A stretch of 64,000 nucleotides of DNA, taken from NCBI GenBank assembly GCA_965248265.1, contig CBDFJF010000002.1, positions 1,280,001 through 1,344,000 of the forward strand. The letters are read 5' to 3'. The notes beneath the pieces are model-generated. The model made no database searches and was not told where the DNA came from. It saw only the letters and a list, made by a program, of their open reading frames with translations. A program made the position numbers and the translations under genes. Positions 1 through 64,000 of this stretch are shown here, in pieces. The stretch's first letter is position 1; each line of letters opens with the position of its first letter. Source of the DNA: Candidatus Latescibacterota bacterium. Its GTDB lineage: Bacteria; Latescibacterota; UBA2968; UBA8231.

Positions 1-85
1 GACAGCCATTCACGGAAGCCATGCGAAGGCGGCACTATTCCCGGCCGGTGCTCTGCAGATGGCGGAGCAGTAGGATACAACCCGC

Positions 86-1720
86 TCAACTGTCGTAGTC
101 AACATGTAGCTGCGCCCCGTCCACGATCACGGGTGCTGGTCGCGATTCACCCACCCTGGTGACCGTGAACTCTACCATGTTTTCCCCTCTCTTGACCTGC
201 GCCGGGTTGAGTGGGCATTCCAACCACTGCCCCCCGGTCGCCGCCTGTGACGGGCCGGCAGGGCCGAGGCCGTCGAGGACCACATCGTTGAGCTTCACCA
301 GTATCTCGTCATCTCCGGCAGAATCCCAAAGGTGGAGGCGAAGACGCCATCCAGGATCGTCGCCCGCGGTCGCATCCTCGCCTACCTGAAACGGCACGCT
401 GACGGGCTCTCCCGGTTTCAGTTGCAGCTCCTGCGACTCCGCAAGGCTGGACTTCCCAGGGAAACGGTCCACACCGAATATCTTGCTCTTGTTGGCCATC
501 AAGGCGGGATCACCGATCTCCCGCCAGGTATCGATATCAGTGCTGTGAAAACCGTTGAAGATGTAGACCCCGTCGGCACCTGAGTTCCAGGCATTCATCG
601 CCGCACCGCGCCACGCGGGAGCGACTCCGTCCCAGGAGTTGAACTCCTGGATGTAACACCGTTTGTCCAGGTCGTTCGGATGACCTCCGTAGAGTGTTTT
701 TACCCACGAGCCGTAGGTCCGGTGCTCCCCCGATCCCAGGCCGAGAAAAGCCCAATGAACCCAGAGTGGCCAAACGACGCACGGGTACACCGGCACATCA
801 TGCCGGTGCGCGAGGTCGACGATCTCGCGGAACGAATCAGTCATCATGGACTCCTCGAGACCGCCCGCTATCAGGATATCGACGAGGTCCTCTGCCAGCC
901 ACCGCTTCACGTCCAGGCCGACGAATCGCGCGTCCGAGGCTGTGAAAGGCGTGCGCACAGCTAGCAGCAGGGGACGCCCGCGTTCGAGCTCCACGTCGGC
1001 GGTCATCCTCTTTATGCGCCGCACCAGATCCGTCATCATCTCCAGGTGGCGTTCCTCCACCGGGTTGCCAGCTAACGAAGCTGCAAAAAACGGGGGGCTT
1101 CGCAGGAAGTCCAACTCGACACCATCGACGTCGTATCCCTCACACACTTCACGAACCAGGGAGAAGATGTGCTCGGTTACCTCTGGACGGCTGAAATCGA
1201 GGGATGTCCACTCAGAGTGACGTGGTCCCTCCGGATACTTCTCCCAATCACCCGGCTCTCCAAGCAGGTACTCGGGATGATCCTGTTTGAAGGGAGCTAT
1301 CCCATAGTACCGGGTGCGATACCCCTCCGGATAGGAGTCATGGGTGTCGTTGACGCGCAGGGACCAGAAAACTTCCAGGCCGTTGTCGTGGGCGTGGTCC
1401 ACCTGAATCTGCAGGTCATCGCGCCCGTAGGTATCGATGAGCTCCTGCGAAACCCCTTTTCCATAGTAGCCACCTAGTTTGGTATGGTGCGTGAACCAGA
1501 GGCCTCCCGTGCAGGTGGAATACCAGATGCTGTCGACGTTGGTGCCCACCAGGGAGGTGGTGCGCGCGTTCAGGTAGTCATCGATCAGCTCCCCTCCACT
1601 GCGCGCCAACAACTGCCAGTCGCCGTCGTGGTGATTCTGCACCTCCCTCACGTCGTCACCGTCATTGTTGTAGATCAGCCGCCGCTTGCGCCAGCGTGCC
1701 GCTCGCCGTTTCTCATCCAT
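86..1720 (-). CDS. Glycoside hydrolase-like TIM-barrel protein (GH10-like/DUF187 group) with C-terminal beta-sandwich
   Basis: Motifs RRLIYNNDG, WSLRVNDTH, LDFSRPEV, YDVDGVELDFLR, GADGVYIFN; start moved to ATG 1720 (GAGGGA upstream); no signal peptide. Confidence 0.65.
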   Translation of the reverse strand: MDEKRRAARWRKRRLIYNNDGDDVREVQNHHDGDWQLLARSGGELIDDYLNARTTSLVGTNVDSIWYSTCTGGLWFTHHTKLGGYYGKGVSQELIDTYGRDDLQIQVDHAHDNGLEVFWSLRVNDTHDSYPEGYRTRYYGIAPFKQDHPEYLLGEPGDWEKYPEGPRHSEWTSLDFSRPEVTEHIFSLVREVCEGYDVDGVELDFLRSPPFFAASLAGNPVEERHLEMMTDLVRRIKRMTADVELERGRPLLLAVRTPFTASDARFVGLDVKRWLAEDLVDILIAGGLEESMMTDSFREIVDLAHRHDVPVYPCVVWPLWVHWAFLGLGSGEHRTYGSWVKTLYGGHPNDLDKRCYIQEFNSWDGVAPAWRGAAMNAWNSGADGVYIFNGFHSTDIDTWREIGDPALMANKSKIFGVDRFPGKSSLAESQELQLKPGEPVSVPFQVGEDATAGDDPGWRLRLHLWDSAGDDEILVKLNDVVLDGLGPAGPSQAATGGQWLECPLNPAQVKRGENMVEFTVTRVGESRPAPVIVDGAQLHVDYDS

Positions 1721-1910
1721 CCTGGTTTCCCTCTTTGTTCGTGGGCGCTTCCTGCAATTCAGTGGAAGATATGGACGTGACCGTGGGCAATGCGAGCGTC
1801 GTGGTAATTCGTTGTTGCCACCTGGCCGATGTTCTATGTTCCTCGACCGTTGTCGCAGCAACCGAGTGGGCACTGGCTGACTGAACATACCGAATGGGGA
1901 GCATTCAGAA

Positions 1911-2282
1911 ATGGTACACAAGATTCACAAGATCGCGATCATAACCGACGATATCGACGGAGCCGTTGAGTTCTACACGCAGAAGTTAGGGTTGTCCGTT
2001 GTCGAGCGCTTCGCCAACGAGGATGATGAGGACTACGTCTTCCTCGATGCCGGAGGCATCCTGCTCGAGCTGATGCCGCAGAAGACCATGGGGCAGGACA
2101 GCGGTTTCCACCACATCTCGTTCGACGTCGACAGCGTCGAGGACAGTGCACGGGAGTTGAAGGACAAGGGAGTCCCCATCACCGTGGAACCTTTTGAGGT
2201 GGGTGGGGGGACCGGTATCACGCTGGGTTTCTTTGAGGGCCCCAACAAGATGAACCTGCAGCTCTTCCATCGCGAGAAATGA
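1911..2282 (+). CDS. VOC/glyoxalase family protein
   Basis: IAIITDDIDGAVEFYTQKLGL, LLELM, FHHISFDVDSVE, FFEGP glyoxalase-fold pattern. Confidence 0.85.
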   Translation: MVHKIHKIAIITDDIDGAVEFYTQKLGLSVVERFANEDDEDYVFLDAGGILLELMPQKTMGQDSGFHHISFDVDSVEDSARELKDKGVPITVEPFEVGGGTGITLGFFEGPNKMNLQLFHREK

Positions 2283-2289
2283 GGTCGCC

Positions 2290-3108
2290 ATGCGCATCTT
2301 GAATGCCAATCGAGACGAAATGAAGGAGTTGAGCGGCGTCCATGCTGGTGCCGGGGCGATTCTCTTCAGTCGTCTGTGGGGTCGGTCCGATTTCGAGTCG
2401 CCTTTCGCCTTTTGTCACTCCGCGATCCTGCCGCCGCACTCTGGAATAGGCTATCACCGACACGACGATGCCGAAGAGATTTTCATCACAACCGACAACG
2501 CCGCGCAGTTCACGCACAACGGGAGGACGGCGATCGTCGAGGGCGGCGCCGCGGTGCCGGTGCGCTCAGGCGAGATCCACGCCATCTACAATCACACCGA
2601 ACAGGAGACGCGCTGGTTCAACGTCCACTGTGTGGTGCCCGGTGGGGACCCCAAGTCGACGGATCTGAACGACGACCGGGTCGGTGCGGAGCTGGAGTCG
2701 ACGGACCGGCTGCCCGTGGGACGACTGGATCGCACGGCACTCAAGTACGGCCCGCGGCACGGCGGTAAGGGCGAGGTCGGTGCTCGGATAATCTGGGGTC
2801 CGCAGGATTTCCGCAGCAATTTTCACGGCCTGGCCCATTGTCTGCTGCCGCCGGAGACTTCGATCGGCTATCACCGTCACGCCGCCGTCGAGGAATGCTA
2901 CATCATCATCGAAGGCGATGGACGGATGACGGAGGACGATGAGACCCAGGATGTTTCTCAATGGGATGTTATCCCCAGCCGGTTGGGGGGCAGCCACGGG
3001 CTCTACAATAACACGCAAGCCGATCTTGAACTGCTGGTGGTTTCCGTCTGTGTCGAGAAGGAGCAATTCGACGCGACGGATCTGGGCGACGACTTGAGTC
3101 AACGCTGA
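2290..3108 (+). CDS. Tandem (bi-)cupin protein
   Basis: Two repeats with LPPxxxIGYHRHxxxEE metal motif; GAGG RBS. Confidence 0.85.
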   Translation: MRILNANRDEMKELSGVHAGAGAILFSRLWGRSDFESPFAFCHSAILPPHSGIGYHRHDDAEEIFITTDNAAQFTHNGRTAIVEGGAAVPVRSGEIHAIYNHTEQETRWFNVHCVVPGGDPKSTDLNDDRVGAELESTDRLPVGRLDRTALKYGPRHGGKGEVGARIIWGPQDFRSNFHGLAHCLLPPETSIGYHRHAAVEECYIIIEGDGRMTEDDETQDVSQWDVIPSRLGGSHGLYNNTQADLELLVVSVCVEKEQFDATDLGDDLSQR

Positions 3109-3136
3109 ATACACATTCTTCTAGAAAGGATTCCAA

Positions 3137-3907
3137 ATGGCATCGGTCAAAATCACATTCATCGGCCACGCATCTTTTCGTTTCGAGTCCGAAAAGACGG
3201 TTACCTACTTCGACACCTGGCTCGACGACAATCCCACCGCCAAAATGAAGCTCAGCCAGGTACGGAAAGCCGATATCGTCATCGCCAGCCACGGCCACGG
3301 CGACCACATCGGCGATTCCTATGAAATCTGCAAGCGCACCAAAGCCAAATTCGTCGGCAACTACGAGCTGTGTATGGTCGCCGAGCAGGTGCACGGTCTC
3401 AAGATGGGCTCCCGGGCGCTGTCGATGAATCCCGGCGGTACGGTCAAGGTCAAAGACGCCGCGATCACGATGGTCCAGGGCCATCACTCGCAGTCGCTCT
3501 CGACTCATGTGACCGGTGCGGAGCTGCCCTCAGGGGTGATTTTCCACCCCGACAGTGCCGTGAATGGTTTTTGCGTTGCGTACGACAGTGGCATCACCAT
3601 TTACGACACGGCGGATACCTGTCTCTTCAGTGATATGCAGCTGATAGGCCAGATGCACGGCCCGCAAGTCGTCATAATGCCGGTTGGCGGACAGTACACG
3701 ATGGGTATCCGCGAGGCGGCACGGGCGGCCAGTCTGATCCGGCCCGACGTGGTCATTCCCTGTCATTACGGGCCGATCATGGGACAGCCGGCCAATATTG
3801 GCGAGTTGAGCAAGGCAGTGAAGTTTCTGTCGCCGAATACTGAGGTAGTGGAGATGAAGGTGGGGCAGACGCTGACCTACACGGCGAGCAGTCACAGTCT
3901 GCGCTAG
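3137..3907 (+). CDS. Metallo-beta-lactamase-fold metal-dependent hydrolase (UPF0173/UlaG-like)
   Basis: ITFIGHASF, SHGHGDHIGD (HxHxDH), PVGGQYTM, VIPCHY. Confidence 0.9.
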   Translation: MASVKITFIGHASFRFESEKTVTYFDTWLDDNPTAKMKLSQVRKADIVIASHGHGDHIGDSYEICKRTKAKFVGNYELCMVAEQVHGLKMGSRALSMNPGGTVKVKDAAITMVQGHHSQSLSTHVTGAELPSGVIFHPDSAVNGFCVAYDSGITIYDTADTCLFSDMQLIGQMHGPQVVIMPVGGQYTMGIREAARAASLIRPDVVIPCHYGPIMGQPANIGELSKAVKFLSPNTEVVEMKVGQTLTYTASSHSLR

Positions 3908-3926
3908 TGCAGGCGGTGGAGCTCCC

Positions 3927-4640
3927 ATGGCGCCCACGAAAGTGCTGATTACCGGCGCCGCCGGTGGCATCGGAAGCTATCTCCGCAAAGCCTTCGCAGA
4001 TCGCTACACCATGCGGCTGGCGGACATCGTCGAGATCGACGACCCGCAGGGGCACGAGGTCGTGAAGGCGGACATTACCGATCTGGACCAGATGCGTCGT
4101 GCCTGCGAGGGCATGGATGTGGTCGTCCACCTCGCCGCATGTCCGGACGCAAGCGCCGATTTCGACACCCTGCTGCCGTTGAACATCAGCGGCACCTACA
4201 ATGTTTTTCAAGCGGCGAAGGATGAGGGCTGTCGGCGGGTGGTGTTCGCCAGCAGCATCCACGCGATGCTGGGCTATCCGAAGGAGCTTTCTGCGCGCTC
4301 AGATATGCCGGTGAATCCGCCGAACTTCTACGGCGTCACCAAGTGCTTTGGCGAGGCACTGGCTCGGTGTTACGCCAATGACGGGCTGTCGTCAGTGTCG
4401 ATTCGGATCGGTGCCCTCAGGCTTCAGGATAATCCGGATCTGCAGCGGCCGGCGGCAGAGCGTGGGGAGGGGGAGGCCTGGATCAGTCAGCGCGACCTGG
4501 CCCAACTCTTCCAACGCAGCATCGACGCCGAAGGCGTCGACTTTGCCATCGTGCACGGGCAGAGCGGGCAGAAAAAACCATATCTCGACATTTCCCACGC
4601 TCGCGAGATTCTCGGTTACCAACCGCAGGATCCGCAGTAG
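3927..4640 (+). CDS. NAD-dependent epimerase/dehydratase (uronate dehydrogenase-like SDR)
   Basis: LITGAAGGIG Rossmann motif, FASSIHA, YGVTK (YxxxK), SIRIG. Confidence 0.85.
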   Translation: MAPTKVLITGAAGGIGSYLRKAFADRYTMRLADIVEIDDPQGHEVVKADITDLDQMRRACEGMDVVVHLAACPDASADFDTLLPLNISGTYNVFQAAKDEGCRRVVFASSIHAMLGYPKELSARSDMPVNPPNFYGVTKCFGEALARCYANDGLSSVSIRIGALRLQDNPDLQRPAAERGEGEAWISQRDLAQLFQRSIDAEGVDFAIVHGQSGQKKPYLDISHAREILGYQPQDPQ

Positions 4641-4676
4641 GCCACGGACGGCCGCCGTACTCGGGTCGGAAGCTCG

Positions 4677-5765
4677 CTATCCCTTGTACTTGGGAAACAG
4701 CGGATCCTCCAGCGCCTCCTTGTAGCTCTGTGACCGTCCTGAGTGGTCGCCTCCGAGCCACCGGTAGGGCCTTGGGTAGAGCGTCAGCGAGCGGTCTTCC
4801 AGCGGGAGCTTCAGCGGCACGCTGCCCCACAAGGCCGAGTACTTGGCGGCGATCGCCAACTCCAGCGACTGCCGCAGGTCGTGTCCGGATATCCACAACT
4901 CACCACCGTTCGACACCACATTGAGGAACGACTGGATCGAGGTGCCCAGGTAGGAGTACCGGGGATATTCTTCCGGCGTGAACGCCCGTTCCACTTTGAT
5001 GCGGGCGCCGGCGTTGTCGAAACCCTGGTAGACTTCCACGGGCGCCCAGCTCCAGCGGACCAGCGCGTCGTCCGTCCACACGTCGACGCCACGAGACGGA
5101 GTCGCAGTACCGAAAACCGGGCAGATCAGACCGTTGCTCAGACGGAAGTTTCCGTGGATGACCAGGTCCTCGTCGCAATCGCTCTTGAGCGCTTCTTCGG
5201 GCGTACCCCAGGCAATAACTTCCGTTACTTCCGCATTGGCAAAAAGCCGCAGAACCGCGATAGCCTGGCATCCGCCACCCGAGATTTCGCCCCCCCATCC
5301 GTGCAGGCTGGCGCCGCGAAGTTCCCCGTAATCGCCCGCGCGCAGCCAACGGCCGGCATCCTGAATGTCCGTACTGGCCCGCTTGAGGTTGCCCCCGGCA
5401 AAGACCACGCCGCGCTCCGTACACACGTCGATCATCTCGTCTACGTCCGCCAGGCATGCCCCGATCGGCTTGTCGGTGGAAACCCCCTTCACACCGGCTT
5501 GAGCGCTGGCGATCACCGCCTCCTTGATGTGCTTGCCGGGCAGCACGACGGCGGCAATGTCGGGTTTGATTTCCCGGTACATGTCCGCCGCATCCCGATA
5601 GAGCGCCTTGACACCGAAGCGTTCGCCGACGGCCTTGCGCCGTTCCGGGTTGTATTCGGCGATGGCGACCAGTTCGGTATTCGGCAGGGTCTGGAAGACC
5701 TCGGCATAGTGCTGGCCGAGGCGCCCGCCGCCGATGATGGCAACGGTGTACTGGGGTTCAGCCAT
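4677..5765 (-). CDS. Gfo/Idh/MocA family oxidoreductase
   Basis: VAIIGGGRLG, ELVAIAE, TDKPI; start ATG 5765 with GAGGAGG RBS. Confidence 0.85.
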   Translation of the reverse strand: MAEPQYTVAIIGGGRLGQHYAEVFQTLPNTELVAIAEYNPERRKAVGERFGVKALYRDAADMYREIKPDIAAVVLPGKHIKEAVIASAQAGVKGVSTDKPIGACLADVDEMIDVCTERGVVFAGGNLKRASTDIQDAGRWLRAGDYGELRGASLHGWGGEISGGGCQAIAVLRLFANAEVTEVIAWGTPEEALKSDCDEDLVIHGNFRLSNGLICPVFGTATPSRGVDVWTDDALVRWSWAPVEVYQGFDNAGARIKVERAFTPEEYPRYSYLGTSIQSFLNVVSNGGELWISGHDLRQSLELAIAAKYSALWGSVPLKLPLEDRSLTLYPRPYRWLGGDHSGRSQSYKEALEDPLFPKYKG

Positions 5766-5779
5766 GGGTGATTGCCTCC

Positions 5780-6225
5780 TCAAATCGCATTTGAATCTCC
5801 ATTCGAAAAGAACCCCCGATCGTAGACCGGCTGTGTCCACAGGCTGGCACCCGCTTCGCTGTGGGCGCGAACCCGTACGTAGCGCTCGTCTCCACGTAAC
5901 CGGTACTCAGCGACTTTCCCTTCTACGACCGACAGAATCGCGCCGTCCTCGCCCGAAAACAGGTAGCGATTCGGGGAGCCTTCCCAATCCTTGGATCCAG
6001 CCTCGACCGTGATCGTGGACCCGTCGAATTCGAACCGCTCCAACTCCAGTCCGTTCGAGCAGTAGAACTGACCCGACCGAACGGCCCCGAGCACGGATTC
6101 CCGATCGGCGTCGGTGTTGGAGTACAGCGTATTCCTTGGTACCATCGCATCACCAGCATGCAGGTGGAAGTTCGCGCGCAACCGACCGCGTCCTCTATAC
6201 CATTATATGGGTTCGCGTAGTCCAT
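5780..6225 (-). pseudogene. Remnant of PHP-domain (CehA/McbA-like) metallohydrolase with frameshift and large internal deletion
   Basis: MDYANPY frame shifts near 6183 into LRANFHLHAG (HxH), then almost immediately into C-terminal motifs AVRSGQFYCSNG, YVRV, WTQP; ~148 codons only. Confidence 0.6.
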
Positions 6226-6249
6226 GGGGTGCGCAACGCCAGGTCAGCG

Positions 6250-7593
6250 TCAGTAAGGCGCAGGTCCGTCGCCGGAGGGGATCATGGCCAGGAAGCGGTC
6301 GCCGGTCTCTTCGCACCATGTTCGAAGGTAGGCGCGTCTGCTCGCCAACACCGATGTGAAGTGTGAGCTGCCAGCCAGGTTCACCATCTCACCGGGATCC
6401 GCCGTCAAGTCGAACAGCTGCTCCCGGTACCGACCCCAGTCGTAGATGACATACTTGTACTGCCCGTCGTAGACGGCCCGGCCGATCAGGTTCTGGCCCC
6501 CGTGCTTGCCCATCTGCTCGCCCCGGTCGATTTCGATCACCAGGTGCTCGCGCCACGACGTGGGTACCATGGCTTTCGATTCCTCTTCCACTACCGGACG
6601 TAGTGACCGGCCGCGCAATCCGGCCGGTGGATCGATTCCCGCGTAATCGCAAAAGGTCGGCATGAGGTCGAGCCCTGTGTGAGCCAGCGCCGGCGAAACC
6701 GTCGAGACGGAGCCTTCCTCAGCCTTCGGGGGCCTGACGATCAGCGGCACCTTCGCGGCTTCTTCGTAGAGTATGAGCTTCTGCTTCAATTTGTGTGCGC
6801 CCTGGCTGTCACCGTGATCGCTGATGAAAACGACGAGGGTATCGTCGTCCAGTCCGCTGTCGCGAAGGCCCTCCAGGACAGTACCGATGTGGCTGTCAAC
6901 CAGTTCTATGAGCCGGAAGTAAGCGCTGCGGTATCGCCGCCACCAGTTGGGGTCGTCGGTCAGGTCCTCCGTGGAGAACGCGGAAGGATGGGTCGCCGTA
7001 AAGGATCGTATGGCCTGCGGCTCATACGGAGCGATGCCGTGGTTGGCCGGCAACACCGGGCAGTCATGGATGTGTCGCTCCTCTATCGCCCCCAGATAGG
7101 TATCCTGCTCGCGCGCCCATTGGCAGATGTTGTGCGGATTGATGAACGATGCAACCAGGAAGAATGGGCTGCTTTCGTCTCGCTGGCCACGATCCACAAG
7201 GAAGTCGCGGCAATCCACGGCCATGTCGGCATCGAGGGATTGCGAAAGCGGCTCGAATCCGCATACCTGTGGTTCCTCGCTCAGCGCGAAGGAGCGATTG
7301 CCGGCATAGTAGCAGTCGTAGCCGGACGCGGACAGGATGCGTCCGAGGGTGGCATCTGGAGTCGAAATACCGCCGTCGTCAAACGAAATCTCATGCGGCT
7401 GCGTACCAGTCATGATGCTGTTGCGTGCCGGCGCGCACGATGGTGTGGCGCAGTAGGCCCGCTCGAACCGCACACCATCCGCCGCCAGGCTGTCCATATT
7501 CGGTGTAGAAATCTCGGCATTGCCCGTGCAACTCATGGCGTTCGCCGATTGTTGATCGGTGAAGATGAGCAGGATGTTCGGCCGTCTACTCAT
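6250..7593 (-). CDS. Sulfatase (formylglycine-dependent, Cys-type)
   Basis: RPNILLIFTDQQ, CAPARNSIMTG (CxPxR), NPH, SDHGD, EQLFDLTADPGE. Confidence 0.93.
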   Translation of the reverse strand: MSRRPNILLIFTDQQSANAMSCTGNAEISTPNMDSLAADGVRFERAYCATPSCAPARNSIMTGTQPHEISFDDGGISTPDATLGRILSASGYDCYYAGNRSFALSEEPQVCGFEPLSQSLDADMAVDCRDFLVDRGQRDESSPFFLVASFINPHNICQWAREQDTYLGAIEERHIHDCPVLPANHGIAPYEPQAIRSFTATHPSAFSTEDLTDDPNWWRRYRSAYFRLIELVDSHIGTVLEGLRDSGLDDDTLVVFISDHGDSQGAHKLKQKLILYEEAAKVPLIVRPPKAEEGSVSTVSPALAHTGLDLMPTFCDYAGIDPPAGLRGRSLRPVVEEESKAMVPTSWREHLVIEIDRGEQMGKHGGQNLIGRAVYDGQYKYVIYDWGRYREQLFDLTADPGEMVNLAGSSHFTSVLASRRAYLRTWCEETGDRFLAMIPSGDGPAPY

Positions 7594-8417
7594 GAGATGT
7601 CGATGCGCGCGGGGTCAACGGTCTCTCGCCAGGCGGCAAAGGCCGCTTCCATCTCCTCCGACCATCCGCGGTCTACTTCCCCGGGTGTGTAGGTTCCCTC
7701 AGTGATGCTCATTTTGCCCCAGTAGTCACGCAACCGCGTGTTCTCCGAGGTCTCGACCACCTGCTTGGCCAGTTGAGGAGGTATGGAGATCATCCCGCTC
7801 GACGTGCCCAGGATCACATCTCCCGGCAGCACGGTAGCGTTGCCGATACGAATCGGGCCGTTCATTTCCATCATCGTCACGGCGCCGATCGCCGATGGAT
7901 GAAGGCCTTTGGTGAATACATTTATAGGCAACTGACGAACGCGCTGGGTATCGCGGATACCGCCATCTACGACGAGCCCGGTGCCGCCCGTGTTGGTCGC
8001 TATGGCGGTCCCCAGATTGTCACCGATGAAGGTGCCGCGGTCTACTTTTCCGAACAGCTCGACGACCAGCACATCCCCCTCCGTCAGGGTGTCGATGACC
8101 CACGAGTTCTGACCACCGACGCGCCCGTGCTCACGGCCCTCCTCTACGATGACCTCGTTCAGATCGGGTCTGAAGGGCACATAGCGGCAAGTGACGGCTC
8201 GACCCACCAAGACCCGTTCGGGATGGAGATTGATCCAGTCACCTTCGAACTGGAGCTCAAACCCCTCTCCCTGGAGCACACCCCAAGCCTCTTCCGTAGT
8301 CACTTTCAGCATGCGCTCGAGGACGTCACCGGCTACACGAGGTCGTCCGTCGGCGGATCGCTCCCCTTCGTAACGAGAGGTGAGTTCCTTGATGCGCTCG
8401 GTTGAATTCAAATCCAT
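7590..8417 (-). CDS. RraA/HMG aldolase family protein
   Basis: LVGRAVT, GDVLVV, IGDNL, VVDGGIRD, TVLPGDVILG. Confidence 0.85.
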   Translation of the reverse strand: MDLNSTERIKELTSRYEGERSADGRPRVAGDVLERMLKVTTEEAWGVLQGEGFELQFEGDWINLHPERVLVGRAVTCRYVPFRPDLNEVIVEEGREHGRVGGQNSWVIDTLTEGDVLVVELFGKVDRGTFIGDNLGTAIATNTGGTGLVVDGGIRDTQRVRQLPINVFTKGLHPSAIGAVTMMEMNGPIRIGNATVLPGDVILGTSSGMISIPPQLAKQVVETSENTRLRDYWGKMSITEGTYTPGEVDRGWSEEMEAAFAAWRETVDPARIDIS

Positions 8418-8440
8418 GGTGGCGACGGCCTTTCTCTGGT

Positions 8441-8483
8441 CGAGTTTTGAAACTCGGAATTAGGACTCATTCGATATCGAGTC
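8441..8483. promoter_or_regulatory. Candidate operator palindromes in divergent intergenic region
   Basis: CGAGTTT-TG-AAACTCG (8441-8456) and TCGATATCGA (8471-8480) between divergent genes. Confidence 0.3.
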
Positions 8484-8572
8484 AAGCACCCACGACAGGG
8501 TTTACCTCTCGACAGAGCCCGAGCTTCGCCCGATACTACCAGCCCCAACTAACCCAACGAGGAGATTGCCCC

Positions 8573-8887
8573 ATGTATTCGATCGGTCTGGCCACGACAC
8601 TCCGTCCAGGAGCCTACGCCGAGTACAAACAAGCCCACGACGACCTCTGGCCGGACCTTGCCGCCACCATGGCCGACAACAACGTGAGCATGGCCATCTA
8701 TCGCTTCGGTGAGAACCTCATCCTCCACGCCGTTGCCCCTACCGAGGAAGACTGGAACAAGAGTGGTGCCGCACCGATTCAGGCCAAGTGGCTCGATTAC
8801 ATGACTAAGCTCCTGGAGACGAACGAAGAAGGTGAGATCATCTTCGAAAGCCTAACCGAGGCCTTCGCTTTCGGCATGTTCAAATAG
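8573..8887 (+). CDS. L-rhamnose mutarotase family protein
   Basis: LRPGAYAEYKQAHDDLWPDL and W..YM motif, 104 aa; GAGGAG RBS before ATG 8573. Confidence 0.8.
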   Translation: MYSIGLATTLRPGAYAEYKQAHDDLWPDLAATMADNNVSMAIYRFGENLILHAVAPTEEDWNKSGAAPIQAKWLDYMTKLLETNEEGEIIFESLTEAFAFGMFK

Positions 8888-8912
8888 GAATGACCATGGC
8901 GGAGTGCTGCCC

Positions 8913-10409
8913 ATGCTTGTGAAAAACGGTGGACCTGATGTGCCTCTGGACGAGGCGGTTCTGTTTCCCTTTGACAAGTGGAGCATGCCTTTGCGGTATC
9001 GCCTCAAACACGGGCTTGTATCGGCTACAAACCCGTACCGGCCGCATGAAAGGGTCCTGCTCAGCGGCGATCCCCAAGACCCTGACGGCCTCGGAATGCA
9101 CTACTACGGCACGGTCATTCGCATCGGCGACGAGCTGAGGATGTGGTATGGCGGTGACGGGGACGACGGTACCGTTAAAGGCACGCGCATGTGTTACGCC
9201 GTGAGTACGGACGGCATCAACTGGGAAAAGCCGGAATTGGGTCTGGTGGAGTTCAACGGCACCAGAAATAACAACCTGGTGCAGTTCGACAGCGAGCACA
9301 GCGCCAACATGGGCTCGATTCTGGTCGTTCACGATCCTGAGGACCCCGACCCTGATCGCCGTTTCAAACTGGTGAACGAGGTCCACCCCTTTTTGAATAT
9401 CGCAGCGTTCAGCCCGGACGGGTTGCACTGGCGGGAATCAGAGCACAATCCGGTCCTCAAGCACAACGCCGTGGAACCCGGTGGCCTGATGAAATACGGC
9501 GGCTGCTTTTACCTGTCGGGCCAGGGGGGAAACGTCGGCACCAAGCGGGCCCTGGTGACCTACATCTCTTACGATTTTGACCATTGGAGCGATGCCGTAG
9601 CCGTTGGCTTGAGAAAGGATATTCCCCCCTATCCGGCCAAACCCGGTCCCCACGCGGGGGAGCAGGTACATCTGGGCGCCAGTTACTGGAACCGCGGCAA
9701 CGTCATCCTCGGCATCTACGGACAATGGCACGGGGAGTCGAACGACCGGGGGTTTATTTCCATGGACCTTGGCCTGGTGGTAAGCCACGACGCTCTCTAC
9801 TTCGACGAACCGGTACCCGACTTCACCCTCATTCACGGGTACGAGATCCTGTCGACGAAACGGAAGGACATGGTGCGCGCCCCCAAAGCGGAACAGGGCC
9901 AGGGCTTCGAGAATATCGGGGATGAGACCCTCATATGGTACTGGGGATGGGAGGCAGACTTCATCTGCGTCGCGCGATGGCCCCGCGACCGACTGGGTTA
10001 CTTCGAAGTCGTCGCCGACCCCAAACCCGATCTGCTCATGCCGGAAGACACCCACACCATGTTCTGGAACCGGTACAAAAACCTTCCCATCGACCAGACT
10101 GATCCCCATACGGTCTCGTGCCCGATTCGCATCGACTCTCATGCGACGAGTATCGCCGTGAACGCGGACGGAATTTCCAGTGACTCCTTCCTCAGTGTCG
10201 AAGTGCTGGACGAGCAGTGCCGTCCCATCGAAAGGTTGTCGGGAGATGCCGCCGCCACCATCCATGAGCCCGGATTGCGCCAGACGGCGGTATGGACCCG
10301 CGGGGAGGCCATCGACCTGGCGGACCAGACGATCCGCGTCAAGGTCACTTGGTTGGGCAAGAGGCCTGAAGATACCCATCTGTATGCTTTGTATGTAAAC
10401 GAAAATTGA
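8913..10409 (+). CDS. Putative five-bladed beta-propeller glycoside hydrolase-like protein with C-terminal beta-sandwich
   Basis: YYGTVI..LRMWY, YAVSTDGINWEKPELG, DPDRRFK, SPDGLHW; paralogous to 29310-30752 and 31820-33412. Confidence 0.6.
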   Translation: MLVKNGGPDVPLDEAVLFPFDKWSMPLRYRLKHGLVSATNPYRPHERVLLSGDPQDPDGLGMHYYGTVIRIGDELRMWYGGDGDDGTVKGTRMCYAVSTDGINWEKPELGLVEFNGTRNNNLVQFDSEHSANMGSILVVHDPEDPDPDRRFKLVNEVHPFLNIAAFSPDGLHWRESEHNPVLKHNAVEPGGLMKYGGCFYLSGQGGNVGTKRALVTYISYDFDHWSDAVAVGLRKDIPPYPAKPGPHAGEQVHLGASYWNRGNVILGIYGQWHGESNDRGFISMDLGLVVSHDALYFDEPVPDFTLIHGYEILSTKRKDMVRAPKAEQGQGFENIGDETLIWYWGWEADFICVARWPRDRLGYFEVVADPKPDLLMPEDTHTMFWNRYKNLPIDQTDPHTVSCPIRIDSHATSIAVNADGISSDSFLSVEVLDEQCRPIERLSGDAAATIHEPGLRQTAVWTRGEAIDLADQTIRVKVTWLGKRPEDTHLYALYVNEN

Positions 10410-11380
10410 CACCTGACATCCTTCTGGAATACAGGCAGCTGGGAAATTCGGGGGTCAAGGTATCGCCGATCTGTCTCGGGACCGGATTCCGGGTACAAGA
10501 GGACGACGCCCTGTGCGAGCGCGTCGTACATCGGGCCTTGGAATTGGGCTGCAATTTCATAGACAGCGCCAATTTCTACGGCTATGGACGTTCCGAGGAG
10601 ATCGTCGGCCGGGCGTTGAAGGGCAAGCGCGACGACATCGTGATCACGAGCAAGGTGTTCGCCAGAATCGGTCCCGGGCCGAATGACACCGGCCTGTCGC
10701 GCTATCACATCATGCGCGAAGCTGAGCGCAGCCTCAAACGGCTTCAGACCGATCGCATCGACGTCTACCTGCAGCACGACATCGACAGGGATACACCGCC
10801 GGATGAGATCCTTCGCGCTATGGACGATCTGGTGAGACAGGGGAAGGTCATCTACACCGGCAGCTGCAACCATCCTGCGTGGCGCCTGATGGAACACATC
10901 GGCATCAACCGCGCCGAAAACCTGGGGCCCCTCACGGTGACCCAGAATCCCTACAGCCTGCTGGAGCGCCATCAGGTGGAGGGGGATTTGATGGAGGTGG
11001 TCAGGAGGTACGGGCTGGGATTGATGACCTACAGTCCGCTGGCCGTCGGGCTGCTGACGGGGCGATTCAAAAAGGGGGAGGCGCCCGCCGGGACGCCGTG
11101 GGCCGGCAGGGGCGAGGACCTCGACTCCTTCATGACGGACCATGCGCAGTGGGTGGTGGACAAACTGACGCAGGTCGCGGCGAGAATCGGCAAGACACCT
11201 GCCCAGACCGCCCTGGCGTGGGTTCTGGATCATCCGGAGGTAACCGCATCGATCATTGGACCCGATACTCCGGAGCAGGTCGACGACATGATGGGTGGAC
11301 TCGGTTGGGAGCTGCAGCCTGAAGACCGGGAGACGTTGGACGCGATCTCGGAAATTCCGAGACCGCGCCACATTGCGTAG
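10406..11380 (+). CDS. Aldo/keto reductase
   Basis: EYRQLGNSGVKVSPICLG, FIDSANFYG, SLKRLQTDRIDVY, YSPLAVGLLTG; TTG start overlaps upstream TGA. Confidence 0.93.
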   Translation: MTPDILLEYRQLGNSGVKVSPICLGTGFRVQEDDALCERVVHRALELGCNFIDSANFYGYGRSEEIVGRALKGKRDDIVITSKVFARIGPGPNDTGLSRYHIMREAERSLKRLQTDRIDVYLQHDIDRDTPPDEILRAMDDLVRQGKVIYTGSCNHPAWRLMEHIGINRAENLGPLTVTQNPYSLLERHQVEGDLMEVVRRYGLGLMTYSPLAVGLLTGRFKKGEAPAGTPWAGRGEDLDSFMTDHAQWVVDKLTQVAARIGKTPAQTALAWVLDHPEVTASIIGPDTPEQVDDMMGGLGWELQPEDRETLDAISEIPRPRHIA

Positions 11381-11430
11381 ACCAATCCGGCACTCGACCT
11401 AATGTCAGCTGAAGTAGAAACGAGGCTCAG

Positions 11431-12375
11431 ATGATCAACGTTGCACTGATTGGCTGCGGCAGCCGGGGTTTAGACGAGCTGCGACATCTATCCACCTTCG
11501 AGGATGTTGAACTGGCGGCCGTGTGCGATCCAGCGCCAGAGGCGCTGGCACAGGCAGCCGGCGAATTCGGCATCGAGCGCCGCTACGAGTCGATCCAGCA
11601 GATGCTGGATGCGGGCGGAATCGACGCCGCGTTCGTGACCACACCGGCGCACCTCAATGCGCCATCAGCGCTTCCCTGTCTCGAAGCTGGAGTGCATACC
11701 CTGCTGGAAAAACCGCCAGGGATGCATGTTGAGGAGACGATCCAGCTGCGCGAAGCCGCCGAGTGTTCCGGAGCAAAGGCGATGATCGGTTGGCAGCGGC
11801 GCTTCAATCCCTTCATCGTCGAAGCGCGTCACCAGATTGAAAAGCGCGGTCCCATCGTGCAACTGGTCGGGGAGTTTCACAAGAGCATGGCCAACTTCGA
11901 GGGCAGCGGACGCTTCCCGGAGATTGTCATGGACAGGATGCTCATGGAAACTCCCATCCACGCCATCGATTGCGTGCGGGCACTGGCCGGCTCCGACGTG
12001 ACGGAGGTCCACAGTATCGTCAAACGCCGGTTCTCGAAATACAACGATGTGCACGCGGCTCTGGTGCTGTTCGAAAACGGCTGTGTGGCGCAGATCTCCG
12101 CCAACTACACCACCGGCCTCCGGCTGGAGCGCTACGAGATCCACGGACGAGAGATTTCCGCTTATCTGGAAGGGATCAAGGGTGGCACTGTGGTCGTTGA
12201 CGGAGAGAGACGGGAGTTGACCTCTACTGGTGACGCCATTCGCGCCAAAGACCGGTTCTTCCTCGATTGCATCCGTGAAGATCGTCCGGTCGGTCTGCCG
12301 GGGGCCAATCTGGACGAAGCCGTCAAGACGATGGAGCTTGCTGAAGCCATTCTCGCCGGGCTCCGAGACGGCTGA
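11431..12375 (+). CDS. Gfo/Idh/MocA family oxidoreductase
   Basis: VALIGCGSRG, LLEKPPG, GWQRRFNP, IHAID. Confidence 0.9.
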   Translation: MINVALIGCGSRGLDELRHLSTFEDVELAAVCDPAPEALAQAAGEFGIERRYESIQQMLDAGGIDAAFVTTPAHLNAPSALPCLEAGVHTLLEKPPGMHVEETIQLREAAECSGAKAMIGWQRRFNPFIVEARHQIEKRGPIVQLVGEFHKSMANFEGSGRFPEIVMDRMLMETPIHAIDCVRALAGSDVTEVHSIVKRRFSKYNDVHAALVLFENGCVAQISANYTTGLRLERYEIHGREISAYLEGIKGGTVVVDGERRELTSTGDAIRAKDRFFLDCIREDRPVGLPGANLDEAVKTMELAEAILAGLRDG

Positions 12376-12403
12376 TCGAGACTATGCCGCGGCCCGGTGC
12401 AGC

Positions 12404-13222
12404 TTATGTCGCCAGTGTATCCCGGATAAAAGCAACGGCGCGGGCCTCCCGGTCTTCGCCGGGGGCTCCCGCTCCCCAGTGTTCCGGGCAGATCAGGCCG
12501 GTGTAACCGGAGTCCCGCAGTTTTCGCACCAGTCCGGCAACTTCGCATTCGCCTTCGCCGGGAAACACCTCTTCGAAGCTTTCCCAGTTTCCGATCTGAT
12601 CGCGAACGTGGGCGAAGTGGATGCGATTCTGGAAGTCGTCCATGATTTGCGGCAGGTTGTCGCCGGCAAGCTGGCCGCCTGGACAGAACGTGATGCCGAT
12701 GTTCGGGGTCGGGATGCCCTCACACATCTCCCGGTAGGTTTCGAACCCGTGGAACATGCCTGGCCGGCTGACCCAGGGGTGTGAGGCGATGTTGAAACCC
12801 ACTGCCGCGCAGTGGTCACCAAGTTTTTTATAAAAGCTGGAAACGCGAGCAAGCTGCTCCTGCTTCTCTGCCGCGTCTTCAGAGGCACTTGGAATGGCCC
12901 AGAACAGCATCGAGTCAACTCCTGCCTCCGCGAGCACTTCGACGGTGTGGTACAGGGCTTCTCGTTCCTTTTCCCCGTCCGTCTCACCGAAGAACATCGC
13001 ATCTGAGTAGCGGGCACCCAATACGCTTGGCACTTCGACATCGGCGCTTCGCAATTCGTCCAGCACACGGTGCAGATGGTCGGTGTCCGGTACTCCCTCG
13101 TCCTCAAATCCGTCGATGACGTTGCAGCCCAGGCAAACTCCGTCGGCACCCACATCCTTGCAGCGCTGTACCAGCTCCGCAGGGGACTGTTCCCGATTTT
13201 GAGCATGGATGCCGATCTTCAT
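12404..13222 (-). CDS. Sugar phosphate isomerase/epimerase (xylose isomerase-like TIM barrel, UxuA-like)
   Basis: IGITFCPG, IHFAHVRD, EVFPGEG, GYTGLICPEH; ATG 13222 overlaps exbB stop (ATGA). Confidence 0.75.
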   Translation of the reverse strand: MKIGIHAQNREQSPAELVQRCKDVGADGVCLGCNVIDGFEDEGVPDTDHLHRVLDELRSADVEVPSVLGARYSDAMFFGETDGEKEREALYHTVEVLAEAGVDSMLFWAIPSASEDAAEKQEQLARVSSFYKKLGDHCAAVGFNIASHPWVSRPGMFHGFETYREMCEGIPTPNIGITFCPGGQLAGDNLPQIMDDFQNRIHFAHVRDQIGNWESFEEVFPGEGECEVAGLVRKLRDSGYTGLICPEHWGAGAPGEDREARAVAFIRDTLAT

Positions 13223-13968
13223 GAACTCTCCTGTTCCGCCTGTTCCTTTTGTCCTGCCATGATCAGGGTGTTCGAAAACGCGTGTCCGTACACCTCCACT
13301 CGCGCCTTGCACGAGTCCGCCTTGCCGGCCAGGTACCGGTACGCCAGGATCGTCGGGATCGCGACCACCAGCCCGGTCGCCGTCGTGCCCAGGGCCTGCG
13401 ATATCCCTCCGGCTACCACTCTCGGATCTCCGGTCCCGGCCTCTGCGATGGATTCGAATGCGATGATCATACCCATGATCGTTCCCAGCAAACCCAGCAG
13501 CGGACTGATATTGCCGATCATCTGCAGTATGGACAGATGTTTTCCCAGGTAACCTTTCAAGGCCTCCTCGGTCTCGATCACCAGTTCATCCTTCAAGTCC
13601 GTCAGCGCCCTCTCCATCACCAGAAACCGTGCCACCTGGCCTCCTCCTCCGGCCTCCGACAGACGGATGATCTGGTCGTGCGTCCCCTGGAATTCCCGCT
13701 GCTCCATCATCAGGACGTCGTAGCGCTGCAACAGAGATGCAAACACAAAGTTGAGAACTCCCTTTCCACGATTGCACTCCTCAACCACCGCATCCCCTCC
13801 TCTGCTGACCAGTGAAGCTTCCACTTGGTCCAGTTGCTCCTGGGCTCTCTCGCGGTTGGGAAGGCCGCGGAACACGAAGAAGCGCTCAATGATGAAGGCG
13901 AGGGAGAAGATGGCGCACCCGATCAGGGGTACCATCACCGGCCCTCCGCTCTGAATGACTTCCAACAT
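13219..13968 (-). CDS. exbB: MotA/TolQ/ExbB proton channel family protein
   Basis: GGPVMVPL..IIER, SPLLGLLGTIMGMI, GGISQALGTTATGLVVAIP. Confidence 0.9.
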   Translation of the reverse strand: MLEVIQSGGPVMVPLIGCAIFSLAFIIERFFVFRGLPNRERAQEQLDQVEASLVSRGGDAVVEECNRGKGVLNFVFASLLQRYDVLMMEQREFQGTHDQIIRLSEAGGGGQVARFLVMERALTDLKDELVIETEEALKGYLGKHLSILQMIGNISPLLGLLGTIMGMIIAFESIAEAGTGDPRVVAGGISQALGTTATGLVVAIPTILAYRYLAGKADSCKARVEVYGHAFSNTLIMAGQKEQAEQESS

Positions 13969-14265
13969 CCGGATTTCTCCTTTGGTGGTATTAAGTTCTG
14001 GCCTCTACTGCCGGACGCCGCTCACAGCATCCGCAACGAGCACGATCTGGCCCCGCCAATGTAACCGAAATAGAGGAGATTTCAAACGTCCAATGTCAGC
14101 CCGGCGCTGCAGTCGGTTCCATGCAAGGCTCTGCGAGCACATGGGGTCCGGACCGGCGCTCAGGCACAGATGTATAGGGGAATCTCAACTGCCGTGTCAA
14201 GCGGGGCCAGCACACGGGCTGGAGGCAGTCCTGGCATCCTCTACCAGACACGACCTATTATCCGC

Positions 14266-14547
14266 GTCATGCTCGCCTGCCTGAAGACCCCGCAGACCTA
14301 TCACCTGATCGGTCGAGATGAACTCGCCGTGTCACCCGCGGTGGCATCATCGACGAAGACGCTGGGGGAACCGCCGCCACCGGGCAGTCCGCACTGGGGC
14401 CTTCCCAATCTGATCTTCACACCGCACCAGGCCGGCGTTTCTCAACATCGCAAACGCAAGCCCTTTGAATTCTTCTGCGAGAACCTCGACCATTACCTAA
14501 AAGGCGAACCACTGCGAAACGTCGTCGACAAGAAGCGTGGATTCTGA
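14266..14547 (+). pseudogene. 3' remnant of D-2-hydroxyacid dehydrogenase
   Basis: LACLKTPQTYHLIG, then VTRGGIIDEDA in another frame (14331-14363), then EP..SPHW.LPNLIFTPHQAG..ENL..YLKGEPLRNVVD; intervening conserved segments absent. Confidence 0.75.
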
Positions 14548-14562
14548 CACGGAGGCCCAACT

Positions 14563-15750
14563 GTGAAAATCACCGATCTCAAATGCGCCATCATCGGCCA
14601 CAACCCCGTTGTCCGGATCACGACGGATGAGGGAATCGAAGGGTACGGGCAGGCCGAGAGCCCGAAGAGGTACCTCAAGCCACACGTCCTGTTCTATCGA
14701 GACCATGTCCTGGGGAAGGATCCTACCGATGTCGAGCGCGTGATGTCGTCGATTCGCCGACTCGGCGGCTTCAAGCCGTGGGGAAGCGCAGTCAGCGCTA
14801 TCGAATTCGCCCTGTGGGACATTGCCGGCAAAGCGGCAGGTGTGCCGGTCTACAAGTTGCTGGGCGGCAAGGTGCGCGACAAGGTCCGCGTTTACAACGG
14901 CGCTGTCCGTCCGCCGTTGGAAGGGATTACGCCAGAGCACTACGCCGACAACATGCGTCAGATGAAAGAGTCCCCGGAGAACTTCAGCATCATCAAGCAG
15001 GGAGTCGCCTTCCACAGCCCTATGTCCACGGAGGTTCCCGACTTCTTCTACGGGGATCACGTCGACGCCCGCTTCCATCCGAATAGGGGCTTGCTGACCG
15101 AGAAGGGCTTCAAGCACTTGATGGCCTGCATAGAGGCGACGAAGGATGTGTGCGGCGACGAAGTCGGGCTCGCCCTGGACGCCGGGCCCGGGATGATGGC
15201 CCCGGACCTGTTGCGCCTCGCCAAGGAATGCGAACGTCTCAACTTGATGTGGATCGAAGACGCCCTGACTGGTGATTATGTCCCGTATGTGCTACCGGAT
15301 GTGTACCGGGACGTTACGATGGCCACATCGACGCCGATCCACACGGGCGAGCAGATCTACCTGCGCCAGAACTTCAAGGATCTGATCGAGCAGAAAGCCG
15401 TCAATGTCATCGGTCCCGATCCGGCCGACATCGGCGGCATCGCGGAGTTGAAATGGGTTGCCGAGTACGCCGACCTGCACGGCATTCTGATGGCGCCCCA
15501 CGGCACCGCCGACGGGCTCATCGGTCTGGCGGCGTTGGTTCAAGTCTGTGCTACCCTGCCGCCCAACTTCATCGCCTTTGAGTATCCGACCGGCAACCCG
15601 GAATGGTGGTATGACATCATCGACGGTCTCCCCGATCCGATCGTCACCGACAGCTATATCGATGTCTGGGATACCCCCGGCCTGGGGGTATCATTCAACG
15701 ACAAGGCGAAAGCCTATCTGCGAGAGGAAGACGCCGACTTCTTCGATTGA
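14563..15750 (+). CDS. Mandelate racemase/muconate lactonizing (enolase superfamily) enzyme, probable acid-sugar dehydratase
   Basis: TDEGIEGYG, SAIEFALWDIAGKAAGVPVYKLLGG, metal ligands in LDAG/IED/TGE, PGLG. Confidence 0.92.
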   Translation: MKITDLKCAIIGHNPVVRITTDEGIEGYGQAESPKRYLKPHVLFYRDHVLGKDPTDVERVMSSIRRLGGFKPWGSAVSAIEFALWDIAGKAAGVPVYKLLGGKVRDKVRVYNGAVRPPLEGITPEHYADNMRQMKESPENFSIIKQGVAFHSPMSTEVPDFFYGDHVDARFHPNRGLLTEKGFKHLMACIEATKDVCGDEVGLALDAGPGMMAPDLLRLAKECERLNLMWIEDALTGDYVPYVLPDVYRDVTMATSTPIHTGEQIYLRQNFKDLIEQKAVNVIGPDPADIGGIAELKWVAEYADLHGILMAPHGTADGLIGLAALVQVCATLPPNFIAFEYPTGNPEWWYDIIDGLPDPIVTDSYIDVWDTPGLGVSFNDKAKAYLREEDADFFD

Positions 15751-15756
15751 CAGAAT

Positions 15757-17529
15757 TCACCCTTTGGGGTTGAGCCGGACGTGGCGGCACGTCGGGTTCA
15801 GGCCTTCGATGAAGGGACCCACCGGGACTTCATCACCGGGGTACGGACGGCCGAAGTAGTCGAGCGTCAACAGCTCGTGCCGGGGAACCGTCGGGATCCC
15901 ATCGGTCGCCGTCGACCAGTCCAGGAGCTGGGCTTCGGAATCGATCGCCAGGTCGAGCTGGACCGTGGCACTGTTGGCGTCCAGACCGGATTTCTGCCAC
16001 TCCTCCAGGCTGAAACCCTCGCCCATTCCGGAGAGGATGTTGAAGTCGGAGACATTCCCCATTCTCTCGTAGTCGAACGCCACGCCGCACCCTACCAGGA
16101 CATTGTTGATCACGTCGTTGTCCTTGCAGACGCCCACCCGGTCCCGAGACTCCGTCTTGCGCATGTGGACGGCAGCGTAGTCGCAGTTGACGACCAGGTT
16201 GTGCGCGATCAGCAGCTTATCACAGTCCCGTGCGTACAGACCGCTGCCCACGGACACGTTGTAGATGATGTTGTGGTCGATCAGGTTGACGACGTTCGAA
16301 GCCTCGAAGAAGATCGCCCCGTTGAATGAGGCGATGTCGTGCAGGAGATTGCGGCTTACCCGGGAGTTGACGTTCACGAAATCGATCCAGATGGCCGATG
16401 AGGCGCGAATGTCGTGGATGTGATTGCACTCCACCACCGTGTCGCGCAGCAAGAGGATCTTGATGCCGGCCGTCTCCTGGTAGGACTGCACGTCCTGCCA
16501 ACCGCAATGGTGGATGTGGTTGTCGGCCACCAGACCGCGCGGGACCACGGTTCCCTGGATGCCGCCCGTGCCGCAGTCGTAGACGTGATTGCGGCGCGCT
16601 ATATGATCCCCCCGCTTCTCGTAGATCTCCTCGCGGTCCTGGTCCTCAGCGCGCTCGTCGGTGTAGCCACCGATCTCGATGCCGACCGAATTGATGTGAC
16701 GGACGGTGTTGTCCTCGATGATCCAGTGGTGACCGCCCCACGTCGCCAGAGCGCCATTGCCAGAGCGGATGAAGCCGTTGCCGGCGTGCTCGATGGTCAA
16801 TCCTTTGACGCAGATGTACCCCAATCCGGTCACCAGTGGGTTGAACACGAACTGCCGTGTTGTCGCCTCGATCTTGCAGGTGTGTGGATTGCGGTCGTCG
16901 AAGGGACTGATGTACAGTTTGCGCTCTTCAGCGTCGATCCAGAAGGTCCCGGGCACCCGTGGTAGATCATGGAGAGTGCCCAGCTGGGTCAGCCGGCGCC
17001 CGTCCTGGAAGACCATCGCCCGGGGCAGTGCGTGCGGCACCACCCCTTTCGACCCGCGCGCCCAGCGCATGAGCTCGAAGTCCTCGTCGGTGGTGTTGAC
17101 GACGGCGAAGGGATGATCGCCTTCGAAGAAGGACGCGGGAGGCTCCGTCACCCACACGCCGACCGAGTTGGGTGACCCCGTATTGTCCCAGGTGGCGTCC
17201 AGCACCTGCGAACCGCTGAGAATGGGCTCGGCCCCCGGGGCGGCCTCGTAGCTGATCATCCCATCCGGCCCAGTGCCGCCGCGTCGCGGCTGCACCAGTT
17301 CGCGGTAGATACCCGACTTGATCAGTACCTTCTCGCCAGGTTGAACAACCTCGGCGGCCGCCTGAATGGTGAGAAAGGGAGCTTCTTCCGTTCCCGGATT
17401 GTCGTCGGCTGCGCCCGGATGTTGCTGATCGACGTAGTACGCCTTGGTGTACGCCGTTTCATCGTGCCATTGCTGGAACTCGGTTCCGTCCGGTAGAAGG
17501 ATCGGTTCATCATTCGACTGTATGGCCAT
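15757..17529 (-). CDS. Right-handed parallel beta-helix protein (DUF1565-like N-terminus)
   Basis: DDNPGTEEAPFLTIQAAA, GIYRE, repeated N-H-I-H-D and IWID rungs; no signal peptide. Confidence 0.8.
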   Translation of the reverse strand: MAIQSNDEPILLPDGTEFQQWHDETAYTKAYYVDQQHPGAADDNPGTEEAPFLTIQAAAEVVQPGEKVLIKSGIYRELVQPRRGGTGPDGMISYEAAPGAEPILSGSQVLDATWDNTGSPNSVGVWVTEPPASFFEGDHPFAVVNTTDEDFELMRWARGSKGVVPHALPRAMVFQDGRRLTQLGTLHDLPRVPGTFWIDAEERKLYISPFDDRNPHTCKIEATTRQFVFNPLVTGLGYICVKGLTIEHAGNGFIRSGNGALATWGGHHWIIEDNTVRHINSVGIEIGGYTDERAEDQDREEIYEKRGDHIARRNHVYDCGTGGIQGTVVPRGLVADNHIHHCGWQDVQSYQETAGIKILLLRDTVVECNHIHDIRASSAIWIDFVNVNSRVSRNLLHDIASFNGAIFFEASNVVNLIDHNIIYNVSVGSGLYARDCDKLLIAHNLVVNCDYAAVHMRKTESRDRVGVCKDNDVINNVLVGCGVAFDYERMGNVSDFNILSGMGEGFSLEEWQKSGLDANSATVQLDLAIDSEAQLLDWSTATDGIPTVPRHELLTLDYFGRPYPGDEVPVGPFIEGLNPTCRHVRLNPKG

Positions 17530-17573
17530 GTGTACCCGCTTCTCCCATCGTCATGTTTTGGAGTCTGAATTTG

Positions 17574-19343
17574 TCAATGCTGTGCGTTTCTTCCATTGAA
17601 GGCAAGCTTCAGTCGCCGGGGAACCGGGCTCCAGCCTTCGATGAAGGGTCCCGCGGTGATGTCGTCGCCCGGATACGGACGGCCGAAGTAGTCCAGGCTC
17701 AACTGCTTCTCGCGGCTCACCATCGGCACCGCATCCGCCTTCGAAGACCAGACCAGGCTCGGATCTGCGGGATCTATAGTCAAATCGAGCTCCACCGTCG
17801 CGCTATGCTCATCCAGACCGGACTCCTGCCATGCGCTAAAGTCAAAGCCGTCGCTCAGGCGTGAGAGGATGTTGTAGTCCGAGACATTGTCCATGACGTC
17901 GAAGTCGAAGGCCACCCCGCACTCTGCGATGACGTTGTTGAGGATAAGGTTGTTGGTGCAGATCCCCACCCGGTCCCGGCTCGGTGTCTTGCGGATGCAA
18001 ACCCCGGCATTGGCGCAATTCCGTATCAGATTGTGGGCGATCAACAGCCCATCGCAGTCCCGCTGGTAGACGCCGTTACCCTGCTCCACGTTGTAGATGA
18101 CGTTGTGGTCGATCAGGTTGAGAACATTGGATGCCTCGAAGAAGATGGCTCCGTTGGCCGCGGCGATGTCGTGCACCAGATTCCGGGTTACTCGGGAGTT
18201 TCGGTTGCCGCAGTCGATCCAGATGCCGGGAGCGCCGTGACAGTCGTGGATGTGATTGCATTGCACGACGGCGTCGAGGGTGAGCAGGATCTTGACGCCG
18301 GCCGTCTCCTGGTAGGACTGCACTTCCTGCCAGCCGATGTCGTGGATGTGGTTGTCAGCCACGAGACTCCGGGCGACTACGGTGCCCTGTATGCCTCCCG
18401 TGCCGCAATCGTAGACGTGATTGCCGTATACCAGATGGTCGCCGATGGTCTTTTCGAGCTCCTTCGGGTCGCCGCTGTTGGGCCCCTCTTCGGTGAAGGC
18501 GCCGATCTCGATGGCGACGGCGTTGAGGTGACGGACGGTGTTGTCCTGGATGATCCAGTGATGGCCGCCCCACGTCGTCACGGCGCCATTGCCGGAACGG
18601 ATGAAGCCGTTGCCGGCATGCTCGAAGGTCAGCGCTTTTAATTTTATGTACCCCAAGCCCTTTGTCCGCGGGTTCAGGAGGAATTGCCGGGTGGTCACCT
18701 CCATTTCGCAGGTATTGGGATCGGTGCGATCGAAGGGCTTCATGAACAGTTGACGGTTTTCGGCGTCGATCCAGAACGTCCCGGTGACGCGGGGCAAATC
18801 GTCATAGGTCCCGAGTTGTGTCAGTCGGCGACCGTCCTGGAAAACCATGCCGCGGGGCAAGCAATGCGGATTCGTGCCCCTGGACCCGCGTGCCCACCGC
18901 ATGATATCGAAGTCCTCGTCGGTGGTGTTGACGACGGCGAAGGGATGATCTCCTTCGAAGAAGCCCTCCGGTAGTTCGGTCGTCCACACACTCACGCAGC
19001 GATCCGAATGCGTCCATGTCGACCCTAACACTTCGGACCCGCGAATGATGGCTTCAGCCCCTGGGGCGGCCTCATAGCTGATCATCCCATCCGCCCCTGT
19101 GCCGCCTTGTCGAGGTTGGACCAGTTCCCGGTAGATGCCTGACTTGATCAGTACCTTCTCAGCCGGCCCGACAACCTCGGCTGCGGCCTGAATCGTGAGA
19201 AAGGGTGCCTCTTCCGTGCCCGGATTGCCATCTGACGCATCCGGATGCTGCTGGTCGACGTAGTATGCTCTTTGATAGTCCGTTTCATCCTCCCAGACCG
19301 GGAATTGTGTGCCGTCCGGAAGCAGGATCGGCAAGTCACTCAT
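17574..19343 (-). CDS. Right-handed parallel beta-helix protein, tandem paralogue of 15757-17529
   Basis: Same motifs, long identical peptides (FEGDHPFAVVNTTDEDF, EHAGNGFIRSGNGA, VQSYQETAG). Confidence 0.8.
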   Translation of the reverse strand: MSDLPILLPDGTQFPVWEDETDYQRAYYVDQQHPDASDGNPGTEEAPFLTIQAAAEVVGPAEKVLIKSGIYRELVQPRQGGTGADGMISYEAAPGAEAIIRGSEVLGSTWTHSDRCVSVWTTELPEGFFEGDHPFAVVNTTDEDFDIMRWARGSRGTNPHCLPRGMVFQDGRRLTQLGTYDDLPRVTGTFWIDAENRQLFMKPFDRTDPNTCEMEVTTRQFLLNPRTKGLGYIKLKALTFEHAGNGFIRSGNGAVTTWGGHHWIIQDNTVRHLNAVAIEIGAFTEEGPNSGDPKELEKTIGDHLVYGNHVYDCGTGGIQGTVVARSLVADNHIHDIGWQEVQSYQETAGVKILLTLDAVVQCNHIHDCHGAPGIWIDCGNRNSRVTRNLVHDIAAANGAIFFEASNVLNLIDHNVIYNVEQGNGVYQRDCDGLLIAHNLIRNCANAGVCIRKTPSRDRVGICTNNLILNNVIAECGVAFDFDVMDNVSDYNILSRLSDGFDFSAWQESGLDEHSATVELDLTIDPADPSLVWSSKADAVPMVSREKQLSLDYFGRPYPGDDITAGPFIEGWSPVPRRLKLAFNGRNAQH

Positions 19344-19380
19344 ATCTGCCCGTCTCTCCCGTCATCTTTTGAGAACTGCG

Positions 19381-21369
19381 CTATGGAACCTGGAACGGTA
19401 CCGGAATTTTGTCGCCGTGCCAGGGGAAGGCGTAGCTCGGGTCGTTGGCGAAGCGGTCGAGGCCGGCTTCCACGCGAATAGACGTGGACGGTGGCAGGCC
19501 GACGGCGAAGTACTTCGCGTCAATCGGTGTGACCGTGTCCGCGTCCCGACCTTCCTCGTGATATCGGATCTGCGTGAACTGGTGCTCGCCGAAAGCACCC
19601 GCTTGCACGATGAGATTGCGGGTTTCGCTTCGGTGGGTGTTGACGAGCTGAAGGCCGACGCGGTCGGGACCCAGCTCGTCGACCAAAGCGGCCACGTCCG
19701 GCGGTAGTCCCGGACGAGTGCGATCCTGGTCGAAATACCGCACCGTGGCCCGTAAGAGTCCACCGCAGTAAATGGTCTGAGGTGCACCCATCGTGACCTG
19801 GGTCAGGCCCTTGGTAACGACCGGCTGGTAGGGGAACTCGTTGGTCCGGATCATCTCGTCTTTCGTGCGCTCATCGAGCCGAATCCGCTCGTAGATCTCC
19901 AGGGCGTGCTGATACTCAGCGGAGAGGATCTTCTCCGGCCAGTCCGGGTTCTCGCCATCGTAATACTGAAACCGGGCGAACTCGTTCTGCCCGCCGTTTT
20001 TTTCACCCAAATCCGGGGTCACTTCGTTCCAATCCCGCTCCACTTCGCCGTCGCGGAGATGGGTGATCATCTCGTAGTCCTCTCGGGACATGGAGGCGTG
20101 GTACAGGTGCATGATCTCCTGTCCGCTCATTGGCCCGGGAGGCGCGTAGGACCACTGCTGTCCCATCGGGATGCCATCGTCATCGTAGGGCTCGACAGGC
20201 GGACCCTTTTCCCAGCCATCCTTGCCATACCGATGGGGCACGACGAGCTGGCCGTCCTCGCGCAGGTACCCCTGGTCGATCCTGACCTGGAGCTGCGAGC
20301 GCAGGAACTCCAGGTAGCTGCTGTCGCCGGTGAGCAGATGAGCACACTCGACGCCGATGTTGATGCCGTTGAACATGATGTTGCAGCCATTGTAGGAGGT
20401 CCAGCCATACTGCCCTCCCCACCATACACCCTCGCGTCCGCCGCCGATGACGCCATTGGCATCCACGTTGTCCGGGACGATGCCGCCGTTGCGCTCCGCT
20501 CGCTCCATCCAGGCCTCGGTGTAGTCGAGAACCCACTGTTTGTATTTGTCGTCGCCTGTGTAGAGGTAGGCGTTGGTCACCAGCGCCGTGGCACCCAGGC
20601 TGCTGGGGGTATCACACTGCATGACCAGTCTGTCGAACACGCCGAGGATCTCTTGCTCGCGTTCGGGGTTCTCGAACCAGCGGGCCTCGAGGTGCTTGAC
20701 GATGGGGTAGAGGCTTGCCCGAACTCCGTAGTAGTTGCCCGGGTCTCCCAGCCGGCGGCCACCCAGGAGCATGACGTTGGCGAAGACCGTATCGGCTTCC
20801 AGCTTGGGACCCTGACTGGAATGGAAGGGGGAGCGCAGGATCCGGTGCTCGGGGTCCCAATTGGGGGCTTCGGGGTCTTCCCCGATGAACATGGCCGCGA
20901 AGCGCCTGGCTCGCCGCACGTTCTCGGAGATGGTCGGATCGCCCACGCCCATGTGATAGAACGCCGTTCCTCCCTCCCCGAGATGGTGCCACTCCGCGCC
21001 CTCGTCCAGGTTCCAGAACTCGTTGTGGATGGAAGGGCGGTAGACCCTGATGAAATCGTCGTGGACGTTGGGGCGATGGCGAATGCTGTCATCCATGATA
21101 CGGGTGGCTGCGTTCCACTGGTGCAGGTGGATGTCCATCATGTCGTCGGCAGCGCCCATGGCATAGAACAGGCTGTAGTTGTAGAACTGCTCGTAGAGGT
21201 CATCGAGATCCTCGGCGAGCAGGGTACCGCCGCCACGCTCCGTGTACTTCCTGGTAAACAGGCGCGCTGACTGCTCCATCAGCGCAAAGAGGTTGCGCTC
21301 CATGAGGGCCCACGCCGGTGGTGCCGCGACCTTCGTCGCCTTGATTGACTTCATGTTCGGGAATTCCAC
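19381..21369 (-). CDS. Conserved hypothetical protein, possibly (alpha/alpha)-toroid carbohydrate-active fold
   Basis: 662-aa ORF in operon context; LVTNAYLYTGDDKYKQWVLDY and LLTGDSSYL resemble six-hairpin helix pairs; start may be ATG 21354. Confidence 0.55.
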   Translation of the reverse strand: MEFPNMKSIKATKVAAPPAWALMERNLFALMEQSARLFTRKYTERGGGTLLAEDLDDLYEQFYNYSLFYAMGAADDMMDIHLHQWNAATRIMDDSIRHRPNVHDDFIRVYRPSIHNEFWNLDEGAEWHHLGEGGTAFYHMGVGDPTISENVRRARRFAAMFIGEDPEAPNWDPEHRILRSPFHSSQGPKLEADTVFANVMLLGGRRLGDPGNYYGVRASLYPIVKHLEARWFENPEREQEILGVFDRLVMQCDTPSSLGATALVTNAYLYTGDDKYKQWVLDYTEAWMERAERNGGIVPDNVDANGVIGGGREGVWWGGQYGWTSYNGCNIMFNGINIGVECAHLLTGDSSYLEFLRSQLQVRIDQGYLREDGQLVVPHRYGKDGWEKGPPVEPYDDDGIPMGQQWSYAPPGPMSGQEIMHLYHASMSREDYEMITHLRDGEVERDWNEVTPDLGEKNGGQNEFARFQYYDGENPDWPEKILSAEYQHALEIYERIRLDERTKDEMIRTNEFPYQPVVTKGLTQVTMGAPQTIYCGGLLRATVRYFDQDRTRPGLPPDVAALVDELGPDRVGLQLVNTHRSETRNLIVQAGAFGEHQFTQIRYHEEGRDADTVTPIDAKYFAVGLPPSTSIRVEAGLDRFANDPSYAFPWHGDKIPVPFQVP

Positions 21370-21393
21370 GGTTGTGGGTGTATGGATCGAGGC

Positions 21394-22218
21394 TCAGTCT
21401 GCGAACGTCCAGACGGAGAGCGCGCTCTTGCTGAAGAGCCACTCCTTGTCGTCATCGGTGAGGAAGTCCATGTGGGTTTGAAACAACTCCAGCGCCGGGC
21501 CATAGCCTGGAGCCTTGAGGACGTGCGGGAAATCGGTACCCCACATCACCCGCTGCGGACCGAAGGCCTCCAAGAGCCGCTGAAAGGTAGGGAAGGCATC
21601 CCGGTGCGGATAGGGCTCCTTCGATGTGGGCAACTGGGGTGTGAACTTGACGTACACGTTGGGATATTTGGCCATGCCCAGGACGATGCTCTGGACCGGA
21701 TACGGCGGGTCCTCGTCCGTGGGGGCGCGGCCCATGTGGTCGAGGACGACCTTGACCCCCGGGTACCGTGCGATGATGGGTTCGACCGCCGGCAGCAGGG
21801 GAGCCGGCCCATAGACGATGAAGCCAGCGCCCAACTTCTCGGCGCGCTGCCAGATCGGATCCTGGTTGGGGGCCGCCCATTCAGCGGGGTCGTCGGGTCG
21901 TGACAAGTGAATGCGCAGCCCGGCGAAGCCGTCCTCTTCGACTAGGCGTTGGAGCTGATCGGGCGTGTCCGGAGCGTGGCGGTCCAGCAACCCGATGGCG
22001 GCGAATTTTCCCGGGAAGCGCCGAATACATTCGGCCACGTAACGATTGTCGTAGAGGTAGTAGGCGGGTTGCACGATGCAAGCCTTGTCCACTCCCGACT
22101 CCTCCATGGTCTGGTTCAACAGCTCCACCGGAGCTCCTTCCTTGGTCTCCACCCCTTCGGCGAAGGGATAGAGGTCGAAGTCATCGCTCCAGACGTGAAG
22201 GTGGGCATCAATGATCAT
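21394..22218 (-). CDS. Amidohydrolase 2 family protein (sugar lactonase-like)
   Basis: IIDAHLHVW, VVLDHMG, NVYVK, FGPQRVMWGTDFP. Confidence 0.9.
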   Translation of the reverse strand: MIIDAHLHVWSDDFDLYPFAEGVETKEGAPVELLNQTMEESGVDKACIVQPAYYLYDNRYVAECIRRFPGKFAAIGLLDRHAPDTPDQLQRLVEEDGFAGLRIHLSRPDDPAEWAAPNQDPIWQRAEKLGAGFIVYGPAPLLPAVEPIIARYPGVKVVLDHMGRAPTDEDPPYPVQSIVLGMAKYPNVYVKFTPQLPTSKEPYPHRDAFPTFQRLLEAFGPQRVMWGTDFPHVLKAPGYGPALELFQTHMDFLTDDDKEWLFSKSALSVWTFAD

Positions 22219-22275
22219 GGTTCCTCCATTCTATGGCCCCGGCGATGCAGGGCGTCAATGTTCAGCACCCGGATC

Positions 22276-23028
22276 TTACTCGAACCGGCTCCGGTACTGC
22301 ATCATGTTGTCCTGTGGCTTGTAACCGAGGATATCGACCGCCGGGCCGATGTCGAGGGGGCCGCAGCGATGACCCCAGCTGTTGCCGGAGGTGCCGTAGG
22401 TTACGATAAATCTCTCCGGTCCCTGGTAATCAATGGCCAGGCCGAAGAGTTGGACGCAGTCGCGCGGTGACAGCAAATAACCGCAAGAGCGCAAGTTGCT
22501 CGGCTCAGTCTCTCCGGAATACGTGCCGATGCGGATGGCGGTGAAGCGCATGTCGCCCCCATTCACCATCATACGGCCGCCGATCTCGCCCATCCCTTTC
22601 ATGGCGGCGTACCAGCTTTCGGGCTGGAACTGATCGGTCGTGTACACAGGCCCGCCGCCGCTGATCTCGCTCCCGGTGTTGACTTTGTTCGTACTGCTGA
22701 AGACGATCCTGCCGATGCCGGCCTTGCGGGCGGTCTCAAACAGCGCCAGGGTCATGCCGATATCGCTCATCCTGCCGCTGTCGGGGCTGGTGTCCTCGCC
22801 CCTGAAGAAGGCGAGGTGGACGAGCACATCCTGATCCTGACAGATCGTGCGCATGAAGCCAAGATCGCAGACGTCACCGATCTCCGTTCTCGAGCGCGCC
22901 TGCTCGATCGGCTGCACATCGCTGAGGGTCAACTCGTATTTACCCTCTGCCTCCCAGGCCTGCCAAAGGGTCGTGCCCACATTGCCGGCGGCACCGGTCA
23001 TGACGATTCGGGGCTTGTTATCAGCCAA
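22276..23028 (-). CDS. NAD-dependent epimerase/dehydratase (uronate dehydrogenase-like SDR)
   Basis: VMTGAAGNVG, FSSTN, YAAMK, AIRIG, LSPRD. Confidence 0.85.
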   Translation of the reverse strand: MADNKPRIVMTGAAGNVGTTLWQAWEAEGKYELTLSDVQPIEQARSRTEIGDVCDLGFMRTICQDQDVLVHLAFFRGEDTSPDSGRMSDIGMTLALFETARKAGIGRIVFSSTNKVNTGSEISGGGPVYTTDQFQPESWYAAMKGMGEIGGRMMVNGGDMRFTAIRIGTYSGETEPSNLRSCGYLLSPRDCVQLFGLAIDYQGPERFIVTYGTSGNSWGHRCGPLDIGPAVDILGYKPQDNMMQYRSRFE

Positions 23029-24256
23029 AGGCTCCGTCCTCCGCCAGATCAGCTAGAATATTCTCATACACCTCAAAATGCTCCCCCTCTGCCTCCTGCG
23101 GATCCACCCACTTCATCCACAGCGCCGAATCCTTGCGGGCGCCGCTCAGTTTTCGTCGGCTCCCCAGGTTCGCCGGGTCGGGTCCGTGCCAAACCACCTG
23201 GTCATCCTGCAGGAAGAGAAACTCCCCGGCGTAGGATTCCGTCAGCTTTTCACGGTGCTCACGGTAATACAGCGCCTGCTCACACGTGGTTCTGCGCCAG
23301 CTCTTCACGGTCTCAGGGGAATCCACCTCGACCGAGTCGAAGACAGCCAGTGGTGGCTCAACGTCGGTCTCGAAATCAATCTCTTCCAGGTTTACGGTGC
23401 CGAACCCGTGCTCGGCCGCAACCAGCAGGGGATTGCGGTCCCTTCGGTAGGGTGGCGTCGGCCAGTCCCCGGCCGGATCATGTCCCATCAGCCACGCCCC
23501 GCACGCGTCCGTGGACACGACGTGATCTCCCGCCACCAGCACATTGCCGATCCGGCCCTCGCCACCCCATTCCCGCTTCGACTGGCACACCAGGCCGTCG
23601 ATGATGTTGAGACAGGGTTTGGTGATCATGCCCAGATCCGGGAGCACGTGCGACAGGCGGATGATGTGGTGGTAGTAGCGTCGATAGCGTCCGTGGGGCG
23701 GCATGGGTGGCAACCCAAACAGGTTCTTCAGACACAGTGTTACCCCCATGAACCCATGGTTCTTCATCTTGGCCAGGGATATCACGGCATCCGCCTCGGC
23801 GAAGCACTCACTCAGCTGATAGCGCGAGAACATGCATCCTCCACCCGGCACGTCGAAGTACCGGGAAGGAGGATCGTTGGATTCGAGGTATTCCACCCCG
23901 AAGTCGTCGAGGTGGGTCTGGATATTCAAGGCCAGATCAGGTGCGGCCGTGGTGTCGGTGACGATGACCTCAGCCGACGAGCGCTCCCGCAGCAGGCGCA
24001 GCAATGCGCGCAGCACCGCGTCGTCGACGAGTTCCTGACGGCGACCCTCGAAATACACGATCCCATCACCGTAATCAACGCCCGGCGGCGGCCATAACAT
24101 ATTCAGCTTGATGACCACCCGGCGGGCGTTCTCGATGCGCTGCCAGGAGCGCTCCAGAGGTGACGTAATCCGACTCATTGTCTCGTAGATCTCATCTTCC
24201 GAGGCACGATGATCGCAGTGAGCGGCTCGAACGGAATACTCAGACATAGGATTCAC
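23021..24256 (-). CDS. DUF362 domain protein with extra C-terminal module
   Basis: VVIKLNM, ISLAKMKNH..VTLCLKNLFG, LNIIDG, D.VSTD. Confidence 0.8.
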   Translation of the reverse strand: MNPMSEYSVRAAHCDHRASEDEIYETMSRITSPLERSWQRIENARRVVIKLNMLWPPPGVDYGDGIVYFEGRRQELVDDAVLRALLRLLRERSSAEVIVTDTTAAPDLALNIQTHLDDFGVEYLESNDPPSRYFDVPGGGCMFSRYQLSECFAEADAVISLAKMKNHGFMGVTLCLKNLFGLPPMPPHGRYRRYYHHIIRLSHVLPDLGMITKPCLNIIDGLVCQSKREWGGEGRIGNVLVAGDHVVSTDACGAWLMGHDPAGDWPTPPYRRDRNPLLVAAEHGFGTVNLEEIDFETDVEPPLAVFDSVEVDSPETVKSWRRTTCEQALYYREHREKLTESYAGEFLFLQDDQVVWHGPDPANLGSRRKLSGARKDSALWMKWVDPQEAEGEHFEVYENILADLAEDGAFG

Positions 24257-24261
24257 CTTCC

Positions 24262-25383
24262 CTAATAGTCCTGCACGGAGCCATCCTCGCGGCGCCAGTG
24301 GGGCGGCTCAGTGGGATTGAAGGGATTGGCCGCGGCCGCTTCCTCGTTCAAATCGATCCCCAGGCCCGGGGAGTCCGACGGCAGCAGATAACCCTCCTCG
24401 ATGAGCATGTCGTACTCGAACACATCGTTCATCCACGCGGTCGGCGGTGAGTACTCCTGTACCGCGCAGTTGGGGATGGACATGTTCAAATGCAGCATGG
24501 CCGCCGTGCTCACCGGACTGGCGGTGAAGTGGCAGGCCATTTCCTGATAGTGCACCTCGCCCATGGTCGCGATCTTTTTGCCTTCTGTGATGCCGCCGGT
24601 GTGGCAGATGTCCACCCTCAGGTAGTCGACAAGCTCATCCTCGATCAGCTCGCGGAACCCCCATTTGGTATGGAACTGCTCACCGGTGCCGAGAGGTACG
24701 TTGGTATGTTCCCGCAGCGTTCTGAACGACCTCGGATTCTCGGAACGGATCGGGTCTTCGACGTAGAACGGACGACCCGCTTCAATGCCATTGCACAACT
24801 CGATGGCCCGTGGCGGCGTCAATCGGGTGTGCGCTTCCAGAATGATCTCCACGTCGTCGCCGACAGCCGCCCGCAGCGCGGCGAAGTGTTCGATACCGTC
24901 CGTCACGGCCGACTTCGGATTGAAGTCGCCGACGCAACGAATCGGCGAAATCCGCAGAACTCGCCAGCCTTCATCCAAGAGCTCAAGCGAATGCTCTATC
25001 AACTGTTCCGCAGTCGTTCCTCCGCCCGCATGGCGATACAGCAGGACTTTGTCGCGCGAGGCGCCACCAAGAAGCCGGTAGGTCGGCACCCCCAGCGCTT
25101 TCCCAGCCAGGTCCCACAGCGCAATGTCGATGCCGGCCAGTGCCGACTGCAGCACCGGTCCCCCGCGCCAGAACGTGCCCCGGAAGATGTCCTGCCAGAT
25201 ATGCTCGATCCGGGTCGCGTCCTGCCCGATGAGGACGGACTTGAGATGATCCAGGGCGCCGACGACGGCCAGCGACCTGCCGCCGAGCGAGGCTTCCCCG
25301 ATACCGTACAACCCGTCCTCGGCGACGATCTTCACGTAAACGTACTCTGCCACCGGGAACACCTTCACATCAGTGATTTTCAT
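24262..25383 (-). CDS. Enolase superfamily acid-sugar dehydratase (galactonate dehydratase-like)
   Basis: GIGEA, FWRGGPV, AGIDIALWDLAGKALGVPTYRLLGG, EAH, VEDP, GTGE, GGITE, PGLG. Confidence 0.9.
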   Translation of the reverse strand: MKITDVKVFPVAEYVYVKIVAEDGLYGIGEASLGGRSLAVVGALDHLKSVLIGQDATRIEHIWQDIFRGTFWRGGPVLQSALAGIDIALWDLAGKALGVPTYRLLGGASRDKVLLYRHAGGGTTAEQLIEHSLELLDEGWRVLRISPIRCVGDFNPKSAVTDGIEHFAALRAAVGDDVEIILEAHTRLTPPRAIELCNGIEAGRPFYVEDPIRSENPRSFRTLREHTNVPLGTGEQFHTKWGFRELIEDELVDYLRVDICHTGGITEGKKIATMGEVHYQEMACHFTASPVSTAAMLHLNMSIPNCAVQEYSPPTAWMNDVFEYDMLIEEGYLLPSDSPGLGIDLNEEAAAANPFNPTEPPHWRREDGSVQDY

Positions 25384-25398
25384 GGATTCTCCTCGATA

Positions 25399-28300
25399 TC
25401 AATTCTCGAGTCTGAAGACAGCTTCCGAGAGGAATTGAAGCTTCACAGGTCCCAACAATCCGGACACCGTCTGTCCTTCCAACACGTATTTGGTAGGATA
25501 GGTACTCATGTGGTTGGCCAGCGTGTTCACGACTTTCACCTGGATCTGGTTCGGCCCCTCTTTTACCAATTGGGTGAGGTCGAAGCGGTAGGGTGAGGCC
25601 ATCCCGATCCCCGCCGGCTTCCCGTTCACATGCACCTCGGCCGTCGTCGCCACCCTCCCCAGATCCAGGACCACCTTTCCTGCACGCGGCTTCTCCTCCA
25701 GCTTCACTTCTTTGGCGTACACCGCACCCCCCGAGTACGTCGCAAGGCCGAAGTCACACCAGTCTCCAAGGGGGATCCTGCCTTCCTCACACGTGAAGAC
25801 CACGGGCAGTTCAAAGGCGGCTCCGGCATAGCACCCCGGCTCCTGCTCCACCCGCAAGGCGATCTGAGAAGGGTCCTGCCTGGGCGTCTCCAGAACGATC
25901 CTATTCCCATCTGCATCCTCCTCCACGAAGACGGACTGTCCATCTATCCAGGCTGTGACTGCTTTGGCCTTCAGGTTCAAGCTCATGGAACTCAACCCGG
26001 GTGGCGCCGGAAACCGGTACCAGCCGACGCGGCTCTCCTTTTCGGGCGTGATATCGTACAAAAGCCGATGGGGTTCCACGAACCACCTCAGCAGCGGCAC
26101 CTTGGGATTCAAAGGAGGCGCCCCACCGACGCCGTGCAATACGGCGAAGGTAGCCAACCCTTCGCCCTTGGGTTGAACCAGCTTCAGCAGAAGGGAATTC
26201 CACCCCGCTGTGAGACGAACCACCGTCTGTGCGTTCGCTTCCCGGGAGTCGACGGACACAGCTCGTTCGCCGTTCACCCAAGCTTCTCTGGAAAACTCCG
26301 CTGTCCCTCCAACGTCCAGGAGGTAATCCTCTTCTTCCGGCGAATGGACGTTGGTGAAGAGGTAGCGGGTGGCGTCCCGATCCTCGTCGCCGGCGTCAAA
26401 GACGATGAACCTGTCTGAAACACCGCGCAACCCTCCTCCGAGGGTGTTGTGGGTTTCTTCACCTTCATGCCCGAACTTCTGGGAGAAGCTGTACTGCTGC
26501 CACTGCAAACGCTTCCCCTCTACTTCGTACGGTCCGCCCGTCTCGATTTCTCCTGCAAGCGCCCTCTGCAGTATCTCCTCTGGCTCCTTCTCACCGAACG
26601 GACCGGTCGTCCACCAATAGGGGCCGTAGGAATAGGTGACCTGCTGCCACTCGTCGTCGTCCAACTCCGGTCGATGCCAACCCATCTCCGTGCCTGCTTT
26701 TCCTGCCTGCTCTTCCCTGTAGCGGAATCGCCGAGCTTCCGGGCCGATCATCGTCTCCGATGCCGGATATCGGAAGTCACCCCAGCGGTTGTCCATGGTC
26801 GGCTCCAGACGGACCTTCCAGTGTCCATCCAGGGACAGGGGTGCTTCTGGTTCGTCGGCGATCAGATGCGAACGGCGAGCCTCGCCCTGGTGCAAAACAC
26901 GCAGGTGCTTCTTGCCTCCGGAATCGCAGAGCCCGCGAACCTCGAGGCCGTCACCGAGCTTTTCCAGCGATGTCACCAACGTCAGGTCGTCCTCAAGAAT
27001 CTGTGGCCGCCCCCCGGAAGGGACGACAACCAGCAGCGCGCCCTCGTTGGGCTCCATGCCAAGGCGTACCTCCATCCTTCCCTCATCCCCGGTTTGGAAA
27101 CGATGGAGGAGTGTCGTCTCTCCGTTGAAGGCATTCCATAGTTGTGGCTCACCGGAGGCTCTCATCGAGAAGGAGAGGTCCCGTTTCTCGCTCATGGCGT
27201 TGAACAGGAAGTACACGTCCACATCACCGATTTTCCTATGTGTGTGATAGACTTCCTCTTGTGAGGCCACCACATCCTGGGAGATCGCGTCGGACAGTAA
27301 TCCGGGAAGCATCGAGGCGTCCGCGTCCGGCGGCAGAAAGATCCCCTTCCCACCTTGCCCGTTCTCCTGCCGTACCGAGCCCTTGACTGCGTCGCCTGCT
27401 GCAATGCCAAAGATCTCCCTCAACAACGCCTGGATGTTCGGGTCATCCCGACCCTGCTCCGGGGAGGCATTCGGCAACCGGTGGCAGGCCACCACGGTCC
27501 CGCCACTGTCATAGAACGCCTTGATGTGCTCGAGAGTCTGTGTCCGGATCGTCGTCATCGGGGGAAGAACTATGGCGCGGAAGGCCATGCCGGCTAGTCT
27601 CAACTGTCCCTCCCCGACCTCGCCGCTACAGAGGGACCGATCGTCGATGAAGTCCAGGTCGATGCCGCCCTTGTAAATCCGTTTGGCCACCTCATAAGAC
27701 GTCTTCGCGGCCTCGTGCGCGGCGGCGTCGAAGTCCTCTGGATGGTTGAATTTCACTCTCGTGCCCTCCTCCGACATCCTGCCCGCCGGCCAATGTGCGT
27801 GGATGGTGGTGAGGGGATAGAGCTGGGCGACGTCCGGTTGGTGAATCCCCTGGCTGAGGATGTAGCTGAGTCTCGTCACGTAGTCGGTGAAGTGCTTCCA
27901 GTACTGCCAGTAGGGCTGACGGAAGTGGATCTCCGGTGGGACCCACTCGTACCATCCGCCCATGGTGCTGTAGAGGACACCGTGTCGATTGTACAGATTG
28001 ACGCCAAGCGCGTAGTTCTCATGGGTCCAGGTCAGGTTCTGCTCGGTCGTATGGCCCCAGCCGGTGCCCCAGTAGACACACGCCCCCACCCGCTCCCGTC
28101 CATACAGATCGGCGATGGAGCTGGCCATCTTGGCCTGGAAGGTCCGGGTGCGTCGGCTGTTCTCTTCGTTGCCCGGTATCGTGTAGTGGGACATGTAGCG
28201 AAAGAAATCGCCGTAGTTGTAGGTCTGACTCAGCATGTCTTCGCTTTTGCCGTTCGGGCAGAATTCGGTATAGAGCAATCCCCGTTTCTCCAGCCCGCGG

Positions 28301-29271
28301 GACAGGGGGGCGTAGAGGTTTTCTTCCACCATCGAAGCCATGAGGTCGTAGTAGTCGCACCGAATCTTGTCCGTCATCGGGCCGATGTCGTGGAACAGTC
28401 CGATCAGGTGGGGCGCGGGATCATAGCCTTTTTCCGTCTTGAATCGATCGAACAGGGCAGGGGAGCAGAGAATGCTGCCGTTGAGGACGAAGACTTCGTC
28501 CGTGCCGTGGGCCTGCAGCGTCTCGCCGACGAAATCCCCGAGCTCTTCGTCGTACGCCCCCAGCAGCATGCCCAGCCACCGATCCGCCACGAATGGGTGG
28601 AGGTAGTCCAGATCGTGGGGTTGCCCCGTGACCACGGCCACCAGCCATCCCGCCTCACCGGCCTCCCACGTCAGCCTGTGGTCTTTTACGGCAGCGCCCA
28701 GATCTTCAAAAGCTGGATCCTTCAAGGACGAATCCTCCAGTCGCCCGTCGACGGTTTTTCTGTAGGCGGCCGCGTGGAGCACCTCCTCGTCGGCAGGGAT
28801 ATCCACGGTGATGAGACCGGGTGCCTTTGATTCCTCTGTGTGAAGCACCAGACGCCGACCGGCCAGGCTCGGATTTTCCTCGCGCTCGGCGCGTAACCTG
28901 TCCTGAAAGAACTGGCGCGCTGTCCAGTCATTGAGCCATGCGACCATACCCAGCCGACGATGCTCCTCCATGGAGAATCGGGTAAAGTCCCACCACTTCT
29001 GTGTCCAGTAGGGGGGATCTGAACTAAACGGTTCTTCGCCCAAGAACCTGGGGTAGAACCAGGTGCCGGCAACGCCCTTCGCGTTCATCTCTTCCAGTTG
29101 CCACCGCATTCGCTCTTCGTCGAGCTGTCCGGCTTCCCACCACCAGCAGTCTATGGGTCCGTACTCCCTGGGAGGAGATTGGAACTGACGCCGAAGGGTC
29201 TCCGTCGAAGGTGGGGACGCACGTCGCTGTTCGGAAGCGGAGGAATGGGGTTCGCGATCAGACGGCATCAC
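25399..29271 (-). CDS. GH106 (alpha-L-rhamnosidase)-like glycoside hydrolase with C-terminal GH2-type sugar-binding domains
   Basis: FQSPP..WWW, GTDE, KMASSIADLYG, ALGVN, WVPP..FRQPYW, VLDLGRV..VHVNG, VVNTLAN, SGLLGPV. Confidence 0.75.
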   Translation of the reverse strand: MMPSDREPHSSASEQRRASPPSTETLRRQFQSPPREYGPIDCWWWEAGQLDEERMRWQLEEMNAKGVAGTWFYPRFLGEEPFSSDPPYWTQKWWDFTRFSMEEHRRLGMVAWLNDWTARQFFQDRLRAEREENPSLAGRRLVLHTEESKAPGLITVDIPADEEVLHAAAYRKTVDGRLEDSSLKDPAFEDLGAAVKDHRLTWEAGEAGWLVAVVTGQPHDLDYLHPFVADRWLGMLLGAYDEELGDFVGETLQAHGTDEVFVLNGSILCSPALFDRFKTEKGYDPAPHLIGLFHDIGPMTDKIRCDYYDLMASMVEENLYAPLSRGLEKRGLLYTEFCPNGKSEDMLSQTYNYGDFFRYMSHYTIPGNEENSRRTRTFQAKMASSIADLYGRERVGACVYWGTGWGHTTEQNLTWTHENYALGVNLYNRHGVLYSTMGGWYEWVPPEIHFRQPYWQYWKHFTDYVTRLSYILSQGIHQPDVAQLYPLTTIHAHWPAGRMSEEGTRVKFNHPEDFDAAAHEAAKTSYEVAKRIYKGGIDLDFIDDRSLCSGEVGEGQLRLAGMAFRAIVLPPMTTIRTQTLEHIKAFYDSGGTVVACHRLPNASPEQGRDDPNIQALLREIFGIAAGDAVKGSVRQENGQGGKGIFLPPDADASMLPGLLSDAISQDVVASQEEVYHTHRKIGDVDVYFLFNAMSEKRDLSFSMRASGEPQLWNAFNGETTLLHRFQTGDEGRMEVRLGMEPNEGALLVVVPSGGRPQILEDDLTLVTSLEKLGDGLEVRGLCDSGGKKHLRVLHQGEARRSHLIADEPEAPLSLDGHWKVRLEPTMDNRWGDFRYPASETMIGPEARRFRYREEQAGKAGTEMGWHRPELDDDEWQQVTYSYGPYWWTTGPFGEKEPEEILQRALAGEIETGGPYEVEGKRLQWQQYSFSQKFGHEGEETHNTLGGGLRGVSDRFIVFDAGDEDRDATRYLFTNVHSPEEEDYLLDVGGTAEFSREAWVNGERAVSVDSREANAQTVVRLTAGWNSLLLKLVQPKGEGLATFAVLHGVGGAPPLNPKVPLLRWFVEPHRLLYDITPEKESRVGWYRFPAPPGLSSMSLNLKAKAVTAWIDGQSVFVEEDADGNRIVLETPRQDPSQIALRVEQEPGCYAGAAFELPVVFTCEEGRIPLGDWCDFGLATYSGGAVYAKEVKLEEKPRAGKVVLDLGRVATTAEVHVNGKPAGIGMASPYRFDLTQLVKEGPNQIQVKVVNTLANHMSTYPTKYVLEGQTVSGLLGPVKLQFLSEAVFRLEN

Positions 29272-29309
29272 TCAATCCCCGACACGATGCATTGAACGCC
29301 CGTTTGCGT

Positions 29310-30752
29310 TCATGCAGCAAACTGAAACGCGAACAGCTTCGTGGAGCGCATCACGAAGCGCAGCCGTACCGTGGTCTCTCTCAACGCGGACAGATCGGAC
29401 GAACCCTTCCACGTGATCAATTTCGCCACCGAATTGCCGCTGATGGTGTCGCATTGATCCAGGCCAAACGATGCCAGGGCTTGCCCATCGGCAGACTGTA
29501 TCTCGACCTGCAGCCACCCGCCGGCACTACCGTCCATGTTGACTTCAAGGCGCGATCCGGAAAAAATCACGGGCGGTGTGGTGAAGGCCCCGCCGCCGTA
29601 CCCGGCATGGACCGACACGAATCCATCCTGTCGAATTCGAGCCCGGAAGACACCGGCCATGGCCGGGTCCCGGTTCTCGTCCCGATGGTCGTGGCCGACC
29701 CCCCCGTAGTACATCCACAGCTCGTTTTCAACCGGAATGAGCCAGGGATTGGCGTAGATCATGTTGCCGTTAGCCGATCCGTCGGGTCCGAGACGGAGGA
29801 ACGGCTCGCGGTCGGGATGCTGCCACCACGTCATCCCGTCACGTGAAGTCGCCAGCCGGACGTCAACGGTGGATGGAAAGTGGTCCTCCTGCCAGTGGTA
29901 GTAGGCTGCCGGCATCAGGATGTAGGCGTTGGGAACCCCGGGGACCTTCATGCCGCCCGGAGTATAGAAATCGACAGTCGGCCGCATGCCCGGCGTGCCG
30001 GGCACGGGGCTGTCCTCATCGATATCGTCGGCCTTGAATATCTTCTCGGCCCTCGTCCATTCCCGGAAATCGTCCGAAAACATGATTCCGGCCGAGCAAG
30101 TCCGCCCTCTGCCCTCCGGACGCTCCTTGATCCGCACGAAGCCGACGTATTTCTCCAGGTCTTCGTCCCAGAAGCAAAAGCTCTGGGTATCGGCCGCATT
30201 CCCCTTCCACAGGGGATAGCCTTGGTCGCAACGACTCCAGTGCAATCCGTCCGGGGAGACCATCCCCCACAATCCGGTGCCGATGCCCTGCTCTTTCTCC
30301 TGGTCCGTCGCGTAGTACTTCGTCCACAGCTTGTAGCGCTCTGAAGCAAGCCCATGGTCATCGCGGAAGACGCTGCCACCGGCCATACGGGAAGGGGCGA
30401 CGATGCTGTTGCTTTTGGATCCACGAAACTCAATCTGGCCGATCTCCGACTTTTTCCAGTGGACTCCATCCTCCGACTCGGCATGACACAGCGCGCGGTG
30501 GGTCTGTCCATCTGTCCCGTCGGCAACGGCGTCGTACCACATGCGGAACGCACCGTTTTCGCGCAGTACTGTACTGAAGGGACCGAGCCCAAATTCCTCC
30601 CAGGGTTGGTCGGCTGTCAGGACCGGATCACGATCCTGGAATGCTTTTTCCGCGGTTAGGGAGACCCCGTTCGATTCCTCCAGGAACAGCTCATCGAATA
30701 ACAGCTGCTTCCGTGATCCCAGCTCCATCGGCTTTGCATCGTTCGATCCCAT
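29310..30752 (-). CDS. Putative beta-propeller glycoside hydrolase-like protein
   Basis: KQLLFDE, ADQPWE, FRMWY, AESEDGVHWKK, SPDGLHW, ATSRDG, LWMYY, RQDGFVS. Confidence 0.6.
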   Translation of the reverse strand: MGSNDAKPMELGSRKQLLFDELFLEESNGVSLTAEKAFQDRDPVLTADQPWEEFGLGPFSTVLRENGAFRMWYDAVADGTDGQTHRALCHAESEDGVHWKKSEIGQIEFRGSKSNSIVAPSRMAGGSVFRDDHGLASERYKLWTKYYATDQEKEQGIGTGLWGMVSPDGLHWSRCDQGYPLWKGNAADTQSFCFWDEDLEKYVGFVRIKERPEGRGRTCSAGIMFSDDFREWTRAEKIFKADDIDEDSPVPGTPGMRPTVDFYTPGGMKVPGVPNAYILMPAAYYHWQEDHFPSTVDVRLATSRDGMTWWQHPDREPFLRLGPDGSANGNMIYANPWLIPVENELWMYYGGVGHDHRDENRDPAMAGVFRARIRQDGFVSVHAGYGGGAFTTPPVIFSGSRLEVNMDGSAGGWLQVEIQSADGQALASFGLDQCDTISGNSVAKLITWKGSSDLSALRETTVRLRFVMRSTKLFAFQFAA

Positions 30753-30813
30753 GTTAATCCCTCATCAACCCTGCGCGCGGTAATGTGCAGCTACAATGCT
30801 GCGATGCGATGAA

Positions 30814-31803
30814 TCAGTTCCCTTGACTCCGCATGCCCTCGACCCGCTCTATGATCGTGTCCTCCCAGCCGCCCGGTTCCGAGGGCGGGATCTTGTCCTC
30901 CTGGCGCATGGACTCGAGCACCTGCCGCATGCCCTCCTCGAGCGTTATCCGCGGCTGGAATTCGGGGACATCCCTGAACAGATCTTCGGCGCTGTAATAG
31001 CAATTATGAGAGAAGATATTCCTGCAGATGCGGACCGTCGGAACCTCAAACAACTCGAGGTCGTCACAGCTGAGACCTACCATCTCGACGGTCGAGCCCA
31101 ACACCTTCATGGCGGTCTCGTGGTAGCGCCTCCACGGCGTGAAGCCTTCAGGCACCATGTTGTAGGTCTGGCCGATGCACTTTGTCCTGCCCAGCATGTG
31201 AGCGAAGCACAAGGCGGCATCATCCACATGCAGGTGCTGGTGAAAGGCGTGACCGTCGCCGCAGATCAATATCGGACGCCCCTCAACCACCCGGTTGATC
31301 CAGCTGAAATCCCAGGCAATCTGCCGCAGGATTCCCATCTGCGGACCATATGTCGTCGAGGGCTTGACAACGGTAGCGGGGAATTGCTCCTGCTTGAAGG
31401 CCTCAAGAAAAACCTCATCTGCAGCGACCTTGTTGCTTCCGTACTCGGTGATCGGCCGCAGCGGATGATCCACCGTCACCGGGAACCAGTCGTAGTCGAC
31501 GCCGTAGGTGCATACGGTGGAGACCTGAATGAAGTGGCCGACGCCGCGGAATGCCCGCACATCACTGAGCGCGTCCTCGCGATTGTAGCAGATCACATCG
31601 ATCGCCGAGTCGAATGCCTCTCGTTGCATCGTCTCCTCGAAGCGATCGCGTTCGAGCCGGTCCCCGACGATCACTCTGGCGCCCTCGGGCGCCGTGCCGC
31701 GCTGACCCCGGTTGAAGCAGGTGACCTCATGCCCGAGTTCGAGCAACAGCTTGACCGTGCTGGTGCTGATGTTGCCGGTCCCGCCTACGACACAAACCCT
31801 CAT
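30814..31803 (-). CDS. NAD-dependent epimerase/dehydratase family protein
   Basis: VVGGTGNIS, FNRG, YGSNK, VKPSTTYGP, HVDD. Confidence 0.9.
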   Translation of the reverse strand: MRVCVVGGTGNISTSTVKLLLELGHEVTCFNRGQRGTAPEGARVIVGDRLERDRFEETMQREAFDSAIDVICYNREDALSDVRAFRGVGHFIQVSTVCTYGVDYDWFPVTVDHPLRPITEYGSNKVAADEVFLEAFKQEQFPATVVKPSTTYGPQMGILRQIAWDFSWINRVVEGRPILICGDGHAFHQHLHVDDAALCFAHMLGRTKCIGQTYNMVPEGFTPWRRYHETAMKVLGSTVEMVGLSCDDLELFEVPTVRICRNIFSHNCYYSAEDLFRDVPEFQPRITLEEGMRQVLESMRQEDKIPPSEPGGWEDTIIERVEGMRSQGN

Positions 31804-31819
31804 CATAATCTCCTGAGCT

Positions 31820-33412
31820 TCAGTGCGGGGGCTCTTCCGCCTCCGAGTCGAGCCAATAGGAATAGAGCGCCGCGTTCTGTAGCTGGAAACGCAGCTGTAT
31901 GGGGCGATTCAGATGGTTCTGCAAATCGCCCGATGCCCACTGTACGGGAAACCGCTGTTGGTCTCCTCTCACCTCGCTGGAGCGCGCGACCACCGAACCG
32001 CCGTCGATGACCTCGATCGCAAGTGAACCGTGGTCAGCATCGACATTGACGAAGAGCCAAGGATCACTGGCAACGAAGGGGTCCGTCGTCACCATCCCAA
32101 CCTGGGCACTGGCATCCAGAGACATGAAACCGTCTCGCCGCATGGTGGCCAGATTGATGGCGCCCTGTTTTTCATCCGCCTCAGGCGGGGCACTACGGTA
32201 CTTGATTCCGGTGTAGTAGAACGAGAGCTCATCGGCGCTGCGCAGAACCGGTCTCGAAGGGGGCAGAATCTGGCTCAGGTCGTAGGCCCCGGAGCCCACT
32301 TCCGAGGGGCCGATGAAGGGCTGGCGGTCGCCGAGCCTTGTCCAGTTACGCAAGTCCCGGCTGCAGGCGAGCTGGATGTGGTGGAAGCCATCTGAATTCT
32401 CCTTGACGTCGCCCGTGTGATAGAAAAAAGCGGCCAGGCCGATGTAGCGGGATTCGTATCGACTGACACCCATGTAGTAGACATCCACCATGTACTCGGC
32501 CGGTACATTGTGCTGCGGCTGCTGCAGTCTCGGATTGGCCAGGCGCTCGGCGATCACCTGGCGGGCCAGCTCCTGGTCCTCCTCGTCGGCGTGGAAGACG
32601 AGGTCAGGGCCGTTCCAGTGCTCGAAGTCGGAGCTTGTGGCCAGCGCCACCGAGCGTCCGTGCGGCCCCATCTCGCCTTCCTTCAAGGTTGCGATGAAGG
32701 TGCCCGTTGCCCGGTCGTAGGTGAGGATGCCGGTATCACCGCAGGGCATGCCAGGGCAATCCAGCTGGCGCCAGTGAATGCCATCAGCACTCACCGTCAA
32801 ATCGCTCGTCTGATACCGGCCCCGGCCCGAAAAGCGCTCTTCCGGCGCCGCATCGGGGTGCTCTTCGACATGGATGACCCAACTCAGCTGATACTGCGAA
32901 GGGTTGTCCAAAACATGCCCCTGGGGATAGGCGAGTCGCCATGGGTTGTGCTGCAAGCGCCAGTGCTCGCTGGTCGGACTGACCATGCGCTCGTAGGCGC
33001 CGCGCAGTTTCAAGCTTTTGTAGCGGCGAGAGGGATCAGCCTCGTAGGGGTCGTAGATCACCTGCCTGCCGCACTGAGGGGAGACCAGGCTGTTCTCCAA
33101 CGACCCTCTGTACTCGCGGCATCGCAGGGGGGGCCTTACCCAATGCACGCCATCTTCACTTTCGGCGTACGCCGTACCACCCTCCTCCTGAAACCAGATC
33201 TTGTAACAGCGGTCTTCAGGGACCCATGATGGCGCATTCGTGGTCTGCAGAGACCCCGCCCCTTCGGGTTCGATGACGGGACCCTTTTTGTCAGGCTGGT
33301 GGAGCGTATGGGTGACGTTTTCGCGGCTGCAGACGTCATCCAGATCGAGAAAAAGCTGACGCTCGCCGGTAGGGAGTTTCCGCACCGGATCAGTAACCGG
33401 CCAGCTGCTCAC
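31820..33412 (-). CDS. Putative beta-propeller glycoside hydrolase-like protein
   Basis: RQLFLD, YAESEDGVHWVRP, DPSRRYK, SADGIHW, CSRDLRNW, RRDGFMS. Confidence 0.6.
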   Translation of the reverse strand: MSSWPVTDPVRKLPTGERQLFLDLDDVCSRENVTHTLHQPDKKGPVIEPEGAGSLQTTNAPSWVPEDRCYKIWFQEEGGTAYAESEDGVHWVRPPLRCREYRGSLENSLVSPQCGRQVIYDPYEADPSRRYKSLKLRGAYERMVSPTSEHWRLQHNPWRLAYPQGHVLDNPSQYQLSWVIHVEEHPDAAPEERFSGRGRYQTSDLTVSADGIHWRQLDCPGMPCGDTGILTYDRATGTFIATLKEGEMGPHGRSVALATSSDFEHWNGPDLVFHADEEDQELARQVIAERLANPRLQQPQHNVPAEYMVDVYYMGVSRYESRYIGLAAFFYHTGDVKENSDGFHHIQLACSRDLRNWTRLGDRQPFIGPSEVGSGAYDLSQILPPSRPVLRSADELSFYYTGIKYRSAPPEADEKQGAINLATMRRDGFMSLDASAQVGMVTTDPFVASDPWLFVNVDADHGSLAIEVIDGGSVVARSSEVRGDQQRFPVQWASGDLQNHLNRPIQLRFQLQNAALYSYWLDSEAEEPPH

Positions 33413-34181
33413 GCAGGTAGACGGCGGATTTGCGCACCTCCTCGACCCGGTCCTCCGCCTGCCCTTCGTAGACGATGGAGATGGACCCGTTGAATCCGGA
33501 CTTTTTCAAAATCGGGATGATGCGGTCGTAATCCAGCCACTCATCTGTACCGCTTTCCATGCGGTAGAACTTGGTGCGGATGTACATGGCATGCGGTGTG
33601 ATCTCTTCGATGGACCGATAGAAGTCGACGTCCGGCGTTTCGCCTTTGGGGTAGCCCCCCAGCGACCCGATCCACTGGCCGGTATCCATGATGAAGGTAA
33701 AGTTCGCACGATCGGTCTCACGCCAGATTCGCAGCATCACATCGCTCGTCGACGGATGGTTCTGCAGCCCCACGGCGATTCCCTTCGTGGCGGCGTAGTC
33801 GCAGACTTCCTGATACCCGCCGATCATCGCCGGCCACGGATCGCTGCCATCCTCATTCTTCTCCGGCTCCGTCTTGCAGAACACGCGCACGATCGGCGAT
33901 CCAAGGAAGGCCGCCAGGTCGATCGATTCCCTGCACAGTTGATGGAAATCCCGCAGCTGCTCTGCCGTCCCCAGGGGGATTCCGCTGATACCGATGTAAC
34001 CGATCGGGAGGCCAAACTTGAGACACTGCAGCTTGATGGAGGTGAGATACTCCGGGTCCCTGTTCTCGAAACTGCGTTGATGGAAGTCGACGACATCCAG
34101 TCTCATATCGTAGGCCATCTGGAGGAAGTCCTCGATGCTGGTATCCTTCAGACTCAAGTGGTTACATCCGATCTTGATCAT
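33390..34181 (-). CDS. Sugar phosphate isomerase/epimerase (AP endonuclease 2 TIM barrel)
   Basis: LGSPIVRVF, GLQNH, MDTGQW, GSISIVYEG; start ATG 34181 with GAGAGGA RBS. Confidence 0.85.
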   Translation of the reverse strand: MIKIGCNHLSLKDTSIEDFLQMAYDMRLDVVDFHQRSFENRDPEYLTSIKLQCLKFGLPIGYIGISGIPLGTAEQLRDFHQLCRESIDLAAFLGSPIVRVFCKTEPEKNEDGSDPWPAMIGGYQEVCDYAATKGIAVGLQNHPSTSDVMLRIWRETDRANFTFIMDTGQWIGSLGGYPKGETPDVDFYRSIEEITPHAMYIRTKFYRMESGTDEWLDYDRIIPILKKSGFNGSISIVYEGQAEDRVEEVRKSAVYLREQLAGY

Positions 34182-34230
34182 GGTTCCGGTGTCCTCTCTC
34201 GTTGGGGAAGCTCTCGGTGGGGAAGATGTT

Positions 34231-37077
34231 TCAGGGCTCTTGGTCCAGCTCGTCACGCAGTTCACTCAGCGCGGATTCCAGTGCGTCGAGTTCCTCTCCG
34301 GCCCGGGACCAGTCCCATTCCTGCAGCGCCTCACGCGCGCCGCGAAAGTGGGCTTCGGCCCCCGATACCAGTCGTGCGGCCGTCTGCAGCCGAACCTCCG
34401 TGGCCGGGATGTCGCCGGCCGGCGCAAGCGCCGGTTCGGCCTGCGTCCCAGCCGGATCAGGCGCCATGGCAAGTCCAGACTCAACGCCGAAGATCTCGGC
34501 CAGCGCTTCGTCGAATGAGCTGCGCATGATGACCTGGCCGCCAAAGGCCACGATCACCTGTTTCAACTCCGGGATCGCCGTGCTGCGATAGCTCGGCCGC
34601 ATCGGTGCTTGTGGCGGGCCGTCTGCGCCGGTGGTCCTGGGTCCCGGCAGACCGGTGCTCGGCGGTTGCTGACTGGCCTGCAGGTACACCGCCTCCACGT
34701 ACAGGAACGACTCCTCGATGGGAATCGCCAGCATGTTGCCCCGGATCACCTCGGACCCCTTCTGGCCCCAGAGCGTCAACTGGCTCGAGATCTCGGGTTG
34801 CTGGTCGATGCGCGCCTCGAGCTGCATGGGTCCGAAGATCATGCGATCCTTGGGAAGCTGGTACACGAGCAGGTCGCCGTAGTTGTCCCCATCACAGCGC
34901 GCCGCCAGCCAGCCGATCATGTTGTCCTTGCGCGCCGGCGTGAAGGGCACCATGAGCATGAATTCCTCACGTTCCTCGCCGGGCAGCTTGACGATGATGT
35001 AATACGGCGCCATCACCTGTGGACGGTCGCGGTACATCTCATTGGGGATAGCCCACAAATCTTCCTGGTTGTAGAAAACCTGCACGTCCTGCATGTGGTA
35101 GCTGCGGTAGATCATCGCCTGGATATTGAACATGTCGCGCGGGTAGCGCAGATGCCGGCGCAGATCCTCAGGCATGGTTTCGACCGGCTGCAACAGATCC
35201 GGGAAGATCTCAGCGTAGGCTGCGACCAGCGGATCCTCCTCGTTCATTCTATAGAACACGGCCGAGCCGTTGTAGGCGTCCACGACAACCTTCACAGAAT
35301 TGCGGATGTAGTTGACGAGCGCTCGTGGGACGCGCGAGGAATAGGGGTACATGTCCGAGGTCGTATAGGCGTCCAGCACCCAGTACAGCCGTCCCTCGGA
35401 GACGACCATGTACGGGTCCGTGTCGAACTGCAGAAACGGGGCGACCGTTTGCACCCGATCACGGATCTGGCGACGGAACATCACCCGGCTCTCATCCGTG
35501 ATGTAGTTGCTCAGGATCAGATTCAGGTCCATGAACCGCAGCGCAAAGGCGACGCGACCCAGCGGCCCACTCATGGGCACACCGCCCGTGCCGTGGTAGG
35601 TCGAGAACACGTTCTCAGCACCCCTGGGGTAATCGAACTCCTGTGTGGTGGTGTTGGTGACCACGTAGGACCGGGTCTGCTCGCCGTAGTAAATTTCTGG
35701 GCGATCGATCTCCAGGCCCGGGGCGGATACCGGTGGAATGTCGCGCACCAGCAGGTCCGGCAACCCGTCCGGTGTGACCTGGTTCACCGGGCTCATGGCG
35801 ATGCCGTACCCATGCGTGTACTGGAGGCGCTCGTTGACCCAGCTGCGCGCCTGGACTGGCAGTCTGTTCGAGGCCATCTCGCGCGCCGACAGCATGACCT
35901 GACGATATACCCCGTCCACGGTGTACCGGTCTACGTCCACCCCGGGAAACAGGTAGTAGGGACGGATCTCCTGGACCTGCTGGTAGGTCTGCACCAGGGG
36001 CCGCTCATCCCAGATGCGGACGTTGCGAATGGTAAGGGGGTTGGCCCTGATGTCCGCGGCGCTGAGCTGATCCGAGGCGGCAAAGGTCTGCTCCTCGATC
36101 CGGTCCAACCCGTAGGCACGGCGGGTGGCCTCCAGGTTGTGACGGATGTAGGGGGCTTCGCGTGCCAGTTCGTTGGGCTCCACCAGGAAGGTCTGCGCCA
36201 GCGACGATGGAATAATGCCAAGCAGGATCGCAGCGACCACCAGGGCGACGCCGGTGAGCAGGGGTTGGCGCCCACTCGTGGGTCGTGCATTGATCAGAAA
36301 CAGTATGCCCGCCGCCATGAACATGATTACCAAAAGCCTGTAGACCCACATCTGGATGTTGGCGTCCACGTAACCGGCTCCGAAGGCGACCCAGTCCTCC
36401 GAGTACAGCAGGCCGAAGATCTTGAACCGGTACACCCATGCCACGGCGAGCAGGAACAGACCTACCAGGACCGACAGGTGCGCGCCGGGTCGCGGCAGCA
36501 CGACGATCGTTTCCTGGAAGCGGATGCCGCCGCCTGACATGTAGACGACGCAGACCGCGACCAGCGACAGGATGATGCTGCCCAGCAAGAAGCCGGCAAG
36601 AAAACGCAGAAACGGGAGTTCGAAGACGTAGTAGCCGATATCCAGAGCGAAGATCGGGTCAGTCAGGCCAAAGGGCAGGTCGTTCAGAAAGCGCAGCCAC
36701 AGGAGCCACTGGCCCGAACCGATGCGCGCCATCACCACGACCAACACCGCCCCGGCTACCAGGTAGGCCGTGCGAGAGCGAAGAAGCGGGTCGACCGGAC
36801 CTCCCTGCTGCCCCTCCACCGGCGAGCCCGTGCCCCCCAGCACCTGCAGCATGTTCCGGCGCGCCACAGCCAGATTGGGTCCGATCAGCAGCGCCGCCAA
36901 CAGACCGAAAAAGCCTCCGGCCAGCAGGCGGGCACGGACCATGCGCCAGTATACGGATTCCAGGTCCAGGCTCTGGAACCACAGCCAGTTGGTGTACACC
37001 GTGGCCAGCGTGAGGGCACCTGTGACGGCGACCAACAGTGCGACCGCCAGTGCCCAGAGACGTCGTCTGCTTGCCAA
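34231..37077 (-). CDS. UPF0182 family membrane protein
   Basis: WLWFQSL, DPIFALDIGYYVFELP, NVRIWD, VDVDRY, YTHGYG, NYIRNSVKVVVDAYNG, HLRYP, VIRGNML; TTG start with GAGGTG RBS. Confidence 0.93.
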   Translation of the reverse strand: MASRRRLWALAVALLVAVTGALTLATVYTNWLWFQSLDLESVYWRMVRARLLAGGFFGLLAALLIGPNLAVARRNMLQVLGGTGSPVEGQQGGPVDPLLRSRTAYLVAGAVLVVVMARIGSGQWLLWLRFLNDLPFGLTDPIFALDIGYYVFELPFLRFLAGFLLGSIILSLVAVCVVYMSGGGIRFQETIVVLPRPGAHLSVLVGLFLLAVAWVYRFKIFGLLYSEDWVAFGAGYVDANIQMWVYRLLVIMFMAAGILFLINARPTSGRQPLLTGVALVVAAILLGIIPSSLAQTFLVEPNELAREAPYIRHNLEATRRAYGLDRIEEQTFAASDQLSAADIRANPLTIRNVRIWDERPLVQTYQQVQEIRPYYLFPGVDVDRYTVDGVYRQVMLSAREMASNRLPVQARSWVNERLQYTHGYGIAMSPVNQVTPDGLPDLLVRDIPPVSAPGLEIDRPEIYYGEQTRSYVVTNTTTQEFDYPRGAENVFSTYHGTGGVPMSGPLGRVAFALRFMDLNLILSNYITDESRVMFRRQIRDRVQTVAPFLQFDTDPYMVVSEGRLYWVLDAYTTSDMYPYSSRVPRALVNYIRNSVKVVVDAYNGSAVFYRMNEEDPLVAAYAEIFPDLLQPVETMPEDLRRHLRYPRDMFNIQAMIYRSYHMQDVQVFYNQEDLWAIPNEMYRDRPQVMAPYYIIVKLPGEEREEFMLMVPFTPARKDNMIGWLAARCDGDNYGDLLVYQLPKDRMIFGPMQLEARIDQQPEISSQLTLWGQKGSEVIRGNMLAIPIEESFLYVEAVYLQASQQPPSTGLPGPRTTGADGPPQAPMRPSYRSTAIPELKQVIVAFGGQVIMRSSFDEALAEIFGVESGLAMAPDPAGTQAEPALAPAGDIPATEVRLQTAARLVSGAEAHFRGAREALQEWDWSRAGEELDALESALSELRDELDQEP

Positions 37078-37126
37078 AAATCACCTCATCGATTCGGGGG
37101 AGGGAAGAAATGGACCCAGCGGCGAC

Positions 37127-40100
37127 TCAGGTTTTGGCCTCGGCTTGCTTCCCCGCCAGAAGTTCCTCGCCCTGCACCCGGTAGCCGGCCTTGATCTCGG
37201 GATCCACGGTGCGCCAGATGAGGAACTGCTTGCGGATGACATTGATGAAGCGCTGGTTGACCCTGCGCCACGACGAGTCCTCGCCGCTGAGGCGACGGAT
37301 CTGGAGTGTTATGACGTAAATGTTGTGCTCCGCTTCCGGCACGGCCCGGAAGACTACGTGCTGGCTGACGCCCAGATCGAAAGGCGCCAACCCAATCGTC
37401 ATCGCGATGCTGTATCCCTCACCGTGCTCGGTCTCCACCTTGTCCAAACTGGCCCCTTCGGTGTAGAACGTACCGACCGACTCCTCGCTGTAGGAGTCGA
37501 AGTAGCCTATCAGGAACACCGACAATCCGAGCACCTCGTGGCCGCTCACGGTGAAGGGGAACTCGAAGTTCCATTGGTCGCCCTCGGACGGCGGCAACCG
37601 CCACTTGCGGGTGACGTCGGGCACCGCCATCTGCGAGGCCTTGTGAGCGGGGTACACCGTGGACAACATTACCACCGCCATCACCAGCATGCTGGAGAAC
37701 ACGGCAGACAGCGACGAATAGTTCAGAGTGAATCCGGCCAACAGATCGAACACCATCAGGAGCTTGGCCACGGTTTGGCCCGTCAGGTACCCCGCCACCA
37801 CGCCGAGCACGGAGTAGACGCATGACTCGGCCATGAACAGCCAGGAGATGTGGCCGGGTGCGAGTCCCACCGACGAATAGATGCCGATCTCGCGGAAGCG
37901 TTCGTACACGCTGCCCATCATTGTGTTGAGCACGATGAGCGCGGCGATGAGGATGGGGATGAACAGGTTGGCCAGGCCCGAGAACCCCGTCACCCCCAGC
38001 GAGCTGTAGACCGACACCCCGACGCGATCGTCACCCTCTTCTTTGATGCCGGCGAATAGGGTCACCGCCAGGCGTGAAAGCAGTTCCTCGATGTGCGCCC
38101 GTTCGTCCACCCCCTCGTCAAAGCGCACGGCCACGGACTGCAGCGGATTGCCGCTGCCGACGTTGCGCAGCAGGTGGTATGGCATGACGAGGACGTTGGC
38201 TGGTGCCAAATGCACGAACGGATCAACGGTGGCCTTGGTTTCCGTGAGGCCGTCTCTGGCGCGCTTCTCCTCCTCCGCCATTTCGAGCACGGTCAGGCCG
38301 CTGGTGCCGGCGAAATCCGCCGGTGTGATCATTTCGTCGTCCAGGTCTTTGAGGTCCTCCAAGAGCTTGGAGTTGAGTACGCCGATCACCGTGAACATCT
38401 CGCCGAAAACGCGGATACGCTCCTTGCCCGCCTTCACTCGGTCCAGGTCGATGTTCAGCTTGTCTGCTGCGATCATCTGGTCGGGCAGGATGCAGACGTC
38501 CCCGTCGCCGGCCTCGAACCACCGTCCTGCGATCAGCGCCCGGTCCAACCCGGTGACCTCAGTTTCTTGAGGCGTCAGGCCGAGTACGCCAAGAGCGTAA
38601 TGCGAATTCTCGCCGTGCTTCATTTTGATGTGTGACCTGGCCTTGTCGCCGTACCAGCTGCGCGGGGCGACGGTGCCGATGTCGCGGAAGGTGTTGTTGG
38701 CATACTCCAGGACCGACTCCTCCTGCGGGCTCCACGCCTTGCTGCGTATCAGCATGCCCTGATAGAGGCCCTCGTTGCCGCGGTGAAACTGGTAGAACGA
38801 CAGCGAGGTCTGGAAGGAGGTGAACGAGAGCACGGTGAAGGTCAGCAGCATCAGGGTGGCGAACGTCAATGCCGTGCGCAGCTTGCGCCGCTTCATGTTG
38901 GAGATGCCCAGCTGGAAGGCCGCCAGCGAGGCGCCGGAACGTTTTACATCCGTATGGTGGATAACAGCGACCTCGGTCCGCAGCTGTCTCATGCTCTCGT
39001 TGAAGCGACCGCTCACGATCACCATGACCAACACCGCCATCGTCCCCATGATAAAGGCCAACAGGATGCCGAAGGGATTGGAGATCTCGAACGCCGGGTG
39101 GACCATGGAGAGGATGACCCATATGGCCAAGAAGACGCCCACGAAGCCGAAGATCTGGTTCTTGATCGTGGCCGCCGTGATCAGCAAGCGCTCGGCGAAA
39201 AACGCGCACGGAATGAGCAGCGCCAGGAAGAAGACGATGCCTTGAATCACGTCATTCTGGGTGGCCTTGACGTCCGGATAGGCGCGTGATTCCAGGCCGA
39301 TGGCCGCGCGTGCGCGACGCACAGACTCGCTCCAGCGACGCTCCTTTATCGCCTCTTCGGCGGCCTCCAACTGCTCGCGCGTTCGCGTGTGCAGGGTGCT
39401 GAGACGGCGGTTCTCGATGCCGTAACGGCTGAGCTCACGCATCCGCGCCTCGTTCAGCGTCCACATGTCGCGCGCCGCCAGGTAGGTGGTGTGGCCGAAC
39501 GAGCTGCCCGGGGTAATCTTGTACCCCTGACCGAGCGCCAGCTCGGGGTCGTCAGAGACCGCTGAGTTGAGGAGCAGATAGCGGAAGCCAAGGAGCCCTG
39601 CGCCCAACCCCAGCTTGATGCGCGTCCCGTCGGAGGCGAACAGCACGCCCAGCGGCTCGTTATCGGCTGACGGCCCCTCTCCGATCGTGTAGCCGTATTC
39701 CGAGGGCGCGGTATTGGTCTCGGCAAGCACGTTGAACTCGGACAGCTTGTTCAGGTACCGCGGATCGACCAGATCGTACAGGTTGTAGGCGCGGCATGGG
39801 AACAAGACCACCTGCCAGCTTTTGTCGCGCCAATCCATCGTGATCTTCATGGGGTAGGCGCCCCCCTTCTGGCCGCGGTCCGGGGCATAGTTAATGGATC
39901 CCGTCGCGGGATCCATGTCGTAAGCCTCGATCCCAACGTTGTTGACGCGTATGCGGTTGAAATACATGGCGCCGTCGCCGTCGACGATCTCGTAGTACTC
40001 GCCGCGCACGCCCTTGTACGACTTCTTCTGGCCGTTGCGAACAATCCCCACCGCCCCCTTTCTGGGCAGGTCGGGCACGATGTCGCGTTGCGGGAAGCCC

Positions 40101-41914
40101 ATGGCCCGTACCGTCAGCGACGACAGCGTATCCCGCAGCCGCATTTTGAAATCCGGGAACAGGCGCGGATCCTCTAAGGCGATGTGGAAGATACCGGCCA
40201 GGGCACGAACCTGCCTTGCCAGATTGTCGACGTGGACCTCGTCGAGGCGGTCGAACGGGGTGTCGACGACGAAGCGGGCATCGTTGACGGTGACCAGGGC
40301 CAGTGCCGGGGTGCCCGTGGTCAGCACGACCTCGCTGTTGACGGAGATCTCGCCTGGAACGAAGGAGTCCCAACTCATCCCCCCGGGGGGGCTGATGCCG
40401 TTGATGAGCACATCTTCGTGGTTGTACCCGAGGGCGCTGCTCACTTCGCGCGCGTAGCCCATGAACCTCTTGCCGAACGGCGCGAAATAGCGCTGGAAGT
40501 AGAACTGCGAGTTGCTGTTCCACAGACCCATCTCGTCTGTCTGAGTCGACAGGTCTAGGCTGACGAACAGTTTGATCGAGAGTGAGTCGACCTTGGGGTC
40601 TACCCACTCCTTGAAGAGGGCGAGGCGCAGATCTTCGTTGCCCATCAGCTCTTGGGCCAGGTCTTCTTCACTGGCGAATCGGCGGTCGTCGTAGGCGAGT
40701 TGTCCGCCAGACCGCAAGACCAGACCCTCCTCGATCGAAGCCTGGGTGACCCGGCGGATCAGGGTCGAGTCCGTTTCGGCAGTGCGCACCAGCGCCTCCT
40801 TGCCGAGGAACTCCTCGTCACTGAGGTGATACCGGACGCCGTCCTGCTCGATCATATTTCGTGTCAGTGCTGCTTCGACGACCCTTCGGATCACCATGCG
40901 ATCGACGAACGGGTCCTCCCGGCGCAGGTAGCGCTGAATGAAATCGTCGACCCCACGCAGGCCAAGATGATGTGCCGAGGTAGCCAGGAAGACTACGGTG
41001 CGGGCAGGGGGATTGTTCCGGAAATAGTGCGCCAGCTCGATCAGCGCCGTGATGCCGGCTGCCTGCTCGGCGCCGGGTGCCAGCGCGGGCACGACGGACA
41101 TGGCGTCATAGTAGGATTCCAGGACGATGACATCGTCCCTGAGCACCGGGTCGGTACCGGGGATGGTCCCGAGGATGTTCCAGGCCGGACGCCGCTTCCA
41201 CTCCATGCGGTACTTCATCTGCACCCCGATCTCGCCCGCCGGGCTCGCGGCGATACGCTGCCGCAGGCGAATCCCGTCCTCTTTGGGAACCCACCAGCGC
41301 GACAGGTCCAGCGGCATCGTCAGGAACTTGCGCTCACCCTCCAGGCAGACTGTAGAATCCGGTTCGATAAAGACCACGCCGCTGGAGCCCAGGTAGCCGC
41401 TGTTGAGCCAGGCGTCGCCGGTGTTGTAGTCCATGAGCACCATCGCCCCCTCGACCTGCTTGCCGTCCAGGTGGGTGTAGGAGCCGTCTCCGGCGTCGAT
41501 CAGGCGTGTGGCGATTCCTCCCTCGGGCAAGGTGGAGGTCTTGACCAGGTTTGGCCACAGTCCGTGCAGCTGTGCCGTCTCGCCCGTCGAGGCGACCCGG
41601 ATGCTGCCCGCTGTCTTCTCCACCGGTATGGACACGTCGTATTCGTGAACCGTGATCCCGATCAGTCCGATTTCGCGGAAGGTATCCTCAATGTAGCGGG
41701 CAGCCGCATCGGCCCCGGGATACCCGACCACTCGAGATTCGTGCGCGGTGAAACGTGCCAGCGTCGCCGCCATGCGCTCCTCCGATATCTGGTCCTTAAC
41801 CGCGGCCAGGTCTACCTCGGCGCCAACCGTCGGTGCCACCAGCAGCAGGACAGCGCACACCCACGGCATCAGATCGCGGCGGGGCGTGTCCGAGATATCA
41901 GATCCAGAAAGCAT
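37127..41914 (-). CDS. Fusion of M28-like (degenerate) peptidase ectodomain with FtsX/MacB-like permease
   Basis: Signal peptide; SRVVGYPG, NILGTIPG, YYDAMS..PGAE, FLATSAHHLGLRG; multiple TM helices; NMKRRKLRTALT, LIVLNTMMGSVYERFREIGIYSSVGL, LSTVYPAHKAS. Confidence 0.85.
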   Translation of the reverse strand: MLSGSDISDTPRRDLMPWVCAVLLLVAPTVGAEVDLAAVKDQISEERMAATLARFTAHESRVVGYPGADAAARYIEDTFREIGLIGITVHEYDVSIPVEKTAGSIRVASTGETAQLHGLWPNLVKTSTLPEGGIATRLIDAGDGSYTHLDGKQVEGAMVLMDYNTGDAWLNSGYLGSSGVVFIEPDSTVCLEGERKFLTMPLDLSRWWVPKEDGIRLRQRIAASPAGEIGVQMKYRMEWKRRPAWNILGTIPGTDPVLRDDVIVLESYYDAMSVVPALAPGAEQAAGITALIELAHYFRNNPPARTVVFLATSAHHLGLRGVDDFIQRYLRREDPFVDRMVIRRVVEAALTRNMIEQDGVRYHLSDEEFLGKEALVRTAETDSTLIRRVTQASIEEGLVLRSGGQLAYDDRRFASEEDLAQELMGNEDLRLALFKEWVDPKVDSLSIKLFVSLDLSTQTDEMGLWNSNSQFYFQRYFAPFGKRFMGYAREVSSALGYNHEDVLINGISPPGGMSWDSFVPGEISVNSEVVLTTGTPALALVTVNDARFVVDTPFDRLDEVHVDNLARQVRALAGIFHIALEDPRLFPDFKMRLRDTLSSLTVRAMGFPQRDIVPDLPRKGAVGIVRNGQKKSYKGVRGEYYEIVDGDGAMYFNRIRVNNVGIEAYDMDPATGSINYAPDRGQKGGAYPMKITMDWRDKSWQVVLFPCRAYNLYDLVDPRYLNKLSEFNVLAETNTAPSEYGYTIGEGPSADNEPLGVLFASDGTRIKLGLGAGLLGFRYLLLNSAVSDDPELALGQGYKITPGSSFGHTTYLAARDMWTLNEARMRELSRYGIENRRLSTLHTRTREQLEAAEEAIKERRWSESVRRARAAIGLESRAYPDVKATQNDVIQGIVFFLALLIPCAFFAERLLITAATIKNQIFGFVGVFLAIWVILSMVHPAFEISNPFGILLAFIMGTMAVLVMVIVSGRFNESMRQLRTEVAVIHHTDVKRSGASLAAFQLGISNMKRRKLRTALTFATLMLLTFTVLSFTSFQTSLSFYQFHRGNEGLYQGMLIRSKAWSPQEESVLEYANNTFRDIGTVAPRSWYGDKARSHIKMKHGENSHYALGVLGLTPQETEVTGLDRALIAGRWFEAGDGDVCILPDQMIAADKLNIDLDRVKAGKERIRVFGEMFTVIGVLNSKLLEDLKDLDDEMITPADFAGTSGLTVLEMAEEEKRARDGLTETKATVDPFVHLAPANVLVMPYHLLRNVGSGNPLQSVAVRFDEGVDERAHIEELLSRLAVTLFAGIKEEGDDRVGVSVYSSLGVTGFSGLANLFIPILIAALIVLNTMMGSVYERFREIGIYSSVGLAPGHISWLFMAESCVYSVLGVVAGYLTGQTVAKLLMVFDLLAGFTLNYSSLSAVFSSMLVMAVVMLSTVYPAHKASQMAVPDVTRKWRLPPSEGDQWNFEFPFTVSGHEVLGLSVFLIGYFDSYSEESVGTFYTEGASLDKVETEHGEGYSIAMTIGLAPFDLGVSQHVVFRAVPEAEHNIYVITLQIRRLSGEDSSWRRVNQRFINVIRKQFLIWRTVDPEIKAGYRVQGEELLAGKQAEAKT

Positions 41915-42089
41915 GATTGTCCTGATTCATATCCGTGAGGCTATCGGTGATGAGACGAGGGAGGGGGAAGATGATCAATGACCGCATGTTCATCAACCCG
42001 GTCCCCCCTCACTGGAAAGCCAGCTGGTGTTGCAGCACCGCCGCCGGCTATCTGGCCGTTGGTTCCGTTTTCTCAGACCACCGGCCCCC

Positions 42090-42148
42090 TTTTTTTTTCG
42101 TTTTTTTGCTCTTTTTTTCTTGGTTCTGGAAGATCGACGATGTATAAT
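42090..42148 (+). promoter_or_regulatory. Sigma70-type promoter with phased T-tracts upstream
   Basis: TTGGTT (42120-42125), 17-bp spacer, TATAAT (42143-42148); T9, T7, T7 tracts at ~11-bp spacing upstream. Confidence 0.6.
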
Positions 42149-42199
42149 GTGTCCCAAACACCGTACCAGGTGCAGTAGGACGAGTGGATTGGTATATCA

Positions 42200-42613
42200 A
42201 TGGCGCGGCATCGACCGAAAGTGAGCTTCATCTCAGAAGAAACGGTCGACCTGACGCCCTTGATCGACTGCGTTTTCATGTTGTTGATCTTCTTCATGGT
42301 CACCACCGTCTTCATCCATGCACGAGGACTGGATGTGGACTTGCCCAGAGCCTCTCAGGCCACTGAGCAGCAGGAGAAGAAGGACATCAACATCATCATC
42401 GAGCGGGACGGTCGCATCGAGATCGGTGGTGAGGCGGTACTCGCTGGAGAGTTGCGCGCCCGCATTGAGCGCGCGATGGTGGAAAATCGAAACGACAACG
42501 TGATCATTCAGGGAGACCGGGGAGCTGCTCAGTCGCGGGTGGTCGAGGTCGTGGACGCAGCGAAGGGGGCTGGGGTAAAGGGAATCGCCTTTGCCAAGCT
42601 ACAAGGATCGTGA
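42200..42613 (+). CDS. exbD: Biopolymer transporter ExbD/TolR
   Basis: VDLTPLIDCVFMLLIFFMVTT, LDVDLP, VIIQGD, VVEVVDAAK. Confidence 0.93.
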   Translation: MARHRPKVSFISEETVDLTPLIDCVFMLLIFFMVTTVFIHARGLDVDLPRASQATEQQEKKDINIIIERDGRIEIGGEAVLAGELRARIERAMVENRNDNVIIQGDRGAAQSRVVEVVDAAKGAGVKGIAFAKLQGS

Positions 42614-42658
42614 CAGCCTCGGAACAAGAGAACGGTCGAGTGGTGCGATGAAGACTTA

Positions 42659-43072
42659 ATGGCACGGATACAGCGCAGGAGCCTTGTTGGGTCGGTGGAG
42701 ATGGAGTTGACGCCGTTGATCGACTGCGTGTTCCTGCTGTTGATCTTTTTCATGGTGACGACGGTTTTCAAGCAACCCTACCGGTTGAAGGTGTTGCTGC
42801 CCTTGGCGATAGAGGCCGTCATCATCGAGGAAAAGAAACTGGTGGCCACGATCGACCGGGGCGGGACCATGGAGGTGAACCGTTTCCCGGTGACGCCCGA
42901 AAGTTTGGAGGGCGTGTTGACTCGGGAGAAGGAGGGGGTGCGGGTGGTGACGTTGATCATTCGCACGGACAAGGATACGGGTCATGGACTGGTCCTTGAC
43001 ATGATGGAGACGGCGAAGCGGATCGGGATAGAGAAGATCGTGCTCGCTACTGAGAAGAAGGAGGCAGGATAG
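42659..43072 (+). CDS. exbD: Biopolymer transporter ExbD/TolR (second copy)
   Basis: MELTPLIDCVFLLLIFFMVTT, LKVLLP, LIIRTD, VLDMME. Confidence 0.93.
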   Translation: MARIQRRSLVGSVEMELTPLIDCVFLLLIFFMVTTVFKQPYRLKVLLPLAIEAVIIEEKKLVATIDRGGTMEVNRFPVTPESLEGVLTREKEGVRVVTLIIRTDKDTGHGLVLDMMETAKRIGIEKIVLATEKKEAG

Positions 43073-43095
43073 CTGAAAGCATCCTGCGAGGCAGG

Positions 43096-43216
43096 GAGGG
43101 CGTGTTGACGAGGAGGACACGCGTCACGGATTGGTCCTCGACATGATGGAAACGGCCGAGAAAATCTCGGCATCGAGAAGATCGGTCTGGCAACGGAGAA
43201 GAAAGCGGAGGCCTAG
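43096..43216 (+). pseudogene. Degenerate 3' fragment of a third exbD copy
   Basis: EGVLT / DTRHGLVLDMMETAEK / LGIEKIGLATEKKAEA* across shifting frames, matching the C-terminus of the preceding ExbD. Confidence 0.8.
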
Positions 43217-43248
43217 CTAGGGACGCCTGGTCCCCGGGGATTTTAAAA

Positions 43249-43782
43249 GTGCTTGGATTTCGAGGTGGTTTTTTACTACTTTGTGGCGGATTGGCCCTTC
43301 TCACTTGTTCCAAAGAGGAAGGCCCACAAAAAGACGAAGGCGCAAAACTCGCTGCCCTCAAGGCGGCGAAGGTACAAGGTCAGACCTATCTGGATGTTCA
43401 CTTCGTGCTCGGCAGCAGCTTGGAAGAATTGGTCGCGCGCTTCGGTGAACCCGACGCCTATCGCCCGCAGCTGGGGAACCAGCCGTATGGGAATATCAAA
43501 TGGAAGGATCTGAAAGGGGTGACGGTTTTCGGCATCGTCAAGGACAGTACATGCGCTTACGTGAACTACAAGTTCGACAAGCTGGACCCTTTCGACGAGA
43601 CGGAGGCGTTCAGGATTATTGGGGTCGAACGACCTGACGACGATCCGGCGGTATCGGTACTCAAAACCGGGGTCACGAAGTGGTATCCGTTCGAGCACTA
43701 CCATCACCTGACGGTCAGTCCGCAGCAAAAGAATGTCAGTATCAAAGGTTTTGAGTTTGCGATGGGGCCTGGAACGTCGTAG
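43249..43782 (+). CDS. Hypothetical lipoprotein
   Basis: Hydrophobic leader ending LALLTC followed by SKEEG; 177 aa. Confidence 0.6.
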   Translation: MLGFRGGFLLLCGGLALLTCSKEEGPQKDEGAKLAALKAAKVQGQTYLDVHFVLGSSLEELVARFGEPDAYRPQLGNQPYGNIKWKDLKGVTVFGIVKDSTCAYVNYKFDKLDPFDETEAFRIIGVERPDDDPAVSVLKTGVTKWYPFEHYHHLTVSPQQKNVSIKGFEFAMGPGTS

Positions 43783-43823
43783 GGCGTCCAGGCGGAACAC
43801 TATTATCCTAATTGCTAAGGCAG

Positions 43824-43857
43824 AATCAACCTGAAACAGCGGAAATCAACCCGAAAC
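43824..43857 (+). repeat. 14-bp direct repeat with 20-bp period in intergenic region
   Basis: AATCAACCTGAAAC (43824-43837) and AATCAACCCGAAAC (43844-43857). Confidence 0.6.
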
Positions 43858-43963
43858 GAGCAGAAAGGAGGAGACTCGACCGCGGTGCTGATTGTGTCTA
43901 ATTGTGTGGGATGAAGGAAGCGAGTTGTTGTCAGCGATAAAAGAACCCAAGGAGCATGAGAAG

Positions 43964-45955
43964 ATGAAAGTCAAATTGACATTAATGTCCGTGGCCATCC
44001 TCACCCTCTGTGCGTCTCTGACGTACGCGGGGACCGCTGGCTACGAGTTTGTGCGCAGCGAGGATCCGGTGATTCTCGGGATTGATGTGGGGAATGTGAG
44101 CTACAATTTTGACGGCAATGCCGAGGTTCCCTTTACGCTGTCGGGCACCCAAGCAACCGTCTATCTGGCGATTTACACCACCGACCAGGCCACTCCAGGT
44201 GGCTTCGGCGGCCCGGGTAGGCCTGAATGGAATGGCGGCCACGCCCTGCTTCGCGCGCCGGGGATCCCCAACATGGTGAAAGTGGTCGAGTGCGGCCAGT
44301 ATGATGTTGGAGATGGTAGCTGCTTGTGGGATGGCACGGATTGGGCCGGAGACGACGTCGAGCCGGGCGCCTACCGGCTCTATGTTCTGGGCTACGACAA
44401 CATCACCGATGCCAACTGGATTGCCGTTACGGGTGCCGGGTTCCGGAACCGCACCAGCACGGTGAAGGTCTTGCAGGGCCAAGGATATATGCACACCAGC
44501 CCCAACAAGATTGGCAAGGAAAATGAGGGGCCAAGAAACGAGTACACGTATGGCATGGGCGGTGCCTTCACGCTGTATCCGCTCCCACCGGGGAATTGGC
44601 TGGAAGTCGACGACCCATGGGATATGATGGCCCCATTTACAGTTGAATTGCCGGAATACGACTTAGGAGAGAACGACGACGGGAACCCAATAAGGGTCCT
44701 GGGTGGCTCGGCACATGGCGTGGCCATCGATCCTCAAGACTTCTCCAGGAACTGGATGTTCGGCTATAACGGTGTAGGCGCCATCGGCGTTACCGTAGAT
44801 TGGGATTCGCAGACATCCGAGCCCATGGAGGGCTTCGGGGAACCACCGGCTAGCTGGCAGGCGCAGATCGCTCTGGGCGACCATATCAATTTCTTCCACT
44901 CCATACAGTACTGGGATGGCTTCCTGTACATGGGCAACGGGTGGTTGAACGATCCCCCGGCCGCCGGTATCTACGAGCTGGATTCCAGCACGGGCGAAGT
45001 CACCGATGTCATCGACGTCAGTGAGTGGATGGTACGCGAGCAATACGGTCACGACCCGGAAGTTACCGAGTCAACTCTCGCCGCGAGCATGATCAACTGC
45101 ATAGGGATCGATGAGTCAGGGTTCGTCATGTCCGCTGGCGGTTGGGGTCCAAGTTCGCTCAATCAGGTTCCGCTCAAGGTCGACTGGAACGGCGATCTCG
45201 TCTACCAGAACCATACAGGGGACGGCTTCAATGACAACATATGGGCAGGCGAAGCCGCGGCACTGGGTGTTGAGTCTGTGACGGATGGTGAGTCTCATGC
45301 GGTTTCCATATCTCGTGGGGCTATCCCGGGATTCGCCTTCATGACTGAGGCCTCCAAGGGAGACATGGCCCGCCAGCCGGCCTACGGAGCGGTCTACGGC
45401 CCCGATGGCGCCGGGATCTTTCACGCCCAGGGCCCCAATATCCCGCTCACCAATCACGAGGCGACTGGTTCGGGGACGAACATGATCCACGAGCAATCTG
45501 ACTGGGACGGACTCTATATCCTGGTTGCCGAGAAGGCCGTGGGGGAAGAGGATGGTTTTGTTGAGCGGACGGGTGGCCATCAGGTCGCTCATTGGCCGTT
45601 CCGGATCTCGCAGGCTCTGATCGGCACCAACCTCGATGATACGGCGATCGCGGAGGTCCCTTCCGCCGTGACGCCCGAGCAGGTCGAACTGGGTGATGCG
45701 TATCCCAACCCGTTTAACCCAACGACGACGATCGAGTTCGCCGTTCCCACCAATGGCCTTGCGACAGTGACAGTACTGAACACGCAGGGCCAGGTGGTGA
45801 ACACGCTCGTCAACGAGTTTGTGTCAACCGGGACCTACCGTACCACCTGGGATGGCATGAACGCGAACGGTGAGCTGGCTGCCGGCGGTCTGTACTTCTA
45901 CCGCCTGCGGGTCGGTGGCCAAGAGGTGACCAAGAAGATGACGTTCCTCAAGTAA
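43964..45955 (+). CDS. Secreted protein with N-terminal FlgD-like domain and C-terminal FlgD/T9SS type A-like sorting domain
   Basis: Signal peptide MKVKLTLMSVAIL..YA; WDGTDWAGDDVEPGAYRL; C-terminal AYPNPFNPTTTIEF, WDGMNANG, GLYFYRL, KKMTFLK; start ATG 43964. Confidence 0.8.
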   Translation: MKVKLTLMSVAILTLCASLTYAGTAGYEFVRSEDPVILGIDVGNVSYNFDGNAEVPFTLSGTQATVYLAIYTTDQATPGGFGGPGRPEWNGGHALLRAPGIPNMVKVVECGQYDVGDGSCLWDGTDWAGDDVEPGAYRLYVLGYDNITDANWIAVTGAGFRNRTSTVKVLQGQGYMHTSPNKIGKENEGPRNEYTYGMGGAFTLYPLPPGNWLEVDDPWDMMAPFTVELPEYDLGENDDGNPIRVLGGSAHGVAIDPQDFSRNWMFGYNGVGAIGVTVDWDSQTSEPMEGFGEPPASWQAQIALGDHINFFHSIQYWDGFLYMGNGWLNDPPAAGIYELDSSTGEVTDVIDVSEWMVREQYGHDPEVTESTLAASMINCIGIDESGFVMSAGGWGPSSLNQVPLKVDWNGDLVYQNHTGDGFNDNIWAGEAAALGVESVTDGESHAVSISRGAIPGFAFMTEASKGDMARQPAYGAVYGPDGAGIFHAQGPNIPLTNHEATGSGTNMIHEQSDWDGLYILVAEKAVGEEDGFVERTGGHQVAHWPFRISQALIGTNLDDTAIAEVPSAVTPEQVELGDAYPNPFNPTTTIEFAVPTNGLATVTVLNTQGQVVNTLVNEFVSTGTYRTTWDGMNANGELAAGGLYFYRLRVGGQEVTKKMTFLK

Positions 45956-45993
45956 AGAGAGCGCCACCATCAACCGTCACTGATCGGTTCAAT

Positions 45994-46036
45994 GAGGTGG
46001 AGGGGGGCTTGTGTCCCTCCTCCACCTCTTGTTTTC
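45994..46036 (+). terminator. Rho-independent terminator
   Basis: GAGGTGGAGGGGGG / CCCTCCTCCACCTC stem (one G-T pair) followed by TTGTTTTC. Confidence 0.75.
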
Positions 46037-46091
46037 AACAGCGAATGTTTCACAAAAAGACGTCGGGAAGATGATTTTCGAGGCGGTCTGA

Positions 46092-48173
46092 ATGACGAAG
46101 CGTAGCCACAAGCAACTCAGCAACATAGCCCTTTGGATTTTTCTTCTCACCCTGCCCACGCCGGTGGCGTCGGAGGTGGTGTGCGAATCTGGGGTGTGCC
46201 AGGAGGGTTCCTGGGCTAGCACGGTATGGTACTACACCGAATTCGAAGCGGATGAGGCGGGGGACGGCGTCATCCGCGTGACGGCGGCGGATGAGCTTGA
46301 TGATCTGTGGTTCAATGGCGACAGGATCAATCTGAGTAGTTTGACGTCCAGAGACTGGACGCAGATCGAAGTTGATGAGATAGAGGTCGAGAACGGCACT
46401 AACGAAATTCTGGTGGCCGTGACCACTCAGGGGACAGGGGGCGGGAGCGGGTTGTTGTTGGAGCTGGAGACCGGCGCGCAGCGGACCGGCACGAAGGTGG
46501 GGAATCGGGAGGGGGCATGGCGGTGGTCCAGCGAGGATCCCGACGAAGTCGAGGTGGACTGGGACGATGCCCAGTTGGTCCAGGCCGGCAGCATGGACCT
46601 GACACAGATAGAGGGGCGTACCGATCTATCGGTTGTGCCTGTGGCGGGTTATCCGGGAGACGTGGACATCGGGACCAAGGACGGAGGGATTACGCTGAGC
46701 TTGATCGACGGTCGGAATCTGGCTCTGGGGCAGCCCTCCAACGTCCTGGAAGCCAACGATGGAGTGTTGACCAGCTCGTGGACGCCCGGTGCGAATGCTC
46801 TCAACAAGCATGTGAGCATGGACCTTCGGGAGGTCCGCAGGGTGAGCCGGGTCCGGGTGATCACCAAGGCACCCCGTAGGTCGGGTAGCTATTTTGTCAA
46901 TTCCCTGAAGGGGTATTCGGTTCAGGTGAGCGAGGACCAGTTCCGGTGGTCGGAGGTGGCGGTTCTGCACGGGATCACGGAGTACGAGGAGACGACGGTC
47001 CGTTTTGAGCCTGCCCTGGCGCGATACATACGGATTGTGGTCGCGGAGATAGACGGGATCAGTGCGCCGGATGTGGCCGAGGTCGAGGTGTATGGTGAAG
47101 CGTACAGTGCCGCCGGGACGTTCGAATCGGAACCCCTGGATCTCGACGAACCCAGCGCGAAGAACATCGGCAAGATTACCTGGCAGGCAGACGTCCCTGA
47201 GGGTACCTCGGTAGCTCTCCAGTTCAGGACTATGGTGGATGCCGTGTGGAGTCCGTGGACGAGGGAATACGCCTATGCGGACAGCAATACCTTCGTCGAG
47301 TCGCCCGAGCCTGCGAGCCAGTTCCAATACCGTGTACAACTGTCGACGAGCGTGGAGGGCGCTACGCCCCGGTTTCGGAGTATCACGGTGGAGTCCTCTG
47401 CCGATGATGTACCCGCCGAATCAGCCTCGGGGCGGATTTCGCCGGTGACCGTGGAGATGGGGACGGATACGACATTTACCTACGATCTAGATTTGGAAAT
47501 CTCAGGGCAGAATAGTGGTGTTGAGCGGCTGATCATCGCGGTTCCGGGGCCGGTGACGCTCGACCCGGTTGCGCCCGTCGACGGGCTGGAAGGCAGTGGC
47601 AGTGTGGTGGAATTGGATAGTGTCAAGGTGACGTCGAGGGGGTTGGAGATTCCCTTCGATCCTCCATTGAAAGACCTGGATGTGCAGTTGTCGATTCATA
47701 TGAGGGCCACGATGTATGCGATAGCTCACTCCTGGAGCGCACAACTACTCGCACTGGATTCGGAGAATCCGCAGAACGTGGTCGAAGATACCCGGGGCGG
47801 GGGATGGTTGGTTTCCGCCCCTCAAGTGTTGGGTCGAGTTTTGCTAGACGCTCAGGCACAGCCCGCCGTTTTCACGCCGAACGGGGATGGCAGAAACGAC
47901 CACGCCACCATCGTTTTCACGCTGGCCAAGGCAGAGGGTGCACCCGTATCGGTTCGGGTTTTCTCTTTGGACGGATCGCTTGTTCGGGAGCTGCACACGG
48001 GTCCACTATCGGCGCGACGGTATGATGGCAGTTCGCAGTCCCCGCCGGGTCGCTGGGATGGAACAGATGCCCACGGAAATGTCGTGCCCCCGGGGATTTA
48101 TCTGTATGAGTTGCTGGTGGAAGCGGATGAAGGGGATGAGCGACGCATGGGCACCGTAGGCCTCGTGTATTAG
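46092..48173 (+). CDS. Secreted multi-beta-sandwich protein with discoidin (F5/8 type C) domain and C-terminal FlgD/CHU_C (type B CTD-like) domain
   Basis: Signal peptide; NLALGQP..ANDG..SSW, YSVQVSED..W, ARYIRI..EVEVYG; VFTPNGDGRND, WDGTDAHG..VPPGIYLY. Confidence 0.8.
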   Translation: MTKRSHKQLSNIALWIFLLTLPTPVASEVVCESGVCQEGSWASTVWYYTEFEADEAGDGVIRVTAADELDDLWFNGDRINLSSLTSRDWTQIEVDEIEVENGTNEILVAVTTQGTGGGSGLLLELETGAQRTGTKVGNREGAWRWSSEDPDEVEVDWDDAQLVQAGSMDLTQIEGRTDLSVVPVAGYPGDVDIGTKDGGITLSLIDGRNLALGQPSNVLEANDGVLTSSWTPGANALNKHVSMDLREVRRVSRVRVITKAPRRSGSYFVNSLKGYSVQVSEDQFRWSEVAVLHGITEYEETTVRFEPALARYIRIVVAEIDGISAPDVAEVEVYGEAYSAAGTFESEPLDLDEPSAKNIGKITWQADVPEGTSVALQFRTMVDAVWSPWTREYAYADSNTFVESPEPASQFQYRVQLSTSVEGATPRFRSITVESSADDVPAESASGRISPVTVEMGTDTTFTYDLDLEISGQNSGVERLIIAVPGPVTLDPVAPVDGLEGSGSVVELDSVKVTSRGLEIPFDPPLKDLDVQLSIHMRATMYAIAHSWSAQLLALDSENPQNVVEDTRGGGWLVSAPQVLGRVLLDAQAQPAVFTPNGDGRNDHATIVFTLAKAEGAPVSVRVFSLDGSLVRELHTGPLSARRYDGSSQSPPGRWDGTDAHGNVVPPGIYLYELLVEADEGDERRMGTVGLVY

Positions 48174-48278
48174 CCTCTTCCGGCCGTGGGCAGGAATGAC
48201 CGCGAATTCCTCAAGGGCCGGGGGATCGTATTCCCCTCCTCAATTCGTTCTCGTGGACCTCTGACTAAGGGAGCAGCC

Positions 48279-51032
48279 GTGCGTTTTCCAAGGCTCTCGA
48301 TCATCGTATGGGTCGTGGCTCTCGCCTCGGGGGCTTCGGGGCAGTTCATCTCCAGGGACTACTACCCCCTGTGGGGGGAGTCGTACGAGAACTATGGATC
48401 GATCGGGTATCAGGATGCGCTGCAGCCGATCCTGGGCGTAGGAGGTTCCGGGACTCGGACGACGAGCCCCGTCAATGGCTTCGCGGTGGAGCTGGAGCGT
48501 CGACAGTACGATCCGTTCGGCAATTACCTGGTGGATGGCCTGGACGTGTTTCGTCTGCAGGAGTTCCGCGGCATCGCGCCGAGCCGGGGGAGTCTTCTCT
48601 TAGAGAGCGATCTGTCAGAAAGACTCTTCCAGAACTTGATGATCGCCAGCGATGAGTTCGGCGGCTGGTCCAATCGCGTCCTCATCGGGCATGCAATACG
48701 CACAAATTTCACCTCACTGACGTTGAGCAGGTCACGGTTCAGCGGGATTCGGTGGGATGGGGCAACCCGGCGCAACCGCTTTACCGTTCTGGGGTCCAGG
48801 ATCTCCAACCCCACCCCACGGTCCGAGGTCACGGGTGCGGAGCTGCATTCGAGCTATCTGTTTGGGGGTCGGTGGGAAAACACCGTCGGAGATCTTATGA
48901 CGATGGGGCTTTCCTACGTGACCACCTTCCGCAGCGACGCTACTCGGCGCAAGGGGGGGCGTATTCAGCGCGGGGTGGTTCCTGTCGATCTGGGGCGAAC
49001 CAGTTCAGATGAGCCGGGTGGGATTGAGGAGCTGTATGTGATCTTCAGTGATGACAGTCCGGAGGATGGGTCTGGCGCACAAGTCCATGGGTTGGAGGTG
49101 TACATCGACGGTGCGCGCGCGCACCTTCAACCCGAGGCGGTGTTGATACCTGAAATCCATTCGTATACGAGGTTGAGTCGGCTAACCGCAAACAAAATGC
49201 CGCTTCGGACTCAGTTCTTGTCCGCCGTGCGCGCCGACGGGACATGGTTGTCTGAAGCACTCAGCCACAACACTAATATAGGTCCTCTCTCGCGTCTGGA
49301 AACGATTCTGAAACAGAGGGGGGCCGACGACAGGACGAAGAATCCACGCCACGGCCCCCCGCCAGAGCCGGTAGCGCTGACCGACGGACAGCCCCTGGAG
49401 GCCAGCGGCACCGATGTGCTGCTGTTCAAGTATCAGATACCTGCGGAGGCACGATCGGTTCAATTCCGGGCTCTGGTGGCAAACGACTACTCGATCGATG
49501 TGGCTACGCGCGTGGGGTACTGGGCGGATTGGCACAATGTCCGGCGTGCGGTGGGCAAGGTGCGCGACCGTTCCAATTTGGGTTGGGTATCCTTCGAGTA
49601 CGGGTTCCCCACGGGCCTGGCGACGTATGGGACAGACGTTGAACTCGATATTCTCGGCGCCGTGGTTCGGGGGGAGGTCGTGAACAACGTGGGGTACTAT
49701 ACCTATCCCGGCATCTCAGGGGCGTGGCACAAGCAGAGCACGCGAGCCTACGTCGTCAACGCTTCACGCCGTTTCTCTAGCGCCCGCGGCGCCGCCCATG
49801 TAGGTGCTGAGCTGTTCGATCTTCCTTCGACCTACAGGACCTCGTTTGAGGCTGTGGATCCGCAATCGCCCAACGCAATCGCGAAGCTCTACGAGCTGGT
49901 CGAGGACAACGATGACCAGGATGAATGGCCGGACGAGGATGAATGGCCGAACAGCTCGGATCGGCGCGACGGGGACGGGATTTTTCCCGGGCTGGACGAG
50001 GATGGCGATGGGATTATCGATACGAACGTCAACGACAACGAGGTGCCGGACTACCAGGAGCCGTTTCTGATGTACTATGTGGATCCGGATGGATATACAT
50101 ACGGCGACGACTTCGACAACAACGGGACGGTGGATGTCCGGCAGGACGACAACCGCCCCGACTACCCCTACAATCTGGATCGGCGCGGACGGCATCTGTT
50201 CGCCCGGCTCGAGCTGACCCCCGCGCTGCAGAATACGGTCGGCTGGTATCGCCTCAGGAGCATCACGGGTGGGGGGCGCAACCGGGTGCTGTATTCGAAG
50301 GCCCGGTACGGGATCAGGCGCGAGGGGTTGGGTAGCATCGATGTGCATTACAAGGTCAAACGGGTGGAGGACGACATACCGGCGGACATCCGGGGAGGGG
50401 ACCTGCAGTTTGTGGGCTTCGACGTGGAGGGTACGATCCAGCCGGATCAGCTGTCCATGCGCAACAGCCTGGTCAACCTGTTGTTCCTGGAGACGAGGTT
50501 CACGGGTATCCCCCATCTGAATGTGTCGTCCAAGTTCCGCTACGAAGTCAATGACCGTCGGCGCGCAGAGTTCAACGACGGGGCGGTTCAGGAGAAGAGT
50601 CGGGATCGATCGCGGGCGCTGGTAACCCGGGCTGACTACGAGTGGAAGCTGGGGCATCTCACCCTCATGCCGATGTTCAAGTTCCTGACCGAGCACAAGA
50701 AAGTACCGTCATCGGGACGGCGTCCGTTTCTGCACACACGTCATCTGATTCCCATCCTCCGGATGGATTACGCATTGACCTCGGGCACTGTATTGCGAGC
50801 GGGAATCCAGGGCTTTCCGATGCTGAAGGAGCAGTTTCGGAATGTCGCCTGGCCTTTCGTCTCGCACGATGCGACGAGTCACGTGCTGCTGTTGCAGAAT
50901 CGCGGGAATTACTCCGGGTATGACGTGCGTCTCAACCTCGGGTTCCTTCGCAAAAGCGTAGATTCTTGGAGCGCACTCAGCCGTCGATCCGAGTCCTCGA
51001 GAGAGGTGTTCCTGCAGCTGTACTTCGAATAG
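48279..51032 (+). CDS. Uncharacterised large exported protein, probable outer-membrane beta-barrel with Asp/Asn-rich Ca-binding-like block (paralogue 1)
   Basis: GTG start with AAGGGAG RBS; signal peptide; amphipathic strands; FPGLDEDGDGIIDTNVNDNEVPDY; ends EVFLQLYFE. Confidence 0.6.
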   Translation: MRFPRLSIIVWVVALASGASGQFISRDYYPLWGESYENYGSIGYQDALQPILGVGGSGTRTTSPVNGFAVELERRQYDPFGNYLVDGLDVFRLQEFRGIAPSRGSLLLESDLSERLFQNLMIASDEFGGWSNRVLIGHAIRTNFTSLTLSRSRFSGIRWDGATRRNRFTVLGSRISNPTPRSEVTGAELHSSYLFGGRWENTVGDLMTMGLSYVTTFRSDATRRKGGRIQRGVVPVDLGRTSSDEPGGIEELYVIFSDDSPEDGSGAQVHGLEVYIDGARAHLQPEAVLIPEIHSYTRLSRLTANKMPLRTQFLSAVRADGTWLSEALSHNTNIGPLSRLETILKQRGADDRTKNPRHGPPPEPVALTDGQPLEASGTDVLLFKYQIPAEARSVQFRALVANDYSIDVATRVGYWADWHNVRRAVGKVRDRSNLGWVSFEYGFPTGLATYGTDVELDILGAVVRGEVVNNVGYYTYPGISGAWHKQSTRAYVVNASRRFSSARGAAHVGAELFDLPSTYRTSFEAVDPQSPNAIAKLYELVEDNDDQDEWPDEDEWPNSSDRRDGDGIFPGLDEDGDGIIDTNVNDNEVPDYQEPFLMYYVDPDGYTYGDDFDNNGTVDVRQDDNRPDYPYNLDRRGRHLFARLELTPALQNTVGWYRLRSITGGGRNRVLYSKARYGIRREGLGSIDVHYKVKRVEDDIPADIRGGDLQFVGFDVEGTIQPDQLSMRNSLVNLLFLETRFTGIPHLNVSSKFRYEVNDRRRAEFNDGAVQEKSRDRSRALVTRADYEWKLGHLTLMPMFKFLTEHKKVPSSGRRPFLHTRHLIPILRMDYALTSGTVLRAGIQGFPMLKEQFRNVAWPFVSHDATSHVLLLQNRGNYSGYDVRLNLGFLRKSVDSWSALSRRSESSREVFLQLYFE

Positions 51033-51084
51033 CGGCTGCGCGCCGAGGCTCGGGCGCGGCCTGCACCATGGGAGTTTCTGGACA

Positions 51085-53985
51085 GTGACGCATAAGAAGG
51101 TGTCTATCCGCAGGGGGTTCTTGTTCAGTGTGTCGCTGCTGAGCGTGGTCCTCCTGTGCGCCAGCGAGGGTGGGGCGCAGCTTGTATCCCGCCGATCCCT
51201 GCTGTCACGGCCGGTCCCGGAGTATGACAACTACGCGCTACAGGGCTATCGGAGAATGGGGCGACAGGAGTTCGATCGCGGCACCGCGCTGGTCTTCGAT
51301 GATTTCGGTAACCTGATCATGGACGGGGCGGAGCTCTACCGGCTGTCCCAGTCCCATCCAATGTTCGACGATCCGACGACGGAACCCCGTGAACCGGGAA
51401 GCAGGCTTCAAAAGAGTTTGCTCTACCACGATTACCTGGCCAGACTGGTGCTCGCCAAGGATACCTACGTCGGATCCAACCAGAGGCTCATCATAGGGGA
51501 TCACATTCGCACCCGCTTTACTTCGTTGACGATGGATATGGCAGCGTTGAACGGGATCCGCTGGGATGGGGATTTCGGGCGGCACGGCTTTTCCCTGGTG
51601 AGCTCCCGGTTGGACAAGCCCATCTACGAACTGGAGGCCATCTTTTCGTACGAAGACAACGTCCATTACGATCAGAGGGTAGAGGAAGTTGGGGGCCTGG
51701 CCCGGAGCTTGTTGGCGGCGTATCTGCTGGGTGGATACGCACAGACCCGGATAGGGATGTTCGATCTCGGGTTGACGTATTTGAATCAGTTCCGCGTGGA
51801 CACCCAGGTGGGACTGGCACAAAACAGCTTGAAGGGCACACTGCCCGTCCATGATCCGGGAGGGATCGGGGTGGCCAGGCGGCCCTCGTTCATCGAATAC
51901 CTGGTGGTCAAGATAGCCGATGAGACCGAGCGGGATGGTCAAGGGGCGCGGGTGTACGATGTGCGCATCTCCCTCAACGGAGTTGAAAGGGACGACATTC
52001 GGCCCGTGATCACGCGCCACGACACGGAGGTCCTCGAGCAAAGCAACCTGGGGGCCAACGCGAACATCGATCAGAACTTCCCCCGCAACCGCACCATCCC
52101 GCCATATGTCGAGTTCATCAGGAGTTCCTTAGCGCCGGAGCCTTTTCTGCCCACGGAGACCGCGGGAGCACAGGGGCTGGAGGCCAGCGGCACGGAGTAC
52201 CTGTTGTACTGGTTCGCCATGCCCGAGGCCGGGACTCGCGAGGTGCACTTCGAGGCGCTGGTGGCCAACGACTACGAGATCAGCGTGTCGGAGGTATACG
52301 TTGCTGGCCTCGTACCGAAGGACCGGCCTCAAGAACGAAACCGGGCAACGTATTTCTACCGGGTTGCCGGATCGTCGGGGCGCGTGACGGACATGAGCAA
52401 TCTGGGGTGGGTGGGGTTCGACTACGGGCGGCAGACGGGGGTCACCGTGACAGGGGTCAACCTGTCGACGGCGGTAGCGGGCTTCCAGTTGAGCGCCGAG
52501 TACAACCTGAACTGGGACTTCAGACAGTACCCCGACCTGGGAGGGCAGTACCACCAGCGCCGGGCGGAGGCGTACTACGTCAATGTGAAAAAGGAGGTGG
52601 GGGGGAACGGTTTCCTGGGAGGAGAGCTGTTCCGTATATCCCCGCACTACACGACGACGCTCTCCATTCAAGACGGGAGTGTCGGGCTCTACGGCGCCGT
52701 GCCCTTTTTCACCGACCTCATCTCCCAGGGCGGGGCGGGGACCGTCGACGACACGCGCAACACCACCATGGAGTTGGACCTCGTGGACGACAACGACGAT
52801 CGCGACGTCTTCCCGGAGAACCACTTCCTGCCGGCATTTGCCGACCGCAACGGTGTGTTCCCCGGACTGGATGGAGATCAGGACGGTCGCCCAGACATCA
52901 ACCAGAACAACAACAGTCTGCCGGACTACCTCGAGCCCTTCTTGCTCTACTATGTCGATCCCGACGATTACGCGTACGGAGACGACATGAACAACAACGG
53001 GGTGATCGACCGCCGCGAGGACGACGACAAGCCCGATTACCCCTACGACAAGGATTCGGAAGGGGTGCACCTGTTCACGGGGGGGCGTTGGGACAACGGG
53101 CTGCAGCTGAGGCTGGGATTGCTCGACATGCGTCAAATCCTGGGTGGGGGGCGCAACTGGATGAGGTATGCCAAGGTGGAGTACAACACCAACGAGCCGT
53201 CGTTGGGCAAGATCCAGGCGGTCAACTTCCTGAAGCGGGTCAAGGACACCATCCCCGACGAACTGAATCGATTCGCCTATGACGACACCTTCGGGCCGTT
53301 TGGGTCGATCACCCCGGTGGGCACCCGCGGGGTGAATCCCGACGATCTGATCGGCATCGGTATCGCGAGGTACCAGGATCGGCCCCTGCGCATGCGCAAC
53401 AGCGTCGTGAATACGACGTTCGTGGAGGGCCGTTTGAAGTGGTTCCCGGGATTCACCGTGCGCTCGAATGCGCAACTGGATCTGAATTTTCAGCGGAAAA
53501 CGGCGTTCCACGAGGCCAACCGAATCCAGGACTGGACCTCGGTGGTCGCGGCTGATTACGTATGGAAGCGGGGGAGCTGGACACTCAGGCCACAGCTGAA
53601 GTACATGGCCCAGAGGACGACGGATCAGAAAAGGGTAGTGCTGCCGGCTCACGAGGTGCACTACTATCCCATTCTGCGGATGGACTACGTGCTGAGTCCG
53701 AAAACCGTGCTGAGGTTTGGTGTGCAGGCGCCAGGTCGCTATCGCGATATGACGAACCATTCGGCTGACTACAGGTCGCAAGACTATCTGGCAATGGTCA
53801 CCAACACCTCCTCATACAGCGGATACGAAATGAGCTTCAATGCAGGCTACCAGCTCAAGCGCCGCCGGATGGACGATCGCAGCCGCGCGATCGAGGACAT
53901 AGACTACTCACTTTTCTTCGTCCGGATGGTTGTCGGGCTGAGGGCCTCGGAGGCGCGGGTGACCGAGGTGACGCGGACTATATAG
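51085..53985 (+). CDS. Uncharacterised probable outer-membrane beta-barrel with Asp/Asn-rich block (paralogue 2)
   Basis: Signal peptide; same ordered motif series; FPGLDGDQDGRPDINQNNNSLPDY. Confidence 0.6.
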   Translation: MTHKKVSIRRGFLFSVSLLSVVLLCASEGGAQLVSRRSLLSRPVPEYDNYALQGYRRMGRQEFDRGTALVFDDFGNLIMDGAELYRLSQSHPMFDDPTTEPREPGSRLQKSLLYHDYLARLVLAKDTYVGSNQRLIIGDHIRTRFTSLTMDMAALNGIRWDGDFGRHGFSLVSSRLDKPIYELEAIFSYEDNVHYDQRVEEVGGLARSLLAAYLLGGYAQTRIGMFDLGLTYLNQFRVDTQVGLAQNSLKGTLPVHDPGGIGVARRPSFIEYLVVKIADETERDGQGARVYDVRISLNGVERDDIRPVITRHDTEVLEQSNLGANANIDQNFPRNRTIPPYVEFIRSSLAPEPFLPTETAGAQGLEASGTEYLLYWFAMPEAGTREVHFEALVANDYEISVSEVYVAGLVPKDRPQERNRATYFYRVAGSSGRVTDMSNLGWVGFDYGRQTGVTVTGVNLSTAVAGFQLSAEYNLNWDFRQYPDLGGQYHQRRAEAYYVNVKKEVGGNGFLGGELFRISPHYTTTLSIQDGSVGLYGAVPFFTDLISQGGAGTVDDTRNTTMELDLVDDNDDRDVFPENHFLPAFADRNGVFPGLDGDQDGRPDINQNNNSLPDYLEPFLLYYVDPDDYAYGDDMNNNGVIDRREDDDKPDYPYDKDSEGVHLFTGGRWDNGLQLRLGLLDMRQILGGGRNWMRYAKVEYNTNEPSLGKIQAVNFLKRVKDTIPDELNRFAYDDTFGPFGSITPVGTRGVNPDDLIGIGIARYQDRPLRMRNSVVNTTFVEGRLKWFPGFTVRSNAQLDLNFQRKTAFHEANRIQDWTSVVAADYVWKRGSWTLRPQLKYMAQRTTDQKRVVLPAHEVHYYPILRMDYVLSPKTVLRFGVQAPGRYRDMTNHSADYRSQDYLAMVTNTSSYSGYEMSFNAGYQLKRRRMDDRSRAIEDIDYSLFFVRMVVGLRASEARVTEVTRTI

Positions 53986-54086
53986 GCCAGAATCATGCAC
54001 TGCATCGTGCGTAAAGGCAAAAGACCGGGGTGCGGCTATCGAGGGGGGCCTGTGTCTCTAGTACCTCGCGGCGCAAGTCCGTTGCC

Positions 54087-54230
54087 GGTTGAGCGCCGAT
54101 CCATCCCGGCTCGCGGCGTGGGACCGAACTCTTGGAGTTCGGCCTCGTCCCTGAGCGCGCTCCGCTCGCCGTATTCCCTAATACGACTCGGTCGCGCGCC
54201 TTGCGAGCCGGGCACCTCGACGTTCAAACC
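54087..54230. repeat. ~144-bp multi-hairpin intergenic element (MITE/REP-like or structured RNA leader)
   Basis: Imperfect terminal IR GGTTGAGCGCCGA/TCGACGTTCAAACC; CCCGGCTCGC/GCGAGCCGGG; CCGAACTC-TTG-GAGTTCGG; CGTATT-CCCT-AATACG. Confidence 0.55.
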
Positions 54231-54231
54231 T

Positions 54232-57177
54232 ATGGCAACGTACTTCCGCCGCGAGGTACTCGCCCTCTATGTGTTGGTGATGACGGTTGCGATGGGGGGG
54301 GAGGCGAGTTGGGTTGAGGCGCAGGGGGAGAACGTGTGGAGGGCGGAGCGTCGGTGGAAGGAGACACCGGCGGTGCCCGCGGTTGTGCCGGATCGGATGT
54401 TTTTGGGAGACCCGGGGGAGGTGTATCAGAACTACGCCTTCACGGGGTATCGGAACTACGACTCGCTGACGGGTCGACCGCCGTGGTCGAACATCTACGA
54501 TCCGCTGGGCAACTTCCTGATCAGCGGTCGGGAATTGGGCTCCTGGACTGGGGAACAGTCCACGGAGGGGGGCATCCGCAGTGGAAACAGTCGTATTCTA
54601 GCTAACCTCGCCAACTTCCACGGGGTTTTGTCCATGGGCGGGCAGACCTATTCGGGATGGGCGAGTAATCTGATCTTTTCGAGGAGCGGTGCGGGGAGTT
54701 TCTGGACCAAGGGGATCATGACGCGGTTCACACCGCTGACGTTGAATCGAGTGGCGCTACAGGGCGCCCGGGGGGACATTCTGAGCCCGTTCGGTGATGC
54801 CCTGAGCCTGGTAGCCTCCTACCAGTATCTGGGCTATACGGGAGGAGTTGGGTTACATGGAGGTGGCGACGATTCGGTGATTCTCCTGGCCGGACACTAT
54901 GAGCGCGAGACGGGGCCGTTGCGGTTGGGCGCCACGTTTGCCAACCTGCACATGTTCGATGTGCGCTATCCGACGACGGACTTGAGGGGGGATCTGCACG
55001 CTTCTCAGGCGATCCCGGCGCTCATCGCGGTGCGGATCTCGGACGATTCGCCGAGCGATGGACGAGGTGGCCCCGTCGTGTCCGGGGTGCAGTTGGTGAT
55101 CAATGGTCAAGCGCGCCCGAATCTGGTTCCGGACCTGGTGCGTCGGGATCTCACGAATACGTTCACGGTGGTCGGGAGGACGGGGGTCGACGGGAATTTC
55201 CGGCCCAGCTTCTACTACGAGCCCTCCGTAGCGCGCAGTACGGGTCCCTATTTGGGGATGGAGAAACCGCTGTATGCCGACTACCTGTATCGGCGGGATC
55301 TCGCGCAGGGAGAGGATGTGTCCGACTTCGCCGACGTAGATCGTCTGGTGAGGTTTATAGAATGGGAAGACCCGAGCCAGGTTCAGCGTGCGGATGGGAC
55401 CGAGTCCCTGGTGTACTACTTCAATCTTGAGGGGCTGACCCACGTGCGCTCCGTGGAGGTGGAGGCGTCGGTGGGCAATGACTACCATATCGAAGTCGCC
55501 GACATCAGTGTGACGGCTCCGAATGACGATAGGTATGATTCCCGCTACAGCGCGCCGTTCTACAAGACGGTGCGTCGTGCCGAGGGCAACGTGCAGGATT
55601 TGTCGAATGCCGAGCGGATACGGTTTCCGATCGGCAATGAGACCGGTCAGTCGGTATGGGGCGTGAACATGGCGCTGGACCTCGTGGGTCTGCGGGTGCG
55701 TGGGGAGTTTGCACAGAGCATCACCTACAGCCGCTACCGGGACGGGGTGCCCGGGGAACAGCTGGACCTCATCGGCACCGACCCGGTGCTCTACGAGGGC
55801 AATGGAGTGCGCCACCACGAGCGGGAACGGGCCGGGTATGTTCAACTCGAGCGGGAGACGCCGCGCTACGGTTTCGGGGGAGAACTGTTTTCCATCGGGC
55901 CCATGTTCAACCAGCGACTGACGAAGAGGCCAGGTGAGGTGGCGATTGGGGGAGGCTTTCCCTACCTGAAGAACAAGACGACCTTCTTCTCTCTTCTCGA
56001 GGACAATGATGATGGGGACGCCAATCCGGAGGGCAAGATCCGAGGTTCGGCCCCCCGTGATCTATCCGTGTTTCCCGGCAACGATGCGGACAACGACGGT
56101 ATCCCTGATACCAACCGCAACCTGAACGGGCTGCCAGATTTTCTGGAGCCTTTCCTGCTCTACGAAGCGGATCCGGATGAATACGTGTACGGTCTGGATT
56201 TCAACAACAACGACGTCGTGGATGAGCGCGAGGACGACCTGAAGGAGGACCTTCCGTATGACCGGGATCTGCGGGGGGCCCATGCTTATGTCCGCTGGAA
56301 GCCATGGACAGGCGCGGAGGCGACAGTGGGCTGGCTGCAATCGCATCAGATTGCCGGCGGAGGCCGCAACGACCAGCGCTACCTCCGACTGCACTATAGC
56401 GAGGTGCATCCCCGGGTGGGAGAATGGCTGATCGAGAACGAGCTGAAGCGGGTGTGGGACGATGTGCCGGATGACGTGTTCAGCTGGACGGCGGCGAACG
56501 CGTCAGTAGACCAAAGATTTCTCAGGACCGATGAGGGGCGATTCGCGTATTTTCCGACGTTCACCCCCGATCCGTTGGACTATCGCAACAGTCTGGCGAA
56601 CCGGTTGCACATATCGGGCACCCTGAAGTGGCTTCCCGGCTGGCGGATCGTCACCCGGCTGAAACTGGAACACAACCGTCAGTATGGGGGGAGCCTCGAG
56701 GACGGTTCGGAGCAGGCCCGGGATCGGATCCGTTCCCTGGCGTGGGTGCAGCAGGCCGACTACACGTGGCACTGGGGGAATTTGACGCTGCAGCCGGCCC
56801 TGAAAGGACTCTGGTTGAAGCGGACCCGGCAGCGGGCAGACCGGGCGTTGATCCACACCGAAACGGTCGTCCCCATCGTCAAGGCCCGCTATGAGCTGTC
56901 TCCGGCGACGGAGGTGAAGGTGGGTTTCCAGGGAGTCCCGGGCTGGTGGTTCGAGGAAACCCACCTGGCCGATCCGCGCAACAGCTTCAAGCGGCGGACG
57001 ACGATGGTCTTCCTCTCCAACATGTCGGATTACTCGGGGTATAAGATTTCCACCAATCTGGGGTTCAAGCAGGACAGGCTGGAGTACGCAGACGAATTCC
57101 GCTTCCTCGAGAGCTTCGACACGACGGAGATCTTCGTGCGCCTGTTCATGGGGTATGGGCAAAACGTACTGTATTAA
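54232..57177 (+). CDS. Uncharacterised probable outer-membrane beta-barrel with Asp/Asn-rich block (paralogue 3)
   Basis: ATG 54232 gives a signal peptide; same motif series; FPGNDADNDGIPDTNRNLNGLPDF; last strand EIFVRLFMGY. Confidence 0.6.
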   Translation: MATYFRREVLALYVLVMTVAMGGEASWVEAQGENVWRAERRWKETPAVPAVVPDRMFLGDPGEVYQNYAFTGYRNYDSLTGRPPWSNIYDPLGNFLISGRELGSWTGEQSTEGGIRSGNSRILANLANFHGVLSMGGQTYSGWASNLIFSRSGAGSFWTKGIMTRFTPLTLNRVALQGARGDILSPFGDALSLVASYQYLGYTGGVGLHGGGDDSVILLAGHYERETGPLRLGATFANLHMFDVRYPTTDLRGDLHASQAIPALIAVRISDDSPSDGRGGPVVSGVQLVINGQARPNLVPDLVRRDLTNTFTVVGRTGVDGNFRPSFYYEPSVARSTGPYLGMEKPLYADYLYRRDLAQGEDVSDFADVDRLVRFIEWEDPSQVQRADGTESLVYYFNLEGLTHVRSVEVEASVGNDYHIEVADISVTAPNDDRYDSRYSAPFYKTVRRAEGNVQDLSNAERIRFPIGNETGQSVWGVNMALDLVGLRVRGEFAQSITYSRYRDGVPGEQLDLIGTDPVLYEGNGVRHHERERAGYVQLERETPRYGFGGELFSIGPMFNQRLTKRPGEVAIGGGFPYLKNKTTFFSLLEDNDDGDANPEGKIRGSAPRDLSVFPGNDADNDGIPDTNRNLNGLPDFLEPFLLYEADPDEYVYGLDFNNNDVVDEREDDLKEDLPYDRDLRGAHAYVRWKPWTGAEATVGWLQSHQIAGGGRNDQRYLRLHYSEVHPRVGEWLIENELKRVWDDVPDDVFSWTAANASVDQRFLRTDEGRFAYFPTFTPDPLDYRNSLANRLHISGTLKWLPGWRIVTRLKLEHNRQYGGSLEDGSEQARDRIRSLAWVQQADYTWHWGNLTLQPALKGLWLKRTRQRADRALIHTETVVPIVKARYELSPATEVKVGFQGVPGWWFEETHLADPRNSFKRRTTMVFLSNMSDYSGYKISTNLGFKQDRLEYADEFRFLESFDTTEIFVRLFMGYGQNVLY

Positions 57178-57196
57178 TGCAGGGTGACTATTTGTA

Positions 57197-58477
57197 ATGG
57201 CAAAAGGCGATGTGCATCCTTCTGAAAAGCGCGAGTTCTCGGATCCGGCGACGGATGTGCGCGTCATCCAGCTCACGGACCAGCCGTGTGTCAACACGAG
57301 CGCCTATTACAATCAGGAGCAGTTCATCGGTGGGTCAGAGCGATTCGTCTTCATCTCCAACCGCAGCGGTGAAAGTCACCTCTACACGGTGGAGGTGGCT
57401 TCCGGCAAGATCGTGCAACTGACCGACGAGGAGCCCTCGGGCGGCTTCACCGTCGACCCCGAACGCGGCATCGTCTACTTCGGGCGCGATCGGCAGTTTG
57501 TCGCCCTGGATGTGGAGTCGTTGCAGGAGGAAGTGGTAGCCGAGTCACCGGAAGGCTGCGGGCCGATCGGCGGACCGGACCTGTCGTCGTGCGGGCGTTA
57601 TCTCGTCCTCGGCTGTGGCCCGGCGGACAGGAAGAAGAGTTACGACTACCGGTACGGCAGAGAAGCGATGGTGCTCCTGGTCGATGTCGTGGAGAAACGG
57701 CAGGAAGTGGTTTATCATGGGCCGAGCGCGGACAACCAGGCGGCGCCCGACAGCCACCACTTCATCAGTCGCGGCGACCCGTCCTACGTGTGGTTCGGCA
57801 GCTATGCCAGGCTGCAGCCCACCGGCATCAAGACAGCCTGGGTCATGAAAGTCGATCTCGAGCGCCTCAAACCCATACACGACCCGATACTGCTGTTCGA
57901 TCAGCAGCCGTATGACTACATCAACCACTACTACTCAGCGCCCAATGCTCACGTCGAATCGTTTCACTACCAGAACATGGCCTACGACCGGGACGGGATC
58001 CCGATCGCTCAGGAGCAAAAGCTGCCGATGCTTCTCGACATCGATCTGGAACGACGCACGACCAGCCGGTGGGTGTTCCCGGGGCTGGCACCGACGCATT
58101 TCAAGTGCAACAACGCCGACGACATGTGGGCGGGGGATCGGGCCGACCCCGGTTTTCTCTGGCTCGAAGGTCGCGGTGAAGACGGCAGTGCCTATATAGA
58201 TGGAGACGCTGAGAACGCCGATTACTGGTTGCACTACTGGCCTGAATCCAGCGCGCCGAGCTTCCCCGCACACGAGTGGATCGGGGTGTTCCGCAAGCAC
58301 CATTCCTCCTACCTTGAGGTTCGTCCGCTGGTTCGGCACAAGACCACCTGGTGGGAAGGTGTCCATCCGCATCCGGTGTTCTCGCCTGATGATAAATGGA
58401 TTGCATACTGCGCCGGGGAGAAAGAGCGATCTCAGCTCTACCTGGCCGAGGCGGTCTGGCCAAGATGGCTCACGTAG
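57197..58477 (+). CDS. Oligogalacturonate lyase (PL22)-like beta-propeller protein
   Basis: MAKG..DPATDVRVIQLT, YYNQ, FISNRSG..LY, IVQLTD, HPHPVFSPD. Confidence 0.75.
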   Translation: MAKGDVHPSEKREFSDPATDVRVIQLTDQPCVNTSAYYNQEQFIGGSERFVFISNRSGESHLYTVEVASGKIVQLTDEEPSGGFTVDPERGIVYFGRDRQFVALDVESLQEEVVAESPEGCGPIGGPDLSSCGRYLVLGCGPADRKKSYDYRYGREAMVLLVDVVEKRQEVVYHGPSADNQAAPDSHHFISRGDPSYVWFGSYARLQPTGIKTAWVMKVDLERLKPIHDPILLFDQQPYDYINHYYSAPNAHVESFHYQNMAYDRDGIPIAQEQKLPMLLDIDLERRTTSRWVFPGLAPTHFKCNNADDMWAGDRADPGFLWLEGRGEDGSAYIDGDAENADYWLHYWPESSAPSFPAHEWIGVFRKHHSSYLEVRPLVRHKTTWWEGVHPHPVFSPDDKWIAYCAGEKERSQLYLAEAVWPRWLT

Positions 58478-58490
58478 CTGAACGGAGTCT

Positions 58491-61400
58491 TTGATGTCAT
58501 TTGCGTGGATAATCGTGTCGTTGAGTCTGGTGGTTACGGCGTGGACTCGGCATGTGCCGTCCGCGGAGGACGTGCAGGCCTCTTTTCGAAAGGCGCAGCG
58601 CTTCTACGGGGCAGAAGCATACGACCAAGCGGTCGAGCAGTACGAAAAGGTCGGCCAGGTAAGCAGCACGCTGCTCCGCCTCGAACAGGTCACCGTGACG
58701 GTGGGCGATATTACGGCACCGATCACCGAGGCAGCCCTGTACCAGTCGGGCAACGCATACTTCAAGATGGCTCAGGATGCGCGGCGCAAGGTGCACCGGG
58801 CGGAGAGCGCGACGGATCGAGAGAAAGCCGAACGTCAGGCCCAGGCATTCCTGGAACGGTCGGTCGGATTCTTCGAGCGAGTGGAATCCGAGGCCACGGC
58901 TGAGGGATTGCGGGTGCTGGCACAGAGTCGTCTAGTGACGACCTGGTACGAAACGAAGGATTACGAACAGACCATAGCTGAAGCTCAAACGCTCATATCG
59001 AAGTACCCCGACAGCAAGTTCGTGGCAAACGCGATGTACGATATCGCCTGGTCGTACTATGAGCAAGGTGACTACGAGTCCAGCATCCAGGCGTTCGAGG
59101 CGCTGATCCGACATTCCCCTACGGGCTTCCGGGCGGACCGGGCGCAGTTTCAGATCGCGGAATGCTACTATCTCCAGAACGACTATGAGAAGGCCATCAG
59201 TCACTATCAGCAGCTGGTGGACCAGGCCAACGTGTACGGATTGACCGGCCGGGATTTGATGAGGATGCGGCGGGAGAAGCTGGCGGGATTGGTGGACGAG
59301 ACGGCACTGGAGCTGGCCGCCAAGGCGCAGTTGAAGATCGGGGATGGGTATTCGAAGCTGGGGCAGCTCGACAAGGCGACCGAGGCATTCGAGCGGGTGA
59401 TCGAACTGTTCTCGGCGGAAAGGGGCTTCGTCGAAGAGGGTTATCGCCGTCTGGCGGATATGTACTATGAGCAAGGGGATCTCGAGCTGTCCGTGCGTAC
59501 CTACAGGACCGCCATCGACCGGGTACGCGATCGGTTCTTCCAGGCCCGTATGCAGTCTCAAATGGCCCGGCGTTATGCTGACAGCGGACGTTTCGACGAG
59601 GCCATCGAGGAGTATGAGGTCTACATCAAGGGATATGAGGAGGTGGCGGCACGTGCGGGCTTTCCAGTGGACGAGGCGGATTACAATATAGGCAGGGCAT
59701 ACTATGACAAGGGACAACAGGCGCTAGCCGCGAGTCAACGGTCGATGGCCATACCGCATTTCCGTGAGGCGACCGCCCGGTATGAGAGCACGCTGAAGAC
59801 CTATCCCGACACCCGGCTAAAGGTGGACTTGCAGTTCAATATCGCCCTCTGCCAGCAGTTCATGGACGATGCGTCCTCGACGGCCCGGGCCCTGGAGGGA
59901 TTTCAGGGCATCATCAACGACCATCCCGATGACCCACTTGTCGAAAGCTCGCTCTTTCAGATCGCCCGGATATTCTACGACCAAAAAGAGTACGCCAGGG
60001 CTGTGGAGATTTACGGTGAATTGCTCCAGCGATTCCCCGATTCGCCCCAGGCGTCGATGGTGCATTTCGAACGGGGTATCTGCCGGCGGGACCAGGGAGA
60101 GCAGGACAAGGCGCTCGAGGCATTCCTGATGGTGCTGCCCGAATCGCCGCTGTTTGCCGATGCGCGCGTGACCGCCGGGGAAATCCTGATCCGCCAGGGG
60201 GAGTTTGTCCGCGCGTTGGAGATCATTGACGAAGCGCTGGCCTTTCAAGTCACGCCCGAGGTGCCCATACGCTATCTGTACATCAAGGCCAAAGCCTTTA
60301 CCGGAGAGATGGCCTACGAAGAGGCTGCGGGGGCGTTCACGGGCATCATCGAAGGGGCGAAGGATCAGCCCCAGTTGGTGGAGAGTTCGCTCTATGCCAG
60401 GGGAACCGCCCTGCTGAGCTTGGGGCGACATGGAGAAGCCGACCGAGACTTCGAGCGTGTCGTAGACGAGGCGGATGACCCCGTGATGCAACGGGCAGCC
60501 CGTCGGATGCTGGGGATGTCCCTGATTCAACAGGGGCGTGAACTAGAGGCCAGCACCAACTACGAGACCCTGGCCGCCAATGCCACTGATGTGCAGGAGA
60601 AGGCGGAATATCTCCTTCTGTTGGCCGAGCTCTATCACGGGCTCAAGACCTACGATCGCGTCGTGCGGATCTGCAGCGATATCGTGGCCATCGCTTCAGA
60701 TGAGAGCCTGCAGGGAGGTGATTCGATCCAGGAGAAGGCGCTTTTTCTGCTCGGGGACGCGCATAGTCGCATGGAGGAGCATGCCGCCGTTACAGACACG
60801 TTCAGAGAAGCTCTGAGGCGCTACCCGGACTCCATATACGCGCCGGACATGACCTTTGTGCTGGGGCTGAGCCTCATGCAATCGGGGCGGCGAGAGCAGG
60901 CGGCGCTCGAGCTCGAGCGTTTCCTTGAGCGCTATGAGGGCGATGCCAATACGGCGCATGCGCTATACTACCTGGGACATATCCGGTTTGGTCACAGGGA
61001 GTTCGCGCCCGCCATACGTGTGTTCGAGCGGCTGGTTGCGGAGTTTCCCCAACACGAGGCGGCGGCTGATGTCTGGTTCAGAATCGGGGAAAGCTACTTC
61101 AACCTGGAGCAATATGAGCAGGCGTTGAACGCATATGGAAGCGTCGTCGACGACTGGCCCGGGCCGGAGCAGGACGACGCGTTGTATAACAGCGCCTGGG
61201 TGTACATGGAATTGAACCGCGGAGAAGAAGCGGCAGCCACTCTAGGCCGGCTGCTCACGGAGTTTCCCGACAGCGAACTGGCTCCCAACGCCCAATTTAC
61301 CATCGGAGACTACCATTACAACGAAGGGCAGTATGAGCAGGCCCTGGATGCCTATCAGGGGCTCATGAAGGACCATCCCGACGCTGAGGTTGCGGCGGAA

Positions 61401-61739
61401 GTGCCGAAGTTGATCGAGGATTTGAGGGAGGCGGTGGCTTTTACCAGGTATCAAGCGATCGTTGTCGAATTCCGCCAGGCCATGACAACCAAGGACAAGG
61501 AGTCGCTGCGCCGCATCCTGTCCCGTATGAAGAGACTGGCCGAGGAATATTCAGGCACCGAGACCGAACTAGGCATTCTGAACAACATGGGTATTTCCTA
61601 CGAGTCCCTGAACGAATGGACGGAGGCCGTAGGTGTGTATGAACGCGTGATCGACCGTCATGAGGCGGGGACAGGTACTCCCGATGCGCATCAGTTCGCC
61701 AAGCAGCACCGGGATTGGATCGTTGCCAATCGGCTGTAA
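58491..61739 (+). CDS. Large periplasmic tetratricopeptide-repeat protein (BamD/CpoB-like TPRs)
   Basis: N-terminal hydrophobic leader; many repeats such as AQFQIAECYYLQNDYEKAI, LLQRFPDSP, AQFTIGDYHYNEGQYEQAL. Confidence 0.9.
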   Translation: MMSFAWIIVSLSLVVTAWTRHVPSAEDVQASFRKAQRFYGAEAYDQAVEQYEKVGQVSSTLLRLEQVTVTVGDITAPITEAALYQSGNAYFKMAQDARRKVHRAESATDREKAERQAQAFLERSVGFFERVESEATAEGLRVLAQSRLVTTWYETKDYEQTIAEAQTLISKYPDSKFVANAMYDIAWSYYEQGDYESSIQAFEALIRHSPTGFRADRAQFQIAECYYLQNDYEKAISHYQQLVDQANVYGLTGRDLMRMRREKLAGLVDETALELAAKAQLKIGDGYSKLGQLDKATEAFERVIELFSAERGFVEEGYRRLADMYYEQGDLELSVRTYRTAIDRVRDRFFQARMQSQMARRYADSGRFDEAIEEYEVYIKGYEEVAARAGFPVDEADYNIGRAYYDKGQQALAASQRSMAIPHFREATARYESTLKTYPDTRLKVDLQFNIALCQQFMDDASSTARALEGFQGIINDHPDDPLVESSLFQIARIFYDQKEYARAVEIYGELLQRFPDSPQASMVHFERGICRRDQGEQDKALEAFLMVLPESPLFADARVTAGEILIRQGEFVRALEIIDEALAFQVTPEVPIRYLYIKAKAFTGEMAYEEAAGAFTGIIEGAKDQPQLVESSLYARGTALLSLGRHGEADRDFERVVDEADDPVMQRAARRMLGMSLIQQGRELEASTNYETLAANATDVQEKAEYLLLLAELYHGLKTYDRVVRICSDIVAIASDESLQGGDSIQEKALFLLGDAHSRMEEHAAVTDTFREALRRYPDSIYAPDMTFVLGLSLMQSGRREQAALELERFLERYEGDANTAHALYYLGHIRFGHREFAPAIRVFERLVAEFPQHEAAADVWFRIGESYFNLEQYEQALNAYGSVVDDWPGPEQDDALYNSAWVYMELNRGEEAAATLGRLLTEFPDSELAPNAQFTIGDYHYNEGQYEQALDAYQGLMKDHPDAEVAAEVPKLIEDLREAVAFTRYQAIVVEFRQAMTTKDKESLRRILSRMKRLAEEYSGTETELGILNNMGISYESLNEWTEAVGVYERVIDRHEAGTGTPDAHQFAKQHRDWIVANRL

Positions 61740-61752
61740 GGGAGAAGAGCTC

Positions 61753-62304
61753 GTGAAACACGTTATTTGCGTTGTGTTGTGTGCGGCGTTTGTCTGTGGG
61801 ACGGCGTGGGAGGTGAGAGGCCAGGAAGAGATGTTTGCCGAAGAGGTCCGGGTGTCGCGGAATAGGGCGGTGATGCTGTCCGTGCTCTTTCCCGGTCTGG
61901 GACAGATGGCCTCGGGGCAAAAGCAAAAGGGTGGCGCGCTCTTTTTGAGCGGGCTGGTTTCACTGATCGTGGCGGTAGACGCACACGAGTCATACAACAC
62001 GCGTCGGGATGTGTACGCGTCATCCCGGAGCGAGTATGACGCCCTGCGTGTGGAGGGCACTCACCAGGAGGCGGAGGTCAAGTGGCAACGTGTGGTGGAT
62101 CTGAACGATGACCTGGACAACCTGCACAGTCGCCGGCAGATCTTCGGATACGCGGCGGTCGCGATCTATGCCTTGAATGTGGTAGATATCCTGTTGCGGC
62201 ATCCGGGAGATGCGACCGCTGGGCAAGAGATTGACCGCCAGCTTCTGGTGTCAGCAGGTCCCGTAGGTGGCACGACGGGGATCGTGGTATCGAAGAGCTT
62301 CTGA
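61753..62304 (+). CDS. DUF5683-like exported/membrane protein
   Basis: Signal peptide; AVMLSVLFPGLGQM, IYALNVVD, C-terminal GIVVSKSF; GTG start with GGAG RBS. Confidence 0.65.
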   Translation: MKHVICVVLCAAFVCGTAWEVRGQEEMFAEEVRVSRNRAVMLSVLFPGLGQMASGQKQKGGALFLSGLVSLIVAVDAHESYNTRRDVYASSRSEYDALRVEGTHQEAEVKWQRVVDLNDDLDNLHSRRQIFGYAAVAIYALNVVDILLRHPGDATAGQEIDRQLLVSAGPVGGTTGIVVSKSF

Positions 62305-62356
62305 ATGGAGGAGGATCGTGTTACGGAATAGAGAGATAGCGACGGTGGGGCCATAC

Positions 62357-62737
62357 GTGAACATCCTTTTGTTCGGCATGCTGTTGGCAGGCTCAGTCTC
62401 CTGCAGCAAGGAGCACGAGGCTCCTGTTGCGTTTCACCAGACGTTGCTGGGCACGCCTACCGAGCTCGAGGCTCAGTTTCAGGCCAGGCAGGATGTCGTC
62501 CTGACGTGGACGATGGAGGACATCGCGAATGTATCGGGGTATGTAGTCTCGTTGTCCGATACCCTGGGACTTCTGAGGGAGTCCCGAGTGACCGAGACGA
62601 CCCACACCTTCGAGGAGTCCAGTTTGATCGCCGACGGGTTTACCGATTCGACCTGGTTCTTCTTCCGGGTCAGTGCGTTGGATTCATCCCTGTTTCGAGG
62701 GCCTGCCGCGCGTCTCGATACGGTGTTCGTCTTTTAG
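62357..62737 (+). CDS. Lipoprotein with fibronectin type III-like domain
   Basis: Lipobox-like GSVSC; PTELEA..VVLTW..GYVV..FFRVSALD; start uncertain (62318 or 62357). Confidence 0.6.
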   Translation: MNILLFGMLLAGSVSCSKEHEAPVAFHQTLLGTPTELEAQFQARQDVVLTWTMEDIANVSGYVVSLSDTLGLLRESRVTETTHTFEESSLIADGFTDSTWFFFRVSALDSSLFRGPAARLDTVFVF

Positions 62738-62793
62738 CAGGCTGGAGGAAGGGCAATGGCGCAACGCGGTCGATTTGAAGACGAGCCGATGGG

Positions 62794-63948
62794 TTGAGGT
62801 TGGATCGGCTGCTAGCCGAGAACCGTCGGCTGGTCCAAGCGGGCCTGGTCATCGCCCTGTTGGCACACGCAGGGCTTTTCACCTACCTGGTGATCTCCAA
62901 GTCGGTTATCAAGGAAGCTCAACCGCCCAGCCTCGAGTTTGTGATGCGGACCCCGAGGCTCACCAAACCATTCGAGTTGAAGAAGAAACGGGTTCAACGC
63001 AAGATGACGCGAAGGAAAGTCGAGACGAACGTGGTTCCCGACATCGCCATCACCGAGCGCATCAATCGTCCGGATGTATTCGGGACGGTGACGACGTTCA
63101 ACTACGCCATCGAAAGCGGGGCGAGTGTGGGTGGTCAAGCTGTCGTCCCGGAGATCACGGCTTTCGCGCGCCTGGCCAGCACCAAGGATCCCGAGAAGCG
63201 TCTCAGCATGCAGGAAGAGTTTCTCGATCTGGAGGCATTGGACACAGGAAAATACAAGGGACTCGTAATCCAGAGTCCGACCAACAAGCAGGACATCCAG
63301 GGGTTCATTTATCTGGCGTTGGCAGTGGGAGAGGAGCTGGATCCGCCGACGCCTCGGGCGATCCCGCAACTGGCCAGGGCCGTCAACAAGTACACCATGA
63401 TCAATGCCAAAGTGGAAGATCGCCTGCAACTGGATTCGCGGGATCTTTTCAAGGCACCTTTCGTGTACATCACGGCGAACAAGGGATTCAACCTCACCAC
63501 CCAGGAGGCCCGCAATCTGGGGGAATACATGAGGATGGGGGGGTTCGTGTTCGCGGAGAACGGCGTCCCAGGTCTGGAGTACGGCCCGGCTGAAGCCTCG
63601 TTGCGGAAGATGTTAAAGGATGTGCTCGGGAAGGATTATCGGCCCCAAATGCTCCCGTACGAGCACCCCATCCATCACAGCTTTTTTGACTTCAACGATG
63701 GACCGCCACCCGGTGGAGAGGTCACAGGCGCCACGGGGGGCGTTACGATTCCTTCGCCGCATCTGGAGGGGATCTTCCTGGAAGGACGGCTGGTAGCGGT
63801 GTATTCGGACAAGGCGTACGGGAAGATCTGGCAGAGAGAGTTTGAGAATGAACCACAGTTGAAGATGGGGTTGAACCTGGTCGTATTCGCCCTGACGCAA
63901 CAGGGCTCGATCGCGCAGCAGCAGATCGATTTCTACAGCCAGCAATGA
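62794..63948 (+). CDS. DUF4159 domain protein with N-terminal TM anchor and extended linker
   Basis: TM AGLVIALLAHAGLFTYLVI; APFVYIT, NLGEYMRMGGFVFAEN, HPIHHSFFDF, LEGI..GRLVAVYS, MGLNLVVFALT. Confidence 0.8.
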   Translation: MRLDRLLAENRRLVQAGLVIALLAHAGLFTYLVISKSVIKEAQPPSLEFVMRTPRLTKPFELKKKRVQRKMTRRKVETNVVPDIAITERINRPDVFGTVTTFNYAIESGASVGGQAVVPEITAFARLASTKDPEKRLSMQEEFLDLEALDTGKYKGLVIQSPTNKQDIQGFIYLALAVGEELDPPTPRAIPQLARAVNKYTMINAKVEDRLQLDSRDLFKAPFVYITANKGFNLTTQEARNLGEYMRMGGFVFAENGVPGLEYGPAEASLRKMLKDVLGKDYRPQMLPYEHPIHHSFFDFNDGPPPGGEVTGATGGVTIPSPHLEGIFLEGRLVAVYSDKAYGKIWQREFENEPQLKMGLNLVVFALTQQGSIAQQQIDFYSQQ

Positions 63949-64000
63949 TGAAAAACGGACTTCCACCGATCGCCCTGCCGGACGGGACCGCGTTCCAGCT
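63945..64000 (+). CDS. 5' end of a third beta-helix paralogue (truncated by window edge)
   Basis: ATGA overlap with upstream stop; MMKNGLPPIALPDGTAFQ resembles LPILLPDGTQF and EPILLPDGTEFQ. Confidence 0.6.
   Translation, partial: MMKNGLPPIALPDGTAFQ

Follow-up and report, generated by a model that had tools for sequence, protein, structure and literature searches.

What does a run of envelope genes headed by two ExbD genes do for the uncultured marine Latescibacterota bacterium that carries it? The genes lie in a 64,000-nt stretch of DNA (the window), whose proteins were searched against Pfam and NCBIfam models. The ORF list and these searches place 13 co-oriented plus-strand ORFs, all envelope genes, in 42200-63948 (Table 1), in agreement with the preliminary description of about 22 kb of such genes; the domains named there (two ExbD, FlgD/CTD-tailed proteins, a PL22-like domain, TPR, DUF5683 and DUF4159) were likewise recovered. 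The same window also carries sugar-acid catabolism, GH106 and beta-helix genes, a setting that would suit import. In the proposed HMM comparison with described systems, no cassette protein reached the cut-off of the Plug, TonB_dep_Rec, SusD, SprA, PorP or Bat/vWA models, and no plug or TonB box was recognised in the cassette, consistent with the earlier view that it has no SusC/SusD or plug-type receptor. Our literature search found no description of the cassette. It is a conserved, lineage-specific envelope system with an ExbD pair, outside the known systems.

Table 1. Features of the cassette, its motor gene and its downstream neighbours (window positions; entries beginning L006 are positions in locus L006)
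Feature	Position	Strand	Basis or remark
ExbB/TolQ-family motor subunit	13219..13968	-	MotA_ExbB E 4.4e-27
Candidate promoter, TTGGTT (42120-42125), 17-nt spacer, TATAAT (42143-42148)	42120..42148	+	by eye, after T-rich tract
ExbD1	42200..42613	+	PF02472 E 5.5e-29
ExbD2	42659..43072	+	PF02472 E 2e-24
177-aa probable lipoprotein, LLTC lipobox	43249..43782	+	no Pfam or NCBIfam match
687-aa T9SS cargo, type A C-terminal sorting domain	43892..45955	+	FlgD_ig E 1.1e-12; TIGR04183 34 bits vs cut-off 23
693-aa surface protein: beta-sandwich chain, F5/8 type C (discoidin), CHU_C-type T9SS tail	46092..48173	+	Pfam
Barrel B1, position-1 subfamily, 948 aa	48186..51032	+	family alignment A1
Barrel B2, position-2 subfamily, 966 aa	51085..53985	+	AF2-modelled protein
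Barrel B3, position-3 subfamily, 1060 aa	53995..57177	+	family alignment A1
426-aa beta-propeller-like protein, PL22-like N-terminus	57197..58477	+	Pectate_lyase22 37 bits vs cut-off 30, plus PD40
1082-aa periplasmic TPR protein, N-terminal hydrophobic anchor or signal	58491..61739	+	many TPR models; YbgF/BamD-type repeats
DUF5683 small membrane protein	61660..62304	+	PF18935 E 1.7e-9
156-aa fn3-like small protein, possibly lipoprotein	62267..62737	+	fn3 E 0.0017, below cut-off
Single-pass membrane DUF4159 protein	62794..63948	+	PF13709 E 4e-31
585-aa beta-helix protein, start only	63945..64000	+	rest beyond window
423-aa TonB_C-like lipoprotein	L006:2727-3998		two genes downstream of DUF4159, past window end
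OPT-like inner-membrane permease DUF6785/DUF6784	L006:4161-6119		downstream of TonB_C-like lipoprotein

Related loci were retained in 79 instances, and conservation was counted over the 49 of these with full context, across which gene order and content are conserved. In all 49, a barrel comes after the CTD/discoidin protein, either next to it or past one intervening gene; at least three barrels occur in 44, and a DUF4159 protein or a lipoprotein partner of the TonB_C type in 47. Each genome holds several diverged cassettes (ten assemblies contribute 2-4 loci each to the 79, counted from contig and isolate names), and many partial modules of barrel, CTD protein and permease are present in the window's genome. 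Of 151 genomes surveyed in the phylum, 94 have the barrel family and 92 the TonB_C lipoprotein family, with equal patterns in every taxonomic family except f10 (13/13 vs 11/13); both are present in 63/63 genomes of the window's own family and in 0/30 and 0/19 genomes of two others. Neighbourhood conservation and phylogenetic profiling, the checks put forward in the preliminary description, both came out in its favour.

Accessory genes vary between related cassettes and include FG-GAP/ASPIC, FGE-sulfatase-like, GDSL lipase, PhyH and SurA-like PPIase genes and PMT_2 glycosyltransferase-TPR fusions, while enzymes degrading carbohydrates or peptides are rare. A second locus in the window's genome running from ExbB to DUF4159 also has a TPR protein, a barrel and CHU_C proteins. 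RNA libraries of three marine studies yielded contigs, 90-99% alike, that match 27, 22 and 17 of 30 operon bins; this is weak evidence of expression because RNA libraries can contain DNA.

The motif PLIDCVF, with the membrane-helix Asp, is kept in both ExbD proteins. The clear sigma70 promoter reported ahead of them stands as to its perfect -10 element, seen by eye; a consensus scan upstream of ExbD1 called none, because the -35 element matches at only three of six positions. No ExbB gene adjoins the ExbD pair here, and a lone one lies 29 kb away. Its top NCBIfam match, below the cut-off of that model, is TolQ. Counterparts 44-69% identical to it occur in 21 related loci, and wherever both were located (11 loci) the counterpart ends just upstream of ExbD1-ExbD2. 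The lone ExbB belongs to the cassette as its motor subunit and has been displaced in the window's genome.

The DUF4159 protein comprises a short cytoplasmic N-terminus, one hydrophobic helix, a conserved basic linker and a periplasmic DUF4159 head, its nearest solved relative being 4i66 (E 2e-13). It directly follows ExbB-ExbD-ExbD in the two-barrel loci L028, L069 and L070. The membrane-helix His that had been taken as its anchor is present in the window copy and in only 11 of 21 aligned orthologs, so the feature is not a conserved one. Nor can the system be called TonB-less, as had been proposed: the C-terminal domain of the downstream 423-aa lipoprotein passes the AgmX/PglI (GltG/GltJ) TonB-like model (64 bits, cut-off 40), and all 14 PDB matches of its family profile are TonB C-domains. 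This domain is nearest to the gliding proteins GltG and GltJ, not to the TonBs of uptake systems. A canonical TonB and 30 Plug-domain matches occur elsewhere in the genome.

The three barrels fall in no family of Pfam or NCBIfam, and a search for solved sequence relatives gave none. Identity to B2 is 35% for B1 and 31% for B3; 41 relatives of B2 were found, none with a Pfam domain; two copies of B3 elsewhere in the genome are 84% and 74% identical, and B3 itself probably starts near Met80, before its signal peptide. The AlphaFold2 model of B2 (pLDDT 73, pTM 0.77) contains about 25 long antiparallel strands, counted manually from the DSSP string, and its structural matches are outer-membrane barrels without exception. 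SlpA, MtrB and LptD match best; the longest alignment is to SlpA (8ae1_A, Z 13.6, rmsd 8.4, 424 aligned residues), and 348 residues align with LptD. The ~950-aa proteins are, on this model, a new family of plug-less outer-membrane barrels. In the tree, the proteins of each position come together as a single clade (support 100), and loci group similarly inside all three; sequence comparison indicates that the barrels are three ancient orthologous subfamilies, one per position. In each, Asp and Asn together make up 30-34% of a 100-aa block that bears two [DN]x[DN]x[DN]G motifs, compared with 11-13% of the protein as a whole; the block begins at residue 573 in B1 and matched no Pfam model. Thus, of the triple Ca-rich barrels originally described, the three paralogs and, in the model, the barrel fold are borne out, and calcium binding is suggested by the motif only.

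The 687-aa protein, which probably starts near the signal peptide at residue 25, has a counterpart in 39 of the 49 loci. The family of the 693-aa protein (AF2 model all-beta, pLDDT 89.5) retains F5/8C in 33 of 34 members. A TPR gene occupies the position of the 1082-aa protein in 38/49 loci by tblastn, relatives of the 177-aa protein occur in 25, and the DUF5683 and fn3-like genes in 22 and 18. The two proposed lipoproteins fared unevenly: the 177-aa protein has its lipobox, and a lipobox-like Cys pattern recurs in 18 of 33 of its relatives and in five of 21 relatives of the fn3-like protein. The embedded PL22-like and beta-helix genes are local accessories; the PL22 match is real and covers the first 120 residues of its protein, with such a gene in only two of 49 loci, and the beta-helix gene lies almost wholly past the window. 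DUF6785 has 36 matches in the genome, about 34 of them near full length, and recurs beside barrels and CTD proteins at other loci, a paralog expansion resembling that of nutrient-uptake loci. In a language-model comparison its neighbours are peptide/OPT transporters (score 0.79), which is no more than a lead, and the OPT model scored one paralog at 23.5 bits (E 3.9e-5), below its cut-off of 25.8.

Starting from what was observed (which genes are present, their conservation and phyletic co-occurrence, the barrel fold, the TonB_C homology and the ancient three-way split of the barrels), we tentatively favour an uptake system of PUL-like type, energised by the motor and confined to part of the Latescibacterota. 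Two T9SS-exported surface proteins, one with the conserved discoidin domain, would capture a polymer or oligomer, which would cross the outer membrane through the non-redundant giant plug-less barrels B1, B2 and B3, probably as a hetero-oligomer. A dedicated ExbB-ExbD1-ExbD2 proton motor would drive a two-part TonB analogue, composed of the membrane-anchored DUF4159 protein, at TonB's place in exbB-exbD-exbD operons, and the adjacent lipoprotein with its TonB_C/GltG-type domain; the 1082-aa TPR protein may serve as scaffold of the periplasmic part, and the OPT-like DUF6785/DUF6784 permease would carry the substrate over the inner membrane. Physical contacts, transport direction and substrate are what we infer here. 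If true, this would be a new route by which nutrients are drawn through the outer membrane. Against import stand the missing plug and TonB box, the GltG/GltJ-nearest domain, a motor rarely near the barrel (only 14-16 of 49 loci have ExbB or ExbD 10 kb or less from the anchor barrel), heterogeneous accessories, a longest fold alignment to a structural protein, Deinococcus SlpA, and the sub-threshold OPT link.

One alternative is that the cassette is distantly analogous to the Agl-Glt/Nfs core complex and encodes an envelope machine that transduces force to move or tension surface proteins, for adhesion, gliding, surface-layer handling or envelope maintenance, with no part in nutrient transport. 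The lipoprotein's only specific matches are the AgmX/PglI domain, GltG and GltJ, and the surface CTD proteins could act as adhesins. Fibrobacter and Latescibacterota both belong to the FCB group. In PMC3169522 the core complex was found in Fibrobacter, and its parts list there is the same as that of the cassette. We nevertheless consider this rather unlikely: the equivalog models fall far below their cut-offs (GltG 41 vs 650, GltJ 17 vs 450 and GltE 31 vs 225 bits), the cassette showed no cytoplasmic parts of Glt/MglA type, and several diverged cassettes and partial modules per genome fit substrate-specific loci better than one motility machine.

The invariable succession of CHU_C-type protein and barrel instead recalls a docking platform for T9SS cargo, in which the barrels hold the discoidin protein on the surface, as PorP/SprF-like and PorV proteins do for type B sorting domains in Bacteroidota. 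CHU_C is found on 28 of 34 family members, L028, L069 and L070 have a PorV/FadL-like gene between the CTD protein and the first barrel, and a canonical T9SS (SprA, PorV and three PorU genes) is encoded elsewhere in the genome. Such a role is compatible with import; as the whole explanation it is unlikely, since the PorP/SprF and PorV models of Pfam and NCBIfam miss B1-B3, and three 950-aa barrels, a motor, a TonB-like protein and a permease far exceed an anchor's needs. Export or assembly of a surface polymer or outer-membrane lattice, modelled on TPR-plus-barrel exopolysaccharide porins or SlpA-type barrels, is more improbable still. The giant TPR protein does adjoin the barrels, PgaA, PelBC, BcsC and AlgE are among the fold matches of B2, with SlpA complexes as the top Foldseek matches, and divergent barrels of the same genome have PMT_2 glycosyltransferase-TPR fusions and SurA-like PPIases as neighbours; yet Z is similar for every outer-membrane barrel matched, SlpA_C, with its cut-off at 35 bits, reached only 19.8, the cassette searches turned up no synthase, Wzx/Wzy or SLH domain, and the TonB_C-type partner and OPT-like permease point inward. 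That unrelated envelope genes came together by chance, as differing accessories and the distant ExbB might suggest, is scarcely credible, being contradicted by the order and content conserved over 49 loci, the matching phyletic patterns and the parallel barrel clades.

Among known systems, the closest architecture is the Agl-Glt core complex of Myxococcus and relatives, whose members, according to PMC3169522, are AglR, AglQ, AglS, GltD, GltE, GltG and GltC, comprising one TolQ/ExbB-like and two TolR/ExbD-like proteins, a TPR protein of ~1,100-1,200 aa and a TonB-like protein. The cassette similarly combines one ExbB/TolQ and two ExbD/TolR subunits with a TPR protein longer than 1,000 aa and a protein passing the cut-off of the AgmX/PglI-type TonB_C-like domain, clustered as a unit that has no known function outside the myxobacteria. 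It differs in remaining far from the equivalog models, in carrying the TonB_C-like domain on a lipoprotein and not on a membrane-anchored FHA protein, its own anchor bearing a DUF4159 head, and in having three ~950-aa barrels, T9SS cargo and several copies per genome. GltA and GltB are similarly small to GltH. The latter is listed at 209 aa (PMC3169522).

With type B T9SS and PorP/SprF/PorV, the cassette shares the gene for a CHU_C-tailed protein adjoining one for an outer-membrane barrel, and PorV-like genes in its two-barrel versions, whereas its barrels are roughly threefold larger and the genes for the T9SS core lie in other parts of the genome. Deinococcus SlpA, MtrB and LptD resemble it through the B2 model, of which they are the top fold matches; they have no sequence relationship to the barrels, and the cassette is without an SLH domain, cytochrome partner or LptE. 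The most likely mode of action resembles that of TonB-ExbB-ExbD with SusC/SusD: surface binding proteins are encoded beside ~1,000-aa barrels, a TonB_C-type domain goes with a proton motor, the inner membrane has a permease, and one genome holds paralogous loci. Unlike those systems, the cassette has no Plug, TonB_dep_Rec or SusD match, its binding proteins are T9SS cargo instead of SusD-type lipoproteins, its barrels form a fixed trio, and its transducer appears to be split over two genes.

The cassette is a genuine and conserved envelope system with several components, organised around a new family of barrels and a motor of Ton/Agl-like type. It belongs to a genome of 7.3 Mb on two contigs and comprises 13 ORFs that are separated by short gaps or overlap. 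Pfam and NCBIfam searches upheld nearly all of the gene assignments made in the preliminary description. The beta-helix enzyme described there as embedded in the cassette has its start at 63945, almost wholly beyond the window. The clear sigma70-type promoter proposed ahead of ExbD1 retains a perfect -10 element, whereas its -35 element is weak and the site was left uncalled by a consensus scan.

Locations, family matches and recurrence of the cassette genes and of related features. Coordinates without a handle refer to the window; C1 and C2 are contigs of the source genome, and L-numbers denote loci in related genomes or in the same genome. The last column counts loci with full 10-kb flanks.
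Feature	Location	Strand	Family match	Loci
Cassette	42200-63948	+
ExbD, two copies	cassette	+	Pfam/NCBIfam	14/49 (pair)
687-aa CTD protein, FlgD_ig/type A T9SS sorting domain	cassette	+	Pfam/NCBIfam	39/49
693-aa discoidin protein, F5/8 type C domain, CHU_C-type tail	cassette	+	Pfam/NCBIfam
Three paralogs of 948, 966 and 1060 aa (B1, B2, B3)	48186-51032, 51085-53985, 53995-57177	+	no Pfam/NCBIfam family	44/49 (at least three barrels)
CTD/discoidin protein followed by barrel				49/49
426-aa protein, PL22-like N-terminus	cassette	+	Pfam/NCBIfam	2/49
1082-aa TPR protein	cassette	+	Pfam/NCBIfam	38/49
DUF5683 protein	cassette	+	Pfam/NCBIfam	22/49
Small fn3-like protein	cassette	+	Pfam/NCBIfam	18/49
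DUF4159 protein, one hydrophobic helix ahead of the domain	cassette	+	Pfam/NCBIfam	42/49
177-aa lipoprotein				25/49
Downstream lipoprotein, 423 aa	L006:2727-3998			34/49
DUF4159 or downstream lipoprotein				47/49
ExbB, amid sugar-acid genes	13219-13968	-		16/49
Polytopic DUF6785/DUF6784 protein, 652 aa	L006:4161-6119
DUF6785/DUF6784 copies (examples)	L090:11376-13307, L088:2048-3991
1595-aa fusion of M28 peptidase, MacB-like periplasmic domain and FtsX permease, divergent from the ExbD pair	37127-41914	-
Sugar-acid/glycan catabolism neighbourhood around the displaced ExbB: aldo-keto reductase, GFO/IDH/MocA, UxuA-like TIM barrel, enolase-superfamily enzyme, two beta-helix proteins, 1290-aa GH106-like rhamnosidase	10400-29300
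Stand-alone position-3 barrels, same genome	L089:7896-10889, L090:8322-11357	-
Tandem position-2 barrels, close relative (order B1-B2-B2-B3)	L007:9197-14995
Stand-alone lipoprotein N-terminal domain, ~260-aa proteins	C2:2281137-2281838 (own genome), L094:2277-3035
Full-length PorU-type T9SS sortases (a fourth match is partial)	C2:2871983, C2:1023220, C1:1899128
PMT_2 (GT-C type glycosyltransferase) domains fused to TPR repeats, between divergent barrels	L086:7102-9120, L087:7853-9931
SurA/PpiD-like double-PPIase proteins, 560-600 aa, adjoining divergent barrels	L087:12706-14385, L088:318-2015, L091:11170-12915
Further SurA/PpiD-like double-PPIase proteins of the same size range, beside divergent barrels	L094:7066-8865, L044:18463-20178
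FG-GAP/ASPIC-UnbV proteins, many paired with TPR proteins, beside cassettes and divergent barrels	L006:10152-15416; L041, L044, L053, L087, L088, L091
PhyH-type (phytanoyl-CoA dioxygenase family) genes within or beside cassettes	L009:20081-20911, L081:21447-22418, L093:12313-13188, L090:17060-18328

The proposed co-occurrence of these genes in related genomes was borne out. Scanning a single genome from each species returned 262 relatives, from which 79 loci were kept, ten assemblies contributing 2-4 loci each as judged by contig and isolate names. Window proteins were placed by tblastn, and gene order and content are kept in the 49 loci with full context. The phyletic patterns of two families agree with this. 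In a phylum sample, the barrel family was detected in 94/151 genomes and the downstream lipoprotein family in 92/151; both occur in all 63 genomes of the window's own family and neither in four other families (0/30, 0/19, 0/5 and 0/2), f10 being the sole family in which they differ (barrel 13/13, lipoprotein 11/13), and because the sampled genomes are akin to each other, this distribution shows a pattern but carries no statistical weight. Given its occurrence throughout the window's own family, with several copies per genome, the cassette is likely to have a major part in the way these cells interact with their environment.

Sequencing runs containing near-identical DNA are labelled as seawater or marine metagenomes. 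RNA-library contigs from three marine studies, 90-99% alike, cover 27, 22 and 17 of the 30 bins in 42001-62000; this cover consists of contigs only, bins without it carry no meaning, and since RNA libraries can contain DNA, it is a weak hint of operon transcription in relatives.

The barrel family is new. B1, B2 and B3 matched no Pfam model, and none of the 41 relatives returned by a sequence search with B2 carries a precomputed Pfam domain. A profile built from 37 sequences recovered 890 cluster representatives (E <= 0.001) among 1.84 billion proteins. The relatives returned by the B2 search and the genome scan belong almost exclusively to records titled Latescibacterota or Latescibacteria, a few bearing the names Gemmatimonadetes, Gemmatimonadaceae, Handelsmanbacteria or 'uncultured bacterium'. 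Searched against the PDB, the barrel profile found no relative, the only match being a chance one at E 0.02.

The AlphaFold2 model of B2 (pLDDT 73, pTM 0.77) contains ~25 long antiparallel strands, counted from the DSSP string, with tight turns of 2-3 residues alternating with longer loops. A conserved N-terminal segment ahead of the barrel, common to all three subfamilies and bearing the motifs Y-E-N-Y ... Y-R and D-P-F-G-N, was modelled with low confidence. Following the usual orientation rule for turns and loops in outer-membrane proteins, two large insertions, a beta domain (~240-448) and an acidic block (~519-657), would face outward. Foldseek ranked Deinococcus SlpA complexes, MtrB and LptD highest, and a second fold search aligned 424 residues with SlpA (Z 13.6, rmsd 8.4) and 348 with LptD. 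Since outer-membrane barrels of all kinds match at Z 11-14, with TBDT structures among them as generic matches, the fold searches point to no single family; the fold class predicted by the model is clearly that of an outer-membrane barrel. The acidic block holds the majority of the family's invariant columns and, in each paralog, comprises 30-34% Asp+Asn with two [DN]x[DN]x[DN]G motifs, which by themselves suggest that it may bind calcium. Even with the E limit raised to 10, Pfam searches yielded no meaningful match for the acidic blocks of B1-B3 or the inserted domain of B2.

Phylogenetic analysis with FastTree covered 65 barrels from the window and 21 loci picked for diversity from the 79, with position labels set by gene order. 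Positions 1, 2 and 3 formed three clades, each with support of 100, and the grouping of loci was similar within each clade. The barrels therefore triplicated before the cassette spread, each cassette keeping one of each kind, and this history argues for three non-redundant subunits, which probably assemble into a hetero-oligomer. Separately, the two stand-alone position-3 barrels of the same genome, 84% and 74% identical to B3, are recent partial cassette duplications; the less similar copy adjoins a DUF6785 copy (77% identical to the permease described below) as well as a protein that shares 49% identity with the 687-aa CTD protein.

Although the two ExbD genes of the proposed motor are present, no ExbB adjoins them. 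The genome encodes five MotA/ExbB-family genes, of which one lies within the window. Counterparts of this ExbB (44-69% identical) occur in 21 related loci and end just upstream of ExbD1-ExbD2 in the 11 where both were located, which identifies it as the motor subunit belonging to the cassette, here moved 29 kb away. Loci L028, L069 and L070 are arranged as ExbB-ExbD-ExbD-DUF4159; in exbB-exbD-exbD-tonB operons tonB comes last, the slot here taken by DUF4159. The topology of the DUF4159 protein also resembles that of TonB: a short N-terminal stretch in the cytoplasm is followed by a single helix, a basic linker that is conserved, and a head in the periplasm. Its description as His-anchored did not hold up, as a membrane-helix His is found in just 11/21 orthologs, and SxxxH, the TonB anchor motif, could be read from five of the 21 aligned helices.

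The reported lack of a TonB was likewise revised. Two genes past DUF4159, outside the window and beyond the accessory beta-helix gene, the downstream lipoprotein carries a conserved lipobox Cys in place of a membrane anchor, a conserved N-terminal domain and a TonB_C-type C-terminal domain with two invariant Cys. The latter matches the AgmX/PglI TonB-like model (E 8.5e-18, 64 bits versus a cut-off of 40) and touches the GltG, TonB_Cterm and GltJ models; scores for Pfam TonB_C (17 bits versus 24.6) and TIGR01352 (24.9 versus 27.1) were below their cut-offs. Against the PDB, the family profile retrieved TonB C-domains only (14/14 matches, best E 1.5e-5). The lipoprotein and DUF4159 genes are adjacent in 28/49 loci, and the system is probably not TonB-less. 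No single polypeptide of the pair combines an N-terminal anchor with TonB_C, and judging from sequence the anchor and the TonB_C head seem to be divided between the DUF4159 protein and the lipoprotein.

A second, more divergent set in the same genome includes CHU_C proteins, a barrel, a PPIase, a copy of the lipoprotein N-domain, a TPR protein, ExbB and DUF4159, and at another locus a distinct short DUF4159 gene (237 aa) adjoins DUF4175. Across the phylum, some genomes have at least 12 lipoprotein-family matches among the matches listed, and many of these consist of the N-domain alone.

The polytopic DUF6785/DUF6784 protein encoded downstream of the lipoprotein is a putative permease; its family has 36 matches in the genome (~34 near full length) and recurs beside barrels and CHU_C-like proteins at other loci. 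The OPT model (PF03169) scored 23.5 bits against one paralog (cut-off 25.8), and peptide/OPT transporters appeared as language-model neighbours (score 0.79, a lead only), suggesting a weak connection with OPT oligopeptide transporters; searching the PDB with the DUF6785 protein turned up nothing of use. The discoidin protein is modelled as a chain of beta-sandwich domains (pLDDT 89.5), for which fold searches returned multi-domain beta-sandwich proteins only (complement C3, galactose oxidase; TM < 0.2), leaving the discoidin domain as its sole functional lead; the F5/8C domain is kept in 33/34 family members.

Uptake is favoured by the permease, the discoidin protein, the expansion into paralogs and the window's catabolic genes, and we tentatively read the cassette as a motor-energised, PUL-like uptake system. 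Against this, most accessory genes at other loci encode something other than degradative enzymes, the barrels show no plug, the TonB_C-type domain belongs to the gliding (GltG) type, and PMT_2-TPR fusions and SurA-like PPIases sit beside divergent barrels. An Agl-Glt-like force transducer would suit the gliding character of that domain and is nevertheless unlikely in view of the low equivalog scores reported below. An anchor for T9SS cargo is improbable. The genome encodes SprA, PorV and three PorU genes elsewhere, as well as ~47 further matches to the sorting-domain C-terminal part of the PorU model, so that both CTD proteins are cargo of a canonical T9SS; the T9SS core (SprA, PorV, PorU, PorP) has no match in the cassette. 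Still less probable is an exporter or surface lattice, a reading in whose favour the PMT_2 and PPIase neighbours speak; SlpA_C, the S-layer barrel model, reached 19.8 bits against a cut-off of 35 in B2 alone, with no SLH match. A chance neighbourhood is hardly credible given the conserved gene order, and the remaining probability falls to mixed or unforeseen roles. The cassette was also considered as a substitute for the T9SS motor or the canonical TonB and rejected, because the genome encodes a canonical T9SS and a canonical ExbB...TonB locus elsewhere.

In its boldest form, the uptake reading posits a plug-less second class of motor-coupled outer-membrane import gate, a somewhat unlikely scheme as a whole. 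The gate would be a heterotrimer of giant plug-less barrels, opened by a split TonB (membrane-anchored DUF4159 protein plus TonB_C-type lipoprotein); binding proteins displayed through the T9SS would feed it, and OPT-like permeases would drain it. Such a gate would do in Latescibacterota what Sus-type polysaccharide utilisation loci do elsewhere, having arisen independently out of an Agl-Glt-like core. If uptake is correct, motor-energised outer-membrane import is possible without a plug-type receptor. The cassette also presents an ExbBD motor whose transducer is seemingly split between the DUF4159 protein and the TonB_C lipoprotein, adds to the catalogue of barrels a family of giant ones whose members in the window lack a Pfam match, and gives DUF4159, DUF5683, DUF6785 and DUF6784, all of unknown function, a concrete, testable context. 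Latescibacterota are widespread and, to our knowledge, uncultured.

Full-text literature searches on the outer membrane or polysaccharide utilisation of Latescibacteria/Latescibacterota found nothing on the cassette; DUF4159 was found only in the context of the Pfam database, no function was found for DUF5683, and DUF6785/DUF6784 were not found. A genomic survey of Latescibacterota infers polymer degradation and takes it that uptake proceeds by way of non-specific porins together with canonical TonB receptors (PMC4454575). The earlier view that the cassette corresponds to no described system was sustained. Plug (PF07715), the hallmark sought for TonB-dependent transporters including SusC, is absent from B1, B2 and B3 at E up to 0.01 and has 30 matches elsewhere in the same genome. 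TonB_dep_Rec (PF00593, a 22-strand barrel) has no sequence match in the cassette, SusD none in the scanned ORFs of 42200-64000 or the 19 kb downstream, and the Bat operon components vWA, BatD, MoxR and DUF58 none in the cassette. The Agl-Glt core complex, listed in a section of PMC3169522 as AglR, AglQ, AglS, GltD, GltE, GltG and GltC, is described there as clustered in some proteobacteria and Fibrobacter, with unknown function in those organisms. Like that complex, which groups one TolQ/ExbB-like and two TolR/ExbD-like genes with TPR and TonB-like genes, related loci carry ExbB-ExbD1-ExbD2 alongside DUF4159, the TonB_C lipoprotein and a TPR gene. In contrast, GltG scored 41 bits against a cut-off of 650, GltJ 17 against 450 and GltE 31 against 225, and GltD was not among 25 of the 28 families listed for the TPR protein. 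The Agl-Glt core complex is the closest known architecture, likened by its parts list, with equivalog scores far below the cut-offs.

Follow-up and report, generated by a model that had tools for sequence, protein, structure and literature searches.

What are three large, similar genes doing one behind the other on the same strand of a Candidatus Latescibacterota genome, directly after the gene of a secreted protein? The window is the whole stretch of 64,000 nucleotides that was analysed (positions 1,280,001 to 1,344,000 of contig CBDFJF010000002.1), and its features are collected in Table 1. The original prediction described the three genes as tandem paralogues, and this was confirmed. P1, P2 and P3 are all on the + strand and their products are 33-37% identical in pairwise comparison over about 900 residues. 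A profile of the 80-sequence family scores P1 at 890 bits, P2 at 1140 bits and P3 at 805 bits, and the similarity among the three is far beyond chance. Each likely start codon appears to be followed by a signal-peptide-like segment that ends in A-Q.

The motifs listed earlier for the three proteins also hold, in the order given, as every one of them is found among the invariant columns of the three-way alignment. These columns are Y67, N69, Y70, G74 and Y75; D109, G112, N113 and G118; T173, F175, T176, L178 and T179; D289, D294, G295 and G297; A406, G408, T409 and L412; A429, V431, N433, D434, Y435 and I437; G457, V459, D461, S463 and N464; G540, E542, L543 and F544; D574, N575, D576, D577, D579 and P582; the stretch F600...Y662; G695-N699; K725, R726, V727, D729 and P732; R759, N760 and S761; A816, D817, Y818 and W820; and Y909, S910, G911 and Y912. 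In a FastTree tree, which carries SH-like supports only, P1 belongs to a separate orthologue clade with 100% support and P3 has two recent duplicates elsewhere in the genome. To judge from the sequences, the three barrels represent old orthologous lineages, each conserved separately, that have been kept together in order, and therefore they probably work as a set.

Table 1. Features of the locus, with positions counted in the window
Feature	Position	Strand	Description
Secreted protein B	43892..45955	+	687-aa ORF; likely start at the methionine of MKVKL, about 43964; FlgD-Ig-like domains, type A T9SS C-terminal sorting domain
Terminator-like hairpin between B and A	45994..46028	+	14-bp stem, 10 G-C pairs, T-rich tail
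Secreted protein A	46092..48173	+	693 aa; signal peptide, beta-sandwich domains, F5/8 type C (discoidin) domain, C-terminal sorting domain
Barrel paralogue P1	48279-51032 (ORF opens 48186)	+	917 aa from likely start GTG 48279
Asp/Asn-rich block of P1	49899..50171	+	third loop with Q in place of the D/E of the EF-hand pattern
Barrel paralogue P2	51085-53985	+	966 aa from likely start GTG 51085; the paralogue modelled by AF2
Beta-rich insertion of P2, residues about 240-448	51802..52428	+	from the DSSP string; pLDDT >90 for most
Asp/Asn-rich block of P2	52783..53046	+	three D/N loops: DDNDDxD, DxDxDGxxD and EF-hand-like DxNxNGxIDxxE
Barrel paralogue P3	54232-57177 (ORF opens 53995)	+	981 aa from likely start ATG 54232
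Asp/Asn-rich block of P3	55996..56259	+	from alignment and motif counts
426-aa protein	57197..58477	+	weak beta-propeller-type matches: oligogalacturonate-lyase-like N-terminus, PD40
TPR protein	58491..61739	+	1082 aa; YbgF/BamD-type repeats (Pfam, NCBIfam)
DUF4159 protein	62794..63948	+	N-terminal membrane anchor; conserved beside the TPR gene

Gene A ends only 13 nt before the P1 ORF. A consensus scan, by which alone the hairpin in Table 1 was found, gave no terminator-like site in the gaps among A, P1, P2, P3 and the next genes. Protein A matches the Pfam families F5_F8_type_C (42 bits) and CHU_C (26.7 bits), and its C-terminal sorting domain carries the type-B-like motif VFTPNGDGRND. This domain reaches 22 bits (E 1.2e-4) with the type B model TIGR04131, which is below the cut-off, and has no type A match. 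The AF2 model of A is all-beta (pLDDT 77.6), and Foldseek returned only generic beta-sandwich or discoidin matches such as galactose oxidase and complement MG domains (query TM <=0.16). Protein B matches FlgD_ig (48 bits) and Por_Secre_tail (26 bits) in Pfam and TIGR04183 at 34-39 bits, above the cut-off of 23, and its orthologues occupy the same place in loci L028 and L032. On the other side of the barrel genes, the 426-aa protein has no homologue among the ORFs of 74 loci from other genomes, and in many other genomes (e.g., at L027, L033, L040, L049 and L055) the barrel gene or set of barrel genes is directly followed by a homologue of the TPR protein. The TPR protein was considered as the PorW/SprE of this genome and rejected; the best PorW-like match lies elsewhere, and the TPR models cross-match 12 of 14 control genomes. 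Contigs with 95-99% likeness in three metatranscriptome libraries match parts of B, P1, P2, P3 and the TPR gene, which is no proof of transcription, and the parts without contigs carry no meaning.

The description of the family as unrecognised was borne out, as no Pfam or NCBIfam family accounts for P1, P2 or P3. The sole match is SlpA_C (PF21620) on P2, at 19.8 bits against a cut-off of 35; the Pfam scan gave none on P1 or P3. A genome-wide search for SlpA_C was negative, with positive Deinococcus and Thermus controls, and the proposed relationship to SlpA_C failed on these two counts. PF21620 is carried by 4 of 120 listed homologues. When a profile of the family alignment was compared with PDB sequences, the matches were at chance level only (best E 0.024, a restriction-enzyme subunit). 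A protein Atlas search gave 30 clusters, all "hypothetical", and the nearest named cluster is DUF6029 (TonB-receptor-like) with a score of 0.89; this was a lead only and Pfam gave no confirmation. P1-P3 belong to a family without annotation, predicted to consist of large outer-membrane beta-barrels of about 900 residues each, with 18 copies in this genome.

The barrel itself, which had been proposed from the sequence, is supported by the AF2 model of P2 (pLDDT 80.6, pTM 0.83). The model has long antiparallel strands in which turns of 2-5 residues alternate with long loops, and by count from the DSSP string P2 would be a large beta-barrel of about 22-24 strands. The best 37 Foldseek rows are outer-membrane barrels, including all 25 at E<=0.001; among them are SlpA, MtrB and LptD (E about 1e-8 to 5e-6) and porins. 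There is no full-length close match (query TM <=0.26). The LptD match is a generic structural one (E 5e-6, TM 0.15), and P1-P3 have no LptD match in Pfam or NCBIfam. VIA lists 50 rows, every one a membrane beta-barrel from the bacterial outer membrane or from organelles (SAM50, Tom40, TOC); the highest Z is 13.6. The signal-peptide-like N-termini of P1-P3 and the predicted barrel of P2 place the proteins in the outer-membrane barrel class. The N-terminal segment is conserved and poorly modelled. From the DSSP string, the beta-rich insertion of P2 seems to sit between two barrel strands on the face with the long loops, which is consistent with the inserted beta-domain of the original prediction. 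All the long insertions of P2, including this one and the Asp/Asn-rich block, would then be on a single face, presumably the cell-surface side.

Could the barrels be structural? The best Foldseek matches are complexes of Deinococcus radiodurans SlpA (8agd, 7zgx and 8ae1; E 1e-8 to 2e-7), and SlpA also gives the longest VIA alignment (410 residues, Z 12.3). Like SlpA, the protein is a very large barrel, and the weak SlpA_C match falls at one strand region. The barrels might build an abundant structural complex of the outer membrane, perhaps with P1, P2 and P3 as a trimer. The N-terminal segment, the 1080-aa TPR protein and the membrane-anchored DUF4159 protein would link this complex to the periplasm, and it would carry a coat of surface proteins, loosely like SlpA. 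The presence of TPR and DUF4159 genes 3' of barrel genes across phyla, the conserved order of P1, P2 and P3, and the homologues with PF21620 would fit such a scaffold. However, the query TM-score to SlpA is just 0.18, the SlpA_C match is below threshold and the genome-wide search negative, and the barrels have no SLH or coiled-coil region at the N-terminus. SlpA is a 30-strand homotrimer, unlike the smaller barrel counted in P2. In addition, 18 divergent copies with matching divergent partners resemble specificity and not bulk structure, and a scaffold is considered improbable.

The Asp/Asn-rich block is very conserved: of the 25 columns that are invariant in the 80-sequence alignment, 11 fall within it. 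It could serve to define the family and as the basis of a Pfam or NCBIfam model. The coordinates given earlier for the three blocks agree with the translations. The blocks consist of 39-43% D+N+E, and in the AF2 model the block of P2 has nearly no secondary structure. EF-hand loops have D, N or S at positions 1, 3 and 5, G at position 6, a hydrophobic residue at position 8 and an acidic residue at position 12. A 12-residue loop of this kind is present at the homologous place in 70 of 88 family members versus 39 of 1760 shuffles; P2 and P3 have it and P1 does not. The loops DxDxDGxxD and DxNxNGxIDxxE stand at conserved positions as in EF-hand and thrombospondin type 3 proteins, with invariant residues on the Ca2+-coordinating positions of the EF-hand pattern. 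Unlike EF-hands, the loops have no flanking helices and the module is embedded in a barrel loop. EF-hand, TSP_3 and dockerin models do not match the three blocks even at E up to 10, the sole Pfam match (DUF7151 on the P3 block, E 6.6) is at chance level, and a PDB sequence search with the blocks gave no match. From the sequence pattern, two or three Ca2+ ions are probably bound by this module, on the side that would face the cell surface.

The main clue to the function of the barrels is a conserved pairing of barrel genes with genes for T9SS cargo, which the original prediction had missed. A strict motif, [FYVIL][TS]PN[GND]DG.N[DE] within the last 140 residues of an ORF, is found in 23 ORFs of the genome; for 18 of these the nearest of the 18 barrel genes is no more than 10 kb away, and for 10 no more than 50 nt. 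With a relaxed motif 22 of 27 ORFs are within 10 kb of a barrel gene, and only 4.0% of the genome is that near. There is no such bias for the type A motif PNPF[NS]P (5 of 34 within 10 kb). The pairing extends to other genomes. Among the 66 barrel arrays there that have at least 2.5 kb of upstream sequence, 54 are preceded by a gene of the A/B family (multi-beta-sandwich) that ends at most 1.5 kb upstream on the same strand. Of 64 genes that immediately precede a barrel gene in other genomes, 41 carry the strict motif and 55 the relaxed one. In 121 sampled genomes labelled Ca. Latescibacterota, the barrel family and the A family are found in 71 each; 70 genomes have both, one has only the first, one only the second and 49 have neither. 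Most of the upstream multi-beta-sandwich proteins have an FTPNGDGxND C-terminal sorting domain that resembles type B T9SS signals. At E<=0.01, TIGR04131 matches 17 of the 23 tails from cassettes, a single one of them above its cut-off, and 6 of 23 are also above the type A cut-off. None of 20 "generic" contrast tails has a type B match, which is partly so by construction because these tails were picked by their likeness to the type A domain of PorU. A periplasmic helper may belong to the pairing as well, as 7 of 8 strong SurA-like PPIase paralogues are within 10 kb of a barrel gene.

The genome has the core of a T9SS, with SprA (297+277 bits), three copies of PorU above cut-off and a PorV-like gene (156 bits). 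PorP/SprF was not detected genome-wide by TIGR03519 and PF11751, neither of which matches P1-P3; PF11751 is weakly positive in two of five other barrel-carrying genomes. In Flavobacterium, PorP/SprF proteins take over type B cargo and hold it at the surface, and the handling of such cargo is still being clarified. To our knowledge, nearly everything established about T9SS biology comes from Bacteroidota, and the literature search found no publication that joins Latescibacter* with T9SS or "type IX". We ask whether the barrels stand in for the missing partner. The explanation that fits best, which is tentative and falls a little short of an even chance, is that the barrels are cognate outer-membrane carriers and/or anchors of the type-B-like T9SS cargo encoded upstream. 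The cargo would be multi-beta-sandwich surface proteins with lectin domains and the type-B-like sorting domain. It would cross the outer membrane through the SprA translocon, after which its own barrel would take it over and then hold it at the surface. The role of PorP/SprF would be filled here by a different and much larger barrel. Help would come from a SurA-like prolyl isomerase specific to the cassette or, in the subfamily of the window, from the 1080-aa TPR protein and the DUF4159 membrane protein. Both the physical contact between barrel and cargo and the carrier or anchor role are put forward here from the gene pairing.

Unlike PorP/SprF proteins, which have about 300 aa, the barrels have about 900, with extra inserts and the Asp/Asn-rich block and with no sequence match. 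The cassettes include genes for a SurA-like isomerase or for TPR and DUF4159 proteins, the family occurs mainly in Ca. Latescibacterota and not in Bacteroidota, and its carrier role is putative. Because of the threefold difference in size and the lack of a sequence relation, the analogy is one of gene order. According to PMC12618676, type B CTD substrates such as SprB are partnered by the PorP/SprF-like T9SS carriers of Bacteroidota, and the features shared with these carriers are a barrel gene directly downstream of the gene of a secreted protein with such a CTD, many cognate pairs per genome and the presence of the T9SS core. The gene order is that of PorP/SprF and type B CTD genes, and the CTDs here are only type-B-like.

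The same tight order of cargo, barrel and chaperone genes could also be read as an export system. The barrel would then be a dedicated conduit for the upstream partner, two-partner-like or usher-like and independent of SprA, with the SurA-like isomerase or the TPR protein as periplasmic chaperone. Ushers carry a plug after about the sixth or seventh strand, which is the predicted position of the beta-rich insert in P2, and FimD is matched in VIA (Z 9.9, 320 residues aligned). Against this, the cargo has a recognisable T9SS-type sorting domain in a genome equipped with SprA, PorU and a PorV-like gene, and P1-P3 match none of the POTRA, usher and TpsB families in Pfam or NCBIfam. By parity count in the model the inserts would also lie on the long-loop face and not on the periplasmic one. 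An SprA-independent pore seems very improbable.

The main rival to the carrier or anchor explanation is nutrient uptake, which is rather unlikely by our estimate. Here the barrel would be a TonB-independent functional analogue of SusC; A and B, displayed through the T9SS with their lectin domains, would capture a polymer, the barrel would pass oligomers inward, and DUF6785/DUF6784 proteins or ABC transporters would take them across the inner membrane. The cassettes would then be the counterpart of the PULs of Bacteroidota. As with SusC, the gene of a large barrel is linked to genes of binding proteins exposed at the surface, each genome having many such cassettes that are paralogous, and VIA aligns P2 with BT1762 over 359 residues (Z 9.8). 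The size and copy number of the barrel and the F5/8 type C (CBM32-like) domains of the A proteins point the same way. DUF6785/DUF6784 proteins are polytopic, with 8-14 predicted membrane helices, and 11 of 37 have a barrel gene within 10 kb, a distance that takes in 4% of the genome; this enrichment fits uptake better than a carrier or anchor. The cassettes also contain FG-GAP/ASPIC genes and one SBP_bac_5/ABC permease pair. Sugar porins are among the best VIA rows (maltoporin Z 13.6, CymA 13.0, ScrY 12.8 and chitoporin 12.7), but these matches span the C-terminal half only and are generic because they are tied with BamA, TamA and Occ porins. Unlike SusC, P1-P3 have no match to Plug (PF07715), TonB_dep_Rec (PF00593) or a TonB-box-type family (Pfam E<=0.01; NCBIfam); the same Pfam library did find a true TonB-dependent receptor in the genome (L017:12478-15399). 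The partners are T9SS cargo and not SusD-like lipoproteins, glycoside hydrolases, lyases and peptidases are nearly absent from the annotated cassettes, and uptake leaves the type-B-like CTD class of the partner unexplained. If uptake is nevertheless the true function, a new PUL-like uptake system would be at hand, with a bearing on polymer use by these marine and sediment bacteria.

Several observations also count against barrels as cognate carriers or anchors. The upstream cargo gene is absent in 12 of the 66 arrays, the sorting domain of protein B is plain type A, and a barrel of the predicted 22-24 strands exceeds what an anchor needs. The two recent copies of P3 stand alone, one of them adjoining genes for a TonB-dependent receptor, a sulfatase and a GH123 protein.

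With cognate carriers or anchors still the preferred reading, a family that tracks type-B-like cargo gene for gene is a specific candidate for the partner that is missing throughout an uncultured phylum, and it would explain a good part of the "hypothetical" envelope genes of these genomes. A wider proposal, possible but doubtful, is that the family represents an unrecognised class of T9SS carriers or anchors outside Bacteroidota. A Ca2+-loaded barrel of ~900 residues would have the PorP/SprF role in Ca. Latescibacterota and some Ignavibacteriota-type lineages, in a dozen or more cargo-specific cassettes per genome. Every cassette would have a periplasmic helper to itself, either a SurA-like isomerase or a giant TPR protein together with DUF4159, and P1, P2 and P3 would form a hetero-oligomeric platform at the surface. 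Some of the barrel loci that are paired with motif-bearing upstream genes are labelled Ignavibacteriota and Bacteroidota.

P1, P2 and P3 are predicted outer-membrane barrels coupled to type IX secretion system (T9SS) cargo; their family, size and architecture have not been described before. The three share 33-37% identity over their whole length, and each N-terminus reads as a signal-peptide-like segment with A-Q at its end. The original prediction was of tandem paralogues from an unrecognised family with ordered motifs in common; all of the motifs listed proved to be invariant columns in the same order, and no Pfam or NCBIfam family is assigned to P1, P2 or P3. The sole match in Pfam and NCBIfam scans of the three was SlpA_C on P2, scoring 19.8 bits where the cut-off is 35, and a precomputed SlpA_C match was found in 4 among the 120 relatives listed. 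A word-indexed search returned 129 relatives, named, where at all, 'hypothetical protein', and HMMER over 1.84 billion cluster representatives returned 727 clusters at E<=0.001 (228 at E<=1e-30). Record titles of 74 related loci are mostly Ca. Latescibacterota, with a minority of MAG labels, which may be wrong, naming Gemmatimonadota, Bacteroidota, Ignavibacteriota, Thermokryptus, Zipacnadia, Myxococcales and Chloroflexota. When the phylum was sampled evenly, the family was present in 71 of 121 genomes, including every one of the 40 from the taxonomic family to which the window belongs, and absent from the 29 and 13 genomes of two sister families in the same class.

The barrel fold that had been proposed is supported by an AlphaFold2 model of P2 (80-sequence alignment, mean pLDDT 80.6, pTM 0.83) and by its structural matches. 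The DSSP string from residue ~105 to 952 is a succession of long strands whose linkers alternate between turns of 2-5 residues and longer loops. Counting backward from the C-terminus gives ~24 predicted strands, stated as 22-24 to allow for doubt over two short strands at the N-terminal end. The significant Foldseek matches are outer-membrane barrels, with SlpA complexes, MtrB and LptD at E ~1e-8 followed by porins. Query TM-scores are at most 0.26 and a Foldseek-independent aligner gave Z scores of 12-13.6 to many unrelated barrels; therefore the model is not soluble, and no receptor family already characterised matches it closely over its full length. The longest structural alignment by the second aligner is to SlpA (410 residues, Z 12.3). 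Could the family be an envelope scaffold in the manner of SlpA? This is considered improbable, and a self-contained export pore more improbable still. All of the long connections in the P2 model (176-209, 240-448, 519-657 and 722-771) lie on one face. Outer-membrane proteins usually have short periplasmic turns and a periplasmic C-terminus, so this face is probably the cell surface. Residues 240-448 are confidently modelled as a beta-rich insertion of ~ten strands. Residues 33-104 have low model confidence, yet the conserved YxNYxxxGY and DxxGNxLxxG motifs are found there.

The acidic Asp/Asn block is present in all three paralogues where it was first noticed, with 39-43% D+N+E. In P2 it spans residues 566-657, ~9% of the protein, holds 11 of the 25 invariant columns of the 80-sequence alignment and has almost no secondary structure in the model. 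No other part of the family is as conserved, which suggests that the block is central to function, more than a mere stabiliser. Of its three loops (D-D-N-D-D-x-D, D-x-D-x-D-G-x-x-D and D-x-N-x-N-G-x-I-D-x-x-E), the last fits positions 1-12 of a classical EF-hand loop. This pattern occurs at the homologous place in 70 of 88 family members, compared to 39 of 1760 shuffled sequences; it fits P2 and P3, while P1 differs in having Q at position 12. The block matched neither Pfam (EF-hand, TSP_3, dockerin) nor PDB sequences, even at E up to 10. Ca2+ binding may therefore reasonably be inferred, but from the motif only.

The + strand from ~43.9 kb to the window end is a single tightly packed gene row. 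Upstream of the barrels are two secreted beta-sandwich proteins, A and B, each with a C-terminal sorting domain (CTD).

Features in and around the barrel gene row (window positions)
Feature	Position	Strand	Remarks
UPF0182 family membrane protein, 948 aa	34231-37077	-	very strong match (961 bits)
Fusion protein, 1595 aa	37127-41914	-	M28-type peptidase region, MacB-like periplasmic and FtsX permease domains; unusual architecture
Secreted protein B, 687 aa	43892-45955	+	plain type A CTD
G+C-rich 14-bp hairpin with T tail	45994-46028		between B and A; pattern match only
Secreted protein A, 693 aa	46092-48173	+	type-B-like CTD, VFTPNGDGRND
P1	48279-51032	+	~920-980 codons, as P2 and P3; block at about 49899-50171
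P2	51085-53985	+	~920-980 codons; block at about 52783-53046
P3	54232-57177	+	~920-980 codons; block at about 55996-56259
426-aa protein	57197-58477	+
TPR protein, 1082 aa	58491-61739	+
DUF4159 protein	62794-63948	+

Spacing among A, P1, P2, P3 and the following two genes is 9-250 nt, the P1 ORF starts 13 nt after the end of A, and no terminator-like site was found by consensus scan in these gaps. Parts of B, P1, P2, P3 and the TPR gene are matched at 95-99% by contigs from three metatranscriptome libraries, each of a different study, which is a weak hint of expression. One such RNA-library contig, from run X3, links window position 56219 in the P3 acidic block to 50146 in the P1 block across 14 intervening letters of other sequence; most probably it derives from a related paralogue or is a chimera assembled across the conserved block. 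The G+C content drops to 0.546 at 42001-44000, compared to ~0.60 elsewhere, within the long non-coding stretch before gene B, and GC skew becomes positive from there through the window end. The DUF4159 gene is followed, just beyond that end, by one for a right-handed beta-helix (NosD-like) protein (extracted locus L122:1946-3703), and farther on are Recep_L/LRR, FG-GAP/ASPIC and TPR proteins.

The genome from which the window comes, 92% complete at 7.32 Mb in 2 contigs, has 18 full-length barrel copies and one weak fragment-like match. Neighbour annotation around the other 15 copies revealed a recurring cassette: A (700-1160 aa, F5/8 type C domain and CTD), one or two B (600-780 aa, relatives of A), the barrel, and a SurA/PpiD-like parvulin isomerase of 560-600 aa. 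Frequent neighbours are TPR, FG-GAP/ASPIC, PMT_2-TPR and DUF6785/DUF6784 proteins, the last being polytopic membrane proteins since they have 8-14 hydrophobic segments (examples at L122:5162-7120, L013:166-2103 and L025:12377-14308; one lies ~3 kb past the window end). Only 4.0% of the genome is within 10 kb of a barrel gene; by local HMMs, 26 of 36 A family matches, 7 of 8 SurA-like isomerases (>400 bits), 11 of 37 DUF6785 and 6 of 39 FG-GAP/ASPIC matches are located there. In its AF2 model (pLDDT 77.6) the window's A consists of successive beta-sandwiches, including the discoidin domain and a C-terminal sandwich; Foldseek gave generic matches only. The eight strong SurA/PpiD-like paralogues are double parvulins (e.g. 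L013:16573-18309, L019:12771-14516, L023:6318-8015), several with lipoprotein-like signal peptides. Eight of the 18 barrel genes lie in one 87-kb segment of contig 2 (2104000-2191000), along with glycosyltransferase-like PMT_2-TPR genes, membrane fusions resembling spermine synthase, and FG-GAP/ASPIC genes.

In the 74 loci from other genomes the usual gene order is B-B-A-barrel-isomerase. Where an array has 2.5 kb or more of sequence upstream (66 arrays), 54 show a same-strand A/B gene whose end is no farther than 1.5 kb upstream. Of these 66 arrays, 55 have one barrel, 5 have two and 6 have three. Within the subfamily to which the window belongs, a homologue of the 1082-aa TPR protein comes immediately after the barrel gene or genes, and then usually DUF4159, an order also seen in loci with Bacteroidota, Ignavibacterium, Thermokryptus and Zipacnadia labels. 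The A family, like the barrel, occurs in 71 of the 121 sampled genomes; 70 have both, 49 neither, and A alone and the barrel alone are each found in one genome (75% and 68% complete), which is a pattern rather than a statistic because related genomes are not independent.

The genome encodes a T9SS core: SprA (297 and 277 bits in one 2090-aa frame), three PorU copies above cut-off, one adjoined by a PorV-like gene, and dozens of CTD-bearing ORFs. The CTDs of cassette proteins start with (F/L/I)(T/S)PNGDGxND, the region to which type B model TIGR04131 aligns through its N-terminal part. This model matched 17 of 23 cassette tails at E<=0.01, just one above the curated cut-off, and 0 of 20 tails from elsewhere, a biased contrast as that set was picked by likeness to the type A domain of PorU. 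The motif count is the unbiased version. The strict motif is found in the last 140 residues of 23 ORFs in the genome, 18 within 10 kb of a barrel and 10 within 50 nt; within 10 kb, a relaxed motif reaches 22 of 27, whereas the type A motif PNPF[NS]P reaches 5 of 34. Among 64 genes that lie directly upstream of a barrel elsewhere, in other genomes, 41 carry the strict motif and 55 the relaxed one, including Ignavibacteriota- and Bacteroidota-labelled loci.

What do the barrels do for this cargo? A study of Flavobacterium johnsoniae (PMC12618676) reports that type B substrates do not use PorV and need a cognate PorP/SprF-like outer-membrane protein, whose gene is commonly directly downstream of the substrate gene. 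The arrangement of substrate gene then barrel gene is the same here, but the barrel is different. PorP/SprF models gave no match in the window's own genome; PF11751 gave weak single matches in 2 of 5 other barrel-carrying genomes, so the model can respond in such genomes. Because of this arrangement and the lack of PorP/SprF matches, a role as cargo-specific carriers or anchors for type-B-like substrates is tentatively ranked first. The cognate barrel would take over the substrate as it leaves the SprA translocon and may keep it at the cell surface. The size of the barrel and the polytopic membrane proteins nearby would also suit a SusC-like uptake channel acting with displayed lectin proteins; however, plug and TonB features are absent and degradative enzymes are lacking, making this reading unlikely. 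It is not exclusive of the carrier or anchor role. Another study (PMC10994853) describes a T9SS extended translocon in which a barrel is joined by a prolyl isomerase and by a TPR lipoprotein, to which the cassette is loosely parallel; this is not counted as evidence. The window's TPR protein was rejected as PorW/SprE, the genome's best match being another protein. The literature search found no work joining Latescibacter* with 'T9SS' or 'type IX', and the titles and abstract openings of the matches listed for Latescibacter* with 'outer membrane protein' hold nothing bearing on the barrel. Among the papers searched, DUF4159, DUF6785 and DUF6784 are named only in the 2015 Pfam paper.

A FastTree phylogeny of 66 barrels (midpoint rooting, SH-like supports without bootstrap, long-branch warnings on other rows) gave each of P1, P2 and P3 a clade of its own, with 100% support in every case. 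These clades hold the first, second and third array genes, respectively, from eight other loci (L026, L027, L028, L032, L033, L034, L039 and L040), and thus the triplication is old with its gene order kept. This fits P1, P2 and P3 working as a set. Thirteen other copies in the same genome, of the single-barrel cassette type, form a distinct deep clade. Two recent P3 duplicates on contig 2 (575896-578889 and 2730322-2733357; branch lengths 0.10-0.15) have no P1 or P2 partners; one adjoins a TonB-dependent receptor, a sulfatase and a GH123-like gene, and the other a DUF6785 gene and an IS110 transposase.
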